Below are positions 1 through 38,585 of a DNA stretch of 38,585 bases, in pieces. The stretch is from the IMG/VR virus record IMGVR_UViG_3300045988_036717; one strand, given 5' to 3'. How positions within the stretch are numbered: the first letter of the stretch is position 1; each line of letters opens with the position of its first letter. The DNA comes from a virus. The translations under genes were made by a program, and so were the position numbers. The notes below the pieces were generated by a model. The model searched no databases. It was given only the letters and a program-made list of their open reading frames with translations, and was not told the DNA's origin.

Positions 1-55
1 GCTCAGTCCAATAACTTGGTATCTATCTTCAACTTCTTTAGGAACGTAAGCAACC
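1..55. repeat. Terminal overlap: bases 1-55 are identical to 38531-38585 (circular closure of the contig)
   Basis: Both ends read gctcagtccaataacttggtatctatcttcaacttctttaggaacgtaagcaacc. A minus-strand ORF reads in frame through the junction. Confidence 0.95.
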
Positions 56-336
56 GTTACTGTCATGTTGTACATCAACGCCAAGTGGTGCTCACAATGG
101 CTAAATACATTTTTTACTTCTTTGACGACCAAAGCATCAGATGGAACTGTAAATTTCTTATCATACATGTTCGCAATTTCTGCATTAGTGTAGTTGTTTC
201 CTTCCAAAAGTTCTTTCCAGTATTTCACAACCCTTCTAGGTGTCTCAATTAGTCCTTCTCTGTTTACATCTTCTCCAAAACTTTCAACAAGAAGTCGGAC
301 AGCTTTCTCACATTTTTCTTCATCAAATTTATTCAT
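1..336 (-). CDS. folE: GTP cyclohydrolase I (FolE), N-terminal 112 codons; continues at 38530 after circular closure
   Basis: ATG at 336-334 preceded by an AAGAGGAG SD. My translation is MNKFDEEKCEKAVRLLVESFGEDVNREGLIETPRRVVKYWKELL...VFSHCEHHLALM...RYQVIGLS, which carries the ETPxRV and CEHH motifs typical of FolE. Confidence 0.9.
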   Translation of the reverse strand, partial: MNKFDEEKCEKAVRLLVESFGEDVNREGLIETPRRVVKYWKELLEGNNYTNAEIANMYDKKFTVPSDALVVKEVKNVFSHCEHHLALMYNMTVTVAYVPKEVEDRYQVIGLS

Positions 337-337
337 G

Positions 338-991
338 TCATACTCCTCTTTTCTGCGGGTCCCAAATAACTTTATGCAACTGTATCTGTACTCTATATTT
401 CTCGGTATCTAAACCGTCGTTATGTAGTTCTTTAAGGAAGCTGACTAAGTTTCTTGCATCACACTTACCGAATATTGGTGATAGATATACGTAGCATTTT
501 GGCCTGTATGTCATGAGCAGATTTTTCACATACGGAAAATCAATTTCTGAGCATACAATCTTTAGACAGTCACTTTCCTTGAGAAGACATAAGTTTTCAT
601 ATTTCATATGTCCGTGCATTATACTTGTTGGTGTCTTCCAGTCCATCGTAATTGTAAGCCCTTGTGCTATATCAGACGGTACACTAATAGAGCCATTTGT
701 CTCAAGATTTACGTGAAATCCTTCATCAATCAATTTTTTAAGAAGGATCATTGAATTTTCTTGAAATAGTGGTTCACCACCAGTTAACGTAATACGCCTA
801 TTGCCTAATTTGTGACACTTTTTGATAATATCATCAATATCCATTTCGTTTCCTTCATTAAAAGCGTATGCGGTGTCACAATACGAACATCTCAAGTTAC
901 AACCTGTCAATCTTATAAATGTTGCAAGGGCACCAGTTGTAATCCCCTCACCGTCAATACTAGAAAAGATCTCATTTACTTTCATCTTCAT
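338..991 (-). CDS. queE: 7-carboxy-7-deazaguanine synthase (QueE, radical SAM)
   Basis: MKMKVNEIFSSIDGEGITTG...FIRLTGCNLRCSYCDT has the CX3CX2C radical-SAM cluster in a QueE-type N-terminus. I trimmed the ORF-track start to ATG 991. The TGA stop lies 1 nt before the folE ATG. Confidence 0.9.
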   Translation of the reverse strand: MKMKVNEIFSSIDGEGITTGALATFIRLTGCNLRCSYCDTAYAFNEGNEMDIDDIIKKCHKLGNRRITLTGGEPLFQENSMILLKKLIDEGFHVNLETNGSISVPSDIAQGLTITMDWKTPTSIMHGHMKYENLCLLKESDCLKIVCSEIDFPYVKNLLMTYRPKCYVYLSPIFGKCDARNLVSFLKELHNDGLDTEKYRVQIQLHKVIWDPQKRGV

Positions 992-1316
992 AAATAGCAA
1001 TGTTCCCCTCACTTTCTTGGACAGATACCTTGTAACACTTATCACCAATTTCATCGTGAATCCATTTAGCCATATTTTCTGCTGTAGGATTTATTTCTCC
1101 AATGATGTTGTTAATATATTGGTGGTCTAGCTTGTTGTGGATTCTTTTTTTAATTTCAGTGAAGTCCATAACCATTCCATTATGATCTAGTTCTTCGCTT
1201 TTTAGATATATTGTGACAATCCAATTGTGACCGTGAATATTTGAGCACTTGCTTTCATAGTCCAATTTAAGATTATGAGCTCCTGCAATTTCCATTCGCT
1301 TACTTACGTAATACAT
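972..1316 (-). CDS. queD: 6-carboxy-5,6,7,8-tetrahydropterin synthase (QueD)
   Basis: MYYVSKRMEIAGAHNL...CSNIHGHNW carries the QueD/PTPS zinc motif. ATG 1316 has an AAGGAGG SD at 7-nt spacing. The track start 1346 is a TTG. Confidence 0.9.
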   Translation of the reverse strand: MYYVSKRMEIAGAHNLKLDYESKCSNIHGHNWIVTIYLKSEELDHNGMVMDFTEIKKRIHNKLDHQYINNIIGEINPTAENMAKWIHDEIGDKCYKVSVQESEGNIAIYEDESK

Positions 1317-1329
1317 TTTCTTTTCCTCC

Positions 1330-1860
1330 TTATTCTTCGTATTCAACTGGGTCTTTTACCCCGTTTGCTTCAAACGCTTTCTTTCTATCAATGCAAGTTC
1401 CGCATTTTCCACACTGTTTTTCTCCGCCTTCATAGCATGACCATGTAAGATCATAAGGAGTTCCTAATTCAAGACCCAATTTTACTACGCCCGTTTTGTT
1501 TAGCTCAACCAATGGAGCGACGACATGAACAAGCCCATAAGTCCCAATATTGATAGCTTTACCCATCGTGTCGGTAAACTCTTTGCTACAATCTGCATAA
1601 GCATTTCCAGCTGAGTCATCCGCATGTGCTCCTAGATATATTTCACATTCTTCATCTTCATATAGTGATTGAGCTAGACTTGCAACCGTGCTAAGAATAA
1701 GCCCATTTCTGAAAGGAACGTAAGTTTCAACCTTTCCTTCTCCGTTTTTGGCAATTTGCTCGGCATATGATTCATGCTTTATTTCTTTTGTAGATCGTTC
1801 CAGTAACGAGCAGTTTGAATACTGCATGATACTTGATAAGTCAAATTCATAATGTTTCAA
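1330..1860 (-). CDS. queC: QueC-like (7-cyano-7-deazaguanine synthase) C-terminal fragment, 5'-truncated; possibly a pseudogene
   Basis: It retains VPFRNGLIL and the C-terminal zinc cluster CYEGGEKQCGKCGTCIDR. It begins at about residue 55 of canonical QueC, so the SGGxDS PP-loop is absent. The listed start is a TTG with no SD, and a TAA lies 4 codons upstream in frame. Confidence 0.75.
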   Translation of the reverse strand: MKHYEFDLSSIMQYSNCSLLERSTKEIKHESYAEQIAKNGEGKVETYVPFRNGLILSTVASLAQSLYEDEECEIYLGAHADDSAGNAYADCSKEFTDTMGKAINIGTYGLVHVVAPLVELNKTGVVKLGLELGTPYDLTWSCYEGGEKQCGKCGTCIDRKKAFEANGVKDPVEYEE

Positions 1861-2569
1861 TCTTTTGAAACTTTAACCATTCTTCAATATTGTGATGATT
1901 ACCTTCTATGTAGTTCCTTATCCTTTGGTCCTTATGTCTTATACTTTTCAATGTGCCATCTTGAAACATGTATAACGTTCCAAATTTTGAACCGCTTAGC
2001 CATGGTGTGCTATCCACTGAATAAAAATGGTATCTTTTTAACGCTTTCAGATTTGTAAATCCAAGTCCATGAACTTTGCATCCATTTTCTTTTGCTATGC
2101 TTAACATTGGGCTAAAATATTTGTACTCCTTGCGTTTTATTTCTTTAGTCACAATTCCACCGATCGCAACATAATCATACTCTTTAGTTAGCTTGCGCCA
2201 TTCCTCAAGTCCTCTTGATTTGTGCCAAACTGGAATACACTTTTTTCCAGTCCCTTTTTCAAGCACTGTCCGCATTTCTTTTACTTTTTCATGCCCTACG
2301 ATACTGTCTATATCAAGTTCAAAGAAATACTTTATATCATACTTGTTTATGAAATTTATGTAGTCCTTTAGATACTGATTGAAATCTATTTTTCCTTTGT
2401 TACTGTTCATGAACGTAAACGCCCCGCTATCAAGCAAGAACATTTTGCATTCCTTGATATACGGAATCTGCCACTCTTTTATTGAGTAAAAGCTTTCTAA
2501 GATATAATCATTTTTGTGTTCTTCTACAACATATTTATGTGCATACGTACCAGCCATGAATATCTTCAT
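1847..2569 (-). CDS. dpdA: DpdA-like DNA-guanine transglycosylase (TGT paralogue)
   Basis: MKIFMAGTY...FLLDSGAFTF (a DSGxF motif like the TGT DSGGF) ...VHGLGFTN. It sits inside a folE/queD/queE/queC cluster. ATG 2569 has an AAGGAG SD. The track N-terminal extension overlaps the ParB-like gene and was rejected. Confidence 0.7.
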   Translation of the reverse strand: MKIFMAGTYAHKYVVEEHKNDYILESFYSIKEWQIPYIKECKMFLLDSGAFTFMNSNKGKIDFNQYLKDYINFINKYDIKYFFELDIDSIVGHEKVKEMRTVLEKGTGKKCIPVWHKSRGLEEWRKLTKEYDYVAIGGIVTKEIKRKEYKYFSPMLSIAKENGCKVHGLGFTNLKALKRYHFYSVDSTPWLSGSKFGTLYMFQDGTLKSIRHKDQRIRNYIEGNHHNIEEWLKFQKIETL

Positions 2570-2573
2570 GCCC

Positions 2574-3059
2574 CTACTCCTTGATGAACTGCTTGTGACA
2601 GTAAGGACATGTGATAGTATCTGTTTCTTTCTCCTCTTTCTTTGACTCTTCCGCTTCGGTGAAGAAGTCATCGAGATTTACTTCCTCGTTATCTGGAAAT
2701 CCAAGTTCTGACATATCAATGTCAATGTTGTCTAACTCCTCGCTAAGAATATCCATGTTGAATCCAGTGTTCATTGTGGTTTGATTGTGGACAAGCGTAT
2801 ATGCTCTTCTTTGTTCGTCTGTAAGATCATCTAAACGAATAACTGGAACTTCTTTCATACCTAATTCCTTGCAAGCCTGTAACCGTCCATGACCTTCAAC
2901 AATTAGATTGTCTTTTCCCCAGATGCCAATAGGGTCATTCATGCCGAATTCCCGAATTGAATTTTTAATTTGCTCAATCTGTTCAGGTGTGTGAATCTTT
3001 GCATTCTTTTCGTATACTTTTAGCTGCTCAATAGGAATGTGATCTACTTTTAACTTCAT
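2574..3059 (-). CDS. ParB/Srx N-terminal-domain protein with C-terminal CxxCH knuckle (DpdB-like candidate)
   Basis: IPIEQLKVYEKNAKIHTPEQIEQIKNSIREFGMNDPIGIW...VEGHGRLQACKELGMKEVPVIRLDDLTDEQRRAY is a ParB-like nuclease-domain signature. It is followed by an acidic linker and ITCPYCHKQF. The SD is GGAGGAGG. Confidence 0.75.
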   Translation of the reverse strand: MKLKVDHIPIEQLKVYEKNAKIHTPEQIEQIKNSIREFGMNDPIGIWGKDNLIVEGHGRLQACKELGMKEVPVIRLDDLTDEQRRAYTLVHNQTTMNTGFNMDILSEELDNIDIDMSELGFPDNEEVNLDDFFTEAEESKKEEKETDTITCPYCHKQFIKE

Positions 3060-3085
3060 TGAATTGTTCCTCCTCCATTCTGAAA

Positions 3086-3101
3086 TGTTCCACGTGGAAC
3101 A
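3086..3101. promoter_or_regulatory. parS-like 16-bp perfect palindrome TGTTCCACGTGGAACA
   Basis: It matches the Firmicute parS consensus TGTTNCACGTGAAACA at 15 of 16 positions. It lies 27 nt upstream of the ParB-like ATG. Confidence 0.6.
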
Positions 3102-3116
3102 CTTTTCGCTTTTTTT

Positions 3117-3131
3117 GTTTCTTTTTGAAAC
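3117..3131 (-). promoter_or_regulatory. GTTTC-N5-GAAAC motif copy (perfect arms)
   Basis: The plus strand reads gtttctttttgaaac. It lies in the leader of the ParB/DpdA operon. Confidence 0.6.
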
Positions 3132-3151
3132 AGAAAAACGGCTATATTCAC

Positions 3152-3181
3152 ATTATAATGCAAAATTTACCGTTTTTCCAA
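3152..3181 (-). promoter_or_regulatory. Predicted sigma-70-type promoter for the deazaguanine operon
   Basis: The minus strand reads TTGGAA (3181-3176), an 18-nt spacer, then TATAAT (3157-3152). Confidence 0.5.
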
Positions 3182-3270
3182 AAAATCATGAGATTTTATT
3201 AATTTTGTGTATTTACTTATGGATGTTACATCTTGGTGTCACACCAGACAATGCCCGTTACCCTCGGGGG

Positions 3271-3651
3271 TTACTTCAGCTTCTCGATTCTATGCATAGC
3301 TAGCTTCTTTAGATATTCTTTTTCAATCATACCTGCATCAGCTAACCTGTGACAGCTTTTGCATAAGCATATAAGGTTATCATCATTCAACCATAGCTCT
3401 GGCTTATCCTTCAGCTTCTCTATGTGATGCACTTCTATGTTACGGTAGTTATATATGCCTTTGTCTTTGCATACTTCACATAGATAGTTTGCATCCTCTC
3501 TGATCTGTTTGCTCTTCTCTGTCCATGCACTCTTGCTTCTCAGCCTTGACTCTTTGTAGCTGTACTTGTAGTGTTTCTTTTCTACATGGCATACATAACC
3601 TTTCGGATGTATCTTTCCACATCTGCTACAAGCATAGTACCCTTGTGCCAT
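3271..3651 (-). CDS. HNH endonuclease (packaging-associated type)
   Basis: CEVCKDKG...IEVHHIEKL...NLICLCKSCH is an HNH/zinc-finger motif. The start overlaps the endolysin stop (TAATG). Confidence 0.85.
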   Translation of the reverse strand: MAQGYYACSRCGKIHPKGYVCHVEKKHYKYSYKESRLRSKSAWTEKSKQIREDANYLCEVCKDKGIYNYRNIEVHHIEKLKDKPELWLNDDNLICLCKSCHRLADAGMIEKEYLKKLAMHRIEKLK

Positions 3652-4724
3652 TACTTAACTCTCAGCTTTTGTCCTGCATAAATGATGTTCGGATTGCTGA
3701 TGCCATTCATAGCCTGTAGCTTCTGCCATGTTGTGCCATATCTGGATGCAATACCTGACAATGTATCACCACTTCGTACAGTGTAATATACTGCCTGAGA
3801 TGCACCTAGCTTCTGGTTGACGATATTCTGAATGGTATTATAGTCATACCCTGCCTGTTCCAGTCTGTTCTTACGGCTGTTACCGTCTCCCCACTGTCCA
3901 GCAATTACCTCGCTTGCAATCTGTTCATTTGACTTTCTGACAGGTGTAACCTTCTTGTTTACAATGTCCTGAATCACATTGTAGTCATATCCTGCTTGTG
4001 TAAGTCTATTCTTGCGATCTTCGCCATTTCCCCAAGCTCCTGCAATAACCTCATCTGCAATCTGCTCATTGCTTTTTTTAACAGGTGTTGGTGTAACTGG
4101 TTTTGTTTCACCGTTTGGATTTGCGTACTTGCGCCATGCTGTAGCATCCATATAGGCAATGTCTAAGTCAAGGTTGCCAGCATATCCTGCCAGTCTTCCA
4201 CAACTTGAATACTGCCTGATAGCACATGTATAATAGCCCTCATTCCATGGATGTTCCTGATATCCTGTCGGATTATTATTCGCATATTGTGCAATCCATA
4301 GTCCATAGTCTCCAATGCCAGAGACTTCGTTATACAAACTTGCTGATGCATAGATTAAAGGTTTAACCCCAGTTTTTTCTACAATTCGATTGCACCAGTC
4401 ACTGATCCATGTTCTAGCTTGACCACCTGTTCCGCACAGTGCATTGCTCTGCCACTCCCAGTCTAAACAAAGAATAGCTTCGCCGATATATCCTTGAATG
4501 TTGCTCAAGAAATAATCTGCTTCTGCTACTGCATTCCCACCATTTGCATAGTGATATACGCCTAATAGCTTTCCATTTGCTTTTGCCTGCTGATAGGCTC
4601 TGTCACAGTCTGGATTCACATAGTATGTACCTTCTGTAGCTTTACAAATTACAAAGTCACATGGTACAACACTTAAATTAATTCCTGCCTGATAGTTTGA
4701 AATATCAATTCCGTTTAATGTCAT
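3651..4724 (-). CDS. Endolysin: GH25 muramidase + 2x CW_7 repeats + LysM
   Basis: [17 protein letters not shown]...ICKATEG...CLDWEW indicates GH25. Two copies of SNEQIA.EVIAG.WG.G..RKNRL.QAGYDYN.IQ.IVN indicate CW_7. C-terminal [28 protein letters not shown] indicates LysM. I trimmed the start to ATG 4724 (AGAGAGGA SD). Confidence 0.9.
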
Positions 4725-4737
4725 TTTTTTGTCCTCT

Positions 4738-5094
4738 CTAATGATTCTGTGCCCGTTCATTTTCCAGCTCCTTGATTCTTGCTTCGTGATCATCCTTGTA
4801 CTTAAACAGTGTTTTTACACGCTCCGAAACAAGAACGAGCTGTTCTGATACTTTTTTTAGTTGTTCAGTCTTTTCACCATTTTCTGCCATCATCTTTTTT
4901 GTTGTGTCACAAAAATCGTCCAGTTTCACATTGATTTTCACAAAATTTTTTTCGACATCCAACTGCCGAGTCTTTTCTCGCTCTGCCTGTTCTTCCTGAC
5001 GCTTTTTGCCACCTGCAAAGGTGTTGATTAACGTACATGCCAGTGATGTCAAGGAAATAAGTAATGCGATGCTTACGCTTGCTTCAGGAGTCAT
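4738..5094 (-). CDS. Membrane-anchored coiled-coil protein in the lysis cassette (holin accessory?)
   Basis: It has an N-terminal hydrophobic helix ([24 protein letters not shown]) followed by a charged coiled-coil region. It lies between the holin and the endolysin. Confidence 0.5.
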
Positions 5095-5298
5095 TTATTC
5101 CACCTTTTTATAGTTTGCTGAGCTAATTTGTAGACATGCTCCAATACATGTACCAACTGCCGAAATAGTTCCTGCAATCGCTTCTGCATAATCCCATCCC
5201 CAAATTTTGCCGAGCGTGATAATTAATGCTGAAAATGCGTTCGTTCCAACAAGTGCAACCCATTTAAGTTTGTCATATGTTTTATTAGAAAATACCAT
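5095..5298 (-). CDS. Holin (Dp-1-like family)
   Basis: MVFSNKTYDKLKWVALVGTNAFSALIITLGKIWGW...AVGTCIGACLQIS has the TYDxLKW N-terminus and two TM segments. ATG 5298 has a GAAGG SD. The track start 5319 has no SD. Confidence 0.7.
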   Translation of the reverse strand: MVFSNKTYDKLKWVALVGTNAFSALIITLGKIWGWDYAEAIAGTISAVGTCIGACLQISSANYKKVE

Positions 5299-5341
5299 AT
5301 TTTGCCTTCTTTCATACATAAATTATACTATAATTATTACC

Positions 5342-5369
5342 AAAAAAAAGGGCTTTTATCCCCTTTTTT
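5342..5369 (-). terminator. Weak A/T-flanked hairpin between the early genes and the lysis cassette
   Basis: The sequence aaaaaaaagggcttttatcccctttttt forms an AAAAGGG/CCCTTTT stem flanked by A and T runs. Confidence 0.35.
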
Positions 5370-5381
5370 CTTTGCCTTTAT

Positions 5382-5549
5382 TTATTTCTGTTCGATAATA
5401 ATTTTTCCTTTTTCTGCCTTCACTTTTATTTCTTTTTCAGGATCAAGCCCAGATTCCGCCACAATCTTTTTTGATATTGTCGTAGTATACGTGTTTACCT
5501 TTAAATCGCCACCTACAGTTCTGTATTTCATTTTTGCAAGTTTAGCCAT
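5382..5549 (-). CDS. Small AbrB/SpoVT/MazE-fold DNA-binding-like protein
   Basis: MAKLAKMKYRTVGGDLKVNTYTTTISKKIVAESGLDPEKEIKVKAEKGKIIIEQK resembles the looped-hinge-helix pattern (tIpkki.e.lGl..g..v.v....gkiiie). ATG 5549 has a GAGAGGA SD. Confidence 0.45.
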   Translation of the reverse strand: MAKLAKMKYRTVGGDLKVNTYTTTISKKIVAESGLDPEKEIKVKAEKGKIIIEQK

Positions 5550-5853
5550 TGTTTTCCTCTCTTTCATCATTCAAATACTCGAACTCTTTCAATAATTCAT
5601 TCTTTGTTTTCTCGAATTCTGATTCAATTTGCTTTTGTACATCAATCTTAGTTTGTCTGAACCATTTCTTTTTGAACTTAGTAACTGCTTCACGATAACG
5701 CTTTTCATCGCAGTCACACGACTGCCACCATTCTAAATCATGTAGCACTTTAACTAAATCTTTCATCATTTCGTTCAATTGAGAATCGAACATTCTGTTA
5801 ACGCATTCTTCTTCGACTCTGCAATATATATAACTATAACTTCCACCACTCAT
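5542..5853 (-). CDS. Hypothetical protein
   Basis: ORF of 103 aa. ATG 5853 has an AAGGAGGA SD. The track start 5856 is a TTG. Confidence 0.6.
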   Translation of the reverse strand: MSGGSYSYIYCRVEEECVNRMFDSQLNEMMKDLVKVLHDLEWWQSCDCDEKRYREAVTKFKKKWFRQTKIDVQKQIESEFEKTKNELLKEFEYLNDEREENNG

Positions 5854-5890
5854 CAAACATCCTCCTTTGCAATTTCTTATTTGTTGTCAT

Positions 5891-6316
5891 TTAAATCCAT
5901 CCTAATTCCTCGCATTGCTTATTAATCGCTCTTAATTCTGCAATAGTAATATCTTTTGGATTTCCAAACCAAGATACATATACTGTCTTTATTTCTAAAT
6001 CAAATTCAATTAACCATTCAATTACATTTCCGTTATGTCTTTCAAATTCAATACATCCATCTTTGATACGCTTTTTATAATCAAGATCATTAAACATCTG
6101 CTCGGCAGTTTTTTCTTCGCATTCCTCAAGCCAATCATGCGATACTCTTCTATATGTATACTTATATTTTCTAGCTTCATATTCAGCTTTGTTTAAATCA
6201 TCAATCAATCTACCATTCGCAACTTCCAATTCGTTGATTCACTCTGAAACAACTAAGGAATAAAGGAGCATTGAAGCTATACCACCTATAAAAATTCCTG
6301 CAAAAAAATAAATCAT
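5891..6316 (-). CDS. Paralog-family protein with N-terminal TM helix, interrupted by in-frame TGA at 6239-6241
   Basis: ATG 6316 has an AAGGAG SD and encodes MIYFFAGIFIGGIASMLLYSLVVSE, followed by TGA. The same frame continues INELEVANGRLIDD...ELRAINKQCEELGWI. The downstream part has only a TTG and no SD. Confidence 0.5.
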
Positions 6317-6546
6317 CCTTCATTCTCCTTTACAAATTCAATTTGTTCGCTTTCAACGCAAAATCTAGCACCATCGCCAAACTGGACATCATAAAGTATA
6401 GGATTTACATAATGATCTTTGCTTATGACGCACGTATGAATCACTTTGCCAATCTGACCGATATATTCTTTTTTTAACTTTCCTGTACTACTAATCAATT
6501 CTTTTTCATACTTATCAGTTAAATACAGTAATCTAGCTTTACGCAT
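6313..6546 (-). CDS. Hypothetical protein
   Basis: MRKARLLYLTDKYEKE... ATG 6546 overlaps the upstream stop (TAATG). Its N-terminus resembles that of 6546-6776. Confidence 0.6.
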   Translation of the reverse strand: MRKARLLYLTDKYEKELISSTGKLKKEYIGQIGKVIHTCVISKDHYVNPILYDVQFGDGARFCVESEQIEFVKENEG

Positions 6547-6776
6547 TATTTGATTACCTCGCAATTTCTTAAAATCTCATTGATTGACACATTATCCGGA
6601 ACATTTCTAAAAAGTCCATATTTCTTTAGTTCCGATAAAAACACACATCTGTTTATTGGCTTATTTCCAATATTTCCTTCATAATCCAGCAATATACAGT
6701 ATTCATTTTGTCTTAGTCTGTATAAAGGCTCCTTGTATTCTTTTCTAGGAAGCATCAATCGTGCTTGCCGAATCAT
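6546..6776 (-). CDS. Hypothetical protein (shares a C-terminal motif with 6773-7360)
   Basis: The C-terminus ...INEILRNCEVIK resembles ...VHEILDNCEVIQ of the upstream gene. Confidence 0.6.
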   Translation of the reverse strand: MIRQARLMLPRKEYKEPLYRLRQNEYCILLDYEGNIGNKPINRCVFLSELKKYGLFRNVPDNVSINEILRNCEVIK

Positions 6777-7360
6777 TGAATAACCTCACAATTGTCTAAG
6801 ATTTCATGTACCTTGGTGAAAGGATCAATGCTCTTGAAATACCCTTTTTCTCTTAATTTTTTTAAGCATTCAATTTCATTCAACAAGCAACATTCTTTGC
6901 AACGATCAAATGTGTTTAATAAATCAAATTCAAATTGATTCAATTTATATTTTGGCTTTTCGTATGGCTGCTTTAACCATCTAAATTTTCCTTCGATACA
7001 ATCACCATTAAAGTCACATTCACTACAACCTGTTCCCAAGCACTGCGTAACTCTTCCATCAACTAGAGCAAAATCACTCATGTTTAGTTTTGACAAGTAT
7101 TCAAAATAATGTTCCAAATTCGTCTCAGTCTTTTTTTCTTCTTCTAACCAACCTAATTCTTTAGCCTGTTGGATAATTGCCTGTAATAAATCTTTCTCGA
7201 TTACATATTCCATATTAGTATCTATGGCGATTCCTTCTTCTAATAAATAAAATGTGACCCTAAAATATCCTCTCCCTAATCTTAGCAAATAATTTATTTC
7301 CTCATTCTCTTCACTTCTCTTATATCTAAGTTCTTCAAACATTTTTCTTGCTTCCATCAT
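6773..7360 (-). CDS. Paralog-family domain fused to a Cys-rich C-terminal region
   Basis: The N-terminus MMEARKMFEELRYKR...LLQAIIQQAKELGWL is the paralog domain. It is followed by CLGTGCSECDFNGDC and CKECC. The ATG pair lies at 7360/7357, and the track start 7366 is a GTG. Confidence 0.6.
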   Translation of the reverse strand: MMEARKMFEELRYKRSEENEEINYLLRLGRGYFRVTFYLLEEGIAIDTNMEYVIEKDLLQAIIQQAKELGWLEEEKKTETNLEHYFEYLSKLNMSDFALVDGRVTQCLGTGCSECDFNGDCIEGKFRWLKQPYEKPKYKLNQFEFDLLNTFDRCKECCLLNEIECLKKLREKGYFKSIDPFTKVHEILDNCEVIQ

Positions 7361-7584
7361 ATCCACCCCAATTCCTTCATCTGCTGTTGAACCGCTTTTA
7401 ACTCATTTGCAGTTAAAGTTTTTATTGAATTTGCCATTCCACATCCCGTATACGAATAAAAAGTTTTATTTTTTAAATTAAATTGAATTATGTGACGCAT
7501 AATACTTCCTTTTTCATAGAAAATGCAATCGCCAAAAGCACGTTTTTTATATCCTAACGATTCAAACATTTCTTTTGCATTCAT
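7357..7584 (-). CDS. Paralog-family protein (75 aa)
   Basis: MNAKEMFESLGYKKR...IQFNLKNKTFY...ELKAVQQQMKELGWI. Its stop forms an ATGA overlap with the next start. Confidence 0.65.
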   Translation of the reverse strand: MNAKEMFESLGYKKRAFGDCIFYEKGSIMRHIIQFNLKNKTFYSYTGCGMANSIKTLTANELKAVQQQMKELGWI

Positions 7585-7837
7585 AAATAAATTCGTCTCC
7601 TAATTCTTCCATTTGTTTTTGAATAGCTAATATCTCTTTGATACTTAAAATATATGGGCAGCATCCACCTTTTGGGCCAAAGTAGTAAATAGCATCATAT
7701 GTTTTATCCTTTAAATCAAACCGTATACAACAGTAACCGATTCCACTAGGCTTTTTATATAATATAAAGCGATCATTTAGTATTCTTTCTTTGTTATAAC
7801 CTAGCCTTTTAAACATTCCTTTAGCAGTTATTTTCAT
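7562..7837 (-). CDS. Paralog-family protein (91 aa)
   Basis: MKITAKGMFKRLGYNKE...IRFDLKDKTYD...ILAIQKQMEELGDEF. Confidence 0.65.
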   Translation of the reverse strand: MKITAKGMFKRLGYNKERILNDRFILYKKPSGIGYCCIRFDLKDKTYDAIYYFGPKGGCCPYILSIKEILAIQKQMEELGDEFIYECKRNV

Positions 7838-8213
7838 GTTCTAATTTTTCCTTTGCTTCTTTATAGAATTTTGCTTTTTCATACAATTGTTTAGCAAGCC
7901 TGCTTATACGCTCACACGTGTTATCAGTGTTTTTCCAATTGATATAAATAATGTTAATGTGATCAATTAATTCATCTTTGGTCATTCTTTTTAAAGTACT
8001 TTTTGAATAAGGATTAAAATGCAAGAAATTAAATGAATTACCATCTAATGGATGTTCTTCTTCAAAGATGTTTTTATAATCTCTTAACTTTTTATCCATT
8101 GATTTAGCTTTACGCTCAATGTAATCCAAGCAATCTTTGATTTCTTTATTATCACCTACCATTGAATCCAAATATTCAATGCATTCGCAAATTGTCATTT
8201 CATCTTGTTTCAT
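7821..8213 (-). CDS. Hypothetical protein
   Basis: ORF of 130 aa in the tightly packed same-strand array, with an ATG start. Confidence 0.55.
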   Translation of the reverse strand: MKQDEMTICECIEYLDSMVGDNKEIKDCLDYIERKAKSMDKKLRDYKNIFEEEHPLDGNSFNFLHFNPYSKSTLKRMTKDELIDHINIIYINWKNTDNTCERISRLAKQLYEKAKFYKEAKEKLEHENNC

Positions 8214-8466
8214 ATGCCTTTATCTCCCTCTTTAAATCATCAATGGCTTTCTTAACATCCTTTAAATCCATATCAAAGTTACTAACTAAATCTGCCATAC
8301 GATTGTTAGAATAGCTCTGTAAAGCCGATTCTAGCGTTGTATGGTATGAGATAGGCTTTTGTACGTCTATCTCATTTCCTTCTTTATCTTTAACCTTTAC
8401 GAACATCACAAGAGCGAATGAACAACCGCTAGAAGTGATTGCATAATTGTTTTGTAATCTAATCAT
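8200..8466 (-). CDS. Hypothetical protein
   Basis: ORF of 88 aa that overlaps both neighbours. Confidence 0.55.
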   Translation of the reverse strand: MIRLQNNYAITSSGCSFALVMFVKVKDKEGNEIDVQKPISYHTTLESALQSYSNNRMADLVSNFDMDLKDVKKAIDDLKREIKAYETR

Positions 8467-8821
8467 TTTCTGTCTCCTTCGCTAATTCTTCATATTTATC
8501 AGCTATAAATCCATCCATTTCTTGTTTTGTGAACCCTAGATTTAATAATTCATCTTTATAATTCATTCCGTAATTAAATGAATCTATATCCAAATAGTGC
8601 TCTAGTGAATATCTATCAACATCTAACAATCTACAATTGCGTTCTAGAATGTATTGCTTATACTGATCTATTTTTTCGGCTAAATCATTTATTTCTTTTT
8701 TTGCTTGTGCAACATCTTCGCTATGTGATTCTCGTTCCTTTTTTAGTGCTCCTTTTAAATACTCGTTATTACGTTTTAACACATCATATGTTTCTAGTGA
8801 CATTTGAACAAAAGCTTCCAT
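8459..8821 (-). CDS. Hypothetical coiled-coil protein
   Basis: ORF of 120 aa rich in charged heptad-like sequence. Confidence 0.55.
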   Translation of the reverse strand: MEAFVQMSLETYDVLKRNNEYLKGALKKERESHSEDVAQAKKEINDLAEKIDQYKQYILERNCRLLDVDRYSLEHYLDIDSFNYGMNYKDELLNLGFTKQEMDGFIADKYEELAKETEND

Positions 8822-8991
8822 TATAAATCATCCTCCTCATTTGAATTATCATTAATAATTGCATTGTATAAGAATTCAATACGTTCTCTGTATTCCTCTT
8901 TTGTGATTTCTGACAAAGGTTTTTTAAATCCTGTAGGTAGCAATTTGAATCCGAATTCTTTTTCAAATTCTTCTAAATCTTTTTCTGTCAT
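8821..8991 (-). CDS. Small hypothetical protein (56 aa, below ORF-track cutoff)
   Basis: My translation is MTEKDLEEFEKEFGFKLLPTGFKKPLSEITKEEYRERIEFLYNAIINDNSNEEDDL. Its stop forms a TAATG overlap with the next gene. Confidence 0.4.
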   Translation of the reverse strand: MTEKDLEEFEKEFGFKLLPTGFKKPLSEITKEEYRERIEFLYNAIINDNSNEEDDL

Positions 8992-9055
8992 ACTTCCACC
9001 TCATCGTCGGCAGGCATTTGAAACAAAGTATTGCCTGAATACATCAATTCTTTCT

Positions 9056-9196
9056 TCAATCATTTTGGTTCTCCTTTTTACGCAATTTCTCAAATCTTCT
9101 TACTGCTTTACGTCCATAATAATATCCAAGCAATATAAGCGATATACTCACAAAATATAAAACAATAAGTGAAATCAAAAATATTATCTTAATCAT
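9056..9196 (-). CDS. Small membrane protein (46 aa)
   Basis: My translation is MIKIIFLISLIVLYFVSISLILLGYYYGRKAVRRFEKLRKKENQND, giving one TM helix and a basic tail. Confidence 0.35.
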   Translation of the reverse strand: MIKIIFLISLIVLYFVSISLILLGYYYGRKAVRRFEKLRKKENQND

Positions 9197-9211
9197 ATCT
9201 TCCATTAAAAA

Positions 9212-9502
9212 TCATCCTCTATTCTCTCTAAATGTTTCGTATGTATATCCGCCATAATCTTCAATCATATCCATGTACATACTTAAGATGCCTATGTTCA
9301 TAATTGACAATAGAAGTGTGATAACCAACGCAACTAGCAACCATGCTTGGGCTGTTCGCTGCGTGATTTTCTTGTGCTTCTTTGAATGAGAATTAAATTT
9401 ATAGACATTCAATTGATCGTTCGCAATCTTATCAGCCTCTTCAATCTTTTCTTCTAACTCTGCTATGTACTCATCTTTCTGTTTTTGTGTTAATTTAGCC
9501 AT
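9212..9502 (-). CDS. Membrane protein, hypothetical
   Basis: MAKLTQKQKDEY... has a TM segment AWLLVALVITLLLSIMNIGIL. ATG 9502 has a GAGGAG SD. Confidence 0.55.
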   Translation of the reverse strand: MAKLTQKQKDEYIAELEEKIEEADKIANDQLNVYKFNSHSKKHKKITQRTAQAWLLVALVITLLLSIMNIGILSMYMDMIEDYGGYTYETFRENRG

Positions 9503-9707
9503 TTTCTTTCTCCTCAAGCTTCTTTTCTAGTTCATGCTTCTGATATTCAAGCGTTCTGATTCTTCTTCTGTATTCTTTATACTTAAATATACATTTTGTA
9601 GCTTTGTCCTGTTCTTCCTGTACTCTTTTAGCAACTAGAATACTGTATAGAACCAGTGTGATCCCGCCACCTGCAATCATTTCACAAATAAAATATGTGA
9701 ATTCCAT
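9495..9707 (-). CDS. Membrane protein, hypothetical
   Basis: It has an N-terminal TM segment FICEMIAGGGITLVLYSILVA followed by a basic coiled region. The SD is GGAGGA. Confidence 0.55.
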   Translation of the reverse strand: MEFTYFICEMIAGGGITLVLYSILVAKRVQEEQDKATKCIFKYKEYRRRIRTLEYQKHELEKKLEEKENG

Positions 9708-9720
9708 GATGTTTTCCTCC

Positions 9721-9927
9721 TTAATCTAGAAAGCAGAAAGTAAGAGAGCAAGCATGATTGAAAAAATATATACTTCCTACTCTGTAACCATACTTTTCAT
9801 TCGATTCTGTGATCAATACAGTGAAACCCAAATCATCAACATTTGTGATGATTCCTTTTTTCATGTATGTGTCATTTGGAAAAAGTCTGATTCTTCTTCC
9901 TTTGTAATTCTCTTTGTTATATTCCAT
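9721..9927 (-). CDS. Hypothetical protein
   Basis: ORF of 68 aa with an ATG start. Confidence 0.5.
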   Translation of the reverse strand: MEYNKENYKGRRIRLFPNDTYMKKGIITNVDDLGFTVLITESNEKYGYRVGSIYFFNHACSLTFCFLD

Positions 9928-9939
9928 ATTTTTTTCTCC

Positions 9940-10500
9940 TTATCTTAATCCTTTTTCAATATTTTTGAAAATTTGAGCAGTTCCACGAGGTGCTTTATCA
10001 AATTCTTTTACAATGTGAACATATTTTCCACTTAATGATTTCTTTCCGTATTCTGTATGAACCCAATTACCCTTGATGATTCCATAAGCTTCACGATCAA
10101 CTGCTTTGGGATGTTTGCGAGTGCCTTTCCATTCAACATAAGTGATGAAGCATTTTTGAAGTTTTTCTTCTTTTTTTGATTCTTTAGCTTTTTTCGATTC
10201 ACTCATTCTATTGTTTAGTACTTCTACAATTTCTTTTTTCGATAATTCAATAAAATCTTCATCTAAACTATAAAACTCTGTTTCATTGAAATACGTTCCG
10301 GTATGATGCCAGCTTGAATATGCTAGGAAAACTTTTAAAGCATCCTTACTATACTTTTTCAACTCATCGTATTCAAAATCATCCCTATAGTCTAATACTG
10401 TATTAATGATTGCTGTTTTGGTCCATTTTGAAAGTGGCTTCTCACCATTTTCATAAGCAATTACAGCTCTTTCACTCATTCTTTGTCCAACGTATGCCAT
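9940..10500 (-). CDS. Hypothetical protein (186 aa)
   Basis: It is the first gene of a predicted transcription unit with an AAGGAG SD. I recognise no motif. Confidence 0.6.
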   Translation of the reverse strand: MAYVGQRMSERAVIAYENGEKPLSKWTKTAIINTVLDYRDDFEYDELKKYSKDALKVFLAYSSWHHTGTYFNETEFYSLDEDFIELSKKEIVEVLNNRMSESKKAKESKKEEKLQKCFITYVEWKGTRKHPKAVDREAYGIIKGNWVHTEYGKKSLSGKYVHIVKEFDKAPRGTAQIFKNIEKGLR

Positions 10501-10529
10501 GTTTTTTTTCTCCTTTTATTTACACTATA

Positions 10530-10552
10530 ATATTACCATATTATGGTAATAT
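10530..10552. promoter_or_regulatory. 23-bp perfect palindrome ATATTACCATA-T-TATGGTAATAT overlapping a predicted promoter
   Basis: Read directly from the sequence. It lies immediately next to the TTGACA -35 (10557-10552) of the 9940-10500 unit. Confidence 0.55.
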
Positions 10553-10575
10553 GTCAATACTTTTTGTAAGTTTTT

Positions 10576-10590
10576 GTTTCTATTTGAAAC
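10576..10590 (-). promoter_or_regulatory. GTTTC-N5-GAAAC motif copy (perfect arms)
   Basis: The plus strand reads gtttctatttgaaac. It lies 18 nt upstream of the TTGACA -35 on the minus strand. Confidence 0.6.
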
Positions 10591-10599
10591 CTTTAAGCC

Positions 10600-10923
10600 T
10601 TATAATATCGACTGTAATTCTTTCATATACTTTGTGATCAATGCCATGTATGATTCTCTGTCTGGCTTTTCTTCATGTCCATAGTTTACAGTGATTTGCA
10701 TCGCATTCAGCTTTTCCACGATCTTACAAGCCTTGTTGATTTTCTCTGCAAATTTCTTTGCATCTTCGATGTTCTGCGTTCCATAAGCCGACCAGTTCAC
10801 ACCGAATGTTTTTACTTCTGCAAGACAGCTGGAAGTTTCTTCAACAAAAACTGTTCTGCCTTCCATAATTTCATTTACTGCACTCATAAGTGCTGAATAT
10901 TCTCTGTTGTTCATGTTTGTCAT
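10600..10923 (-). CDS. Hypothetical protein (107 aa)
   Basis: ORF with an ATG start. An extended -10 (TGTTATAAT) lies upstream near 10960. Confidence 0.55.
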   Translation of the reverse strand: MTNMNNREYSALMSAVNEIMEGRTVFVEETSSCLAEVKTFGVNWSAYGTQNIEDAKKFAEKINKACKIVEKLNAMQITVNYGHEEKPDRESYMALITKYMKELQSIL

Positions 10924-11018
10924 TTTCTTTTCCTTCTCTTTCTTTTTACATTATTATTATAACACTATAATATAAAAAATAAACCGTTTTCATGACATTT
11001 TTTGTCAATTTTTTCGAT

Positions 11019-11043
11019 AAAAAAAGACTAGGCTTTCCTAGTC
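11019..11043 (-). terminator. Rho-independent terminator
   Basis: The minus strand reads GACTAGG-AAAG-CCTAGTC followed by TTTTTTT. The stem includes the TAG at 11038-11040. Confidence 0.75.
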
Positions 11044-11358
11044 CGTTGTTCTCAAGAAATACTGTAAGTCCTCACCATCGAAATGGTCAAGAACCCACTC
11101 ATCAGCCTTGCGCCAAAGCTCGTCATACGTCTCTGCAAGTCTGTAGTTACTTCTGTAATGCTCGCTGATCTTTCAATTCAGAACCATGACAAGCTCTGTC
11201 ATGTATTCAATGTTGTTCTGCCATGCGTTGAGCGCTCTGCAATATGTGTCTCGAATTGCAGGGCCACCGAAATGGTCTGCAATGCTAAAATCTTCATAAA
11301 ATGTTGTGCGTGGCTTATATCCAGTCAATTCTTCAATGTTCCATGTCTTAATTTTCAT
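11038..11358 (-). pseudogene. Gene interrupted by in-frame TGA (11173-11175); pseudogene or read-through
   Basis: MKIKTWNIEELTGYKPRTTFYEDFSIADHFGGPAIRDTY...ELVMVLN is followed by TGA. The same frame continues KISEHYRSNYRLAETYDELWRKADEWVLDHFDGEDLQYFLRTTD to a TAG that sits inside the terminator stem. Confidence 0.55.
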
Positions 11359-11684
11359 TGCTGTCACCGTCCTCATCGTAGTTGTCAATGATTTCCTGTG
11401 CGCCATCGCTCAAATCAAGATGGCATTCATTGTCGATAATGTCCTGCACATAAGACTCTCTCACCATTTTCCTCGTGCCAGCTATCATCGTCATGCCCGA
11501 AATACGCACGACTCAGAATCTCTGTAGCCTTTTTACCTTGGTAAATCTCATCAAGTTCGTCCATATACATGCAACGTTCGTCTCCGAGGATGCCGTTTCA
11601 ACAGTCCAGCTCTTCGATGTCATGATTGAAGTCGTCCTCGTGTTCCTGATAATAGTTCAATAGTGCTTCTGCTAATGTTTTCAT
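11348..11684 (-). pseudogene. Gene interrupted by in-frame TGA (11598-11600) and an apparent +1 frame change; pseudogene or recoded
   Basis: MKTLAEALLNYYQEHEDDFNHDIEELDC is followed by TGA, then NGILGDERCMYMDELDEIYQGKKATEILSRAYFGHDDDSWHEENGE... in the same frame. The acidic tail ...ESYVQDIIDNECHLDLSDGAQEIIDNYDEDGDSNEN lies in the +1 frame and overlaps the next ATG. Confidence 0.45.
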
Positions 11685-11738
11685 GTTTTTATTTTCCTTT
11701 CTGTGGTGCGGATGCTTTAGGTGATCCGCTAACCGCTC

Positions 11739-11933
11739 TTATTTTCTGAATGTTGGTAATCCAAATGTCATTGCAATAGCTTTTCTAACTGATAAGTCAT
11801 TGCTTAGATAACCGTTATATCTGATTGCTTTTACTTCACCAGTTTCAACATCTTCTGCAATTTCAGCTCTCTCAAAGATGTCTGCCCAATAATTAAATTT
11901 TCTTCCGTTTACTGTTGTTTGTTTTACTGTCAT
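11739..11933 (-). CDS. Hypothetical protein (64 aa)
   Basis: ORF with an ATG start and a GAGAGG SD, downstream of a predicted promoter. Confidence 0.5.
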   Translation of the reverse strand: MTVKQTTVNGRKFNYWADIFERAEIAEDVETGEVKAIRYNGYLSNDLSVRKAIAMTFGLPTFRK

Positions 11934-11961
11934 ATCCTTGTACCTCTCTTATTACAATATT

Positions 11962-11990
11962 ATTATAATATAATATGATAGAAATTGCAC
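11962..11990 (-). promoter_or_regulatory. Predicted promoter
   Basis: The minus strand reads GTGCAA (11990-11985), a 17-nt spacer, then TATAAT (11967-11962). Confidence 0.45.
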
Positions 11991-12008
11991 TACTTTTCCA
12001 CGCATTTT

Positions 12009-12023
12009 GTTTCTTTTTGAAAC
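12009..12023 (-). promoter_or_regulatory. GTTTC-N5-GAAAC motif copy (perfect arms)
   Basis: The plus strand reads gtttctttttgaaac. It lies 18 nt upstream of the -35. Confidence 0.6.
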
Positions 12024-12025
12024 AT

Positions 12026-12871
12026 TTAACCGTTTAATATATCCATAAGCCTTGAATCCTGCGCTTTGTTCTTTCGTCTGTCTTCACCACTTACCAATAC
12101 AGGAAGGCACATTTCAATGATACGGCTGTAGATTCTGGCTTTGCTTGTATCTTCTGTATGGTAAAGGTCTGAATATTTAAGATTCGTTGTAATGATCATT
12201 GGCTTTCCGCTTCTGTATCTCGCATCAATGATGTTATACACAAGTTCGTTAACATATTCAGTGTTTCGTTCAATCCCTAGATCATCAATCACCAGAAGGT
12301 CAAACTCGTTCATGCTGTCCAGATATTTCTGCTTTCCTTCATACATTCCCTGTAATGTATTGATAATCCGCGCAAAATTCGTGACCAGACACGGCACGCC
12401 ATTGTCAATCAATTCATTTGCAATGCATGATGCAAGAAACGTCTTGCCTGTTCCAACTCCACCAAATAAGATAAGTCCTTTTCCTGCTTCCTTGAAGTCA
12501 TCAAACCGTCTGGCATAATTTCTGCACATGTCGCTAGCCTTCTTCGATTTATAATCATCGTGATCAAATCTGCATTTCTGAAGTTCTCTGTCAGGAAAGC
12601 CTGTGTTCCTGTATCCTTCAATTCGTGCCAGTCTGTCCTGTTTCTTTTTCTCTTCTTCCTTCCTGTCATTTTCAGCAATTAAGCATGAACACATTACAGG
12701 AACATATACCCCGACCGCCGACATCCATTTTCTTCGCGGCTCATTGCATTTTCGACAGTAAATCATATTGTCTTTGATGTATTCAGTACTTTCATCGCAA
12801 TGTTCTAGCATCCTTTTGATTGCTTCTTCTGTTGGCTGTTCACTTATAAAGATATCTTGCATGTTTTTCAT
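12026..12871 (-). CDS. DnaC/IstB-like AAA+ helicase loader
   Basis: The Walker A motif is LILFGGVGTGKTFLASCIANEL and the Walker B motif is DLLVIDDLGIERNTEY. An N-terminal Cys cluster (CRKCNE...CSC) is present. Confidence 0.85.
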   Translation of the reverse strand: MKNMQDIFISEQPTEEAIKRMLEHCDESTEYIKDNMIYCRKCNEPRRKWMSAVGVYVPVMCSCLIAENDRKEEEKKKQDRLARIEGYRNTGFPDRELQKCRFDHDDYKSKKASDMCRNYARRFDDFKEAGKGLILFGGVGTGKTFLASCIANELIDNGVPCLVTNFARIINTLQGMYEGKQKYLDSMNEFDLLVIDDLGIERNTEYVNELVYNIIDARYRSGKPMIITTNLKYSDLYHTEDTSKARIYSRIIEMCLPVLVSGEDRRKNKAQDSRLMDILNG

Positions 12872-12890
12872 AGTTGTAGTCCTTTCTTTT

Positions 12891-12905
12891 GCTTCTATTT
12901 GAAAC
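12891..12905 (-). promoter_or_regulatory. GTTTC-N5-GAAAC motif copy (one arm mismatch)
   Basis: The plus strand reads gcttctatttgaaac. It lies in the 33-nt gap between the initiator and loader genes. Confidence 0.45.
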
Positions 12906-13690
12906 TATTTGCCGTAAAACATAGCCATGAGTTCTTCTTCAGACTCATAACCATTCTGGTCGTATTTCTTCTCTGGCTGTTTCTCCTGCTTTGTGTATTC
13001 ATTCTTTAAAGGGAAGATACCTTGCCAGTTATTAGTGATTGACTGATTTAGAATAGCGATCTTTGCATCGTCTGTATTCCCTATTTCATCAAGTTTCTTT
13101 AGCATAAGTTTAAGAGCATACTCTGTCATAGGCTTCTTGATGAATGATCTCATCTGTAAGAATGCTTTCAACGCATTCTGTAAATCTTCATTTTGTGTAT
13201 ACTCCGCAATCTGTTCATCATACGATTTCGACTTGTTCTTTCTTTCTTTCTTAATTTCTATATTATTACTTAGAGTATTATTATCTAGAGTATTATGTAA
13301 ACTTTGTTTACTACCCCCCATTAAACTTTGTTTACTACCATGTTCAACTTTGTTTACTACCATAGACTTAGGTTTAACTGCTTGATACTCGCAAAACTTT
13401 ACACCGTTCACGATATTTTCATGCTTTGTGATATATCCTTTTTCAATCAATGACTTTAGGCATTTTATACAGCTTTGCTTTGTTGAATTTGTCCAATCCG
13501 CAAGATACTGTAGGCTGCCTGTGAACCTTGTCTCATAATCCTGTGAGAATCCATATATGATTGCATACACAAGAAGCTCGTTCCCTTTCAGTCCTAGACT
13601 TGTAACCATCCAACCAGATATGCTGATATAGTTTTCTTCTTTTACTTTGCTCATGTTTTTATTTCCTTTCTTTTCTGTATCTTCAATCAT
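12905..13690 (-). CDS. Replication initiator / replisome organiser (N-terminal wHTH, C-terminal DnaD-like domain)
   Basis: The N-terminus is YISISGWMVTSLGLKGNELLVYAIIYGFSQD...LQYLADWTNSTKQSCIKCLKSLIEKGYI. The C-terminus is LKAFLQMRSFIKKPMTEYALKLMLKKLDEI...ILNQSITNNWQGIF. Confidence 0.75.
   Translation of the reverse strand: MIEDTEKKGNKNMSKVKEENYISISGWMVTSLGLKGNELLVYAIIYGFSQDYETRFTGSLQYLADWTNSTKQSCIKCLKSLIEKGYITKHENIVNGVKFCEYQAVKPKSMVVNKVEHGSKQSLMGGSKQSLHNTLDNNTLSNNIEIKKERKNKSKSYDEQIAEYTQNEDLQNALKAFLQMRSFIKKPMTEYALKLMLKKLDEIGNTDDAKIAILNQSITNNWQGIFPLKNEYTKQEKQPEKKYDQNGYESEEELMAMFYGK
13298..13362. repeat. Three direct 16-18-bp iteron-like repeats inside the initiator gene (candidate ori)
   Basis: The unit aactttgtttactacc starts at 13300, 13324 and 13346. 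These are flanked by two copies of tagagtattat at 13271 and 13286. Confidence 0.6.
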
Positions 13691-13836
13691 GTTAGCGCCT
13701 TTCTAACGAAAAAACTGCACAGCTTTAATAGTTTCGCACTCTATCAAGCCATACAGTTATCGTATCTATTCAGTTGTTTACCCACTCAGCAGGTGCGAAC
13801 TACTGAACAGACATTATAGTTTATCACTACTCTTTA

Positions 13837-13865
13837 ATTTTATCATCATAATGCGATTAAGTCAA
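13837..13865 (-). promoter_or_regulatory. Predicted promoter of the replication unit
   Basis: The minus strand reads TTGACT (13865-13860), a 17-nt spacer, then TAAAAT (13842-13837). Confidence 0.5.
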
Positions 13866-14260
13866 CACATTTTGCCGACTTTCGTTTCTATTTGAAACTT
13901 CTTGATGTCTTTACTCGTAACGATGCTGATTGTGTAATCTGGATATTTGTATTCAAACAGTTTTTGCTTTAACCGGAAAACGTCCGTAATTACCGCTGTA
14001 GAGCCTTTTACATCTTCAATAATGATTATATCACCATCACACAAGATGTACCTGAAATCGGCTTTATACACGGTTTTACGCCATGTCTTGCCATTCTTCC
14101 TGAATGACGGTATAAGTTCATACTCAGGTTGTAGTTCCAAATCACGAATAACTCCTGCACGTTCAAGAATCTTCAGCTGTACATACCGTTCAGCTTCGAG
14201 CTTTGAATCAAACTTAATGCCATCTGCAACCGTCTTCGTATTGTGATACTTTCTGTACAA
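13862..14260 (-). CDS. DUF1064-like protein (PD-(D/E)XK-fold, resolvase-like)
   Basis: YHNTKTVADGIKFDSKLEAERYVQLK...YKADFRY...IIEDVKG. The start is a TTG with a GAGGTGA SD. Confidence 0.65.
   Translation of the reverse strand: MYRKYHNTKTVADGIKFDSKLEAERYVQLKILERAGVIRDLELQPEYELIPSFRKNGKTWRKTVYKADFRYILCDGDIIIIEDVKGSTAVITDVFRLKQKLFEYKYPDYTISIVTSKDIKKFQIETKVGKMC
13884..13898 (-). promoter_or_regulatory. GTTTC-N5-GAAAC motif copy (perfect arms)
   Basis: The plus strand reads gtttctatttgaaac. It lies 18 nt upstream of the TTGACT -35 and overlaps the last codons of the DUF1064 gene. Confidence 0.6.
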
Positions 14261-14270
14261 TTAAGTCACC

Positions 14271-14594
14271 TCACAGATAGTTTTTCCCGAAAATGTCAAT
14301 GAACTCGCTTGTAGTCAATCCATACTCGGCCATGGCTCTTTTTTGCCCAAGTTTTTTAAGGTGCATATCAAATTCATGGCCCTTACTGCAATGCACACCA
14401 TACTTAGACATGTTGTGATCTTCAGGTTTGATGAATACGACAAGACCATACTTAATTGATTTTTTGCGGTTGGCAGTGCCGAAAAAAATTTCATGCCTGA
14501 CAGTTCCATATAACCGTTTTGAATAATACTGATAACAGTGTTCATTCGTTAAGAACATGCCTTCATGCATGATGCATAACTCTTTCTGAATCAT
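14271..14594 (-). CDS. Conserved-looking phage protein, function unknown
   Basis: RHEIFFGTANRKKSIKYGLVVFIKPEDHN...GVH...MHLKKLGQKRAMAEYG. The start forms an ATGA overlap with the dUTPase stop. Confidence 0.55.
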   Translation of the reverse strand: MIQKELCIMHEGMFLTNEHCYQYYSKRLYGTVRHEIFFGTANRKKSIKYGLVVFIKPEDHNMSKYGVHCSKGHEFDMHLKKLGQKRAMAEYGLTTSEFIDIFGKNYL

Positions 14595-15004
14595 TTTCCG
14601 CTACTTCCGAAACCTTTATCACCACGCTCTGTATTTTCATCCAATGAATCCACGATGTGAATACCACCATAAAACACTGGAATAACAACCAACTGTGATA
14701 TTTTGTCTCCTGCATGCACCAGATAGTTTTCATCCGAATTGTTATACAGTTTCACCAGAATTTCGCCTGTATATCCTTCATCAATCAATCCTGTTGATGT
14801 AATGCCGTGATTGACGTTCAAACCACTTTTAGAAACCAACAGCCCTGCCGTTCCTTGTAGCAACTGAACATGCAATCCAGTATGAAATAAAGCACTACTG
14901 TGTGCCTTTACAAGCCTTGTCTCACGTGATCTTATATCTAATCCTGCATCAGTTTTGTGCGCTCTATTCGGCGCATACGCGCCTTTTTCAACGTAAATAT
15001 TCAT
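14591..15004 (-). CDS. dut: dUTP diphosphatase
   Basis: The motifs AGLDIRS, GLIDEGYTGEI and C-terminal RGDKGFGSSG are present. Confidence 0.9.
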   Translation of the reverse strand: MNIYVEKGAYAPNRAHKTDAGLDIRSRETRLVKAHSSALFHTGLHVQLLQGTAGLLVSKSGLNVNHGITSTGLIDEGYTGEILVKLYNNSDENYLVHAGDKISQLVVIPVFYGGIHIVDSLDENTERGDKGFGSSGK

Positions 15005-15460
15005 TTATTTTTTCCTCATTTCTATGTACTTCAATTTCGCAACCTCATCTGGCGTAAGTACAGGTATGCCTTGTTCTTCACAATCTCGAATCAGTCCATC
15101 CAGAAGGACGGAGAACTCTTTTGAATCCATATCCGAACTTCCTTTGTAAATCTTGTAATGTGTGAACTCTTTCCCGTCAAGATCACTTTTACCGATTGCT
15201 TCATAATACCTAAAATAGCCATCAACTTTTATGTCTGACCTGACCGACACAACCTCACACACACTGTACCGCTTGAGCATCATGAAATGCACTTCTTCAC
15301 TGCTAAATCTCATAACACTTGCCAACTGGTTGAGTAAAGACCAGTAGTACGCATTGGCTGTGAGTGATCTTTTCGATTTCTTCTCTTTTATCTCGTACAG
15401 CTTTTCTGCGTCCTGCTGGTCGAACAACCATTGGATGATAGCTTTTGCATTTCCTATCAT
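15005..15460 (-). CDS. NinB/Orf-like recombination mediator (tentative)
   Basis: RSLTANAYYWSLLNQLA and SSDMDSKEFSVLLDGLIRDCEEQGIPV parallel lambda NinB (RSLDQNRKLW...; STSRMRVGEFAELLELIQ...). Confidence 0.45.
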   Translation of the reverse strand: MIGNAKAIIQWLFDQQDAEKLYEIKEKKSKRSLTANAYYWSLLNQLASVMRFSSEEVHFMMLKRYSVCEVVSVRSDIKVDGYFRYYEAIGKSDLDGKEFTHYKIYKGSSDMDSKEFSVLLDGLIRDCEEQGIPVLTPDEVAKLKYIEMRKK

Positions 15461-15473
15461 GCCGTATTACCGC

Positions 15474-15878
15474 CTAGAATGGCAAATCAGACGAATTCAT
15501 GTCGTTCCTTGTATTACCCCAACCATTACAAATATTGCTATTATTTTGACAGCTAGGGCCATCATATTGCATTTCACGCTTACGTTCCAAGAACTGAAAG
15601 CTTGTCGTGACTACTTCTGTCACATAAACCATTCTGCCGTCCTTCTCATAGTTTCTTGTCTGAATGTGCCCAGTCACTCCAAATAAGTCGCCTTTATGAA
15701 CATATCGTGCGATTGTCTCCGCTGCTTTGTCCCATGCAATGCAGTTGATAAAGTCTGCACCGTCTTCCTTTTTTCTTCTGTCAACTGCCAATGTGAATGA
15801 AGCAACAGGCGTTCCGTTCTGCGTTCTACGCTCTTCCACATCCTTCGTAAGCCTTCCAATCAAACTAACGTTATTCAT
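15474..15878 (-). CDS. ssb: Single-stranded DNA-binding protein
   Basis: MNNVSLIGRLTKDVEERRTQNGTPVASFTLAV is an OB-fold N-terminus, and the protein ends in a DLPF tail. Confidence 0.9.
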   Translation of the reverse strand: MNNVSLIGRLTKDVEERRTQNGTPVASFTLAVDRRKKEDGADFINCIAWDKAAETIARYVHKGDLFGVTGHIQTRNYEKDGRMVYVTEVVTTSFQFLERKREMQYDGPSCQNNSNICNGWGNTRNDMNSSDLPF

Positions 15879-16467
15879 TTTCTTTTTCCTCCAAAAATTT
15901 TTCGATTAACTCCCATGTCATGCCCTCATTTACAGGGCTGTCAATAACTTTTCTGATGCCATCCCTAAGATGTATGATCTTCAAGAATTTTGCATCAACT
16001 CCGTAGCTTTGCATCAATCCGATGCGGTACAAATTCAACTGATATGCGATCTTTTCCTTGTTTAATGTGCTGACGGTTTTAATGTCAGCAATGCCAGTTT
16101 CACCATCCATCAACATTGTCATGTCAAGCCGTCCGCATGCAATCGGCATATCATCCTTGAAAATCACAATCGGAAGTTCACTGTCCAGAACCTCGAATCC
16201 GTATTGCTTCTGCAAAAACTTAAAGTTTCGCACCGCTTCGCTTCCATCATCATAGCCCGAATTGTTGTAGTTCTCGATTGCCTTATGTACTGCCGTACCT
16301 CTTTGGGCCGCATTATTCAACACGGCAGGAGGCACGCTTGCATATTCATTTCTATACTTCGTACCAAGAATCTGCGAAACACTTGGCAACATAAGCCCAT
16401 CATACAGATATGTATGCGTTTCATCGAAATATTCAAGCGTACCGCCTTTAATGCTGAATGTCTCCAT
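15871..16467 (-). CDS. PD-(D/E)XK (RecB/Cas4-like) exonuclease
   Basis: The motifs GTAVHKAIE, GRLDM, ADIKT (D-x-K) and QLNLY (QxxxY) are present. Confidence 0.75.
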   Translation of the reverse strand: METFSIKGGTLEYFDETHTYLYDGLMLPSVSQILGTKYRNEYASVPPAVLNNAAQRGTAVHKAIENYNNSGYDDGSEAVRNFKFLQKQYGFEVLDSELPIVIFKDDMPIACGRLDMTMLMDGETGIADIKTVSTLNKEKIAYQLNLYRIGLMQSYGVDAKFLKIIHLRDGIRKVIDSPVNEGMTWELIEKFLEEKENE

Positions 16468-16781
16468 TATTTCACCGTGATGCGGATGGACGGTTTTACT
16501 GTTGAGAATTTAGCATACAAGTCGTATACGTCTGGATTCTCTTCTTTAAAAGTCTTGCTGTCAAACCTTTCTGCGTCATGTTCTGGAATGAATGCAATCT
16601 TCAGAAACTCGTTGTCAATCTTTAATACTCCATACTTCTGCATAGCATCAAGAATATCTTTCTTCATGCTGTCCTGCTGCTTCTTGATTTCTTTCGCCTG
16701 CTTCTCAAGGCTGATGATTTTCTCACATACTTCTTCAGGAACAATGATGTCTGTTCCTGCTCTTTCAATAATATTAGCCAT
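16467..16781 (-). CDS. Hypothetical protein of the recombination module
   Basis: ORF whose ATG 16781 lies 9 nt from a GGAGG SD. Confidence 0.55.
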   Translation of the reverse strand: MANIIERAGTDIIVPEEVCEKIISLEKQAKEIKKQQDSMKKDILDAMQKYGVLKIDNEFLKIAFIPEHDAERFDSKTFKEENPDVYDLYAKFSTVKPSIRITVK

Positions 16782-17061
16782 TGTTTTCATCCTCCATGTA
16801 GTCTAATTTAACAAATTGATATTTGCCGATAACTCTTTTTAACGGCTTGTCTTCTGCACCTGCAAGAACACGCAATATTTTTTCCACATCATCACTAGAT
16901 GTAGTGCAAACTGCAATCACGGTTGCCTTTCGTTCTCCGTTCTTCGTATCAACCAGAACTTCGTCACCTATCATGACACCTCTAAAAGGAGGTGCATAGA
17001 ACAGGTATTTTTTATTGTCGCCAGTGTGCTGGCATACTACAAATTGTACGTAGCTATTCAT
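16774..17061 (-). CDS. Hypothetical protein
   Basis: ORF of 95 aa that overlaps both neighbours. Confidence 0.55.
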   Translation of the reverse strand: MNSYVQFVVCQHTGDNKKYLFYAPPFRGVMIGDEVLVDTKNGERKATVIAVCTTSSDDVEKILRVLAGAEDKPLKRVIGKYQFVKLDYMEDENNG

Positions 17062-17671
17062 GACTGTTCTCCTTTCTCTGCTTCATGATTTTCCCAATCA
17101 ACTCGGAAGCTTTCGACATCGGCATATCTTCCAATTTTTCGATCTTGTTCATCTTTAACAATTTCTCAAGATTCTCGCCTGTATAGTTCTTGCTCAATAC
17201 TTCGACCTGTCTTGGTGATGCCTTGCGCTCAGTGCTGTTCGTTGCTTCATCATCATTGCCATCCGTATCTTCTTCAGTTGCCATGCCAAGGAATGCACCT
17301 AATGAGTAACGCTTTCGGTATGTGATCTCTGCTCCCTCATCCTGAAGCTTCGCACCTTCCTTAACTGCAAACGGGTAAGTGTTTGTCTCGAATACATGCC
17401 CGCTCTTGTGTACCAGAATACAGCGAACACCATTTACGCCGTTCTCATCAACTCCAATCGGCTGTAGCAAGGCAAAATTATTATTTTCTTTAATCTTGTT
17501 TAAGATATTATCAAGTGGTACATAATCAAATGCCTTGTGCATCCATTCCCCTGTTTTTCTATTTTGCACAGAATAGTTGACCTGTGCGGACTTTTCAAGT
17601 CCTCTTAACTGATTTACTAGCTCGATTAAATCAGCTGCTACGTCTTTTGTTATGTTTTCAAAACCTATCAT
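17054..17671 (-). CDS. ERF-family single-strand annealing protein
   Basis: FDYVPLDNILNKIKE...QDEGAEITYRKRYSLGAFLGMATEEDTDGNDD. I trimmed the start to MIGFENITKD. The exact start is uncertain. Confidence 0.6.
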   Translation of the reverse strand: MIGFENITKDVAADLIELVNQLRGLEKSAQVNYSVQNRKTGEWMHKAFDYVPLDNILNKIKENNNFALLQPIGVDENGVNGVRCILVHKSGHVFETNTYPFAVKEGAKLQDEGAEITYRKRYSLGAFLGMATEEDTDGNDDEATNSTERKASPRQVEVLSKNYTGENLEKLLKMNKIEKLEDMPMSKASELIGKIMKQRKENSHE

Positions 17672-17792
17672 TTTTCTTGTTTTCCTTTCTTTTTGAAACA
17701 TCTTTTGAAACATCCATTTCATACTGTTCAATAATTGCTCTTAATTCTTCTGCGTTACCGCTTTTTACAATTTCTGCTACGATTTCAAACAT
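17658..17792 (-). CDS. Possible small ORF (44 aa) between the cro-like gene and ERF
   Basis: My translation is MFEIVAEIVKSGNAEELRAIIEQYEMDVSKDVSKRKENKKNDRF. A GGGAG SD lies 8 nt upstream. It competes with the N-terminal extension of the ERF ORF. Confidence 0.3.
   Translation of the reverse strand: MFEIVAEIVKSGNAEELRAIIEQYEMDVSKDVSKRKENKKNDRF
17685..17699 (-). promoter_or_regulatory. GTTTC-N5-GAAAC motif copy (one arm mismatch) with an adjacent tandem half-site
   Basis: The plus strand reads ctttctttttgaaac, followed by atcttttgaaac at 17700-17711. Confidence 0.45.
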
Positions 17793-17796
17793 GTTT

Positions 17797-17991
17797 TCAG
17801 CTCCCAATTATTAAACTTGCATTTTCCTTACCAAATACATTGCAGAACACTTTGACAATCTTTGTAGAAGGATTATGCGTTCCCTGCTCAATACAAGCAT
17901 AATGGCTAGTCGATACCCCAAGCATTTCTGCTACTTCTTTCTGAGTATATCCCTTTGATATTCTGAATGCTTTCAGTTCTGCTCTTTTCAT
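17797..17991 (-). CDS. Cro-like XRE-family HTH regulator
   Basis: MKRAELKAFRISKGYTQKEVAEMLGVSTSHYACIEQG. The SD is AAAGGGGG. It is divergent from the CI-like gene. Confidence 0.8.
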   Translation of the reverse strand: MKRAELKAFRISKGYTQKEVAEMLGVSTSHYACIEQGTHNPSTKIVKVFCNVFGKENASLIIGS

Positions 17992-18015
17992 TTCGTGCCC
18001 CCTTTCTCTGCCTAC

Positions 18016-18043
18016 ATTATAAACCCATGTCATCAAATTGCAA
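18016..18043 (-). promoter_or_regulatory. Predicted early (cro-side) promoter
   Basis: The minus strand reads TTGCAA (18043-18038), a 16-nt spacer, then TATAAT (18021-18016). Confidence 0.55.
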
Positions 18044-18074
18044 CTACTTTTCATCTTTTTTTGATTATTTGTTA

Positions 18075-18104
18075 TTGTTTCAAATAGCTACGGTGTGTTA
18101 TCAT
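18075..18104 (+). promoter_or_regulatory. Predicted repressor-side promoter
   Basis: TTGTTT (18075-18080), an 18-nt spacer, then the extended -10 TGTTATCAT (18096-18104). Confidence 0.4.
18077..18091 (+). promoter_or_regulatory. GTTTC-N5-GAAAC-related site in the switch region (imperfect right arm)
   Basis: The plus strand reads gtttcaaatagctac. It lies within the spacer of the repressor-side promoter. Confidence 0.4.
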
Positions 18105-18138
18105 CGAAATATAAACTTTTTTAGGTGGTGTAAAAATA

Positions 18139-18480
18139 ATGATTAACAATAAAGCAATAGGAAGGAAACTCAAAGAACTGCGCAACTCCCGTGATCTTAA
18201 ACAGTCTGAGCTTGCTGAACTTGTCGGACTTTCAAGACCTGCAATATCGAATATTGAGTCTGGAAAACGTTCCTTGACTCTTTCAACTCTGAAACGTTTT
18301 TGCGAGGTTTACGGAATTGATATATCTTACTTTGGAATTGATACGTCAAGCTATGATGAAACTACAGACCTCACACTGCGCATCGAGTCTCTGTTTCACG
18401 ATCTTCCTGAACCTGAGAAGGATGAACTGTATCTGAAGATAATGAAACTGTACCTAGACAGCAAGAATGTTTCTGATTGA
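18139..18480 (+). CDS. CI-like XRE-family repressor (no S24 peptidase domain)
   Basis: IGRKLKELRNSRDLKQSELAELVGLSRPAISNIESGKRSLTLSTLKRF. It is 113 aa and lies adjacent to the integrase. Confidence 0.85.
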   Translation: MINNKAIGRKLKELRNSRDLKQSELAELVGLSRPAISNIESGKRSLTLSTLKRFCEVYGIDISYFGIDTSSYDETTDLTLRIESLFHDLPEPEKDELYLKIMKLYLDSKNVSD

Positions 18481-18483
18481 AAC
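18469..18483. promoter_or_regulatory. GTTTC-N5-GAAAC motif copy (perfect arms) at the 3' end of the repressor gene
   Basis: The plus strand reads gtttctgattgaaac and spans the TGA stop at 18478-18480. Confidence 0.5.
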
Positions 18484-18654
18484 CATCTGTCGAAAAAAAA
18501 GAATTGTCTAATTCATACTCGATTTTAAGATTTTCTTGTTCGGCATACAGATTAAACAACAACGAATATAATTTTTCTGCGTCCATATTTTCACCGCCTC
18601 TCATCGGCTAGTATGGACTGCTTTTTTTATTTTCAAACAAACGGAGGTATTTTT

Positions 18655-19989
18655 ATGAGAAAAAATCTGCGAGTGGCAGGATACGCTCGTGTTTCCACTG
18701 ATGAACAAAAGAAATATGGATATTCAATACAGGCCCAGACTGAAGAAATAACGCAATGGTGCAACGACAACGATCATGACCTGCAACATATCTACATTGA
18801 CGAAGGATTCTCAGCAAGCACCATGAAACGCCCACAGCTGCAATCCATGCTTTCAAACCTGAAAAATCTTGATGCCATAGCTTTCACACGCCTTGACCGT
18901 CTGTCACGTAACGTCCTTGAAGCTAACAAGATGTTAGAACTTCTTCAACAAAACAATGTCGCCATGATTTCCATATGCGAGGACGATATAAATACATCAA
19001 CTGCAAACGGCTTGTTTATGTTCAACCTTAAAGTCAACCTTGCGGAGCATGAATTAAAAAAAGGCTCTGAACGCATTAAAGCCGTATTTGAGTACAAGAT
19101 TGCACAAGGACAACCTATCACTGGCAACGTTCCTTTTGGCTACAGGATTGCCACAGAAAACGGAAATAAACGCATTGTAATTGATGAATCAAAGGCACCA
19201 ATCGTGAAAGACATTTTCGCATCATTTCTACTGCATCAATCAGTCCATTACACTGTAGAATACGTCAACCAGAAATACGGACTGTCTCGACCGTATATGT
19301 CCTACATGCACATATTAAAGAATGAATTTTATGCAGGATCATACCGTGGAAACGCCAATTACGCTGAACCATACATCACGAAAGAAACATACAATGCCGT
19401 TCAGACAGCTTTACAAGCCAATATACGCACAGGAATACAACGACATGTATATTTATTCACTGGACTTTTAAGATGCCCAGAATGTCGCTCTAAATTGGTT
19501 GGAGTGAGCCATCCAAAAGGCGGCAAGCGATATTATTATTACCGATGCAACAATGCACACTCGGTGCATACATGCTCCCACAAAAAGCATTATGCAGAAC
19601 TTGCAACGGAAAAATATCTGCTTTCTAATCTTGATACGCTGCTTAAAGATCATATAGCCACAATATCAAGCATCACGTCTGAAACAAAAGACACAACCGA
19701 AAAGGAATTAAAAGAATTAAGAAAAGAGCTTGATAATCTGAATTATATATTCATCAAGAAGCGCATGCCTGTAAGTACCTATGAACGTCTTTATGCGGAA
19801 ACGGAAGACAAAATAAAAAGGCTTGAATCTTTCAAACCTCAAAGCACGGACCATCTTAACCAATTTTTAAGCAGCGGTTGGCGCTCAATATATGATAATC
19901 TAACACGTGAGAACAAACGCACCCTATGGCGCAATGTTCTTGATTCTGTCCATGTTTCACCTGATGGAATAGAAGTTTTCTTCAAGTAA
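18655..19989 (+). CDS. int: Large serine recombinase (integrase)
   Basis: MRKNLRVAGYARVSTDEQKKYGYSIQAQ is a resolvase catalytic N-terminus. It is followed by a recombinase domain, a zinc ribbon (CPECRSKL...YYRC) and a coiled-coil C-terminus. The SD is GGAGG. Confidence 0.9.
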   Translation: MRKNLRVAGYARVSTDEQKKYGYSIQAQTEEITQWCNDNDHDLQHIYIDEGFSASTMKRPQLQSMLSNLKNLDAIAFTRLDRLSRNVLEANKMLELLQQNNVAMISICEDDINTSTANGLFMFNLKVNLAEHELKKGSERIKAVFEYKIAQGQPITGNVPFGYRIATENGNKRIVIDESKAPIVKDIFASFLLHQSVHYTVEYVNQKYGLSRPYMSYMHILKNEFYAGSYRGNANYAEPYITKETYNAVQTALQANIRTGIQRHVYLFTGLLRCPECRSKLVGVSHPKGGKRYYYYRCNNAHSVHTCSHKKHYAELATEKYLLSNLDTLLKDHIATISSITSETKDTTEKELKELRKELDNLNYIFIKKRMPVSTYERLYAETEDKIKRLESFKPQSTDHLNQFLSSGWRSIYDNLTRENKRTLWRNVLDSVHVSPDGIEVFFK

Positions 19990-20074
19990 AAAGCAGACAT
20001 TTCTGCCTGCCGTTTACTAGGAGAATTTCATGCCCAATGTCAACAAAACCACACCTATAATATACATCAATCAA

Positions 20075-20101
20075 TCACCGAATGCAAACGGTGATTTTTT
20101 T
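20075..20101 (+). terminator. Rho-independent terminator after the integrase
   Basis: TCACCG-aatgcaaa-CGGTGA followed by TTTTTTT. Confidence 0.75.
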
Positions 20102-20104
20102 CTT

Positions 20105-20144
20105 TACTAACATTATGTGACCTGTAGGCTATGACAAGTTAGTA
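20105..20144. other. Candidate attP core (40 bp bounded by 7-bp inverted repeats TACTAAC / GTTAGTA)
   Basis: It lies between two convergent terminators immediately downstream of the serine integrase. The inverted repeats were read directly from the sequence. Confidence 0.3.
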
Positions 20145-20159
20145 TAGAATTTTTTGCAT

Positions 20160-20194
20160 AAAAAAACAGCCCGCCGAAAACCTCCGACAAGCTG
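20160..20194 (-). terminator. Rho-independent terminator after the tail-fibre operon
   Basis: The minus strand reads CAGCUUGUCG-gagguuuu-CGGCGGGCUG (10 bp including G-U pairs) followed by UUUUUUU. A second hairpin, GCAGTG/CACTGC, lies at 20205-20226. Confidence 0.7.
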
Positions 20195-20250
20195 AGAAAG
20201 GAATGCAGTGAACATGAAAACACTGCACTCATAGTATACCATGATTTTGT

Positions 20251-21969
20251 TTAATATCCAACCACTCTAGTTATATAAATTGCATTTTCTGAAGAATATG
20301 TTGAGCCATTGTTTTTCAGAGTGATCTGATAATTCTGGCTGAATGTGATCATTGAACCCGACACATTCACAAGAGCAAACTTTGCATAGTCATAATCTGC
20401 AATATAGTGAATCGTGCCTAAATGCACAAGTTTTCCGTTCGGGCTGAATACTTTGACACTTCCACAAGCATTATCACCAGACGATCTGTAAAAGATTTCA
20501 AGATAAGTATAATTTTCCGCACTGTCTGACAATGTGACAGTTCCTGCTGTTCCATTTGCGTTGTTGTAAAGCACCTGACCACTAAAGCACACGCCATTGA
20601 CTTCAAGGCTTTTATCGTGCTTTGGAAAACAATTCACGCCAAAACTATTTTTCTTAATATCAACATAAACGACCGGAATCCCCTTTGGAAGAATCAGATT
20701 GTAGGTTGTATTACCTAGCTTGTCCGCAACATTGATCTGTACGTTCCATTCATATTCGTTATCAGCCGTAAAATTCGTATCAGCATTATTCTGAATTGTC
20801 GTGTAAGTACTGAATGTGCTGTTTGTAACCTTCTTCGTGCGGTACTTAATAGTTACTTTATTTTTCCCGCCGATTGACGCATAATTTGCATTTACATTTA
20901 ATATACTTTCTGAATAATAGTTGCTCTTTCGGTTCAGTTTGATAATCGCACTCGGCAAGCTCCAATCATACACAAGAACCGTGATCTTTTTCTGGCCCAC
21001 ATTTCCCCTTGAATCAACGATTTTGACGGTCACTTCCGTGTCGTATGATACATTTACCACACCAACATTTATAACGCCTGTAGAGCCTTTTAACGTGCCT
21101 GTATACGCATTACCATTTACAACCGCTGTCAATGTTTTCAGCGTGGCACTGTTTAATGCCTGCGCATTGCTTACGCTGATTTTCAATGTCGAGTTATTCC
21201 TGATAATGTACTGATTATCACCAGTGATTGCAACAGTTGCCGAATTTGAATCCTCATATGAAGCATCAAGTGTCGGATTAGAATTTACAACGTGCGCAAT
21301 AATGGCACAGCTTGATGTTCCTATAACCATGCTGCCACTATACGTTGTTACAGCAATTTCTCCGGTCATAGAATTGCTGTTTGGCATTTGTGCATAAAGA
21401 TTAGATGCAATCCTGTCTGTATCAAGTGTAATATTATCTGTTACACCTGTGCCGATTGTATAGCTGTATGAACCCAACTTCAGCACCACTGTATGCGTAA
21501 ATACTGTTGACTTGCGGTTCATATGTACAACAATAGTATCTCCGATATTAAAGTCTGGAGAATTGTTCGGCCATGTATTCAAACTTGGCTGTGATGCTCT
21601 GCCAATATTCGGAAGACTCCAACTTCCAGAACCTTTGCAGTTAACAGCCGATGTATAAATTGCACATTCTGCATATGCGCTGAAACTCTTTGCACCGTTA
21701 GTATCGTGACCGATTGCAAGCTCTCCAGATGCCACAATCGTTCCAGTGTATAACTTAATTCTAGTGTTTGATTGATAAACAACAGTGCCGTTTACAGTAC
21801 ACTCGAAAGGGCCTGCCATGTACCAATAGCCTGACTTGATTCCTGCACCCTTCAACGTCCACGAAATGACAGACTGATTGTTTACTGTGCTTTGACTTTT
21901 TAATGACCAGTCGAATTGTAAGCATGCACCATCATAAGCTGATGTTTTGAATGTTCCTGATGTCGCCAT
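20251..21969 (-). CDS. Tail fibre / receptor-binding protein (last late gene)
   Basis: It is 572 aa, rich in Ser/Thr/Asn/Gly, and follows the Tal gene. I have only a weak recollection of siphovirus DUF859-type proteins. Confidence 0.6.
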   Translation of the reverse strand: MATSGTFKTSAYDGACLQFDWSLKSQSTVNNQSVISWTLKGAGIKSGYWYMAGPFECTVNGTVVYQSNTRIKLYTGTIVASGELAIGHDTNGAKSFSAYAECAIYTSAVNCKGSGSWSLPNIGRASQPSLNTWPNNSPDFNIGDTIVVHMNRKSTVFTHTVVLKLGSYSYTIGTGVTDNITLDTDRIASNLYAQMPNSNSMTGEIAVTTYSGSMVIGTSSCAIIAHVVNSNPTLDASYEDSNSATVAITGDNQYIIRNNSTLKISVSNAQALNSATLKTLTAVVNGNAYTGTLKGSTGVINVGVVNVSYDTEVTVKIVDSRGNVGQKKITVLVYDWSLPSAIIKLNRKSNYYSESILNVNANYASIGGKNKVTIKYRTKKVTNSTFSTYTTIQNNADTNFTADNEYEWNVQINVADKLGNTTYNLILPKGIPVVYVDIKKNSFGVNCFPKHDKSLEVNGVCFSGQVLYNNANGTAGTVTLSDSAENYTYLEIFYRSSGDNACGSVKVFSPNGKLVHLGTIHYIADYDYAKFALVNVSGSMITFSQNYQITLKNNGSTYSSENAIYITRVVGY

Positions 21970-21970
21970 A

Positions 21971-23632
21971 TCATACCCCCACTATACCGATGCCATCGTT
22001 TGTAACAGTATCGCCATCTTTTACTGTAATCGGGATAAACCTTGCTTTGTTGCACAACGTGATCTCTTCCTCAATAACAGATTTTTTTTGATGGAACTCA
22101 TCACCTGAAACCCAGAACGTTTTTGCTCCTGTGCGGTCATATCCTGCAAAACCAACTGAATTATTGACCACCAGATATGAACCATCAAGTCCATACATGA
22201 TTAGTCCGTTTTTATCAAGTTTTGCAATCAGATTATTTGCTTCATCGTATACCTCAATCTGTCCATTCTGGTTGAGATTTGAACCGAGTTTCAACGTACC
22301 GCCCTTTATCATATCCGCAACTAAATTGACAACATTAATATGTTGCATATTCAGCACATTATCAATCGTCCATGCACTTTCAAAATCTCCATTTATGCCA
22401 GTGCTTGAAAATGCAATACCGCCACTGTTGATCATAATAACGTGGTGAGCTTCTTCCTTTGGCAATGCGTCAACAACCAGAATCTTGTCACCTTCATAAA
22501 CTACATACGAATTACCAAGCATTCCTAGAATTGTGTCCTGCACATGTTGAATTGCATCTGAAAACACAACCTGTAAAGCTGAATTGTTCTGCTCTACACT
22601 CTGCTGAATTGTTGAACTTACTGTCCCTATGAGGTCGGAAACCTTCTGCTGAAAATTCCCAAATTCAAGCTCCGTATACTTGCCTAGAATGCAATCATAA
22701 TCATACGAAATAACATGCGTTGTAATGTCCACGCCCATAGGTTCATCAATGACTTCGATAGTATCTCCAATGTCTGTCAGTTTTTCAAGATTAGCCTTGA
22801 GTGTGTAATTCACTTTTGGCACGCAATTCTCGTCAACGTATGCCTGTCCCTGCTTTCTCAAATCCTCAATAAGTGCATTGTTATATGCTGTCTCATCAAG
22901 ATGTCCTTCTGCATCCTTGTATAGGTCTTGGTCAACATTCTGATTAAAGGATACAACTTTTGTAAATGGAATATCATACCGTGTCTTGCTGTAAAGATAA
23001 ACCTCGTCCAGCAGCAAGCCGTCTTTTCCAACTGGCATAAGTTTTGTGACCACATCATCCCAATTTGCCGTGCATGTCATTTCTTTCAGATTCTTTTTGT
23101 AGCGTACAGTCACACCATTGTCACGGCCAATAGTGCTCATGATACCGAACTTGTAATTGTCACGTACAAAGTGACCACCCCAACGATCCAGAACCGTGCT
23201 AAAAGCATCATACAACGATGTTCTAACACATCTGTATGAATCTACCGTTGCAATATCAGAATACGTCTGAAACGGGCTAGGATTGTCTGTGGCACTGTTC
23301 AGATGGTCCATCGCATCATTGCAATTTTTATCCACAACGTAACTGTCAGCAATCACATAGTTTTGAGCATCATACGAAATGTGCTGAGCCTTTATCGTGA
23401 TCTTACTCTTTGTTTTTTCTGGATTCTTAATGCGGAAAGCCTGTGCACCTTGTGGAGTATCTGCAACGATAATCCTGTTTGCTGTCAAAAAATCAACATA
23501 AGAAATGTCCGCTTCAACCGTCAAATAAAATTTGCCGTTATCTTCCTTGTGAACTTTTGCTTTGAATGGCTGAATGACTGCATCGCCATTGCTTGAAAAA
23601 TCTGTGTCTGTTGTTCCAAATAATTTGATCAT
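21971..23632 (-). CDS. Tail-associated lysin / prophage tail endopeptidase-type protein (Tal)
   Basis: MIKLFGTTDTDFSSNGDAVIQPFKAKVHKEDNGKFYLTVEA is an N-terminus typical of siphovirus minor structural/Tal proteins. ATG 23632 has a GTGAGG SD. The track extension was rejected. Confidence 0.7.
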   Translation of the reverse strand: MIKLFGTTDTDFSSNGDAVIQPFKAKVHKEDNGKFYLTVEADISYVDFLTANRIIVADTPQGAQAFRIKNPEKTKSKITIKAQHISYDAQNYVIADSYVVDKNCNDAMDHLNSATDNPSPFQTYSDIATVDSYRCVRTSLYDAFSTVLDRWGGHFVRDNYKFGIMSTIGRDNGVTVRYKKNLKEMTCTANWDDVVTKLMPVGKDGLLLDEVYLYSKTRYDIPFTKVVSFNQNVDQDLYKDAEGHLDETAYNNALIEDLRKQGQAYVDENCVPKVNYTLKANLEKLTDIGDTIEVIDEPMGVDITTHVISYDYDCILGKYTELEFGNFQQKVSDLIGTVSSTIQQSVEQNNSALQVVFSDAIQHVQDTILGMLGNSYVVYEGDKILVVDALPKEEAHHVIMINSGGIAFSSTGINGDFESAWTIDNVLNMQHINVVNLVADMIKGGTLKLGSNLNQNGQIEVYDEANNLIAKLDKNGLIMYGLDGSYLVVNNSVGFAGYDRTGAKTFWVSGDEFHQKKSVIEEEITLCNKARFIPITVKDGDTVTNDGIGIVGV

Positions 23633-23660
23633 ATTTAACCTCACATACTTAATGTTAAAA

Positions 23661-23685
23661 AGGCGCTCATTGCGCCTGTTTTTTT
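23661..23685. terminator. Bidirectional hairpin terminator inside the tail module
   Basis: AGGCGC-tcatt-GCGCCT is flanked by an A run on one side and a T run on the other. Confidence 0.6.
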
Positions 23686-23786
23686 CTACAACTGGGATAA
23701 CGCTTTTTCTACAGCATCGTGCCATCTTGGTGGCACTTTATCAAGAGTCATTCTTCCCATCTGGATTTGTCTTAAATACCATTTAA

Positions 23787-24206
23787 TCATTCTTCTGTTC
23801 CTCCTACGATTTCTGCAAGTGAAGCGATGGCTTCATTGATTGCTGTGATGTCAGCAGTGTTCTGCTCAGATGTATTCTGTAGTGTCTGAATCATCTTTGT
23901 TGCGTCTACCACGGCATCCCTTGTTGCTTTGACCTCGAGAGTTACTTTAGTTGTATTCTCTTTAGAATTAACTGAGATGCTGTCCCCGAGGCTGTAGCCT
24001 TTGGCTGTAAATACTGTTTCGCCTAGTTCGTTCAAAATTTTAACATCCGACACCTGATCTTGAGTCAAGGTATCTACCGTCTTTTGGTATCCCATATCAA
24101 TTAATGTCAATGAAACACCGTCTTCAAGTGTACTAAATTCTTCAATGTCTAGGTTCGTTCCATCTTTCAGGATTAATTTTTTATTTTGCTTTTTAATTTG
24201 TTCCAT
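23787..24206 (-). CDS. Hypothetical structural-module protein
   Basis: ORF of 139 aa with an ATG start and a GGAGGAAAC SD. Confidence 0.55.
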   Translation of the reverse strand: MEQIKKQNKKLILKDGTNLDIEEFSTLEDGVSLTLIDMGYQKTVDTLTQDQVSDVKILNELGETVFTAKGYSLGDSISVNSKENTTKVTLEVKATRDAVVDATKMIQTLQNTSEQNTADITAINEAIASLAEIVGGTEE

Positions 24207-24218
24207 TTTGTTTCCTCC

Positions 24219-24692
24219 TTATGCTGTGCGTTTCCAGAAATATACTGTGATGTATGGTTGTAAGTTATTATGAGATTCATTTCCACCGCTCGTATTTATA
24301 TAATCTGAAGGATGAAGCATATCTGTTTTTTTATTTGTTAATTGATATGCTATTCCACCATTTAACAGTACATCCGTAGATATTGGTATATTCATACTAT
24401 GATTATGTGAAGGCATCTCACCAACAGTCAATTTATGCTTATACTCGCCACCAGTGCTACCTGCCGTAAAGTTCTTACTCATAACGCCATCATTACCAGT
24501 ACCTTCACCGATTAAAGTTCGGCCTTGTCCAAATCTTGCCCATGTGCCACCGAATGATGTATTCGGATTAAAGTTAGAGCTAATGCTTATGTAGACACTT
24601 CCAACTGGGTAAGCCTGAAGTGGTCCAGGCATTTTAGCTTTTATCTTTCCCCAGAAGTATTTAAGTCCTGTTTTATCTAAATATTCAGCCAT
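24219..24692 (-). CDS. Tail-collar (MdpB-like) domain protein
   Basis: PVGSVYISIS...GGTWARFGQGRTLIG...STGGEYKHKLTVGEMPSHNHS. Confidence 0.6.
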   Translation of the reverse strand: MAEYLDKTGLKYFWGKIKAKMPGPLQAYPVGSVYISISSNFNPNTSFGGTWARFGQGRTLIGEGTGNDGVMSKNFTAGSTGGEYKHKLTVGEMPSHNHSMNIPISTDVLLNGGIAYQLTNKKTDMLHPSDYINTSGGNESHNNLQPYITVYFWKRTA

Positions 24693-24703
24693 TTTTTCCT
24701 CCT

Positions 24704-25084
24704 TTAGCTAGCGACTATCGAATCGATTTCTGAATTGGTAATTGCCGAGACACTTGTTGCGCTCAGACTATCTAATTTAGTTTTATCAGTTGAAGACATC
24801 AATCCATTTGCCTTCTGTGTCGCGACTCCATATGTTGTATTGTTATCCTGTTGAGTGAACGTAAATGTTGTTCCGTCTAGTGCCGTTGCCGTAAATGTCG
24901 TTCCTGACCTTGAAATGCTTTTAATCGCCTTTGACTGATCATAGTTTGCAACGCTTCCTAGACCTACTTGTGATTTATTGACTCCATGCGGATTACTTTT
25001 ATTGCTTATATGGTTTCTGGCTGTAGAATCCTTGACCGCGTATGTTGTGCCACTCGGTAGTTTTATAGTTGATATATCAGCCAT
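24704..25084 (-). CDS. Fibre-like protein, paralogous N-terminus with 25098-25676
   Basis: MADISTIKLPSGTTYAVKDSTARNHIS compared with MADISEITLPSGATYDIKDATARHDIS. Confidence 0.6.
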   Translation of the reverse strand: MADISTIKLPSGTTYAVKDSTARNHISNKSNPHGVNKSQVGLGSVANYDQSKAIKSISRSGTTFTATALDGTTFTFTQQDNNTTYGVATQKANGLMSSTDKTKLDSLSATSVSAITNSEIDSIVAS

Positions 25085-25097
25085 TCAAACAACCCCC

Positions 25098-25676
25098 TTA
25101 TTTCACTGTAATTGTTGAAGCATAGCCTGTAAACGCTGGTGCGGATGCACTAGCAGACTTAACACCTGTGGCAACCGTTACCGCTGTTCCTTTTGTTGGC
25201 AAAGAACCTGCTGAAAATCCAAGTGTTAGAACCTCATTTGCAACCGATGCAGTGAAACTTGGCAATGTGCCTACACCACTGATAGGCGTAACACTCGCTG
25301 TATTTAAAGCAACCGAAACAGTCGGTGCGGAAACTGAACCTTTCGGTGTATATGATGCACTCGCAGAATCTTTGAATGCCAGTGCCTTAAGACTGCCTGT
25401 GCTACCAAACTCGTGCCATTTACTATCTGATGTAGACCACACAAGTTCAAGCGAATTGTAAATTACAACGTCACCGTTTGATGGCGTGTAATCTGCATTA
25501 TTGATTTTGATTGGTGATGTGCTAGAGCCATCCACAAGTGCCGTTGATGTAACTCCTGCATAATGCATAGCACCTGTTGCAGAACCCTTTAGAATGCTAA
25601 TGTCATGCCTTGCTGTTGCATCTTTGATGTCGTAGGTTGCTCCGCTAGGCAATGTGATTTCTGAAATATCTGCCAT
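25098..25676 (-). CDS. Fibre-like protein
   Basis: It shares its N-terminus with 24704-25084. The C-terminal part is rich in Ser/Thr/Ala. Confidence 0.6.
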   Translation of the reverse strand: MADISEITLPSGATYDIKDATARHDISILKGSATGAMHYAGVTSTALVDGSSTSPIKINNADYTPSNGDVVIYNSLELVWSTSDSKWHEFGSTGSLKALAFKDSASASYTPKGSVSAPTVSVALNTASVTPISGVGTLPSFTASVANEVLTLGFSAGSLPTKGTAVTVATGVKSASASAPAFTGYASTITVK

Positions 25677-25678
25677 AT

Positions 25679-26005
25679 TTAACCTCCTATAATCAGATTT
25701 CCTTCGCTAACAGTATACGTTGTACCGCTGTTCCATTTCAACTTGTCTGTTAGTGTAACATGTATATCGCTGTTGCTTTCATGTTTATCAATTTTGCTGT
25801 TCAATGCTGCATATTCTTTTTTTGCTTTGCTTGCGCTCTCAATGTCATAATCCTCAAGTGCTTTGTTTCCCTTTACATCAACATTGTTGATTTTAGGGAT
25901 ATTTGTTAGTAAGTTATAATCGTCTGTCCCAACAACTGAAACGCTATCCATTTTTACAGTTAAACGATCGTCATCAGCAAGCATGATAATTTTGTAATCA
26001 TCCAT
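25679..26005 (-). CDS. Hypothetical structural-module protein
   Basis: ORF of 108 aa. Confidence 0.5.
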   Translation of the reverse strand: MDDYKIIMLADDDRLTVKMDSVSVVGTDDYNLLTNIPKINNVDVKGNKALEDYDIESASKAKKEYAALNSKIDKHESNSDIHVTLTDKLKWNSGTTYTVSEGNLIIGG

Positions 26006-26008
26006 GCT

Positions 26009-26362
26009 TTACACTCCTTTTTCGGTATCACATGCAAATGTGACTTCTTCCGTGATAATCAGCTTACCTATAAACGTCTGATGTATTTGGTCGCCTCTTA
26101 TAAGCTCAATATCATAATAATAAGTACCAAAATCAATGTAGTCTGTATCTTCCGGCATAATTGAGAATGAATATACATTTCCGTCTTTAGTTATCGTTCC
26201 ATCAGTCAGCTTTTTCTGGATGATAACTTTTCTCGATGACGTATTTTCTTTTACCGTAAAAGTAATTTGAGTGAATCCTTTGCTTACCTCTGCATCGTTT
26301 GCATCATGAACGGTAAAATGAACATTTCTCAAGTCCCCTCTTGGCATCGTAATATGTTCCAT
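26009..26362 (-). CDS. Hypothetical structural protein, distant paralog of 26917-27252
   Basis: The two share MPRGD/MIKGD...F.V......PEDT.....G.Y.YD..L. and are of similar length. Confidence 0.5.
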   Translation of the reverse strand: MEHITMPRGDLRNVHFTVHDANDAEVSKGFTQITFTVKENTSSRKVIIQKKLTDGTITKDGNVYSFSIMPEDTDYIDFGTYYYDIELIRGDQIHQTFIGKLIITEEVTFACDTEKGV

Positions 26363-26370
26363 GTTATCAC

Positions 26371-26901
26371 CTAATCTTTCGTAATAGAATCAATATCATC
26401 ATTTAAAATAGATGAGATTGGAGTAATATCATCCCACTCGTATTCGTAATCGGTGTTGCTTTTCTTTTTCAAAACCTGTCCTGCAATTCCTCCAGAAGGA
26501 ATGCCGTCGCCTTTGTCTCCCTTTGCACCATTTTTCACTGTGAAAGTTGACGTTGTACCATCATTAAACCGGATTGTGTAAGTGTCTGCAAGCCCACTTG
26601 TGCTAGTTTTTTCGATACTTGAGATTCCTTTTCCGTTTGTGACAGAAAATGTTGACGTTGTACCATCATTAAACCGGATTGTATAAGTGTCTGCAAGTCC
26701 GCTTGTTCCTGTCTTGCTAATACCTGAGATTGCTTTTCCATTTGTGACAGAAAATGTTGACGTTGTACCGTCTGTCAGTGTGATTGTGTAAGTGTCTACA
26801 AGCCCACTTGTGCTAGTTTTTATAATTTTCTTGATGCTCTGTCCTTCCTGACCTTTCAGCATGAAGACCTTACATATAGGTTTTGTAATGTATTCGCCCA
26901 T
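26371..26901 (-). CDS. Structural protein with three 35-aa tandem repeats
   Basis: The pattern (I/S).KT.TSGL.DTYTI.F.DGTTSTF.V.NGK occurs three times and is followed by GDKGDG. ATG 26901 has a GGGGGTG SD. Confidence 0.6.
   Translation of the reverse strand: MGEYITKPICKVFMLKGQEGQSIKKIIKTSTSGLVDTYTITLTDGTTSTFSVTNGKAISGISKTGTSGLADTYTIRFNDGTTSTFSVTNGKGISSIEKTSTSGLADTYTIRFNDGTTSTFTVKNGAKGDKGDGIPSGGIAGQVLKKKSNTDYEYEWDDITPISSILNDDIDSITKD
26524..26838. repeat. 3 x 105-bp in-frame tandem repeat
   Basis: The sequence gttgacgttgtacc recurs at 26546, 26651 and 26756, giving a period of exactly 105 bp. Confidence 0.85.
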
Positions 26902-26916
26902 TTTATGCACCCCCTA

Positions 26917-27252
26917 TTATGTGATTCCGTGTCGTACTTTCAATGCACCTGTCAGGATAGTGAACACATCGCTGTTAAGTTCAATTTGCATGTCATAAAA
27001 ATAATGTCCTGATTCAATATCCTTTGTATCTTCAGGCGCAATTCTCACAACATAATACATCTTGTTGCGCTCCTGTTTACTAAATGTGATGCCTTTTCCA
27101 AGTGTTTTCTGGAATACGACATCGTCATCATCAAGATTATTTTTGCACGTGAAGAACGCCTTTTCAAGCTCCTGCGGTTTGTCATCGAACTCAATCTCAA
27201 CCGCAAATGACAGTGTGTCACCTTTGATCATTTCAAGATTCGTCTTTTCCAT
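26917..27252 (-). CDS. Hypothetical structural protein
   Basis: MEKTNLEMIKGDTLSF... Its ATG overlaps the Dit stop (TAATG). The SD is GAGGTGGA. Confidence 0.55.
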   Translation of the reverse strand: MEKTNLEMIKGDTLSFAVEIEFDDKPQELEKAFFTCKNNLDDDDVVFQKTLGKGITFSKQERNKMYYVVRIAPEDTKDIESGHYFYDMQIELNSDVFTILTGALKVRHGIT

Positions 27253-27953
27253 TAAATCCACCTCGACTGTTTTTCAAACGCAATATAAGTAAGCTGTCCA
27301 TCCCATGACACGGAATTAGGCCCAACTTTAAGAACAAATTTGTCATAATCACCGACAACGTATCGGTTCATCAATACATCATCATTGTACGCTTCAAACC
27401 TTCCCGTGTCTATCGTGATGGAATTTATCGTGCTCAAGTCAATCTTGAATAGCTGCACGCCATTCAATGACAGATTGATAATCCCAGAACCTTCAATGTG
27501 AATAACTGGCTTTGATACATAATTGCCGTTGTTTCTTACCGTAATAGCACTTGTCGGATTGCTGAACACCTTCATTTTTTCAATACTGCTGTATTTGAAT
27601 GGCTGTACATGATACGTGATCTCAGCCGTTCTGAACCTCATAAGGCGTTCATAATCAATCGCATCCAGAATATCATACACGTAGTATTTTTCTGGTTCAT
27701 TTGAAAATATTACCGTTCCGCTTGAATTGAAAAACGGAATAATATCATCAATGTCATAGTCACCAAACAGACCGATTTTCATTTTTTTGTTGTACGCCGA
27801 ATATCCAAGTCTTGTGATCACATCACCGTCTCGCCCGTCTATCTGCTCAATGCTTGTACGCATTAATGGCTTTGTAATCGGTGGCAATTCCTGAATCAGC
27901 AATCCTTTTAAATATCGGCTGTCTTTTCCGTTTTGAATAACGTAATTTCTCAT
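27252..27953 (-). CDS. Distal tail protein (Dit)
   Basis: It lies immediately after the tape measure gene. IEQIDGRDGDVITRLGYSAYNKKMKIGLFG resembles the siphovirus tail component family. Confidence 0.7.
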   Translation of the reverse strand: MRNYVIQNGKDSRYLKGLLIQELPPITKPLMRTSIEQIDGRDGDVITRLGYSAYNKKMKIGLFGDYDIDDIIPFFNSSGTVIFSNEPEKYYVYDILDAIDYERLMRFRTAEITYHVQPFKYSSIEKMKVFSNPTSAITVRNNGNYVSKPVIHIEGSGIINLSLNGVQLFKIDLSTINSITIDTGRFEAYNDDVLMNRYVVGDYDKFVLKVGPNSVSWDGQLTYIAFEKQSRWI

Positions 27954-27965
27954 ATTTTCACCGCC

Positions 27966-30392
27966 TTAATTGTATATCAACTTTGTAACAGTTTTATCAA
28001 CGAAATGGCCCATTTCTTCGTCATCCATCTCGATTTTGACCTGCGATAAAGCATCCTTGAAAGCATCAACCATGTTTCTATAGTTTCCACCGCTTGTCGA
28101 AATACCACCGTTCACATTGAATGCGTCAGACATTCCACTCGCCAATGCTTCAGTCTGATTTATCAACTCTGGACTTGCCTTTCTCAAGGAATCGCTCAAA
28201 CCTTCCACCATGTCAGGCATCCAACTCTCGTATTCAGCCAATGGCCCTTCGTCAGGTCTTGAGAAATGAAGGAACGACTTGATTTTTCCTGCAACATCGC
28301 TGACTGCACTTGTGACTTTATGAATCGCACTCCTGATGCCGTTTGCAATACCACTAATCATATCGACACCCCAGTTATATAGCTGACCAGGAAGGCTGCT
28401 AATTGTCCCGATAATGTTATTTACAAGCCCTGATGCGGCATTTGCACCTGCTTGTGCCAACTGCCCCGCAAAGTTCCATGCATTAGTCAATGCACTTGAC
28501 AGCCAATTCCATACAGCAGATGGAAGTCCACTGATAAATGACACAACACCATTGACAAAGTTAGAACCTGCTGCGGAAGCCCTAGAAACCATGTTAGAAG
28601 CCCAATTCTGTACGTTGCTTATAACATTACTAAGGAATGCACCAATACGTCCAGGAAGGGCCTGAAACCACGATATTAGGTTGTCTATAAATCCACCAAC
28701 CGATGTAATTGCATTTCCAACCGTGTCCTTGAATGCATTCCACACATTTATAACAGCATTTCGGAATCCCTCGTTTGTGTTCCACAATGTGATAATTGTT
28801 GCTATTAGTCCTGCAAGCAACGTTACAACGAGCATAATCGGATTGGCATTCATTACACCATTAAGCAATGCCTGTGCAATAGATGCACCTTCATTAGCCG
28901 CCTGAAATGCTTTAACAGCCCCTACCACACCGTTAATCATGCTTGCAACGTTCCACGTTAACATAGCGGTACCAATGCCAGCAACAAGTGAAATGATCGT
29001 ACCGCCATTGTCCATGATGAATCCGAATAAATCACCAACGCCAGAAACAATATCATCAATGACAGATACGACAGAATCAACATCCATATTGTCGATTGCA
29101 TTTGTTACGTTTGGAATCCACTCATCAGCGGCCTTTTGTAAAATTGGCTGTAATGCTTCGCCAAGCTTTGAATTTATCGTATCACTCAATGTAGAAAGTC
29201 TTCCATCCAAAGTTTGAGATTGTGCATCCATTGACTGAAAGTATTTTCCACCTTCAGATGTTGACCGCTTCATTGACTCTGTGATCTCATCGACTGACAT
29301 TTTACCTTTTGAAATTCTGTCATAAAGGCTTTGCATGCTTTCTCCAGTCTTTTCTGAGATTTCCTGTAACGGGTTGAATCCTGCATCAATCATCATGTTG
29401 ATGTCTTCAAGCGTGACTTTTTGTGCAGAGTTCATTTTCCCGTATGCTCTCGCAATAGAGTTCAGCTTGTCCGCATTTCCCTGTGAAATATCACCAAGCA
29501 TCATCATACTATCGACAGCATCATCAGCACTAAAACCAAAGTTCATCAGCAAAGATGTTGCATCTGCCAACTGTGGCATATCAAACGGAGTTGTCGCACC
29601 AATATCAGCAAGCTTTTTGACTGTTTCCCTTGCTTTATCGGCTGAGCCTGTCATGACCGTAAACGATGTCGTGTAATACTCCATAGACTTCTGATAGTCC
29701 ACCGCACCGCCTACAAGCTGCTTGAATCCATCAACAATCTTGCTGATTGCCTGTGATGCAAGATTAGCCATCGTACCCTTAAGAACAGTGAACCCATCAC
29801 CAAGCTTTTTTGATGCATCATCGGCATCATTCATATTATTAGACAGATTCTTTACCTGTTTTGAACTGTCGTCAGACTCTTTGCCGAGGTTGTCAATCTC
29901 TTTCGCTGTCTTGTTAACATCCGCTTGAGCATTGTTCATCTGCACTGCAAGCTGTGACAATGATTTCTTGTTCTTGTCCTGTGCTGCGGTGCTTTCGTCA
30001 TATTGCTTCTGCAATTCGTTAACAACTTTCTCTTGCTCTTTGTACTCTTGACTGTTCTTTCCAACCTGAGCTTCAATACTTGCAAGTTTTCCTTTTTCAC
30101 TTTCAAGCTTTTCACCGAGTTGCGCATGCTCATCTGCTGACTGTTTAACAGCATCCTGATATTGCTTGTACTGGTCAGAAACTAACTTCAGCTTCGATTT
30201 CTGCTCTTCAAGGCGCTTGTTCAGCACGTCACTCTTGGCTGTCAATGCTTCGGTGCTTGTGTCGTTCTTGTCATATGTACTCGTAACAACCTTCATTTCA
30301 GAAGATACTTCACGCAAGCTCTGTGTGATTTGACTTAACGCTCTCCTGTATTCGCTCTCGCCTTTCAGCTTAATGGTACCACCTAATGCCAT
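27966..30392 (-). CDS. Tape measure protein
   Basis: About 808 aa with a coiled-coil N-terminus, a central TMP region, and Gly/Ala/Asn-rich hydrophobic repeats (NAWNFAGQLAQAGANAASG). ATG 30392 has a GGAAGGGGG SD. Confidence 0.9.
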   Translation of the reverse strand: MALGGTIKLKGESEYRRALSQITQSLREVSSEMKVVTSTYDKNDTSTEALTAKSDVLNKRLEEQKSKLKLVSDQYKQYQDAVKQSADEHAQLGEKLESEKGKLASIEAQVGKNSQEYKEQEKVVNELQKQYDESTAAQDKNKKSLSQLAVQMNNAQADVNKTAKEIDNLGKESDDSSKQVKNLSNNMNDADDASKKLGDGFTVLKGTMANLASQAISKIVDGFKQLVGGAVDYQKSMEYYTTSFTVMTGSADKARETVKKLADIGATTPFDMPQLADATSLLMNFGFSADDAVDSMMMLGDISQGNADKLNSIARAYGKMNSAQKVTLEDINMMIDAGFNPLQEISEKTGESMQSLYDRISKGKMSVDEITESMKRSTSEGGKYFQSMDAQSQTLDGRLSTLSDTINSKLGEALQPILQKAADEWIPNVTNAIDNMDVDSVVSVIDDIVSGVGDLFGFIMDNGGTIISLVAGIGTAMLTWNVASMINGVVGAVKAFQAANEGASIAQALLNGVMNANPIMLVVTLLAGLIATIITLWNTNEGFRNAVINVWNAFKDTVGNAITSVGGFIDNLISWFQALPGRIGAFLSNVISNVQNWASNMVSRASAAGSNFVNGVVSFISGLPSAVWNWLSSALTNAWNFAGQLAQAGANAASGLVNNIIGTISSLPGQLYNWGVDMISGIANGIRSAIHKVTSAVSDVAGKIKSFLHFSRPDEGPLAEYESWMPDMVEGLSDSLRKASPELINQTEALASGMSDAFNVNGGISTSGGNYRNMVDAFKDALSQVKIEMDDEEMGHFVDKTVTKLIYN

Positions 30393-30406
30393 ATGCAACC
30401 CCCTTC

Positions 30407-30653
30407 CTAGAACCAGTCGTCCTCATGCTGTGATTTTTCATATGCCTTCGCATATGTTGTTCCTGTCTTTTCAAGCATCAGTTCAAAATCAAAATCGCTC
30501 TTGTAATGCTTGTAATACAGGTTGAAAGTTGTCAGTGTCAATCTTCCAACTTCATGAAATGTAAAACCAAGTTTGTTACGCCCGATAAAGTAGAACCATG
30601 TAAAGTCTATTGGCTCTGGTTCATCCACTTCATCGGGAATTATGCGTTTTTTT
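30407..30653 (-). CDS. gpT-like extension of the tail assembly chaperone, reached by -1 frameshift
   Basis: The -1 frame is open from the slippery site and reads KKRIIPDEVDEPEPIDFTWFYFIGRNK... It has no independent ATG or SD. Confidence 0.65.
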
Positions 30654-30987
30654 CGGAACTTTTAGTGCTTTCAACAACAGTTTCGTTTACCTTCTTCGTG
30701 GCTTCAGAAAGCCCAATGTCAGTTATCATTCTTCCTGTCTGCTTCAGTGTCAGTGGCTTTTCACTTGTGCCTTTTTCCTCGTTCTGAATATCAATATACT
30801 CATTGATCATCGCCCAAATTCCGAAAATGATTGCCTTTGCATTTGGCTCTTCATCTTTACTATCTGTGAGTTTGCCCCACGCATCAAGTGTGCCGTATTT
30901 GTCCTGAATAACTGCCATAACGTTCAGATTAAATACAAGCCCGTATGTCTTCCCTTTATATTCAAATTCTTTTGAGATTTCCTTCAT
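30640..30987 (-). CDS. Tail assembly chaperone (gpG-like)
   Basis: It lies between the major tail and tape measure genes. The sequence begins MKEISKEFEYKGKTYGLVFNLNVMAVIQDKYG. Confidence 0.75.
   Translation of the reverse strand: MKEISKEFEYKGKTYGLVFNLNVMAVIQDKYGTLDAWGKLTDSKDEEPNAKAIIFGIWAMINEYIDIQNEEKGTSEKPLTLKQTGRMITDIGLSEATKKVNETVVESTKSSEKNA
30646..30653 (-). promoter_or_regulatory. Slippery heptamer A_AAA_AAC for the G/GT -1 frameshift
   Basis: The minus strand reads TCC GAA AAA AAC GCA TAA. The -1 frame continues into the 30407-30628 ORF. Confidence 0.65.
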
Positions 30988-31000
30988 GTTTGCCTCCTAA

Positions 31001-31027
31001 TAAAATAAGACAGGGACGAACCCTGCC
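31001..31027 (-). terminator. Hairpin terminator/attenuator after the major tail gene
   Basis: The minus strand reads GGCAGGG-uucgu-CCCUGUC followed by UUAUUUUAUU. Confidence 0.55.
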
Positions 31028-31039
31028 TTTAATATTCTT

Positions 31040-31603
31040 TTAAACTGAAGTTTTTGCCATCAGTCCTTCAAGATATGTGACAGCTTCAGTCTTTGTATCA
31101 AACGTGTCTGTCTTTGACCATGTGCCATCAGCCAATGTTGCAACAGTTCCTACAAGCTCAGTTGTACTGAATGATACGCTTTCGCCTTTTGTAGCATCAT
31201 CCTGTGACGGTTCTGAGAACTTAACCTTGCACAGGAACTCTACCGTGTACTTGTAAGCTCCGTTCACCATCTTTGTGACAATTCTTCCGAAACCTACATA
31301 CGGCGCAACATCGTTTGAATTTCTGACAAGCCCTTTCCCACTTTCTGATACCTCATGTCCAAGAAGGTCTGCCATGACCTGCACATCTTCGTTGTCGATT
31401 CCTGCTGTAACAGACCCCTTCTGAAAAGATGTATCGCTCTCAGCCAATGCATCATCTGCATACAAAGACGCATCATTGTTGCTGATATCCACTTTGCATG
31501 AAATAGCCTTGGCTGGCTTTTTCGCGCCATCATAAGTGGCTTTGCCATCTTCCGATTCCGTAAGTTTTGAATATCGGAAGTTATTTAACCCGATTTTAGC
31601 CAT
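31040..31603 (-). CDS. Major tail protein (phi13-like family)
   Basis: MAKIGLNNFRYSKLTESEDGKATYDGAKKPAKAISCKVD... Confidence 0.8.
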   Translation of the reverse strand: MAKIGLNNFRYSKLTESEDGKATYDGAKKPAKAISCKVDISNNDASLYADDALAESDTSFQKGSVTAGIDNEDVQVMADLLGHEVSESGKGLVRNSNDVAPYVGFGRIVTKMVNGAYKYTVEFLCKVKFSEPSQDDATKGESVSFSTTELVGTVATLADGTWSKTDTFDTKTEAVTYLEGLMAKTSV

Positions 31604-31950
31604 TATTCGCTCCTTTCAATTGAGAAACATAATGTTTTGTGATAATACTTTGTATCGTCCTCGTACATATCTTCGGACGATCTGTCCGGTTCCCACATAA
31701 ACCCGACAGCTGTAAGCAATCCCTTTAGCGCCTTGATAATCGGCTTGTAATTGCCTTTTGTGTAAATATCAAAGTCATAATACTCGATATAATTTAGCAA
31801 TTCGTCATCACCGTGTAACGTACTCTCTGCATCTGTTTCCATATACGTGATGTACGTTTCTTCGTTGCCATTATACCGCAAGAACTTGACTGGAATTTTT
31901 TTGCCGTTTACCGTGAAGTCACTCAATGTTTTTTCGATGAGGTTATTCAT
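31603..31950 (-). CDS. Tail completion / tail terminator-like protein
   Basis: The call rests on its position between the gp10-like gene and the major tail gene. It is 115 aa. Confidence 0.5.
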   Translation of the reverse strand: MNNLIEKTLSDFTVNGKKIPVKFLRYNGNEETYITYMETDAESTLHGDDELLNYIEYYDFDIYTKGNYKPIIKALKGLLTAVGFMWEPDRSSEDMYEDDTKYYHKTLCFSIERSE

Positions 31951-32371
31951 CTAAAAGCCCCCCGCTTAAACTCTTCTGCGCTTCTTCCATCGCTTTCATG
32001 ATTTGTGATTTTTTGAAAGACTTTCGGAAAAAAGGATGCTTTGGATATTTCCTTTTGTCACTACCATATTCGAACATGTTAGCAACAAGTGGTGCAGGAG
32101 TCTTCCTTCCATCTTTGTTGATGAAATATCCAGTAATCATGACTTTTGTGTTGATACCATCATCTGACGGCGTTTTATAAACTTTCGACAGTTTCACATG
32201 ACTGCTAAAGCCTGAACTTCTCAGCGACTCTGGAAGTGCTGAAATAACGTTCTTGTATACGACCTCTGCCCCTGCTTTGGTCATGCCACCAAAGATGTGA
32301 TCAAACTGCTTGTCGATGTAAGATATATCTTTCAATACGCTATCATCAATATCAATAACAAGTTTTGCCAT
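31943..32371 (-). CDS. HK97 gp10-family head-tail joining protein
   Basis: The call rests on position and size, plus the sequence FGGMTKAGAEVVYKNV. Confidence 0.55.
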   Translation of the reverse strand: MAKLVIDIDDSVLKDISYIDKQFDHIFGGMTKAGAEVVYKNVISALPESLRSSGFSSHVKLSKVYKTPSDDGINTKVMITGYFINKDGRKTPAPLVANMFEYGSDKRKYPKHPFFRKSFKKSQIMKAMEEAQKSLSGGLLDE

Positions 32372-32697
32372 CAGTGTGTCACTTCCTTTGCCTGAATTTC
32401 CAATTCTACACTGTTTTCGTCCACGTTGTTCAGATACTCAATCGTATATGTTTTGCCGTGAAATTCAATCAGCATATCTCTTGTGATCTCTGTTTTCGGA
32501 TACCTAATAGTGAAGTTGGTGTATGCTTTCTCAAAATCAGAATTGTTCGCAATCAGCGTAAAGCCTTTTGTCGTTCTCACATATGCATATGGTGTAAGAA
32601 TCACCTGTTTCTGTTCTGTCTGAAAGCCATCCTCGTCTGTCACAATCACAGTTTTATAAATTGTGATACGCTTTGAATACTTCCCTGCATTTAACAT
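32371..32697 (-). CDS. Head closure / head-tail adaptor protein
   Basis: MLNAGKYSKRITIYKTVIVTDEDGFQTEQ...YAYVRTTKG... Confidence 0.65.
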   Translation of the reverse strand: MLNAGKYSKRITIYKTVIVTDEDGFQTEQKQVILTPYAYVRTTKGFTLIANNSDFEKAYTNFTIRYPKTEITRDMLIEFHGKTYTIEYLNNVDENSVELEIQAKEVTH

Positions 32698-32707
32698 GAT
32701 TCACACC

Positions 32708-33007
32708 TTACAACAGATTGACGCTATGCATCGCAAGAATGCTCTGAACAGTATTGTTCAAATCCTTACTGTCAACGTACATCGTCCGGTTGTCCCACAT
32801 GTCCTGACAAAGAATAAGCACCACAATCACAAATTCAGGATATTTGTCAACGCCATCATCGTCAAGTCCTGTATAACTTTTGATAAATGAGGTTGCAATA
32901 GAAATAAGCGTGGCCAATGTATTTTTATCACTGTCTGTTACTTCGTCCAGTCTCAAATAATCTGCGACGCTATCCACTGTAATATCACTGACTTTGCTTA
33001 CTTCCAT
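32708..33007 (-). CDS. gp6-like head-tail connector protein
   Basis: VADYLRLDEVTDSDKNTLATLISIATSFIKSYTG. Confidence 0.65.
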   Translation of the reverse strand: MEVSKVSDITVDSVADYLRLDEVTDSDKNTLATLISIATSFIKSYTGLDDDGVDKYPEFVIVVLILCQDMWDNRTMYVDSKDLNNTVQSILAMHSVNLL

Positions 33008-33023
33008 ATTGTTTCACCCCTTC

Positions 33024-34163
33024 TTATTTACCTGCTGCCATCACAAGTTTTGCAAGTTTTTGCGTATCGGCAACCTTTGCATCCCACTCAACGAAAGCTA
33101 GAATTCCAAGTAAATGTTCTTCTGCATATCGTTCTTGTAATACCTGCATGTTAGCATTTTCTGAAACCTTCACAGCTAAACCAGAGAAGTCACCGTAATA
33201 AATGGTTGTTTTTCCTGCAAGCATCTTGTCCATCGCATCAGAGCAATAAACATCCTTGCCTAGAAGTGTATATCCCCACTTTGCTGTAAAGTCACGATTT
33301 AATAAATAATCGCCTTCATTATCTTTTAACTTTCTGATTGCATTTCGAGTTTCACGGTTCATAATCCAAATAGAATTACCCTGATAGTTGTCAATCACCT
33401 TGTCTTGTAAATCCATCAACTCGTCAGATGTAATCTTTGTGGCTGCGGCAGTTGTAACAGTCATATCTGATGTAATGCCCTTCAAACCATCAACCTTACC
33501 TTCTGTACCGAACAAAATCTCATGTTCGAAATACAATGCGATTGCCTGTGCCATTTTTGCTTCGACAAAGCCGACGATGTCAAAGTTTGAGTTGTTAATC
33601 AAGCTCTTTGAGATTTTTGCTAAGCAACGTGCAAGGAATCCGTTAAGTTCAATCTGGCTGATAACAACCTTTCCAGACTCTGCTGTTGTTCCCTCATCCG
33701 CATACTGCATCACGATAGAACTGTTCTGTGCGTCATACTTTGGTAATACTAGCTTGCCCGTGATGTTATAGCGGTCTGCCATAGAGAACACAGGTGAGAT
33801 TTCGATAACTTGAGAAATGATTTCATTCCAAACAGTTGTCGGAATAAGTGTTTTTGCATCGGCAGGCATTGTCGGTGTGTCAGTATTCACAATACCACGA
33901 ATTGCATTCTCGAATGTTTTGCGATCTTTTTCAGCATTTGTCATTTCAACATGTGGTGCAGGAACTTCCTTCATGCTCATGCCTGCCATATGGTCATACA
34001 TAGCAACAGTTGCATCAATGTCCTTGACTTCCTTTTCAAGGTCTGCAAACTGATTCTTTTCATCTTCAGATGGTAATCTGTTTTCTGCCTTTGCAGTTGT
34101 CAACAAGCTCTCCATCTGAGCGACTTTTGAATTTCGATTTTCGATGAGTTCTTTTACGTTCAT
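33024..34163 (-). CDS. Major capsid protein, HK97 family
   Basis: 379 aa with a coiled-coil delta-like N-terminus. It lies directly after the ClpP-type protease. Confidence 0.85.
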   Translation of the reverse strand: MNVKELIENRNSKVAQMESLLTTAKAENRLPSEDEKNQFADLEKEVKDIDATVAMYDHMAGMSMKEVPAPHVEMTNAEKDRKTFENAIRGIVNTDTPTMPADAKTLIPTTVWNEIISQVIEISPVFSMADRYNITGKLVLPKYDAQNSSIVMQYADEGTTAESGKVVISQIELNGFLARCLAKISKSLINNSNFDIVGFVEAKMAQAIALYFEHEILFGTEGKVDGLKGITSDMTVTTAAATKITSDELMDLQDKVIDNYQGNSIWIMNRETRNAIRKLKDNEGDYLLNRDFTAKWGYTLLGKDVYCSDAMDKMLAGKTTIYYGDFSGLAVKVSENANMQVLQERYAEEHLLGILAFVEWDAKVADTQKLAKLVMAAGK

Positions 34164-34933
34164 TTTTTTGCCCCTCCGTCATTCTTTAATGAACTAATAA
34201 TATTCTCGTATGCCGAATAATCAAGCACACGATCCTCGACAGACTTTTTAGTCTGTTTTGGTCTTTTTAGTGTATCTGGCACATGCTTATAATTTCTAAA
34301 CAAGTCTGTTGCACATGCCTGTACATCCTTCACTGTTTCAAGTGCATTCACATTGAAATAATTCCCGATGTACATATCATCATCTGCATTACCGCTGAAC
34401 CACGTTTCGTTGTTCACCAGCTCTGCGATTTTTTCTGCTGTGATTCCTTCTTTTGCCTTTGCTTCATACATTGGCAACATCGTTCCGCTTTCAATCAGAT
34501 TGAGTGTGTCAATGTCATGTTGTAGCTCGTTAGCATTTCCATATGCAAACGTCATTGGCTTGTGAATCATCAGCACAGAATTTTTGTAAATGTTAATATC
34601 GTCTGCAACCATGGCAAGATATGTAGCGGCACTTGCACACAATCCATCAATGTACGCATGAATCTTTGCTCCGCTATTCTGTCTGAATCTTTTCAACATG
34701 CTGACCATTGCGGAACTTGCAAACACTGAGCCACCGCCTGAGTTGATGTAGATATTAAAATCTGTCACACCGTTCAAGCTGTCAATCTCTGCCTTAAATG
34801 CGTTTGTGTCAACTGCTGTTTCTGATTTCTCACCAGTCCACCAGTCCTTCGTGTTCTCATCAACAATATCGCCATAAACATAAAAATCAGCGCTTGTTTT
34901 CGTCAGATTCTTCAAGTACTTGTAATTCATCAT
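34160..34933 (-). CDS. ClpP-family prohead protease
   Basis: INSGGGSVFASSAMVSMLKRF...IDGLCASAATYLAMVADD...VLMIHKP. The start is probably the ATG pair at 34933/34930 (AGGGGG SD). Confidence 0.85.
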   Translation of the reverse strand: MMNYKYLKNLTKTSADFYVYGDIVDENTKDWWTGEKSETAVDTNAFKAEIDSLNGVTDFNIYINSGGGSVFASSAMVSMLKRFRQNSGAKIHAYIDGLCASAATYLAMVADDINIYKNSVLMIHKPMTFAYGNANELQHDIDTLNLIESGTMLPMYEAKAKEGITAEKIAELVNNETWFSGNADDDMYIGNYFNVNALETVKDVQACATDLFRNYKHVPDTLKRPKQTKKSVEDRVLDYSAYENIISSLKNDGGAKK

Positions 34934-36152
34934 CTGCCCCCTGTTCAGTTTCTTCAACTTTCTCAGCCGTTTCTTCTTCTTCATTTCCACCTGTCACCTG
35001 TCCGGTGTTTGGAGTGTAATACGTTCCGGTTTCAATATCATACAGAACTGCTCCAAGTCCAACATTGATCACGTCCATACCCTCAATGTAATTGAGATTT
35101 TCCATACGGCGCAATTCGTTTATCGTCATAAGTCCTGTATCTTTTGCAACCTTGTAAGCATCGAATCTCTCTTTGATGCTTGCCTTCACAATTTCTTTCG
35201 TATCAAATTCAAAGAAGAAGTTTTTCTTTTCTTTTTCTAACAGCAACGTGCTGTTTAGCGCTGTCTCAAATGCTTTAATAATCGGATATATCGCTTCCTT
35301 AAATGTCAGATTGAAATCACTATGAATGTGGAAAACTCCATTGATTTCATCCTGTAATGTTTTCTTCGACTCATTCAACTGCATTTCAACAGAACTGTTT
35401 GACGACTCCTGAAACTTGATGCCGTTATTCAAGACCATGACGGACTCGGTGTTGTTGGCATATAACCTTTTCCATGCTTCTTTCAGCTTGTCGATTTCTT
35501 CCTGTCCTAAACGTCTTTCGGCTTGTAAGAATCCTTTTTTATTACCACCTGTCTGAACCAGTCCAAGCTGATACACCAACGTACTGTATGCCGTTTCAAG
35601 TGCTTTTGAAATTTCTTCCGTCAATCCCTTTCCGCTTGCTCCGTCTTTGGTATTTCTCAAGAGTTTTACCATGTTCCACGGATAGATTTTATCCGTGCCA
35701 ACATAGAACTGTACGAAGCGATTCATCGGGTCGGAATTTGACCACACAGTGACATTTATATCTGGAATATATTTCAGTGCTGTTACGTTGTTCTGTCTGT
35801 CTATCTGGATGTAACAATATCCACCTTTGCCGAGTAAATAATCCTCGACCATGGCCTTTTTTGTCTGAAACCCGTCAAGCGTGTTTCCTGTGTCACCGTT
35901 CAACATTCGTACACGGCTGTCATTCTGCACTTCCTCAACTTTGCCTTTCTTGTACTTGTAAAGTTTAACAGGCATTGCAGCAATCGACCCACTGATAAAA
36001 TCAACAGCGCCTGATACGGCAGGAAGCGTGAGTGCCTTTTCCCTCGTGATTGTCTCATTATTGAGCAATGCCGATAACAGCACATCGTCAAGCTGAACAC
36101 TTTGATCGTTAAGATTTATTTTATTCTTAAATATTTTTTTGAATAGTGCCAC
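34887..36152 (-). CDS. Portal protein (HK97 family)
   Basis: The call rests on position and size. The probable start is GTG 36152 (VALFKKIF, GGGTGG SD). The track extension to 36215 covers a promoter-like region. Confidence 0.8.
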   Translation of the reverse strand: MALFKKIFKNKINLNDQSVQLDDVLLSALLNNETITREKALTLPAVSGAVDFISGSIAAMPVKLYKYKKGKVEEVQNDSRVRMLNGDTGNTLDGFQTKKAMVEDYLLGKGGYCYIQIDRQNNVTALKYIPDINVTVWSNSDPMNRFVQFYVGTDKIYPWNMVKLLRNTKDGASGKGLTEEISKALETAYSTLVYQLGLVQTGGNKKGFLQAERRLGQEEIDKLKEAWKRLYANNTESVMVLNNGIKFQESSNSSVEMQLNESKKTLQDEINGVFHIHSDFNLTFKEAIYPIIKAFETALNSTLLLEKEKKNFFFEFDTKEIVKASIKERFDAYKVAKDTGLMTINELRRMENLNYIEGMDVINVGLGAVLYDIETGTYYTPNTGQVTGGNEEEETAEKVEETEQGADDELQVLEESDENKR

Positions 36153-36176
36153 TCTCGTTACCACCCTTTTATAGTA

Positions 36177-36191
36177 TTTTCTATTTGAAAC
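36177..36191 (-). promoter_or_regulatory. GTTTC-N5-GAAAC motif copy (one arm mismatch) upstream of the portal gene
   Basis: The plus strand reads ttttctatttgaaac. It lies 14 nt downstream of a predicted -10. Confidence 0.45.
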
Positions 36192-36205
36192 ATTTTTACG
36201 CAAAT

Positions 36206-36234
36206 AATATAGCATAAATGTACGTTTTTATCAA
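36206..36234 (-). promoter_or_regulatory. Promoter-like element between terL and portal
   Basis: The minus strand reads TTGATA (36234-36229), a 17-nt spacer, then TATATT (36211-36206). Confidence 0.4.
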
Positions 36235-37938
36235 TTAAATCATCTGGAATGTGAAGTCACCTTCATTCAAGAAATAATCCTGCTCAAGAAGGTAAATTGC
36301 ATTGATAAGTGATACCACCATATCAACTTTTCCATTGCTCTTTTTCTTGCTAACGTACATGTTTTTGTTAGTATCATATGCACATTTTGCATTTTGAAAA
36401 TTGATTTCAAGAAGCTTGTTTTCTGTGTATTTGAATTTCTGCTTAAGTATTGCTTCTTTCATCCTCTTTGTCGGAGAATGTAGCACGCTTGAATACTGCT
36501 TGATTTGAACCGTGTTATAGCCCTCATTAGCCAATTTCTGCGCTGTGCTTAATGCATTCCACCTATCATAGCCAATAGCCTGAATTTGCACGTTATAATG
36601 GCTCTCAACGCTCAAGATTAATTGCTCAACAAACGCATATGAGATAACTCTGTCACCACATGCAAACACCTTCCCGCTCTTCAGCAATTCCTGATAGTTC
36701 ACGCGTTCTGATATTGTCTTTTCCGTGATCCTGTCTGCTGGAATGAACGCAAAACTTTCTGCAAGAATGTTATCATCATCATCTACAGAAACCATGGCAA
36801 CAGATGTATTATCGTTCGATTCTGAAAGGTCAACGCCTAAATATACGACTCTGCCGTTCCAATCAATATTCGCAACCTTGCATGCTTGAACATCCTTAAC
36901 GTCAATAAATGTTTCAGTTCCTTGCCCTTGATAAATGATATTGCAGTGCTTTGTAACAAAGTTTTCGCGCTCGTTCTCAATGGCAATGGCTCTGGCTCTT
37001 TTCTTTACAAGATCATCCCAAATTTCAGGGATTTCAAGCGCCGCCGGATTAGCCTGCTTCAAAATAAGATCGTCTGTTTCCCAATCGGAAGTTTTGTCAG
37101 GTTCATATAAAAGCGCAAAAACAGTATCGTCTTTCTCGATACCGTCCAGAACCTTCTTGGCATACGCAACCTCGTCCTCGAAAGGATTGTCGATTGTCGG
37201 ATATTTTGTGCTGATGATAAAACCTAATTTGTTTACAACGTTCAACTGCCCTGATCTCATCGCTTCGACAGGATAACCGTTTGGCAATGCTCCAACCTCA
37301 TCTGCAATGAATGCATTCGGCATACGTCCATCCATACGGTTGTTACTGTATGCTAACGGAATCAATGTGTTTTCATTCGGCTTGAACTTAATGTAATCCC
37401 TTAACAGCTTAAAACGCTTCGTTCCTTTGTACTCATATAACAGCGGACTGCTTTTGATTGTATCTGAGATTGCTTCTTTTATCTCTCTCGACAATGCACC
37501 ATCTGGAGCAACTGAAAAGAACTTTGAGAACCGAGGTTCTGTCAAAAACAAGATAATAAAGATTGTGGCGACCGTGTACGTCTTGAAATTCTTTCTGCAT
37601 ATTTCCAGAAGTCCAGTCTCATATCTGCGCTTTTTCGGCTTGTCACGATATACAGTACATAACATGGCTGTATAAAATAGCCATTGATAGCCAGTGGCAC
37701 ACTTATACATCGACTGTCCTGCTTTCAATCCTTTCGGCATGTTAAGCAGTTTCAGAATGTTTTCAATCTGCTTTACCTTTTTTTCAGATACGAAGTACTT
37801 TGAATCTTTTCCTTCTACGATCCTCATCCAGTCTCGCATCTGCTTTTTGACGTATCTCGGAGTGTCTTTCTTTCTGACTGAACTTTTGCAACATTCGTAA
37901 GCCTTACTGCTCGTCGCTGCCATCATCGTCACCGCCAT
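36235..37938 (-). CDS. terL: Terminase large subunit
   Basis: 567 aa, positioned after terS and before the portal gene. The sequence is consistent with a terminase ATPase/nuclease architecture (VYLGVDLSESND). Confidence 0.85.
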   Translation of the reverse strand: MAVTMMAATSSKAYECCKSSVRKKDTPRYVKKQMRDWMRIVEGKDSKYFVSEKKVKQIENILKLLNMPKGLKAGQSMYKCATGYQWLFYTAMLCTVYRDKPKKRRYETGLLEICRKNFKTYTVATIFIILFLTEPRFSKFFSVAPDGALSREIKEAISDTIKSSPLLYEYKGTKRFKLLRDYIKFKPNENTLIPLAYSNNRMDGRMPNAFIADEVGALPNGYPVEAMRSGQLNVVNKLGFIISTKYPTIDNPFEDEVAYAKKVLDGIEKDDTVFALLYEPDKTSDWETDDLILKQANPAALEIPEIWDDLVKKRARAIAIENERENFVTKHCNIIYQGQGTETFIDVKDVQACKVANIDWNGRVVYLGVDLSESNDNTSVAMVSVDDDDNILAESFAFIPADRITEKTISERVNYQELLKSGKVFACGDRVISYAFVEQLILSVESHYNVQIQAIGYDRWNALSTAQKLANEGYNTVQIKQYSSVLHSPTKRMKEAILKQKFKYTENKLLEINFQNAKCAYDTNKNMYVSKKKSNGKVDMVVSLINAIYLLEQDYFLNEGDFTFQMI

Positions 37939-38281
37939 TAATGATCTTCATAAGCGGGTCTGCATCCTGTTCTCCTGCATCGTCAACGCCAAAGTTACGC
38001 AAAATACGCATCAATGTTGCAACTGTTTTGTTTGCGCTGTCTGTTGTCCTGTTGTAGTCACTTATTGCAGGATTTGTATACAAATTCTTCCTGTTCTTGA
38101 CGTATTCTTTTGTTACCAATGCGCCTTCTGCTTTTATCGTCTTTTCAAGCTCTGTTAAGATATTCAACTGTACCTGATAACGCTTGAATGTCGTAATGAA
38201 GAAAAAATTAGATTGGACACCACTTTCTTCGGCAATACGAATAATCTCTTGTGCCTGTTCATTTAATGATAGTTTTGTCAC
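37904..38281 (-). CDS. terS: Terminase small subunit (P27-like family)
   Basis: TKLSLNEQAQEIIRIAEESG...FKRYQVQLNILTELEKTIKAEGALV...NPAISDYNRT. The start is a GTG with an AAGGTGA SD. Confidence 0.75.
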   Translation of the reverse strand: MTKLSLNEQAQEIIRIAEESGVQSNFFFITTFKRYQVQLNILTELEKTIKAEGALVTKEYVKNRKNLYTNPAISDYNRTTDSANKTVATLMRILRNFGVDDAGEQDADPLMKIINGGDDDGSDEQ

Positions 38282-38585
38282 CTATTTCACCTTCATTTCT
38301 ACTTCTTTTCTTAGGTCACTGTTTGTCTTAAACAGACCCGTTAGATTGGTTACATCAGTAAATCCGTCACTCTTAGCCCATCTTGCACTCACACAAGCAT
38401 GGTCTGCTTTGATATTAACATAGACGCTTTCGCTACCTGTTGCCATCGAAAGACATTCAGAAATATCCTGTGCTAGTCTTTCCTGTAGCTGTAATCTTTT
38501 GGCACACAAATTCACAATTCTAGGAATCTTGCTCAGTCCAATAACTTGGTATCTATCTTCAACTTCTTTAGGAACGTAAGCAACC
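38282..38585 (-). CDS. folE: GTP cyclohydrolase I (FolE), C-terminal part (joins 1-336 across the circular junction)
   Basis: ...GLSKIPRIVNLCAKRLQLQERLAQDISECL...VNIKADHACVSAR is a FolE C-terminal signature. The frame is continuous with 336-1, giving 194 aa in total. The stop is a TAG at 38282. Confidence 0.9.
   Translation of the reverse strand, partial: VAYVPKEVEDRYQVIGLSKIPRIVNLCAKRLQLQERLAQDISECLSMATGSESVYVNIKADHACVSARWAKSDGFTDVTNLTGLFKTNSDLRKEVEMKVK
38531..38585. repeat. Second copy of the 55-bp terminal overlap
   Basis: Identical to bases 1-55. Confidence 0.95.

Follow-up and report, generated by a model that had tools for sequence, protein, structure and literature searches.

The window, the whole stretch of 38,585 nt that was analyzed, is a 38,530-bp circular assembly with a 55-bp terminal overlap. 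Its 55 opening bases are the same as its 55 closing bases (38531-38585 repeats 1-55); therefore, the window is circular and folE is uninterrupted. The genome carries a serine recombinase gene and an HTH repressor gene, because of which the phage is read as temperate. It is a temperate, cos-packaging siphovirus of the human gut. Its host is probably a member of the Clostridia, and the closest prophage TerL has only 75% identity.

Six genes on the minus strand run from 3059 to 1 and then from 38530 to 38282, as the preliminary description had placed them. The first encodes a ParB_N-like protein (2574-3059; 161 aa; Pfam ParB_N, 2.9e-7; TIGR00180, 5e-10; PHROG 620, 5e-50), and the second encodes DpdA (1847-2569; 240 aa; PHROG 887, 1e-57). 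A QueC remnant (1330-1860) follows, which matches Pfam QueC over profile positions 54-209 of 210 only. QueD (972-1316), a 6-carboxytetrahydropterin synthase, scores 96.6 against TIGR03367 (cut-off 89.25), and its CxxxHGH motif reads CSNIHGH in the translation. QueE (338-991), a radical-SAM CDG synthase with the motif CNLRCSYC, matches Pfam Radical_SAM and Fer4_12; its best NCBIfam match is the Clostridial-type QueE model (TIGR03963, 4e-64), at 216 bits, below the 260-bit cut-off. FolE (GTP cyclohydrolase I; 194 aa) is intact and scores 174.7 against NF006826 (cut-off 162); its N-terminal part (1..336) runs on over the circular junction and is joined there to its C-terminal part (38282..38530). 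Pfam, NCBIfam, and PHROG thus identify all six genes, in agreement with the assignment of FolE, QueD, QueE, QueC, and DpdA to the 7-deazaguanine type of cassette. Neither queF nor Gat-QueC was found in the window, as first described, and queA, queG, queH, and a precursor transporter gene were likewise not found.

Tight coupling of the genes was borne out by the measured gaps and overlaps. The ParB_N gene stop is 4 nt from the dpdA ATG, dpdA and the QueC-remnant ORF overlap by 14 nt, and the queC stop is separated from the queD ATG by 13 nt that include AGGAGG. The queD and queE ORFs overlap, the spacing from the queE stop to the folE ATG is 1 nt, and the folE stop lies directly against the terS GTG at 38281. 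The small terminase gene terS (37904..38281, minus strand) forms the right border of the region; its earlier label of P27-type is a provisional one, drawn from position and a weak, sub-threshold Pfam Terminase_4 match (E 0.0015). On the other flank, the HNH endonuclease gene (3271-3651, minus strand) was confirmed (Pfam HNH, 8.5e-8), and it is 88-96% identical to those of close relatives.

The DpdA candidate had been proposed as a transglycosylase, and it passed a check for the TGT fold. The AlphaFold2 model has a pLDDT of 89.8, all of its top 28 PDB fold matches (28/28) are tRNA-guanine transglycosylases (TMq 0.6-0.68), and among viral folds it matches DpdA-type proteins of phages, with TMq values of up to 0.83. 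In tblastn, it matches the DpdAs of phages 9g, Iggy, and BcepGomr; 7-deazaguanine DNA has been measured in 9g and Iggy (PMC6884629, PMC10484667). The NCBIfam model of bacterial DpdA gives the phage protein 20 bits against a cut-off of 200. From its sequence and model, the product is predicted to be a DNA-guanine transglycosylase of TGT fold and of the compact 240-aa phage DpdA type.

The preliminary description listed a QueC fragment, and the product is truly a fragment; it is not a design feature but the scar of a 194-bp deletion. In alignment with four siblings (L006, L007, L008, and L009), the scar is at 1861..1862, where CAAAAG meets ATTGAAAC. In the siblings, QueC is intact (231 aa, with SGGVDS) and DpdA ends in YAEKYL; they encode MKALVLSSGGVDSTT and further residues upstream of the part equivalent to the remnant. 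From dpdA, the deletion took the last six codons and the stop; from queC, it took the ribosome-binding site, the start codon, and the codons for residues 1-55, including the ATP-binding PP-loop. What remains of QueC is codons 56-231, without a Shine-Dalgarno sequence, ATG, or PP-loop of its own, and no other part of the window encodes the 55 residues that were lost. In DpdA, the final six residues of the family, YAEKYL, are replaced by IETL, with loss of the near-invariant residues Y237 and A238. An identical junction is present in L117, L118, and L119, assembled independently from a human gut sample; all contigs known to carry the deletion are nearly identical. Since queC has lost its PP-loop and start codon, phage-encoded synthesis would stop at CDG (7-carboxy-7-deazaguanine), and the phage is predicted to be unable to make preQ0 on its own.

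A pathway ending at CDG could also mean that DpdA inserts this base, giving dCDG DNA. Vibrio phage VH7D DpdA2 puts CDG into DNA in E. coli ΔqueC, and dCDG has been found naturally in a virus (PMC10516641); FolE, QueD, and QueE are intact in the window. However, VH7D DpdA2 belongs to another DpdA subfamily, and its insertion of CDG is about 40-fold less efficient than that of its normal substrate (PMC10516641). QueC is kept in the siblings, so that preQ0 is presumably the base to which this DpdA clade is adapted, and the deletion looks accidental: it is out of frame and clips dpdA too. We consider dCDG DNA improbable. Damaged loci also occur elsewhere. L042 has two deletions within its cassette, P0018 has a deletion-made DpdA(1-169)-QueC fusion, and L017 and L036 are eroded forms of other cargo types.

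Between HNH and the cassette lies a leader of about 200 nt. It contains a sigma-70-like promoter element (TTGGAA-18-TATAAT, 3152..3181, minus strand), which had been taken for the cassette's own promoter. The element is present at 3181-3152 as described, but it is part of a leader common to all cargoes: the leader precedes each alternative cargo, is partly kept in cargo-free relatives, and has TTGGAA and TATAAT hexamers that are conserved, though at varying distance from each other, in close relatives of every cargo type. Promoter-like matches in 1-5200 are not enriched (20 versus 16.3 in shuffled sequence). The leader also contains a perfect 16-bp parS palindrome (TGTTCCACGTGGAACA, 3086..3101) that matches the chromosomal parS consensus; its sequence is listed as chromosomal parS (PMC7022226). 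The window has one such site, versus 0.07 expected for up to three mismatches. Exact copies are present in the leaders of 23 relatives' loci with three cargo types, and a 24th is found in L087 at another place than the leader.

A cos end probably lies in the leader too, between HNH and the cassette, with a probable overhang of GTAACATCCATA (minus strand) at 3218..3229; this is inferred from relatives rather than from the window genome. Contig IMGVR_UViG_3300045988_044650 has Illumina adapters at both ends and lacks the 12 nt of 3218..3229 that circular relatives have, and contigs L045 and L042 begin at the same homologous base. The predicted virion left end starts at 3217, and the right end stops at 3230. 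HNH would therefore be the last gene before the right end of the virion DNA, and the cassette would be at its extreme left end. Given this probable cos, the adjacency of HNH and the cassette proposed earlier would apply to the circular or concatemeric form only.

HNH and terS had been described as normally adjacent in HNH-dependent cos packaging modules. The extra DNA is real, since three distant relatives (L073, L084, and L087) have HNH and then terS directly, with a gap of 256-331 bp; however, it is not a singular insertion, and the site is polymorphic. The gap between HNH and terS ranges from 0.26 to 4.4 kb among relatives, with at least five cargo types. Cargoes among 45 close-relative loci include glycosyltransferase/UDP-galactopyranose mutase (15), PAPS-reductase type (14), deazaguanine (4 contigs), ParB-methylase (3), and other (1). 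Homology to relatives with other cargo stops at the right edge of parS, which is the left border of the bay, and restarts at the terS start. The cassette represents one of the alleles that a swappable bay for DNA modification holds between the leader and terS.

Every cargo type comes with a ParB_N protein, which in L019 and L078 is found as a fusion with an N6/N4 methylase. The window protein has a ParB_N domain only, with the motif E55-G-H-G-R59 and a C-terminal CPYC, and a homologue (32-54% identity) is directly upstream of dpdA in all nine lineages examined. Bacterial DpdA depends on DpdB, a ParB-like ATPase, and preQ0 is inserted only when DpdB can act as an ATPase (PMC10164549). By analogy with DpdB, the ParB_N protein may be a helper of DpdA; this role is no more than an analogy, since DpdA1-type phage proteins, 9g DpdA among them, are active in E. 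coli with no ParB partner (PMC6884629). Association or fusion of ParBc (PF02195) with phage DNA-modifying enzymes has been reported with its function stated as unknown (PMC12783734), and the bay likewise has ParB_N with every cargo type. The word "ParB" is absent from two studies of phage DpdA (PMC10516641; PMC6884629), and the strict ParB_N-DpdA pairing is not discussed there.

Homologues of the transglycosylase are labeled in databases as "queuine tRNA-ribosyltransferase," and the precursor pathway is common to queuosine synthesis, so the genes could be auxiliary metabolic genes serving host tRNA queuosine metabolism and not DNA modification. We consider this very unlikely. DpdA is of the compact phage type, with homologues in phages that have 7-deazaguanine DNA, and a DNA-binding ParB_N protein invariably comes with it. 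Furthermore, the alternative cargoes of the bay are all DNA-modifying modules (DNA methylase, TET-associated glycosyltransferases, and PAPS-reductase with ParB_N), and the queuosine genes queA, queG, queH, and queF are those not found in the window.

Several known systems resemble parts of this region. The enzyme set of Escherichia phage CAjan and Mycobacterium phage Rosebush is the same, again without a tailoring enzyme, and dPreQ0 was measured there (PMC6884629). The related 9g DpdA is homologous to the window DpdA over its full length, CAjan and Rosebush DpdAs are absent among the matches listed for it, and Rosebush QueC is about 40% identical to the window QueC. Their QueC is intact and they have other hosts and contexts, whereas the window has a truncated QueC in a cassette between cos and terS of a temperate gut phage. 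Streptococcus phages Dp-1 and MS1, which also infect Firmicutes, have queC-queD-queE-folE-transporter-dpdA, with the same queC-queD-queE-folE order as the window and QueC 53-55% identical; dPreQ1 was measured in Dp-1. However, Dp-1 has QueF and a transporter in addition, and its DpdA, at about 311 aa, exceeds the window DpdA in length and shares only about 26% identity with it; the cassette is at the genome start, beside replication genes and without ParB_N. The closest isolated phage for DpdA is Fusobacterium phage phiFN37 (46% identity), with a 44%-identical ParB-like gene directly upstream; in this 85-kb phage, a precursor transporter replaces the de novo pathway, and DpdA is away from terS. 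The bacterial Dpd system of Salmonella Montevideo likewise has a TGT-fold DNA transglycosylase and a ParB-superfamily protein, but DpdB is far larger, with two domains and DGQQR, whereas the 161-aa phage protein has EGHGR; the window has no dpdC-K restriction genes. Lactococcal 936-type phages have gained anti-restriction orphan DNA methyltransferases beside cos-phage terminase genes at an insertion "hotspot" (PMC4190342). Those are single methylase genes between terS and terL, whereas the window bay is upstream of terS and exchanges whole multi-gene hypermodification pathways.

For product chemistry and timing of expression, we infer the following. In the intact siblings, FolE, QueD, QueE, and QueC would convert GTP to preQ0, and DpdA, possibly assisted by the ParB_N protein, would replace guanine with preQ0 in double-stranded phage DNA once it has been replicated. 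The modification would shield packaged DNA against restriction. The cassette reaches terS without a gap, and its genes most likely share a transcript with the packaging genes. In the window phage, leftover modification would need host preQ0 (from host QueC or salvage) and a working clipped DpdA.

Such a host supply could keep the cassette functional, with near-normal dPreQ0 and a neutral deletion: host QueC could turn the CDG from phage FolE, QueD, and QueE into preQ0, or the host could provide preQ0 itself. ParB_N, DpdA, and a Vut_1 transporter occur in two relatives (L154 and L156) that have no QueC; therefore, DpdA can act on precursor made elsewhere, and DpdA-only phages are thought to draw on host precursors (PMC6884629). 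FolE, QueD, QueE, and most of DpdA are intact, and the deletion variant is a complete circular genome. However, the window has no detected precursor transporter, the Clostridium hosts of DpdA-only phages are reported to lack preQ0 genes (PMC6884629), the clipped DpdA is without Y237 and A238, and worse-eroded copies elsewhere suggest relaxed selection. Full function is possible, but we find it rather doubtful. Taken as a whole, the region is best explained, with reasonable confidence, as a damaged, decaying allele. We consider it likely to be a dPreQ0-type allele of the cargo bay in which queC is broken and self-sufficient preQ0 synthesis has been lost, a deletion that may be harmless where the host makes preQ0.

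The cassette is a genuine phage 7-deazaguanine cassette of a kind already known, and the copy in the window is damaged. The two ends of the window share 55 identical bases, indicating a circular assembly of 38,530 bp, and when the ends are joined folE is uninterrupted and encodes a 194-aa GTP cyclohydrolase I. All cassette and packaging genes are on the minus strand. The HNH endonuclease gene (3271-3651; domain confirmed by family scan) is followed by a 211-nt intergenic leader (3060-3270, read on the minus strand) and by genes for a ParB_N-like protein of 161 aa (2574-3059), a DpdA candidate of 240 aa (1847-2569), a QueC fragment (1330-1860), QueD (972-1316), QueE (338-991), and FolE (336 to 1, then 38530 to 38282). 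The terS (37904-38281), terL (36235-37938), and portal (34887-36215) genes come next. The tight gene spacing and the folE stop abutting the terS GTG, both described earlier, were confirmed in the gene coordinates, and each cassette gene assignment is backed by family scans (Pfam, NCBIfam, and PHROG). The early genes are ERF and DnaD/DnaC-like, and the capsid genes are HK97-type. The phage is temperate, with a serine recombinase (18613-19989) and, on the opposite strand, an HTH repressor (18139-18480). The sample source is human gut. No close prophage turned up when GTDB species genomes were searched with TerL, the nearest matches being 75% identical and located in Eubacteriales MAGs and Ruthenibacterium.

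The 1847-2569 product has the TGT/DpdA fold, the absence of which would have spoken against the preliminary description. An AlphaFold2 model built from a 40-sequence alignment (pLDDT 89.8, pTM 0.87) had tRNA-guanine transglycosylases as all 28 of its top 28 PDB fold matches (probability 1.0, TMq 0.60-0.68), and its matches in a viral fold library were models of phage queuine tRNA-ribosyltransferase/DpdA (TMq up to 0.83, E down to 4e-23). Searching PDB sequences with a profile of the DpdA alignment recovered neither TGT nor DpdA; both were reached by fold comparison only. A Pfam scan of DpdA gave no match, and the NCBIfam bacterial DpdA model gave a weak partial match (residues 130-188 to profile positions 198-257). 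PHROG 887 (“queuine tRNA-ribosyltransferase”) matched at 1e-57. By tblastn, DpdA matched phages 9g (1e-7), Iggy (8e-11), and BcepGomr (2e-10) with 94-97% of the query covered, and 7-deazaguanines are known in the DNA of 9g and Iggy (PMC6884629; PMC10484667). Aspartates D47 (DSGAF), D86/D88, and D186 (DSTxW) are invariant in the 40-sequence alignment and are putatively catalytic.

The QueC fragment noted previously is indeed truncated, and comparison with intact siblings identifies a 194-bp deletion as the cause. Four sibling genomes from IMG/VR (L006, L007, L008, and L009) carry the same cassette, with DpdA 83-96% identical to that of the window. Sibling QueC is an intact protein of 231 aa that starts MKALVLSSGGVDSTT and includes the PP-loop. 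The QueC ORF in the window aligns to the Pfam QueC profile (210 positions) from position 54 to 209 only and is missing the N-terminal PP-loop ATP-binding motif SGGxDS. The C-terminal zinc-binding cysteine cluster, WSCYEGGEKQCGKCGTC as read in translation, is kept in the remnant. In alignment to the siblings, the 194 bp absent from the window comprise the last six codons and stop of dpdA, the GGAGG ribosome-binding site and ATG of queC, and QueC codons 1-55; the junction reads CAAAAG followed directly by ATTGAAAC. Past the deletion, dpdA runs out of frame into queC sequence. DpdA in the window consequently ends ...KFQKIETL at 240 aa, with IETL in place of the YAEKYL of the family-typical terminus (...KFQKYAEKYL, 242 aa), which the siblings have. 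Y237 and A238, each at least 90% conserved in the family, are gone. The QueC remnant has no ribosome-binding site or start codon of its own; only a TTG is left, inside the dpdA 3' end. A search of the rest of the window for the lost QueC N-terminus came up empty. The QueC “fragment” is evidently a deletion scar.

The deletion junction is reproducible across assemblers. The identical 240-aa DpdA and the same QueC remnant are found on several contigs. A 38,649-bp circle with the same junction is 100% identical to the window, and contigs with this junction from run ERR636409 (human gut metagenome) have a single mismatch. Presence of the same junction in other assemblies argues against an assembly artefact. 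The contigs carrying it are near-identical, and the deletion variant appears to be essentially one strain. Cassette erosion is recurrent. In relative L042 the cassette is doubly deleted (L042 1-1160), leaving ParB 1-88, QueC 35-176, QueD 1-23, and FolE 101-194. Protein P0018 is an in-frame fusion of DpdA(1-169) to the QueC C-terminus through another deletion, joined at a shared “GL,” and the protein database also holds truncated DpdAs (P0016 and P0021). Other modification genes of the HNH–terS gap (“cargo” of a “cargo bay”) decay as well; L017 is a deletion derivative of a glycosyltransferase type and L036 of a PAPS-reductase type.

A ParB_N homologue is located immediately upstream of DpdA in nine of nine lineages examined (the window's own family, Fusobacterium phage phiFN37, L010, L120, L121, L123, L154, L155, and L156), with 32-54% identity and full-length coverage. 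Carriers of the DpdA clade in these lineages are phage contigs and one isolated Fusobacterium phage, and the packaging genes begin shortly after the pair in most of these lineages. The genes for precursor supply that follow the pair are QueC-QueD-QueE-FolE in the siblings (L123 has an additional 123-aa gene behind QueC); QueC and a Vut_1 transporter in L120, L121, and L155; and a transporter alone in L154 and L156. Judging by these gene orders, the precursor supply encoded after the pair is modular.

In bacteria, DpdA depends on the ParB-like ATPase DpdB (PMC10164549). DpdB has a ParB-fold N-domain, with the NTPase arginine motif DGQQR, and a second C-terminal helical (SspE-like) domain. The 161-aa phage protein has the ParB_N domain and lacks the second domain; its ParB_N domain is followed by an acidic tail ending CPYC. 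A C-terminal CPxC tail is also present in L154, the one homologue whose C-terminus was read. At the place equivalent to DGQQR of DpdB, the ParB_N protein has by reading EGHGR (residues 55-59), and EGHGRLQA fits the ParB-type GxxRxxA; NTP hydrolysis is putative. The ParB_N protein is not a member of the DpdB family, and by analogy it may be DpdB-like in action. Association of ParB_N with phage DNA-modifying enzymes is known, with the function stated to be unknown (PMC12783734). The ParB_N–DpdA pairing provides a lead on how phage DpdAs may engage DNA, by analogy with bacterial DpdB.

Among the remaining precursor enzymes of the window, QueE has CNLRCSYC, which fits CxxxCxxC (read in translation); its best model is the Clostridial-type TIGR03963, matched end to end at 4e-64 and 216 bits, which is below the 260-bit cut-off. 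FolE, full length across the circular junction, scores 174.7 against NF006826 (cut-off 162) and 8.4e-48 against Pfam. QueD has CSNIHGH, which fits CxxxHGH, and scores 96.6 against TIGR03367 (cut-off 89.25). The cysteine of CxxxHGH is missing in DpdL (PMC10516641). A dDG product made by a DpdL-type decarboxylase was considered and rejected, as the sole QueD-like gene keeps this cysteine; in the absence of a DpdL paralogue, dDG in the DNA is unlikely. Outside the phage family, the nearest full-length QueC, at 73% identity, is that of L004 (MT839169, a human faecal contig), in a queC-queD-queE-folE operon followed by two genes without phage hallmarks. This contig looks bacterial, which suggests that the precursor genes came from a gut bacterium.

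In the siblings, FolE, QueD, QueE, and QueC would make preQ0, and DpdA, probably assisted by the ParB_N protein, would exchange G for preQ0 in phage DNA after replication. As there is no tailoring enzyme, the base predicted for the siblings is dPreQ0. The preliminary description predicted dPreQ0 or an earlier intermediate; dPreQ0 fits the siblings with intact QueC, and the phage-encoded route of the window genome itself would stop at 7-carboxy-7-deazaguanine (CDG). QueF, QueT and Vut_1 transporters, and the 123-aa gene of the L123 type were not found in the window. Given the recurrent erosion elsewhere and the clipped dpdA, we put at about even the chance that modification is strongly reduced or lost and that the window carries a decaying allele. 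Complementation of the cassette by host QueC or host preQ0 is a lesser possibility and somewhat doubtful; there are relatives without QueC, but these have a transporter, which the window genome lacks. Use of CDG itself has a precedent in DpdA2, which inserted CDG in E. coli ΔqueC about 40-fold less efficiently (PMC10516641), and dCDG in the DNA of this phage seems improbable. A tRNA-directed role is most improbable in view of the DNA-modification context of the bay. The entry “FolE/QueD/QueE/QueC + DpdA” in an annotation is no guarantee of modified DNA; domain matches alone would score the window cassette as complete, though the QueC active site is lost.

Related IMG/VR loci (80) were retrieved with TerL. 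Distant relatives L073, L084, and L087 have HNH followed directly by terS, with gaps of 256-331 bp, which supports the earlier proposal that HNH–terS adjacency is the ancestral state. Rather than a unique insertion, the cassette is better seen as an allele in a polymorphic bay for DNA modification. In every close relative (TerL identity of 92% or more) the HNH–terS gap holds 0.9-4.4 kb, with variable content. Two TET-associated glycosyltransferases with ParB_N and UDP-galactopyranose mutase occupy 15 of the 45 close-relative loci counted, and two PAPS-reductase-like proteins with ParB_N and a putative membrane protein occupy 14. The 7-deazaguanine cassette is present in four contigs, plus the eroded L042; three loci have ParB_N fused to an N6/N4 DNA methylase, and one has other cargo. 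More distant relatives carry a ParB_N–DUF4417 cargo with glutamine amidase. Alternative cargo in the same bay can be seen at L014 2297-6441, L016 2270-5834, L019 6463-7650, and L059 3471-5196. The gene content of the glycosyltransferase and UDP-galactopyranose mutase cargo hints at galactofuranosylated DNA bases. A 361-aa protein of the PAPS-reductase-type cargo has no family match. Lactococcal 936-type phages provide a precedent for anti-restriction methylases inserted beside terminase genes (PMC4190342).

In nucleotide comparison with relatives that carry other cargo, homology to the window ends at the right edge of a palindrome at 3086-3101 and resumes at the terS start. TerL is 92-99% identical across cargo types while the terS allele tracks cargo; terS identity to the window is 89-99% with deazaguanine, 70-73% with PAPS-reductase, and about 66% with glycosyltransferase cargo (L011-L090). 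This tracking could be simple linkage, or it could be adaptation of terS to differently modified DNA. In some relatives, inserts of ~0.63 kb and ~1.08 kb interrupt the terL match at two different positions (codons ~32/6 in L038, L039, L040, and L044; codons ~125/120 in L050, L060, L061, L065, and L066), which hints that the gene for the large terminase harbours mobile introns or inteins there. The window terL is uninterrupted.

The cassette was earlier credited with its own promoter. The TTGGAA-18-TATAAT element is present at 3181-3152, but it is not specific to the cassette, as the leader is common to all cargo types. Ahead of each cargo type stands the same leader of ~200 nt, in which the hexamers are conserved and the spacer varies, and parts of it, e.g., TTTTTTGGAAAAACG, are kept directly upstream of terS in cargo-free relatives. 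Promoter-like matches are not enriched in the region over shuffled sequence, so the promoter call rests on conservation. No preQ1 riboswitch was found in the leader, and an Rfam scan of the whole window was empty. An 8-nt inverted repeat, AAAAACGG...CCGTTTTT, flanks the -10 element (window 3150-3190, minus strand) and is conserved in relatives; a T-rich TTTTTTGGAAAAACGG motif is conserved with it and is kept even in cargo-free distant relatives. The inverted repeat may be a regulator-binding or terS-binding site.

Contig ends of relatives point to a cos site in the leader. Illumina adapters cap both ends of contig 044650 (L012 start, L138 end), whose right end is ...CAAGAT and left end GGAAAGAACAC..., with 12 nt of the circular relatives missing between them. 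L045 and L042 start at the same homologous base as this contig end. These ends suggest a cos whose 3' overhang of 12 nt would correspond to window 3218-3229; the probable cos is 42-53 nt after the HNH stop (window 3217-3230). The order HNH, cos (ends taken from the relative), terS, and terL matches that of HNH-dependent cos modules, and both the terS position and the TerL domains were confirmed. The late region, with the order holin, lysin, HNH, cos, cargo, terS, and terL, is arranged like that of lambda. If the cos call is true, HNH would be at the right end of the virion DNA, and the cassette would occupy the far left end, between cos and terS.

The palindrome at 3086-3101, TGTTCCACGTGGAACA, is a perfect 16-bp palindrome that fits the parS consensus tGTTnCACGTGnAACa. 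An identical sequence is listed as the chromosomal parS of P. putida and P. aeruginosa (PMC7022226). Its position, with the promoter-like element on one side and the first cargo gene on the other, coincides exactly with the left border of the bay. Among the relatives, 23 loci with three cargo types have an exact copy at this leader position, and L087 has a 24th at another place. The site is absent from L019, L037, and L088, and variants in L029 and L008 are within the consensus. No full-length ParB or ParB helix-turn-helix domain was found in any window protein. The idea that parS travels with the ParB_N–DpdA pair was rejected, as unrelated phages carry the pair without parS. A scheme that joins these elements is speculative, and we hold it to be a long shot. 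The locus from leader to terS would be a dedicated DNA-hypermodification bay, swappable by recombination, and the host-type parS in the leader would load a host ParB clamp onto phage DNA. The short ParB_N-only proteins, which every cargo type has, would use the clamp as a platform, e.g., by N-domain pairing, and spread the modification enzyme (DpdA, glycosyltransferase, PAPS-reductase-type enzyme, or methylase) along the genome. Since terS would have to recognise DNA with different modifications, its alleles would vary along with the cargo.

Characterised phage 7-deazaguanine systems are mainly from lytic phages of Proteobacteria, Actinobacteria, and a few others. The compact DpdA clade is large and unannotated (4,446 metagenome proteins at E <1e-5, or ~4,400 homologues), and among the homologues listed nearly all are 242 aa without a Pfam domain. 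Three features merit follow-up: the bay, the invariant coupling of ParB_N with DpdA, and the parS on the bay border. A single phage lineage (TerL identity of 92% or more) exchanges complete modification chemistries at this one locus, where they often decay. Exchange and decay of this kind would be expected if a given modification paid off only against certain host defences.

Follow-up and report, generated by a model that had tools for sequence, protein, structure and literature searches.

The two parts of the locus that we describe here, a probable host-type parS site on a phage and a putative ParB-like enzyme helper, both belong to kinds that are already known. Sites for partition proteins are found in the linear plasmid-prophage N15, where centromere sites are dispersed in phage gene control regions and the phage encodes its own SopAB. 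Phage phi29 has five parS sites, and its entrapment in the spore relies on these and on Spo0J of the host (Meijer et al. 2005, as cited in PMC2731898). Helpers of DNA-modifying enzymes include bacterial DpdB, a ParB-superfamily ATPase that is needed with DpdA for the insertion of preQ0. DpdB has a DGQQR motif, its C-terminal domain is SspE-like, and it forms a homodimer of 80-95 kDa (PMC10164549). They also include ParB176, a phage ParB without a DNA-binding domain that activates the thymine dioxygenase 5mYOX176 on dsDNA (PMC13229309). Another phage arrangement is the fusion of a ParB_N domain to a DNA methyltransferase, with PF02195 and PF01555 in one protein (PMC12704722, PMC12783734).

Our locus is in the IMG/VR virus record IMGVR_UViG_3300045988_036717, a stretch of 38,585 nt that we call the window. 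It includes a 16-bp perfect palindrome, TGTTCCACGTGGAACA, at positions 3086-3101 (no strand), which is the sole 16-bp perfect palindrome of the window. The original prediction had described a match to the Firmicute parS at 15 of 16 positions; the coordinates and the single mismatch are correct relative to TGTTNCACGTGAAACA, the Firmicute (B. subtilis) parS consensus. The same 16 bp are a documented parS of Pseudomonas (P. putida and P. aeruginosa), and a natural variant present in two relatives, L224 and L230, TGTTTCACGTGGAACA, agrees with the B. subtilis consensus at 16 of 16 positions. The site is in this respect a chromosomal-type parS, a 16-bp palindrome that has the consensus or one of its recognised variants. 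A palindrome of this length is not rare per se, and 0.86 perfect ones are expected in the shuffled window. A parS within one mismatch appears in 0 of 200 window shuffles, and an analytic estimate for such a match is about 0.003 per window. Half-parS heptamers are marginally enriched, with 17 in the window versus 9.7, and two of the 17 are inside the palindrome. The parS resemblance of the palindrome is genuine and non-random. Spo0A boxes in the window show no enrichment (8 versus 5.75 expected).

The palindrome is located upstream of the ParB_N gene, as predicted, and the gap to the ATG is 26 nt; the 27 nt given originally are the difference between the coordinates. The other side of the palindrome is occupied by an A-rich spacer at 3102-3116 (minus strand), which reads AAAAAAAGCGAAAAG on that strand, keeps its A-rich character in the lineage, and together with nearby A-runs forms A-tracts phased at roughly 10 nt. 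Then, at 3117-3131 (minus strand) and 15 nt from the palindrome as had been claimed, there is a copy of GTTTC-AAAAA-GAAAC, the dyad GTTTCAAAAAGAAAC. It is one of five exact copies of GTTTC-N5-GAAAC in the window, where 0.06 are expected. These copies are at gene boundaries and in promoter neighbourhoods, three of them 17-19 nt upstream of -35-like hexamers, and further degenerate copies are present. The outer arms of the motif are the canonical parS arms, here with a spacer of 5 nt, and around the dyad there is an extended dyad at 3110-3138. A 46-bp imperfect palindrome follows at 3133-3178 (minus strand), identified by promoter scan, inverted-repeat search and RNA folding, and conserved in the lineage. 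It is centred on a TATAAT box (3152-3157), which the promoter scan pairs with a -35-like hexamer, TTGGAA, at 3176-3181. Two readings of this element are a promoter that an operator overlaps, and a hairpin of the terminator type with a U-run after it.

The leader leads to what is probably a physical genome end, a cos region at 3205-3225 (no strand). Five independent contigs from several samples begin only a few nt away from the homologous position, four GTDB MAG contigs begin about 10-60 nt from it, and the arrangement of HNH and terS/terL is compatible with a cos phage. The final gene before the cos region encodes an HNH endonuclease (3271-3651, minus strand; Pfam HNH), and its position is kept in all lineage members. 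Measured from this presumed cos end, the palindrome is about 115-135 nt inward. A scan also called the palindrome terminator-like on the plus strand. We set this call aside because no plus-strand genes run into the palindrome and the coding strand lacks a U-tract after it.

The gene that follows the palindrome (2574-3059, minus strand, read from 3059 to 2574) encodes a 161-aa protein with a ParB-CTPase fold, an acidic linker and a C-terminal CPxC knuckle. The ParB N-terminal domain that had been proposed from the motif EGHGRLQA is confirmed by Pfam ParB_N (30.9 bits, cut-off 26.3), and VEGHGRLQA fits the GxxRxxA NTP-binding motif. The protein matches phrog_620 (E=5e-50) and also the N-terminus of ParB-methyltransferase fusions, and its PDB matches are ParB/Noc N-domains only, over residues 4-95. 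No HTH_ParB and no C-terminal dimerisation domain are found by Pfam or PDB matching, in agreement with the predicted absence of an HTH. The motif CPYCH, which had been placed at the very end of the protein, is near the C-terminus but eight residues short of it. A score of 39.4 bits with TIGR00180, below the cut-off of 58.45, puts the protein outside canonical partition ParB. A single-sequence AF2 model is poor (pLDDT 49.7). The description "DpdB-like" fails if it is taken as orthology: the protein has EGHGR instead of DGQQR or DGQHR, no SspE-like C-terminal domain, no HTH and only 161 aa, and the DpdB models of NCBIfam and PADLOC do not match it at E<=0.01. It resembles the phage ParB-like activators of DNA-modifying enzymes in that the NBD is kept, a DNA-binding domain is lacking, and the presumed cognate enzyme is encoded next to it.

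That enzyme is a phage DpdA of the DNA-guanine transglycosylase family (1847-2557, minus strand; phrog_887, E=3e-55). Phage 9g is among the phages with a homologous DpdA, the matches in NCBIfam and PADLOC are weak, and the RBS of the dpdA gene is inside the end of the ParB_N gene. The 161-aa gene does head the modification operon, as had been stated, and the full gene order is ParB_N-dpdA-queC-queD-queE-folE-terS-terL. The 7-deazaguanine cluster is represented by DpdA together with QueD (972-1346, minus strand; 6-carboxytetrahydropterin synthase family, Pfam PTPS E=1e-29), QueE (338-1054, minus strand; radical SAM, Pfam Radical_SAM and Fer4_12) and FolE (GTP cyclohydrolase I). The 5' part of folE is at 1-337 (minus strand), and the gene continues from 38585 to 38282 over the circular junction, at which the window ends share a 55-bp repeat. 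The remaining member, queC (1330-1860, minus strand), is N-terminally truncated, and Pfam QueC matches profile positions 54-209 only. Alignment to L001 identifies a 193-nt deletion relative to L001-L004, with a junction at about 1861/1862, which removes the PP-loop motif SGGxDS; QueC is thus without its first approximately 55 residues, including the PP-loop, and therefore the 7-deazaguanine pathway may be defective in this phage. The association of the two first genes is found well beyond the window. For short CPxC-tailed ParB_N genes with enough downstream DNA, the next gene is dpdA in 10/10 cases, the cultured Fusobacterium phage phiFN37 also has such a gene next to dpdA, and the CPxC tail is kept in DpdA-linked ParB_N homologues. 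A functional pairing of ParB_N and DpdA is supported by this conserved synteny.

To describe the distribution of the palindrome, we collected 18 genomes retrieved by a leader pattern that excluded the palindrome. The site is exact in 12 of these genomes, has one substitution in three, and is missing in three; over the lineage it is kept in 16 of 19 genomes, across four cassette types. GTDB-genome relatives are in Oscillospiraceae, Acutalibacteraceae, Ruthenibacterium and Eubacteriales. The palindrome is part of a leader that is conserved in the lineage and that connects the HNH gene/cos end to an exchangeable DNA-modification cassette. It is the last conserved element of that leader: directly 3' of it the lineage sequences diverge, and the cassette downstream varies. 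The slot from HNH/cos to terS is a hot spot of exchange, with at least four types of cassette (DpdA/Que, ParB-methylase, TAGT/Glf, and PAPS-reductase-like). All four types include a ParB_N protein, which is encoded by every intact cassette, and in L005 and L226 the ParB_N domain and a DNA methylase form one fusion protein, encoded in the same genomic slot. As a separate observation, there is one parS site per genome here, which we have counted against the parS reading.

Outside the lineage, a megablast of the region gives no match in cultured phages. We find independent parS sites in other phages, as in L197 (terL 71% identical), where the spacer that precedes the tape-measure gene contains a perfect TGTTTCACGTGAAACA, and in L164, with an exact copy before the major head gene. 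The TGTTCCACGTGGAACA 16-mer is present in at least 120 IMG/VR contigs, versus 12 and 3 for composition-matched control palindromes, an excess of at least 10-40 times among viral contigs.

The reading that we prefer, tentatively and at a little below even confidence, is that the palindrome is an orphan host-type parS for the ParB of the host, and that the ParB_N protein is a separate accessory factor of DpdA which would not need the palindrome. The original prediction had offered three roles for the palindrome, namely a loading site from which a ParB-type clamp guides modification, a site that recruits host Spo0J/ParB, and an autoregulatory operator; of these, the recruitment of host Spo0J/ParB survives best. 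We infer that the chromosomal ParB/Spo0J of a Clostridia host would bind and load at the palindrome. Host ParB dimers would read the palindrome by their HTH, form closed CTP clamps, and from there cover the DNA near cos by spreading. The benefit would likely be as in phi29, by coupling the unintegrated phage genome to host segregation/SMC, for example in forespore or daughter-cell entrapment. The phage encodes a serine integrase, and therefore a segregation benefit would be confined to the unintegrated state. The window proteins that we scanned include no ParA and no full-length ParB, such that a host-consensus parS is present on a phage genome without a partition ParB of its own; the site is a single copy, and it is not part of a parAB operon or of an origin-proximal cluster. 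A secondary roadblock on the late/modification operon is possible because the palindrome sits between the promoter-like element and the RBS. The palindrome would be accessory, since three relatives have lost it. The 161-aa module, which has the ParB-CTPase fold and no DNA-reading domain, would act separately as an accessory factor or activator of the adjacent phage DpdA.

We consider it unlikely that the palindrome works through RNA, or as a hairpin of generic kind in the DNA, and resembles parS by coincidence. It would then be a stem-loop in the 5' leader or intercistronic part of the late transcript, with an influence on the stability or processing of the mRNA or on how well the first cassette gene is translated. 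The palindrome is predicted to form an 8-9-bp stem in a multi-hairpin leader (MFE -20.9, z -2.5), the whole intergenic region has a z of -2.7, and in other phages, too, the site is found a short way before an RBS. A role as RNA in the leader is possible because the three natural variants all keep the hairpin, a C to U change resulting in a G.U pair and a G to A change being in the loop. However, a hairpin leaves unexplained the exact parS sequence that no window shuffle reproduces, the viral excess over composition-matched palindromes, and the independent occurrence of the other canonical parS variant in a related phage. The stem is also short, and the coding strand does not continue into a U-tract.

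Another explanation, which we find quite improbable, is that the phage's own ParB_N loads at the palindrome and guides modification by spreading, or that it represses the operon from there. These are the loading-site and autoregulatory roles first proposed for the ParB-like/DpdA pair. The presence of ParB_N in all intact cassettes, the position of the palindrome just upstream of it in most lineage members, and the conserved GxxRxxA motif are in its favour, but the protein lacks an HTH or any other recognisable DNA-reading domain, and site and gene occur one without the other. L227 keeps the palindrome with no ParB_N gene in the slot, whereas L226, L219 and L228 have ParB_N genes and no palindrome, with no obvious compensation; in L226 the palindrome is cleanly deleted while the ParB_N domain is 86% identical. 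Cassette swaps behind the palindrome bring in two ParB_N subtypes (161 aa and 259 aa) that share the one site, as well as the TAGT/Glf and PAPS-reductase-like cassettes, which begin with a gene other than ParB_N. Outside the lineage, the palindrome is absent from at least 12 other ParB_N-DpdA loci, within the DNA examined, and phiFN37 has no parS in the scanned 53 kb of its 85-kb record.

There is also little reason to see the palindrome as a neutral passenger, a small host-derived or chance insertion that is conserved by the youth of the lineage. The lineage members are closely related and all come from one metagenome project, high conservation extends beyond the palindrome to the whole core leader, and three members dispense with the palindrome. 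A passenger would not be expected to persist over recombinant cassettes, nor in L128, where the palindrome remains despite the decay of the neighbouring GTTTC dyad, and the independent parS sites of other phages and the strong excess in viral contigs also argue against it.

The palindrome is beside phased A-tracts and close to the presumed cos end, where terS sites are usually located, but we reject as very improbable that it belongs to a cosB-like packaging signal for the small terminase or the HNH protein, because terS does not co-vary with the palindrome: the terS of L226, which is without the site, has 96% identity to that of the window, and L219 and L228, also without it, have essentially the same terS as site-bearing genomes. 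Broader relatives that share the conserved cos-proximal block are without the site as well. Two further candidates were rejected. The operator consensus of LexA (GAAC-N4-GTTC) and other Firmicute operator consensuses do not fit the palindrome. It is also not the cI/cro operator: the genome has no second copy of it, and the XRE-type regulators, at 17.8-18.5 kb, are a long way off.

If host ParB binds the palindrome, as our preferred reading of an orphan host-type parS proposes, the phi29 paradigm would extend to temperate siphophages of gut Clostridia. The excess of the 16-mer in viral contigs suggests that orphan phage parS sites are common and have been overlooked. The four-cassette slot provides a ParB-fold partner in each DNA-modification cassette, and the short CPxC-tailed ParB_N is a candidate for the counterpart of DpdB that phage DpdA enzymes have so far been missing. 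A bolder proposal, and a highly speculative one, is that host ParB-CTP clamps at the phage parS are joined or mimicked by ParB_N modules, in which the N-terminal surface for engagement and the NTP motif are kept. In this way DpdA, glycosyltransferases or methylases would travel on the phage chromosome ahead of its packaging. If true, a bacterial centromere system would become a delivery track for DNA hypermodification. In a weaker form, orphan host-type parS sites could be a widespread phage strategy that hijacks ParB/SMC.

Compared with the known systems, the palindrome is closest to two types of site. As in phi29, a chromosomal-type parS is found on a Firmicute phage without its own partition ParB, presumably as a target of the host ParB. 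The lytic podovirus phi29 has five such sites and also Spo0A boxes, whereas here a temperate cos siphophage has one site by the genome end. With chromosomal parS sites, TGTTNCACGTGAAACA in B. subtilis and TGTTCCACGTGGAACA in Pseudomonas, the locus shares the identical 16 bp of the latter, but here the site is a single copy on a mobile element, away from oriC and from a parAB operon. As in N15, a site, here a putative one, for a partition protein is in a phage regulatory region, but unlike N15 no partition proteins are encoded. The ParB_N protein has its own set of relatives. Like DpdB, it is a ParB-fold protein beside a DpdA, plausibly needed on dsDNA by analogy, and unlike DpdB it has EGHGR within a canonical GxxRxxA, 161 aa and a CPxC tail. 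Like ParB176, it is a phage ParB homologue without a DNA-binding domain beside a post-replicative DNA-modifying enzyme; the 5mYOX activators need a C-terminal dimerisation domain, whereas here there is an acidic linker with a CPxC knuckle, and the partner is a transglycosylase and not a dioxygenase. Finally, it is homologous to the ParB_N of the methyltransferase fusions, with 86% identity to the L005/L226 fusion at the same slot, but here ParB_N is a separate polypeptide and its enzyme partner is DpdA.

The palindrome TGTTCCACGTGGAACA (3086-3101) differs at one position from TGTTNCACGTGAAACA and is, as the original prediction had it, a perfect 16-bp palindrome matching the Firmicute parS at 15 of 16 positions. 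Review-table entries give TGTTNCACGTGAAACA as the B. subtilis and Corynebacterium parS consensus, list the palindrome 16-mer itself as the chromosomal parS documented in Pseudomonas putida and P. aeruginosa, and place it one base from the Myxococcus parS. It is the sole match in the window with up to 3 mismatches allowed (0.07 expected). A perfect palindrome of 16 bp is by itself not unlikely by chance (0.86 per window expected from mononucleotide shuffles, 1 observed); a parS match with at most one mismatch appears in 0 of 200 shuffles of the window. All surrounding genes are on the minus strand, and the palindrome lies upstream of the ATG (3059) of the ParB_N gene as described, with an intervening length of 26 nt rather than 27 that contains the RBS GGAGGAGG.

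Relatives were collected with a pattern built on the leader but leaving out the palindrome, which retrieves 17 IMG/VR contigs. Counting the window, the palindrome is exact in 12 of these 18 genomes, and it occurs as the variant TGTTTCACGTGGAACA in L224 and L230 and as TGTTCCACATGGAACA in L232. The L224/L230 variant matches TGTTNCACGTGAAACA at 16 of 16 positions on the other strand. The palindrome is missing in three genomes: L226 has a clean 24-nt deletion bounded by AAATG, and L219 and L228 have unrelated sequence in its place. In approximately 1 Mb of related loci not retrieved by the palindrome, the TGTTNCACGTGNAACA family is confined to this lineage and L197, a phage in a Clostridia MAG with a 71% identical terL. 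There, a perfect TGTTTCACGTGAAACA (10797-10812) sits inside the 32-nt spacer preceding the tape-measure gene; in the unrelated contig L164, the exact 16-mer (2640-2655) closely precedes the gene for the major head protein. Both phages carry a perfect parS in a short spacer ahead of a late gene. The 16-mer is present in at least 120 IMG/VR contigs, compared to 12 and 3 for two palindromes of the same composition, and some of those contigs are true parS arrays with TGTTTCACGTGAAACA copies nearby. From these matches, the contig counts and the phi29 precedent, host ParB binding is judged the most likely function of the palindrome. Folding predictions for the leader RNA give successive hairpins (z about -2.5 to -2.7), with the palindrome as an 8-9-bp stem, and less probably the palindrome may act as such a stem instead. 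All three natural variants preserve pairing, but a role as a stem explains neither the identity to parS nor the over-representation of the 16-mer in viral contigs.

Among its possibilities, the original prediction also named a functional coupling of the palindrome to the ParB-like/DpdA pair. Lineage similarity ends directly 3' of the palindrome, and which gene comes first after it varies by genome. The slot between the leader and terS (HNH-terS) holds four cassette types among the relatives: ParB_N (161 aa) with dpdA, queCDE and folE; a ParB_N-N6/N4 methylase fusion (L005/L226), with a ParB_N domain 86% identical to that of the window; TET-associated glycosyltransferase(s) (TAGT) with ParB_N (259 aa) and UDP-galactopyranose mutase; and, in L128, an unknown protein with a PAPS-reductase-like and a ParB_N-like protein. 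L128 was retrieved by the palindrome itself; it keeps the palindrome, and its neighbouring GTTTC dyad has decayed. The slot is a hot spot (L005/L226, L186, L218, L128) where at least four DNA-modification cassettes are swapped. A ParB_N protein is present in every intact cassette, and a ParB-fold partner in every cassette type makes the hot spot noteworthy. L227 keeps the palindrome with a cassette cut down to a mutase remnant and lacking a ParB_N gene, and L226, L219 and L228 have ParB_N genes without the palindrome. A search of relatives, as originally proposed, recovers the site with the leader, and at up to 3 mismatches finds none at the more distant ParB_N loci examined or in the 53 kb scanned of Fusobacterium phage phiFN37. 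This independent distribution disfavours the coupling; by sequence comparison, the palindrome belongs to the leader rather than to the ParB_N gene. A packaging role for the palindrome as cosB is argued against by terS, which does not co-vary with the site.

In minus-strand order, the leader starts with the HNH stop and small hairpins, followed by the putative cos end (~3205-3225), the conserved block TTTTTTGGAAAAACGG, a 46-bp imperfect palindrome centred on TATAAT (3133-3178) with a promoter-like TTGGAA-18-TATAAT (3181..3152, minus strand), the GTTTCAAAAAGAAAC dyad, an A-rich spacer, the 16-bp palindrome and the RBS. The 46-bp palindrome, with arms AAAAACGGC...TTCAC / GTGAA...GCCGTTTTT and followed by TTTTTCTGTTTC, is kept across the lineage, and could be an operator over the promoter or a terminator-like hairpin for HNH read-through. 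Five IMG/VR contigs from different samples start no more than ~7 nt from the homologous point, near 3214-3222 of the window, and four GTDB MAG contigs start 10-60 nt from the same conserved block; contigs starting at or near this block, CACAAAA...TTTTTTGGAAAA, are L006, L007, L012, L222, L224, L192, L193, L198 and L201. From these clustered starts of independent contigs we infer a physical (cos) end near ~3205-3225, about 115-135 nt from the 16-bp palindrome. In more distant relatives, a phased CCTAAAA-type repeat array replaces the palindromes at the cos-proximal block.

The window contains five exact copies of GTTTC-N5-GAAAC (3117, 10576, 12009, 13884 and 18469; 0.06 expected), among them the one reported near the palindrome (3117-3131), and degenerate copies at 6235, 12890, 17684 and 36176. 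The copies have a single orientation throughout and lie at gene boundaries, three of them 17-19 nt upstream of -35-like hexamers. The motif shares the outer arms TGTTTC...GAAACA of canonical parS, but its spacer is 5 nt and A-rich, in place of ACGT. A Spo0A-box heptamer TGTCGAA (18488-18494) is 5 nt away from the copy that sits where the cI-like gene ends; Spo0A boxes are not enriched in the window (8 versus 5.75 expected).

The window represents a temperate cos-type siphophage, assembled as a circle. A 55-bp direct repeat at its two ends (1-55 = 38531-38585) is the assembly overlap of the circular contig; collapsing it leaves a true length of 38,530 bp and an intact folE, which crosses the junction. 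The minus-strand order is early genes, holin/endolysin, HNH (3651->3271), a 211-nt intergenic region, ParB_N, dpdA, queC, queD, queE, folE, terS, terL and structural genes. Among the early and lysogeny genes are a serine integrase (18613-19989, plus strand), Erf, SSB, RusA, DnaD-like and DnaC-like loaders, and XRE-type cI-like and cro-like genes. The terL of Lactobacillus delbrueckii phages c5/LL-Ku shares 77% identity with that of the window, and sequences from Eubacteriales, Oscillospiraceae, Acutalibacteraceae and Ruthenibacterium genomes share 55-75%; these identities make a gut Clostridium of the Oscillospirales the most likely host. Compared with L001-L004, 193 nt are cleanly deleted from the window (junction ~1861/1862, within 1855-1865), which takes out the last dpdA codons, the spacer and the first ~55 queC codons including the SGGxDS PP-loop; the QueC encoded here is probably inactive. 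Cassette deletions are also present in the lineage members L222, L224 and L227.

The ParB_N ORF (3059->2574, minus strand) encodes the expected 161-aa ParB-domain protein, scoring 30.9 bits against the Pfam ParB_N threshold of 26.3 over residues 5-92, with VEGHGRLQA. Its profile matches are phrog_620 (E=5e-50) and, over their N-terminal part, phage ParB-methylase fusions (phrog_498; PADLOC MTase_II); for TIGR00180 it scores under the cut-off. Domain profile searches find no HTH_ParB, in agreement with the original prediction, and no dimerisation domain; PDB matches (Sulfolobus ParB-nuclease, Thermus Spo0J, Noc, ParB) are confined to residues 4-95. The label "DpdB-like" does not hold in the sense of orthology: no DpdB model in NCBIfam or PADLOC matches the protein at E<=0.01, and bacterial DpdB has as its defining features a DGQQR ATPase domain and an SspE-like C-domain (PMC10164549), so by these profiles the phage protein is not an orthologue of DpdB and is best read as an analogue. 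Across 71 IMG/VR loci, every homologue next to dpdA is short (152-176 aa), and many without dpdA have 343-496 aa, of which L005, the sole one checked, is the methylase fusion. In alignment A1 the short homologues have in common an acidic linker and, at the C-terminus, a C-P-x-C knuckle, which in the window falls within 2574-2620. A single C-P-x-C after the linker is found in all DpdA-adjacent short ParB_N proteins, including that of phiFN37; two homologues without DpdA lack it. The knuckle could bind zinc between subunits or form a zinc bridge to DpdA. dpdA comes next in 10/10 short homologues with enough downstream sequence, and in the cultured phage phiFN37 the ParB-like gene (73363-73848; tail RCPHCGGIL) overlaps DpdA (72563-73366). 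This synteny supports a DpdA-linked role for the short ParB_N proteins. For the CPxC-tailed protein, a candidate phage DpdA partner, the best reading is an accessory factor of DpdA.

Overall, the observation stands and its interpretation holds in part: a host-type parS and a DpdA-linked ParB_N protein are retained from the original prediction as separate readings, and their coupling is disfavoured. Both have known counterparts. Phage phi29 is described as having five parS sites, with host Spo0J helping to trap the phage genome in the spore (PMC2731898), and the palindrome is best read as a site of the same kind, an orphan host-type parS in a cos-proximal leader; such orphan sites are apparently abundant on phage contigs. 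Recent work describes ParB-fold modules as common partners of phage DNA-modifying enzymes, which backs the general idea of ParB-type enzyme helpers, and a phage thymine dioxygenase on dsDNA needs an HTH-less ParB (PMC13229309). What the window would add is a further phi29-type orphan parS and, with DpdA as the partner, a further candidate ParB-fold activator, both of kinds already known.

Follow-up and report, generated by a model that had tools for sequence, protein, structure and literature searches.

A recurrent, oriented GTTTC-N5-GAAAC motif in a temperate gut phage: candidate dispersed operators for a CI-like repressor

A 15-bp quasi-palindrome with GTTTC and GAAAC arms recurs in a single gene-sense orientation across a phage genome and its relatives, keeps a fixed distance to several promoters, and co-occurs with one family of CI-like repressors. 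We posit that its copies are dispersed operators, possibly also roadblocks, for the phage's own CI-like protein, a reading that we hold with about even confidence; both the binding of CI and its repressive effect are what we infer from sequence comparison. Among the three explanations offered by the original prediction (CI operator or stoperator, class-I activator site, boxB-like RNA hairpin), the operator is the best supported, as the motif tracks one CI-like XRE family while Cro types differ, has one orientation, and occupies gap, leader and switch positions.

The motif and its positions in the window

The window, the whole stretch of 38,585 nt that was analyzed, comes from a temperate gut phage in which the motif recurs at gene boundaries and beside each predicted lytic promoter, one copy lying near each of these sigma-A promoters. 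The features outside the switch region are listed below.

3117..3131, minus strand: motif copy GTTTCAAAAAGAAAC, in the leader of the ParB-like/7-deazaguanine/late operon, 20 nt after the -10 hexamer
3152..3181, minus strand: predicted promoter TTGGAA-18-TATAAT, preceding the 3117 copy
10530..10557, minus strand: predicted promoter TTGACA-16-TAATAT (with TG)
10532-10550: palindrome ATTACCATAATATGGTAAT, inside the spacer of the 10530..10557 promoter
10576..10590, minus strand: motif copy GTTTCAAATAGAAAC, ending 18 nt before TTGACA
11962..11990, minus strand: predicted promoter GTGCAA-17-TATAAT, beginning 18 nt after the 12009 copy
12009..12023, minus strand: motif copy GTTTCAAAAAGAAAC, directly past the DnaC-like stop codon
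12891..12905, minus strand: motif copy GTTTCAAATAGAAGC, one mismatch, in the gap that separates the O-like gene from the DnaC-like gene, ATG 19 nt downstream
13837..13865, minus strand: predicted sigma-A promoter TTGACT-17-TAAAAT (with TG), with the O-like and DnaC-like genes downstream
13843-13859: palindrome TAATC-N7-GATGA, inside the spacer of this replication promoter
13884..13898, minus strand: motif copy GTTTCAAATAGAAAC, within the final codons of the RusA-like gene; 18 nt separate its end from the -35 hexamer of the promoter for the replication genes, and copy and spacing are conserved in relatives
17685..17699, minus strand: motif copy GTTTCAAAAAGAAAG, one mismatch, ERF start codon 13 nt downstream, inside a 41-codon ORF (17670-17792)
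36177..36191, minus strand: motif copy GTTTCAAATAGAAAA, last base A, in the large terminase/portal gap, 14 nt after the -10 hexamer
36206..36234, minus strand: predicted promoter TTGATA-17-TATATT (with TG), in the 3'-terminal part of the terminase gene

Enrichment over shuffled controls was one of the checks named beforehand. The recount recovers the five predicted copies with exact arms (3117, 10576, 12009, 13884 and 18469) against 0.06 expected from shuffles, and at least five copies occurred in 0 of 100 shuffles. With up to one mismatch the window holds nine matches where 1.66 are expected; these include the predicted copies at 12891, 17685 and 36177 and a further match at 6236 (GATTCACTCTGAAAC), which is intragenic, has no A-rich spacer, and is therefore probably a chance occurrence. 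The real unit is asymmetric, GTTTCAAAWAGAAAM, with its arms 10 bp apart. Its core, GTTTCAAANNGAAA, has eight matches with up to one mismatch, all on the minus (gene-sense) strand, against 0.79 expected for both strands combined, in keeping with the claim that the A-rich spacer holds a constant orientation relative to the genes.

Three copies had been placed exactly 18 nt before -35 hexamers, and the distance is exact at each: 10576 ends before TTGACA (10557), 12009 before GTGCAA (11990), and 13884 before TTGACT (13865). The copies at 36177 and 3117 each lie downstream of a promoter, within the leader; the latter is the copy expected in the deazaguanine operon leader, and T and A runs flanking it on both sides lengthen the palindrome. 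That further copies occupy short gaps before start codons is true of 12891, after which the window has no promoter but some relatives carry a full promoter module, and of 36177, albeit downstream of its promoter; it does not hold for 17685, which lies inside the 41-codon ORF. The "adjacent half-site" described at 17685 is present as a repeat but is actually a 12-nt tandem duplication (17691-17714).

The switch region and conservation across lineages

The region around the CI-like gene contains the following features.

17797..17991, minus strand: Cro-like HTH_3 gene, 64 aa, transcribed from P_R (18016-18043)
18077..18091, plus strand: degenerate motif copy GTTTCAAATAGCTAC, oriented with the CI gene
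18139..18480, plus strand: CI-like XRE-family repressor gene, 113 aa, HTH_3 domain and helical C-terminal domain, candidate binder of the motif
18371..18586, minus strand: small ORF running toward the CI gene, whose 3' end it overlaps; its counterparts in other lineages have 36-44 aa
18469..18483, minus strand: perfect-arm motif copy, spacer AATCA in the minus sense; it overlaps the CI stop codon and is contained in the convergent small ORF

Two copies do bracket the CI-like gene as predicted, 18077 over its promoter and 18469 over its stop codon. The imperfect copy at 18077 is real: it has two mismatches and a reversed spacer orientation and is kept in relatives, some of which have a single mismatch (GTTGC...GAAAC). 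It lies 4 nt upstream of a 9-nt TGtTATCAT element (18096-18104) and 7 nt before the TATCAT hexamer. No copy overlaps the P_R core; this one, the nearest in the window, is 33 nt upstream of the P_R -35 in the opposite orientation. An orthologous GTTTCAAA... copy occupies the place equivalent to 18469 in other lineages, and the switch region and CI 3' end carry copies in every lineage examined. The predicted CI model consists of an HTH domain plus C-terminal helices, and its best structural match is the phage phi106 repressor (9sf2), which is dimeric and inactivated by a small antirepressor; by layout, the small ORF is a candidate antirepressor. A second palindrome, TAATC-N7-GATGA, is found at P_R as well as inside the replication promoter and, against our reading of the motif, could be the true CI operator instead.

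Presence in related phages was another of these checks. The motif occupies the same places in forty close relatives, and all 169 perfect copies in these genomes have the A-rich spacer in gene sense. A perfect copy follows the DnaC-like stop by 6-9 nt in 40 of 40 despite differing downstream genes, the 36177 copy has the identical last-base mismatch in all 43 relatives with an aligned terL-portal gap, and the 17685 copy is conserved in 34, with a copy at the equivalent place after cro in other lineages. Six relatives without part or all of the CI gene, about 9% diverged from their nearest CI-bearing relatives, still carry perfect copies, which fits the D29 precedent (PMC5712189) but also a CI-independent function.

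The motif is also present in about 16 more distant lineages of 26-49% GC, L401, L403 and L404 (GC up to 49%) among the motif-bearing ones. Across 11 other CI-family lineages (203 kb, 26-43% GC), all 35 occurrences of the core are on the sense strand, and about 1.9 Mb of control loci from unrelated Firmicutes phages and prophages contains none. The integrated prophage L393 has all five of its copies inside the prophage and none in an 8-kb host flank. All lineages with the motif have just one regulator-like protein in common, a CI-like XRE repressor of a single family (54-74% identity; recognition helix SR[PS]A[IVM][SC]NIE), whereas their Cro proteins are of three different types. Only in L399/L400 is the recognition helix clearly different (ARSTMSNIE); this lineage lacks the canonical motif, and the sites that replace it are few and heterogeneous. 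Tail and integrase genes are likewise common to all motif-bearing lineages, so the co-occurrence of CI and motif is partly shared ancestry.

The 18-nt distance from motif end to -35 recurs in about 91 of 157 unique contexts (8- or 28-nt variants are rare) and also in distant lineages, though the intervening sequence has diverged; the -35 partners belong to A-tract-rich sigma-A promoters. Information content is about 1.95 bits per position in the arms, compared with 1.39 in the -35 hexamer and 0.68 in the variable N7 stretch. No promoter follows about one-quarter of the copies in close relatives, nor 45 of the 69 in other lineages. Copies are found elsewhere in promoter leaders, over the CI promoter, at the CI 3' end, and in promoter-less gaps past stop codons; several have an intrinsic terminator on one side and a promoter on the other.

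Alternative readings of the motif

A location at -61 is an activator-type position, not a classical repressor position, which speaks against CI operators and for a class-I upstream site from which a phage protein, the CI-like one itself or an early protein, recruits RNA polymerase to internal early/middle promoters, leader and gap copies being secondary. We regard this as unlikely. The predicted geometry, centered near -61, is real and conserved: the spacing is fixed across distant lineages, its rare 8- and 28-nt variants keep the helix face, and A-tracts between motif and -35 resemble an UP-like element. XRE relatives such as controller (C) proteins activate from upstream sites, and such proteins are among the matches to the CI sequence and fold. 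Yet this geometry is not the whole story, because so many copies lack a downstream promoter, and two sit downstream of promoters. The promoter hexamers are near consensus, often with a TG extension, and should not need an activator; CI-deleted variants retain these promoters, so CI is at least not an essential activator. It is also improbable, in our judgment, that the binder is a protein other than CI, be it the Cro-like protein, an unrecognized small phage protein or a conserved host regulator. Variants without CI retain Cro and perfect copies, many small early ORFs have no recognizable family, and a protein without assigned function (14271-14594) is also common to most lineages; however, the latter has no DNA-binding signature, and Cro recognition helices differ between lineages with identical motifs. 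Absence of the motif from the Firmicutes control loci and the L393 host flank, together with its persistence across 26-49% GC, argues against a host factor.

The motif could also lack a dedicated binder and belong to a promoter cassette that propagates itself: with its conserved arms it would add a third phased A-tract, curving upstream DNA for RNA polymerase, and would be kept because recombination copies the cassette at module boundaries. A-tracts recur about 10 bp apart (motif spacer, AAAA after the motif, AAAAAGTA before the -35), and the motif and promoter are found as one unit behind differing upstream genes or terminators and ahead of differing downstream genes. Alignment break points are 2.1-fold enriched near copies (299 versus 140 expected), but any intergenic DNA would be expected to show this; the arms are better conserved than the -35 hexamer, also across very different base compositions, and many copies have no downstream promoter, those of the switch region and CI 3' end lying outside such cassettes. 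We find this account quite unlikely. An RNA element, serving in boxB-like antitermination or as an mRNA processing or stability signal, is highly improbable. Like lambda nut boxB, the motif spans 15 nt, with two 5-nt arms around an A-rich 5-nt center (a 5-bp stem and pentaloop in RNA), always in sense orientation; copies lie directly past stop codons and ahead of ribosome-binding sites, the late-leader copy (3117) extends to a -10.3 kcal/mol hairpin, and several arm variants would be G-U wobbles in RNA. The minimal hairpin, however, reaches only -2.2 kcal/mol versus -7.9 for boxB, most other-lineage copies have G-A or G-T in place of its closing G-C pair, no compensatory double changes are seen among the arm variants, and disruptive variants are about as many as wobbles. 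There are nine copies here versus two in lambda; copies occur upstream of promoters and after terminators, where RNA is scarce, and what the switch-region copy overlaps is a promoter, not a transcript. This placement and the weak stem make the predicted boxB-like role unlikely, and we read the motif as a DNA site. The suggested relation to parS finds no support: the arm spacing is 5 rather than 4, and the match of the ParB-like protein is confined to the ParB_N domain. A palindrome that is genuinely parS-like, separate from the motif, adjoins the 3117 copy.

Known systems and a proposed role

One repressor acting at many genome-wide sites, several outside the immunity region, is known from P1 C1, the conserved inverted repeats of phiC31, and the repressor sites of phi105; their sequences and protein families differ from those of this phage, and we know of no fixed -61 geometry in these systems. 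In Cluster A mycobacteriophages (L5 gp71, the TipsytheTRex repressor), a short site tied to the immunity repressor is repeated genome-wide at promoters and in short intergenic gaps, its orientation following transcription; D29, which has lost the repressor, retains the stoperators, and recombination occurs between sites (PMC9283540, PMC5712189). The single orientation, the gene-boundary positions and the copies in CI-deleted variants are alike here, and the motif resembles these stoperators in its presumed function, the repressor protein family being unrelated. The L5-type site is 13 bp and fully asymmetric, is read by a monomer with an HTH and a "stoperator" domain, and occurs more than 20 times, once overlapping P_left, whereas here about nine 15-bp quasi-palindromes per 38.6 kb, none over the P_R core and many at a fixed -61, would be read by a small XRE protein with a helical oligomerization domain.

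The CI-like protein shares with AimC-type (phi106) repressors and SinR an N-terminal XRE HTH and a C-terminal helical oligomerization domain in about 110-130 aa, with no peptidase domain; 9sf2, "Phage Phi106 repressor in complex with AimX," is among its best matches in sequence and fold, and SinR (1b0n) also matched, identity to the phi106 repressor being only about 30%. The aimX gene is described as converging on and overlapping aimC (bioRxiv 10.1101/2025.11.23.689978), as the small ORF, a putative antirepressor, does with the repressor gene here. AimC is not known to have dispersed operators, and no aimR or aimP lies beside the small ORF. PeSL elements of T4-type phages are short conserved promoter cassettes with a palindrome that flank variable accessory genes and mark differences between relatives (PMC2839356), much as motif-promoter modules lie between different genes in different relatives here. 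The PeSL stem-loop is an effective terminator and its cassette needs no dedicated repressor; the present palindrome is too weak for termination and precedes the promoter, and it is also found where there is no promoter.

If the motif is a CI operator, repressor dimers or oligomers would occupy the sites in the lysogen. At the three internal early promoters the bound copy, centered near -61, would sit at the upstream edge of the A-tract, UP-like region and block upstream RNA polymerase contacts; at the late/ParB and portal promoters the leaders would be occupied, and initiation would be dampened at both kinds of promoter. The copy upstream of P_R, which overlaps the CI promoter, and that at the CI 3' end in the convergent small ORF could autoregulate the CI/small-ORF region, while those in gaps past stop codons (O/DnaC, cro/ERF) and at other gene boundaries may stop read-through. 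Repressor-type operators scattered in this way are familiar elsewhere but had not been described for this phage group; and since motif and promoter move together as a cassette of about 70 bp at module boundaries, the copies also mark where the gene cassettes of relatives differ.

An oriented motif at gene boundaries

The window, at 38% GC, is the genome of a temperate phage of siphovirus type. In minus-strand order, the terminase genes (small, then large) lead into portal, head and tail; next come a serine integrase and the CI-like HTH_3 gene, both on the plus strand, then Cro-like, ERF, exonuclease, SSB, NinB, dUTPase and RusA genes. The O-like initiator and DnaC-like loader genes follow, and the order ends with many small ORFs, holin, endolysin, HNH, the gene of a ParB_N protein and 7-deazaguanine genes (DpdA-like, QueC and a radical-SAM protein). 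A nucleotide search with the early region against isolated phages returned no match, and there is no close isolated phage at the DNA level; the portal protein shares 65% identity with Lactobacillus delbrueckii phage portals, and a MAG labelled Anaerocolumna is among the related contigs. Instead of following the tail genes, the lysis cassette (Dp-1-type holin and endolysin, 3651-5298) separates the early accessory genes from the HNH/late leader; that of contig L019 (3727-5274) lies directly upstream of cro, in the place expected of the lysogeny module.

Nine copies of the GTTTC-N5-GAAAC motif occupy defined positions in this genome, six of them intergenic.

Motif copies in the window, by start coordinate
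3117: late/ParB leader, 20 nt downstream of the -10 in TTGGAA-18-TATAAT
10576: ends exactly 18 nt before the sigma-A promoter TTGACA-16-TAATAT, AAAA...AAAAGTA between
12009: ends exactly 18 nt before the sigma-A promoter GTGCAA-17-TATAAT, AAAA...AAAAGTA between
12891: occupies the gap between the initiator and loader genes, ATG 19 nt downstream
13884: ends exactly 18 nt before the sigma-A promoter TTGACT-17-TAAAAT, AAAA...AAAAGTA between
17685: in a 41-codon ORF (17670-17792), ERF start 13 nt downstream
18077: two mismatches, spacer reversed; ends 4 nt before the 9-nt TGtTATCAT (7 nt before TATCAT), which is likely the CI promoter; P_R -35 33 nt downstream
18469: overlaps the CI stop codon
36177: end of the terminase gene, 14 nt downstream of the -10 in TTGATA-17-TATATT (with TG)

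The enrichment is real and strongly non-random. Exact matches number five (3117, 10576, 12009, 13884, 18469) against 0.06 in dinucleotide-preserving shuffles, none of which reached five, and nine matches with at most one mismatch, including 12891, 17685 and 36177, compare with 1.66 expected; the perfect and one-mismatch copies of the original prediction were thus all recovered, as was their rarity by chance. An additional one-mismatch match at 6236, intragenic and without the A-rich spacer, is probably due to chance. Read in the sense of the minus strand, which bears nearly all genes, the copies follow GTTTCAAA(A/T)AGAAAC, and the asymmetric core GTTTCAAANNGAAA (at most one mismatch) has eight matches, all on that strand, where 0.79 are expected on both strands together; the A-rich spacer had been proposed to keep its orientation relative to the gene, and it does. 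The copy in the switch region, in the window's own group, runs with the CI gene. An adjacent half-site had also been described at 17685; an extra repeat is indeed present there, but it is a 12-nt tandem duplication (GATGTTTCAAAA twice, 17691-17714) within the 41-codon ORF.

Taken copy by copy, these contexts mean that each predicted intergenic lytic promoter has one motif copy nearby. The exact 18-nt distance from motif end to -35 that had been noted at 10576, 12009 and 13884 holds, and the copy assigned to the leader of the deazaguanine operon is 3117, just past its -10. The set of copies said to occupy very short gaps before start codons holds in part: 12891 fills such a gap, but 17685 is inside an ORF and 36177 follows a promoter -10.

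Conservation and promoter geometry

Related phages retain the motif, the absence of which would have counted against it. The 40 close relatives, viral contigs from one metagenome found with the DnaC-like protein (84-96% protein identity), carry 169 perfect copies with spacers AAAAA, AAATA, AAAGA or, at the CI stop codon, AATCA, always A-rich in gene sense. A perfect copy stands 6-9 nt past the DnaC-like stop codon in all 40, with varying genes after it, and the copy in the terL-portal gap, with a final A, is identical in 43 of the 43 relatives aligned there. In a second phage group, from other metagenomes and with a portal 68% identical, the 15-mer recurs in gene sense directly past stop codons: one place follows the major capsid gene, another precedes the tape-measure gene and a third follows cro. 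A further ~14 lineages (26-49% GC), gathered by searching with CI homologues and the CI N-terminus, bear 4-10 copies per 15-20 kb; in these the motif frequently ends in A or T, which makes it no more than a quasi-palindrome. The core falls on the gene-sense strand 174 times and on the opposite strand never in the relatives; 11 further lineages (203 kb) have 35 exact cores on the early-gene strand and none on the other, and ~1.9 Mb of control loci from unrelated phages and prophages, drawn with DnaC and portal queries, contain no exact core. Every copy in L393, an integrated prophage from a MAG, lies within the prophage. An exact 15-mer scan of viral contigs gave, among the matches listed, mostly single chance ones, and no publication with the motif sequence came up in a literature search. 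What the comparison shows is a DNA element at gene boundaries that is conserved, oriented and specific to these lineages.

Its relation to promoters is similarly patterned. Among 157 unique contexts in the close relatives, ~91 scored a gap of 18 nt between motif and -35, which places the motif centre near -61, and on inspection the remainder mostly had the same spacing, overlooked by a crude scorer; rare variants have 8 nt (L004, L009, L014, L023) or, in one context, 28 nt. About a quarter of the unique contexts have only a ribosome-binding site downstream and no promoter, and several copies directly follow an intrinsic terminator. Where a promoter is present, the relatives share a conserved module of ~70 bp (motif, AAAA, seven variable bases, AAAAAGTA, -35, 17 nt, -10). 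Profiled over 111 unique modules, the variable stretch has 0.68 bits per position, the -35 hexamer 1.39 and the arms ~1.95, a figure inflated because the modules were chosen by motif presence. Other lineages have no promoter within 45 nt at 45 of 69 unique sites; at their promoter-linked sites the gaps cluster at 16-19 nt (13-14 sites), the others being 26-28, 34 and 38-39 nt. Paired promoters carry near-consensus hexamers. Many motif copies are tied to promoters at one helical phase.

Other palindromes accompany these promoters. TAATC-N7-GATGA occurs at 18051-18067, just upstream of the P_R -35, and at 13843-13859, in the spacer of the replication promoter; TAATC-N7-GATKA has these two exact copies, both at promoters, while the one-mismatch pattern gives 8 matches against 8.8 expected. 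This palindrome may be an operator in its own right, either for the Cro-like protein or as a second CI site. Other lineages have a different palindrome in equivalent places, such as ATTGTGATACAAT in L375. The spacer of the 10557 promoter is taken up by ATTACCATAATATGGTAAT, a perfect 8+3+8 palindrome (10532-10550), and the relatives' 12009-type promoters have CATATTATG in its place.

A CI-like candidate binder and the competing readings

The switch region supplies a candidate for a protein that reads the motif.

Lysogeny switch features, and equivalents of the small convergent ORF
17797-17991 (-): Cro-like gene, transcribed from P_R (18016-18043)
18139-18480 (+): CI-like XRE-family repressor gene
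18371-18586 (-): small ORF converging on the CI-like gene, overlapping its 3' end
L394 8575-8685; L397 10334-10447; L399 10342-10455: equivalents in other lineages (36-44 aa)

One CI-like XRE family (54-74% full-length identity, recognition helix SR[PS]A[IVM][SC]NIE) is common to all motif-bearing lineages, whose Cro-like proteins are of at least three types with differing recognition helices. No other regulator-like protein is common to these lineages, and Pfam and PHROG scans of ~30 small early ORFs recognised no further DNA-binding protein. Degenerate or perfect motif copies occur in the switch region and at the CI gene 3' end of every lineage examined. Common descent accounts for part of the co-occurrence of CI and motif, since tail and integrase genes too are shared by these lineages. 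In L399/L400, the sole lineage with a divergent CI helix (ARSTMSNIE), the canonical motif is missing and the candidates for its replacement are few and mixed: a 6+5+6 palindrome, GTTTTC-TTTTA-GAAAAC, by the integrase start (near 10480-10500 in the cro-sense listing), and promoter-linked sites GTTGCAAATAG(A/C)AAA, which together may represent an altered operator.

Six relatives that lack part or all of CI keep perfect copies, at ~9% divergence from their nearest CI-bearing relatives. Several independent losses of the lysogeny module are seen (L003, L011, L040, L018, L019, L022 and, in the second group, L215/L382), by partial deletion in L003 and L011, by complete absence in L018, L019 and L022, and with a fusion of the CI N-terminus to the integrase C-terminus in L040 and the second group; all of these contigs keep the Cro-like gene and motif copies.

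In a structural model (pLDDT 81), the CI-like protein has an HTH_3 domain followed by two long C-terminal helices; its best match in both sequence and fold is 9sf2, the phage phi106 repressor with AimX, and SinR (1b0n) and C-proteins also matched. It appears closest to XRE repressors of the AimC and SinR type, a class marked by an N-terminal XRE HTH, a helical oligomerisation domain at the C-terminus and a small antirepressor gene close by; the window has the HTH, modelled C-terminal helices that may oligomerise and a conserved convergent small ORF. The latter has a conserved N-terminus, MDxxK[FL]YxLLxxLYxxQE, and faces CI as AimX small antirepressors face AimC repressors, a layout by which alone it is a candidate antirepressor. 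A preprint describes the phi106 repressor as a dimer whose oligomerisation is prevented by a small antirepressor (bioRxiv 10.1101/2025.11.23.689978).

An activator could explain the promoter-linked copies: a class-I site, as originally suggested, fits a centre near -61 (the CRP-type position is ~-61.5) and the helical-turn variants, but a rule that pairs every functional site with an activator-dependent promoter fails where no promoter is present, at 45 of the 69 sites from other lineages and in about a quarter of contexts in relatives. Nor do the promoter-less gaps contain anything -10-like at a fixed distance, which the motif would need as a promoter of another sigma factor. Host regulator sites considered for comparison (CodY, LexA, SinR and Spo0A boxes, an ECF -35 GAAAC) differ in spacing or sequence, and the motif is missing from control prophages. 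The further suggestion that the transcript folds into a boxB-like antitermination hairpin lacks the stable, conserved stem-loop that defines such sites: only the late-leader copy extends to a longer stem (-10.3 kcal/mol), the minimal hairpin reaches -2.2 kcal/mol where lambda boxB has -7.9, other lineages do not conserve the closing pair, and some copies stand between terminator and promoter; the arms have no double compensatory change, and single-arm variants are disruptive about as often as wobble-compatible. The switch-region copy overlaps a promoter. A function at the level of DNA is much more likely than one in RNA.

The arms recall parS, but the canonical 16-bp TGTTNCACGTGAAACA has them 4 bp apart, whereas the motif has 5 bp and an A/T spacer; a partition link was likewise rejected, the window's ParB-like protein matching ParB_N only, as against HTH-bearing ParB. 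A separate perfect parS-like palindrome, TGTTCCACGTGGAACA (3086-3101), follows the 3117 copy by 15 nt in gene sense and stands just upstream of the ParB_N-only protein and the DpdA/QueC/QueE-like genes; relatives with a different downstream gene (L015, L031, L032, L035) keep it. PeSLs of T4-type phages (PMC2839356), a promoter with a terminator stem-loop that flanks variable genes and serves as a recombination point, may have a loose counterpart in the motif-promoter cassette, which occurs in differing gene neighbourhoods; unlike a PeSL, the palindrome is no terminator. Alignment break points are only 2.1-fold enriched near motif copies, as they might be near any intergenic DNA.

Proposed dispersed repressor sites and what they would mean

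By analogy, the motif's way of working would come closest to that of the operators and stoperators of Cluster A mycobacteriophages, where a single short site likewise recurs across the genome, at promoters and in small gaps between genes, oriented with transcription. In those phages, bound repressor halts elongation in a manner that depends on site orientation. The proposed likeness to L5 stoperators thus stands for the dispersed copies and their orientation, but not for site type or repressor family: the Cluster A site is a fully asymmetric 13 bp read by a monomeric repressor with HTH and stoperator domains, whereas here a 15-bp quasi-palindrome accompanies an XRE HTH with C-terminal helices. 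Because both site and protein differ, the motif is not a member of the Cluster A family. D29 keeps its stoperators despite repressor loss, as the CI-deleted relatives keep their copies (PMC5712189).

With confidence evenly divided, we posit that the motif is bound by a dimer of the CI-like repressor, as half-sites 10 bp apart suggest, and that the effect is negative; the sign of regulation at -61 is the weakest step. A bound repressor would (i) hinder the upstream contacts of polymerase from -61, (ii) block transcription from leader copies, (iii) stop read-through at gene boundaries and (iv) regulate the small convergent ORF as well as the promoter of CI itself. The motif would then represent an already known type of system, dispersed phage repressor sites, in a lineage of uncultured gut phages. 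It is conceivable, if rather doubtful, that a broad lineage of gut Firmicutes siphoviruses independently evolved stoperator-type genome-wide silencing by a small dimeric SinR/AimC-like XRE repressor, in place of the two-domain monomer known from mycobacteriophages, and that the operator doubles as the fixed upstream edge (-61) of promoter cassettes that are mobile. Immunity, control of all lytic promoters and the modular shuffling of genes would in that case be linked by a single 15-bp element.

For the question of how a small XRE repressor acts from an activator-type position, the conserved -61 geometry is a test case. If the CI-like protein binds, the motif would be a simple testable code, one 15-bp word by every lytic promoter, that could serve to predict promoters, operon boundaries and immunity groups straight from metagenomic contigs, and distributed operator/roadblock control would not be peculiar to actinobacteriophages.
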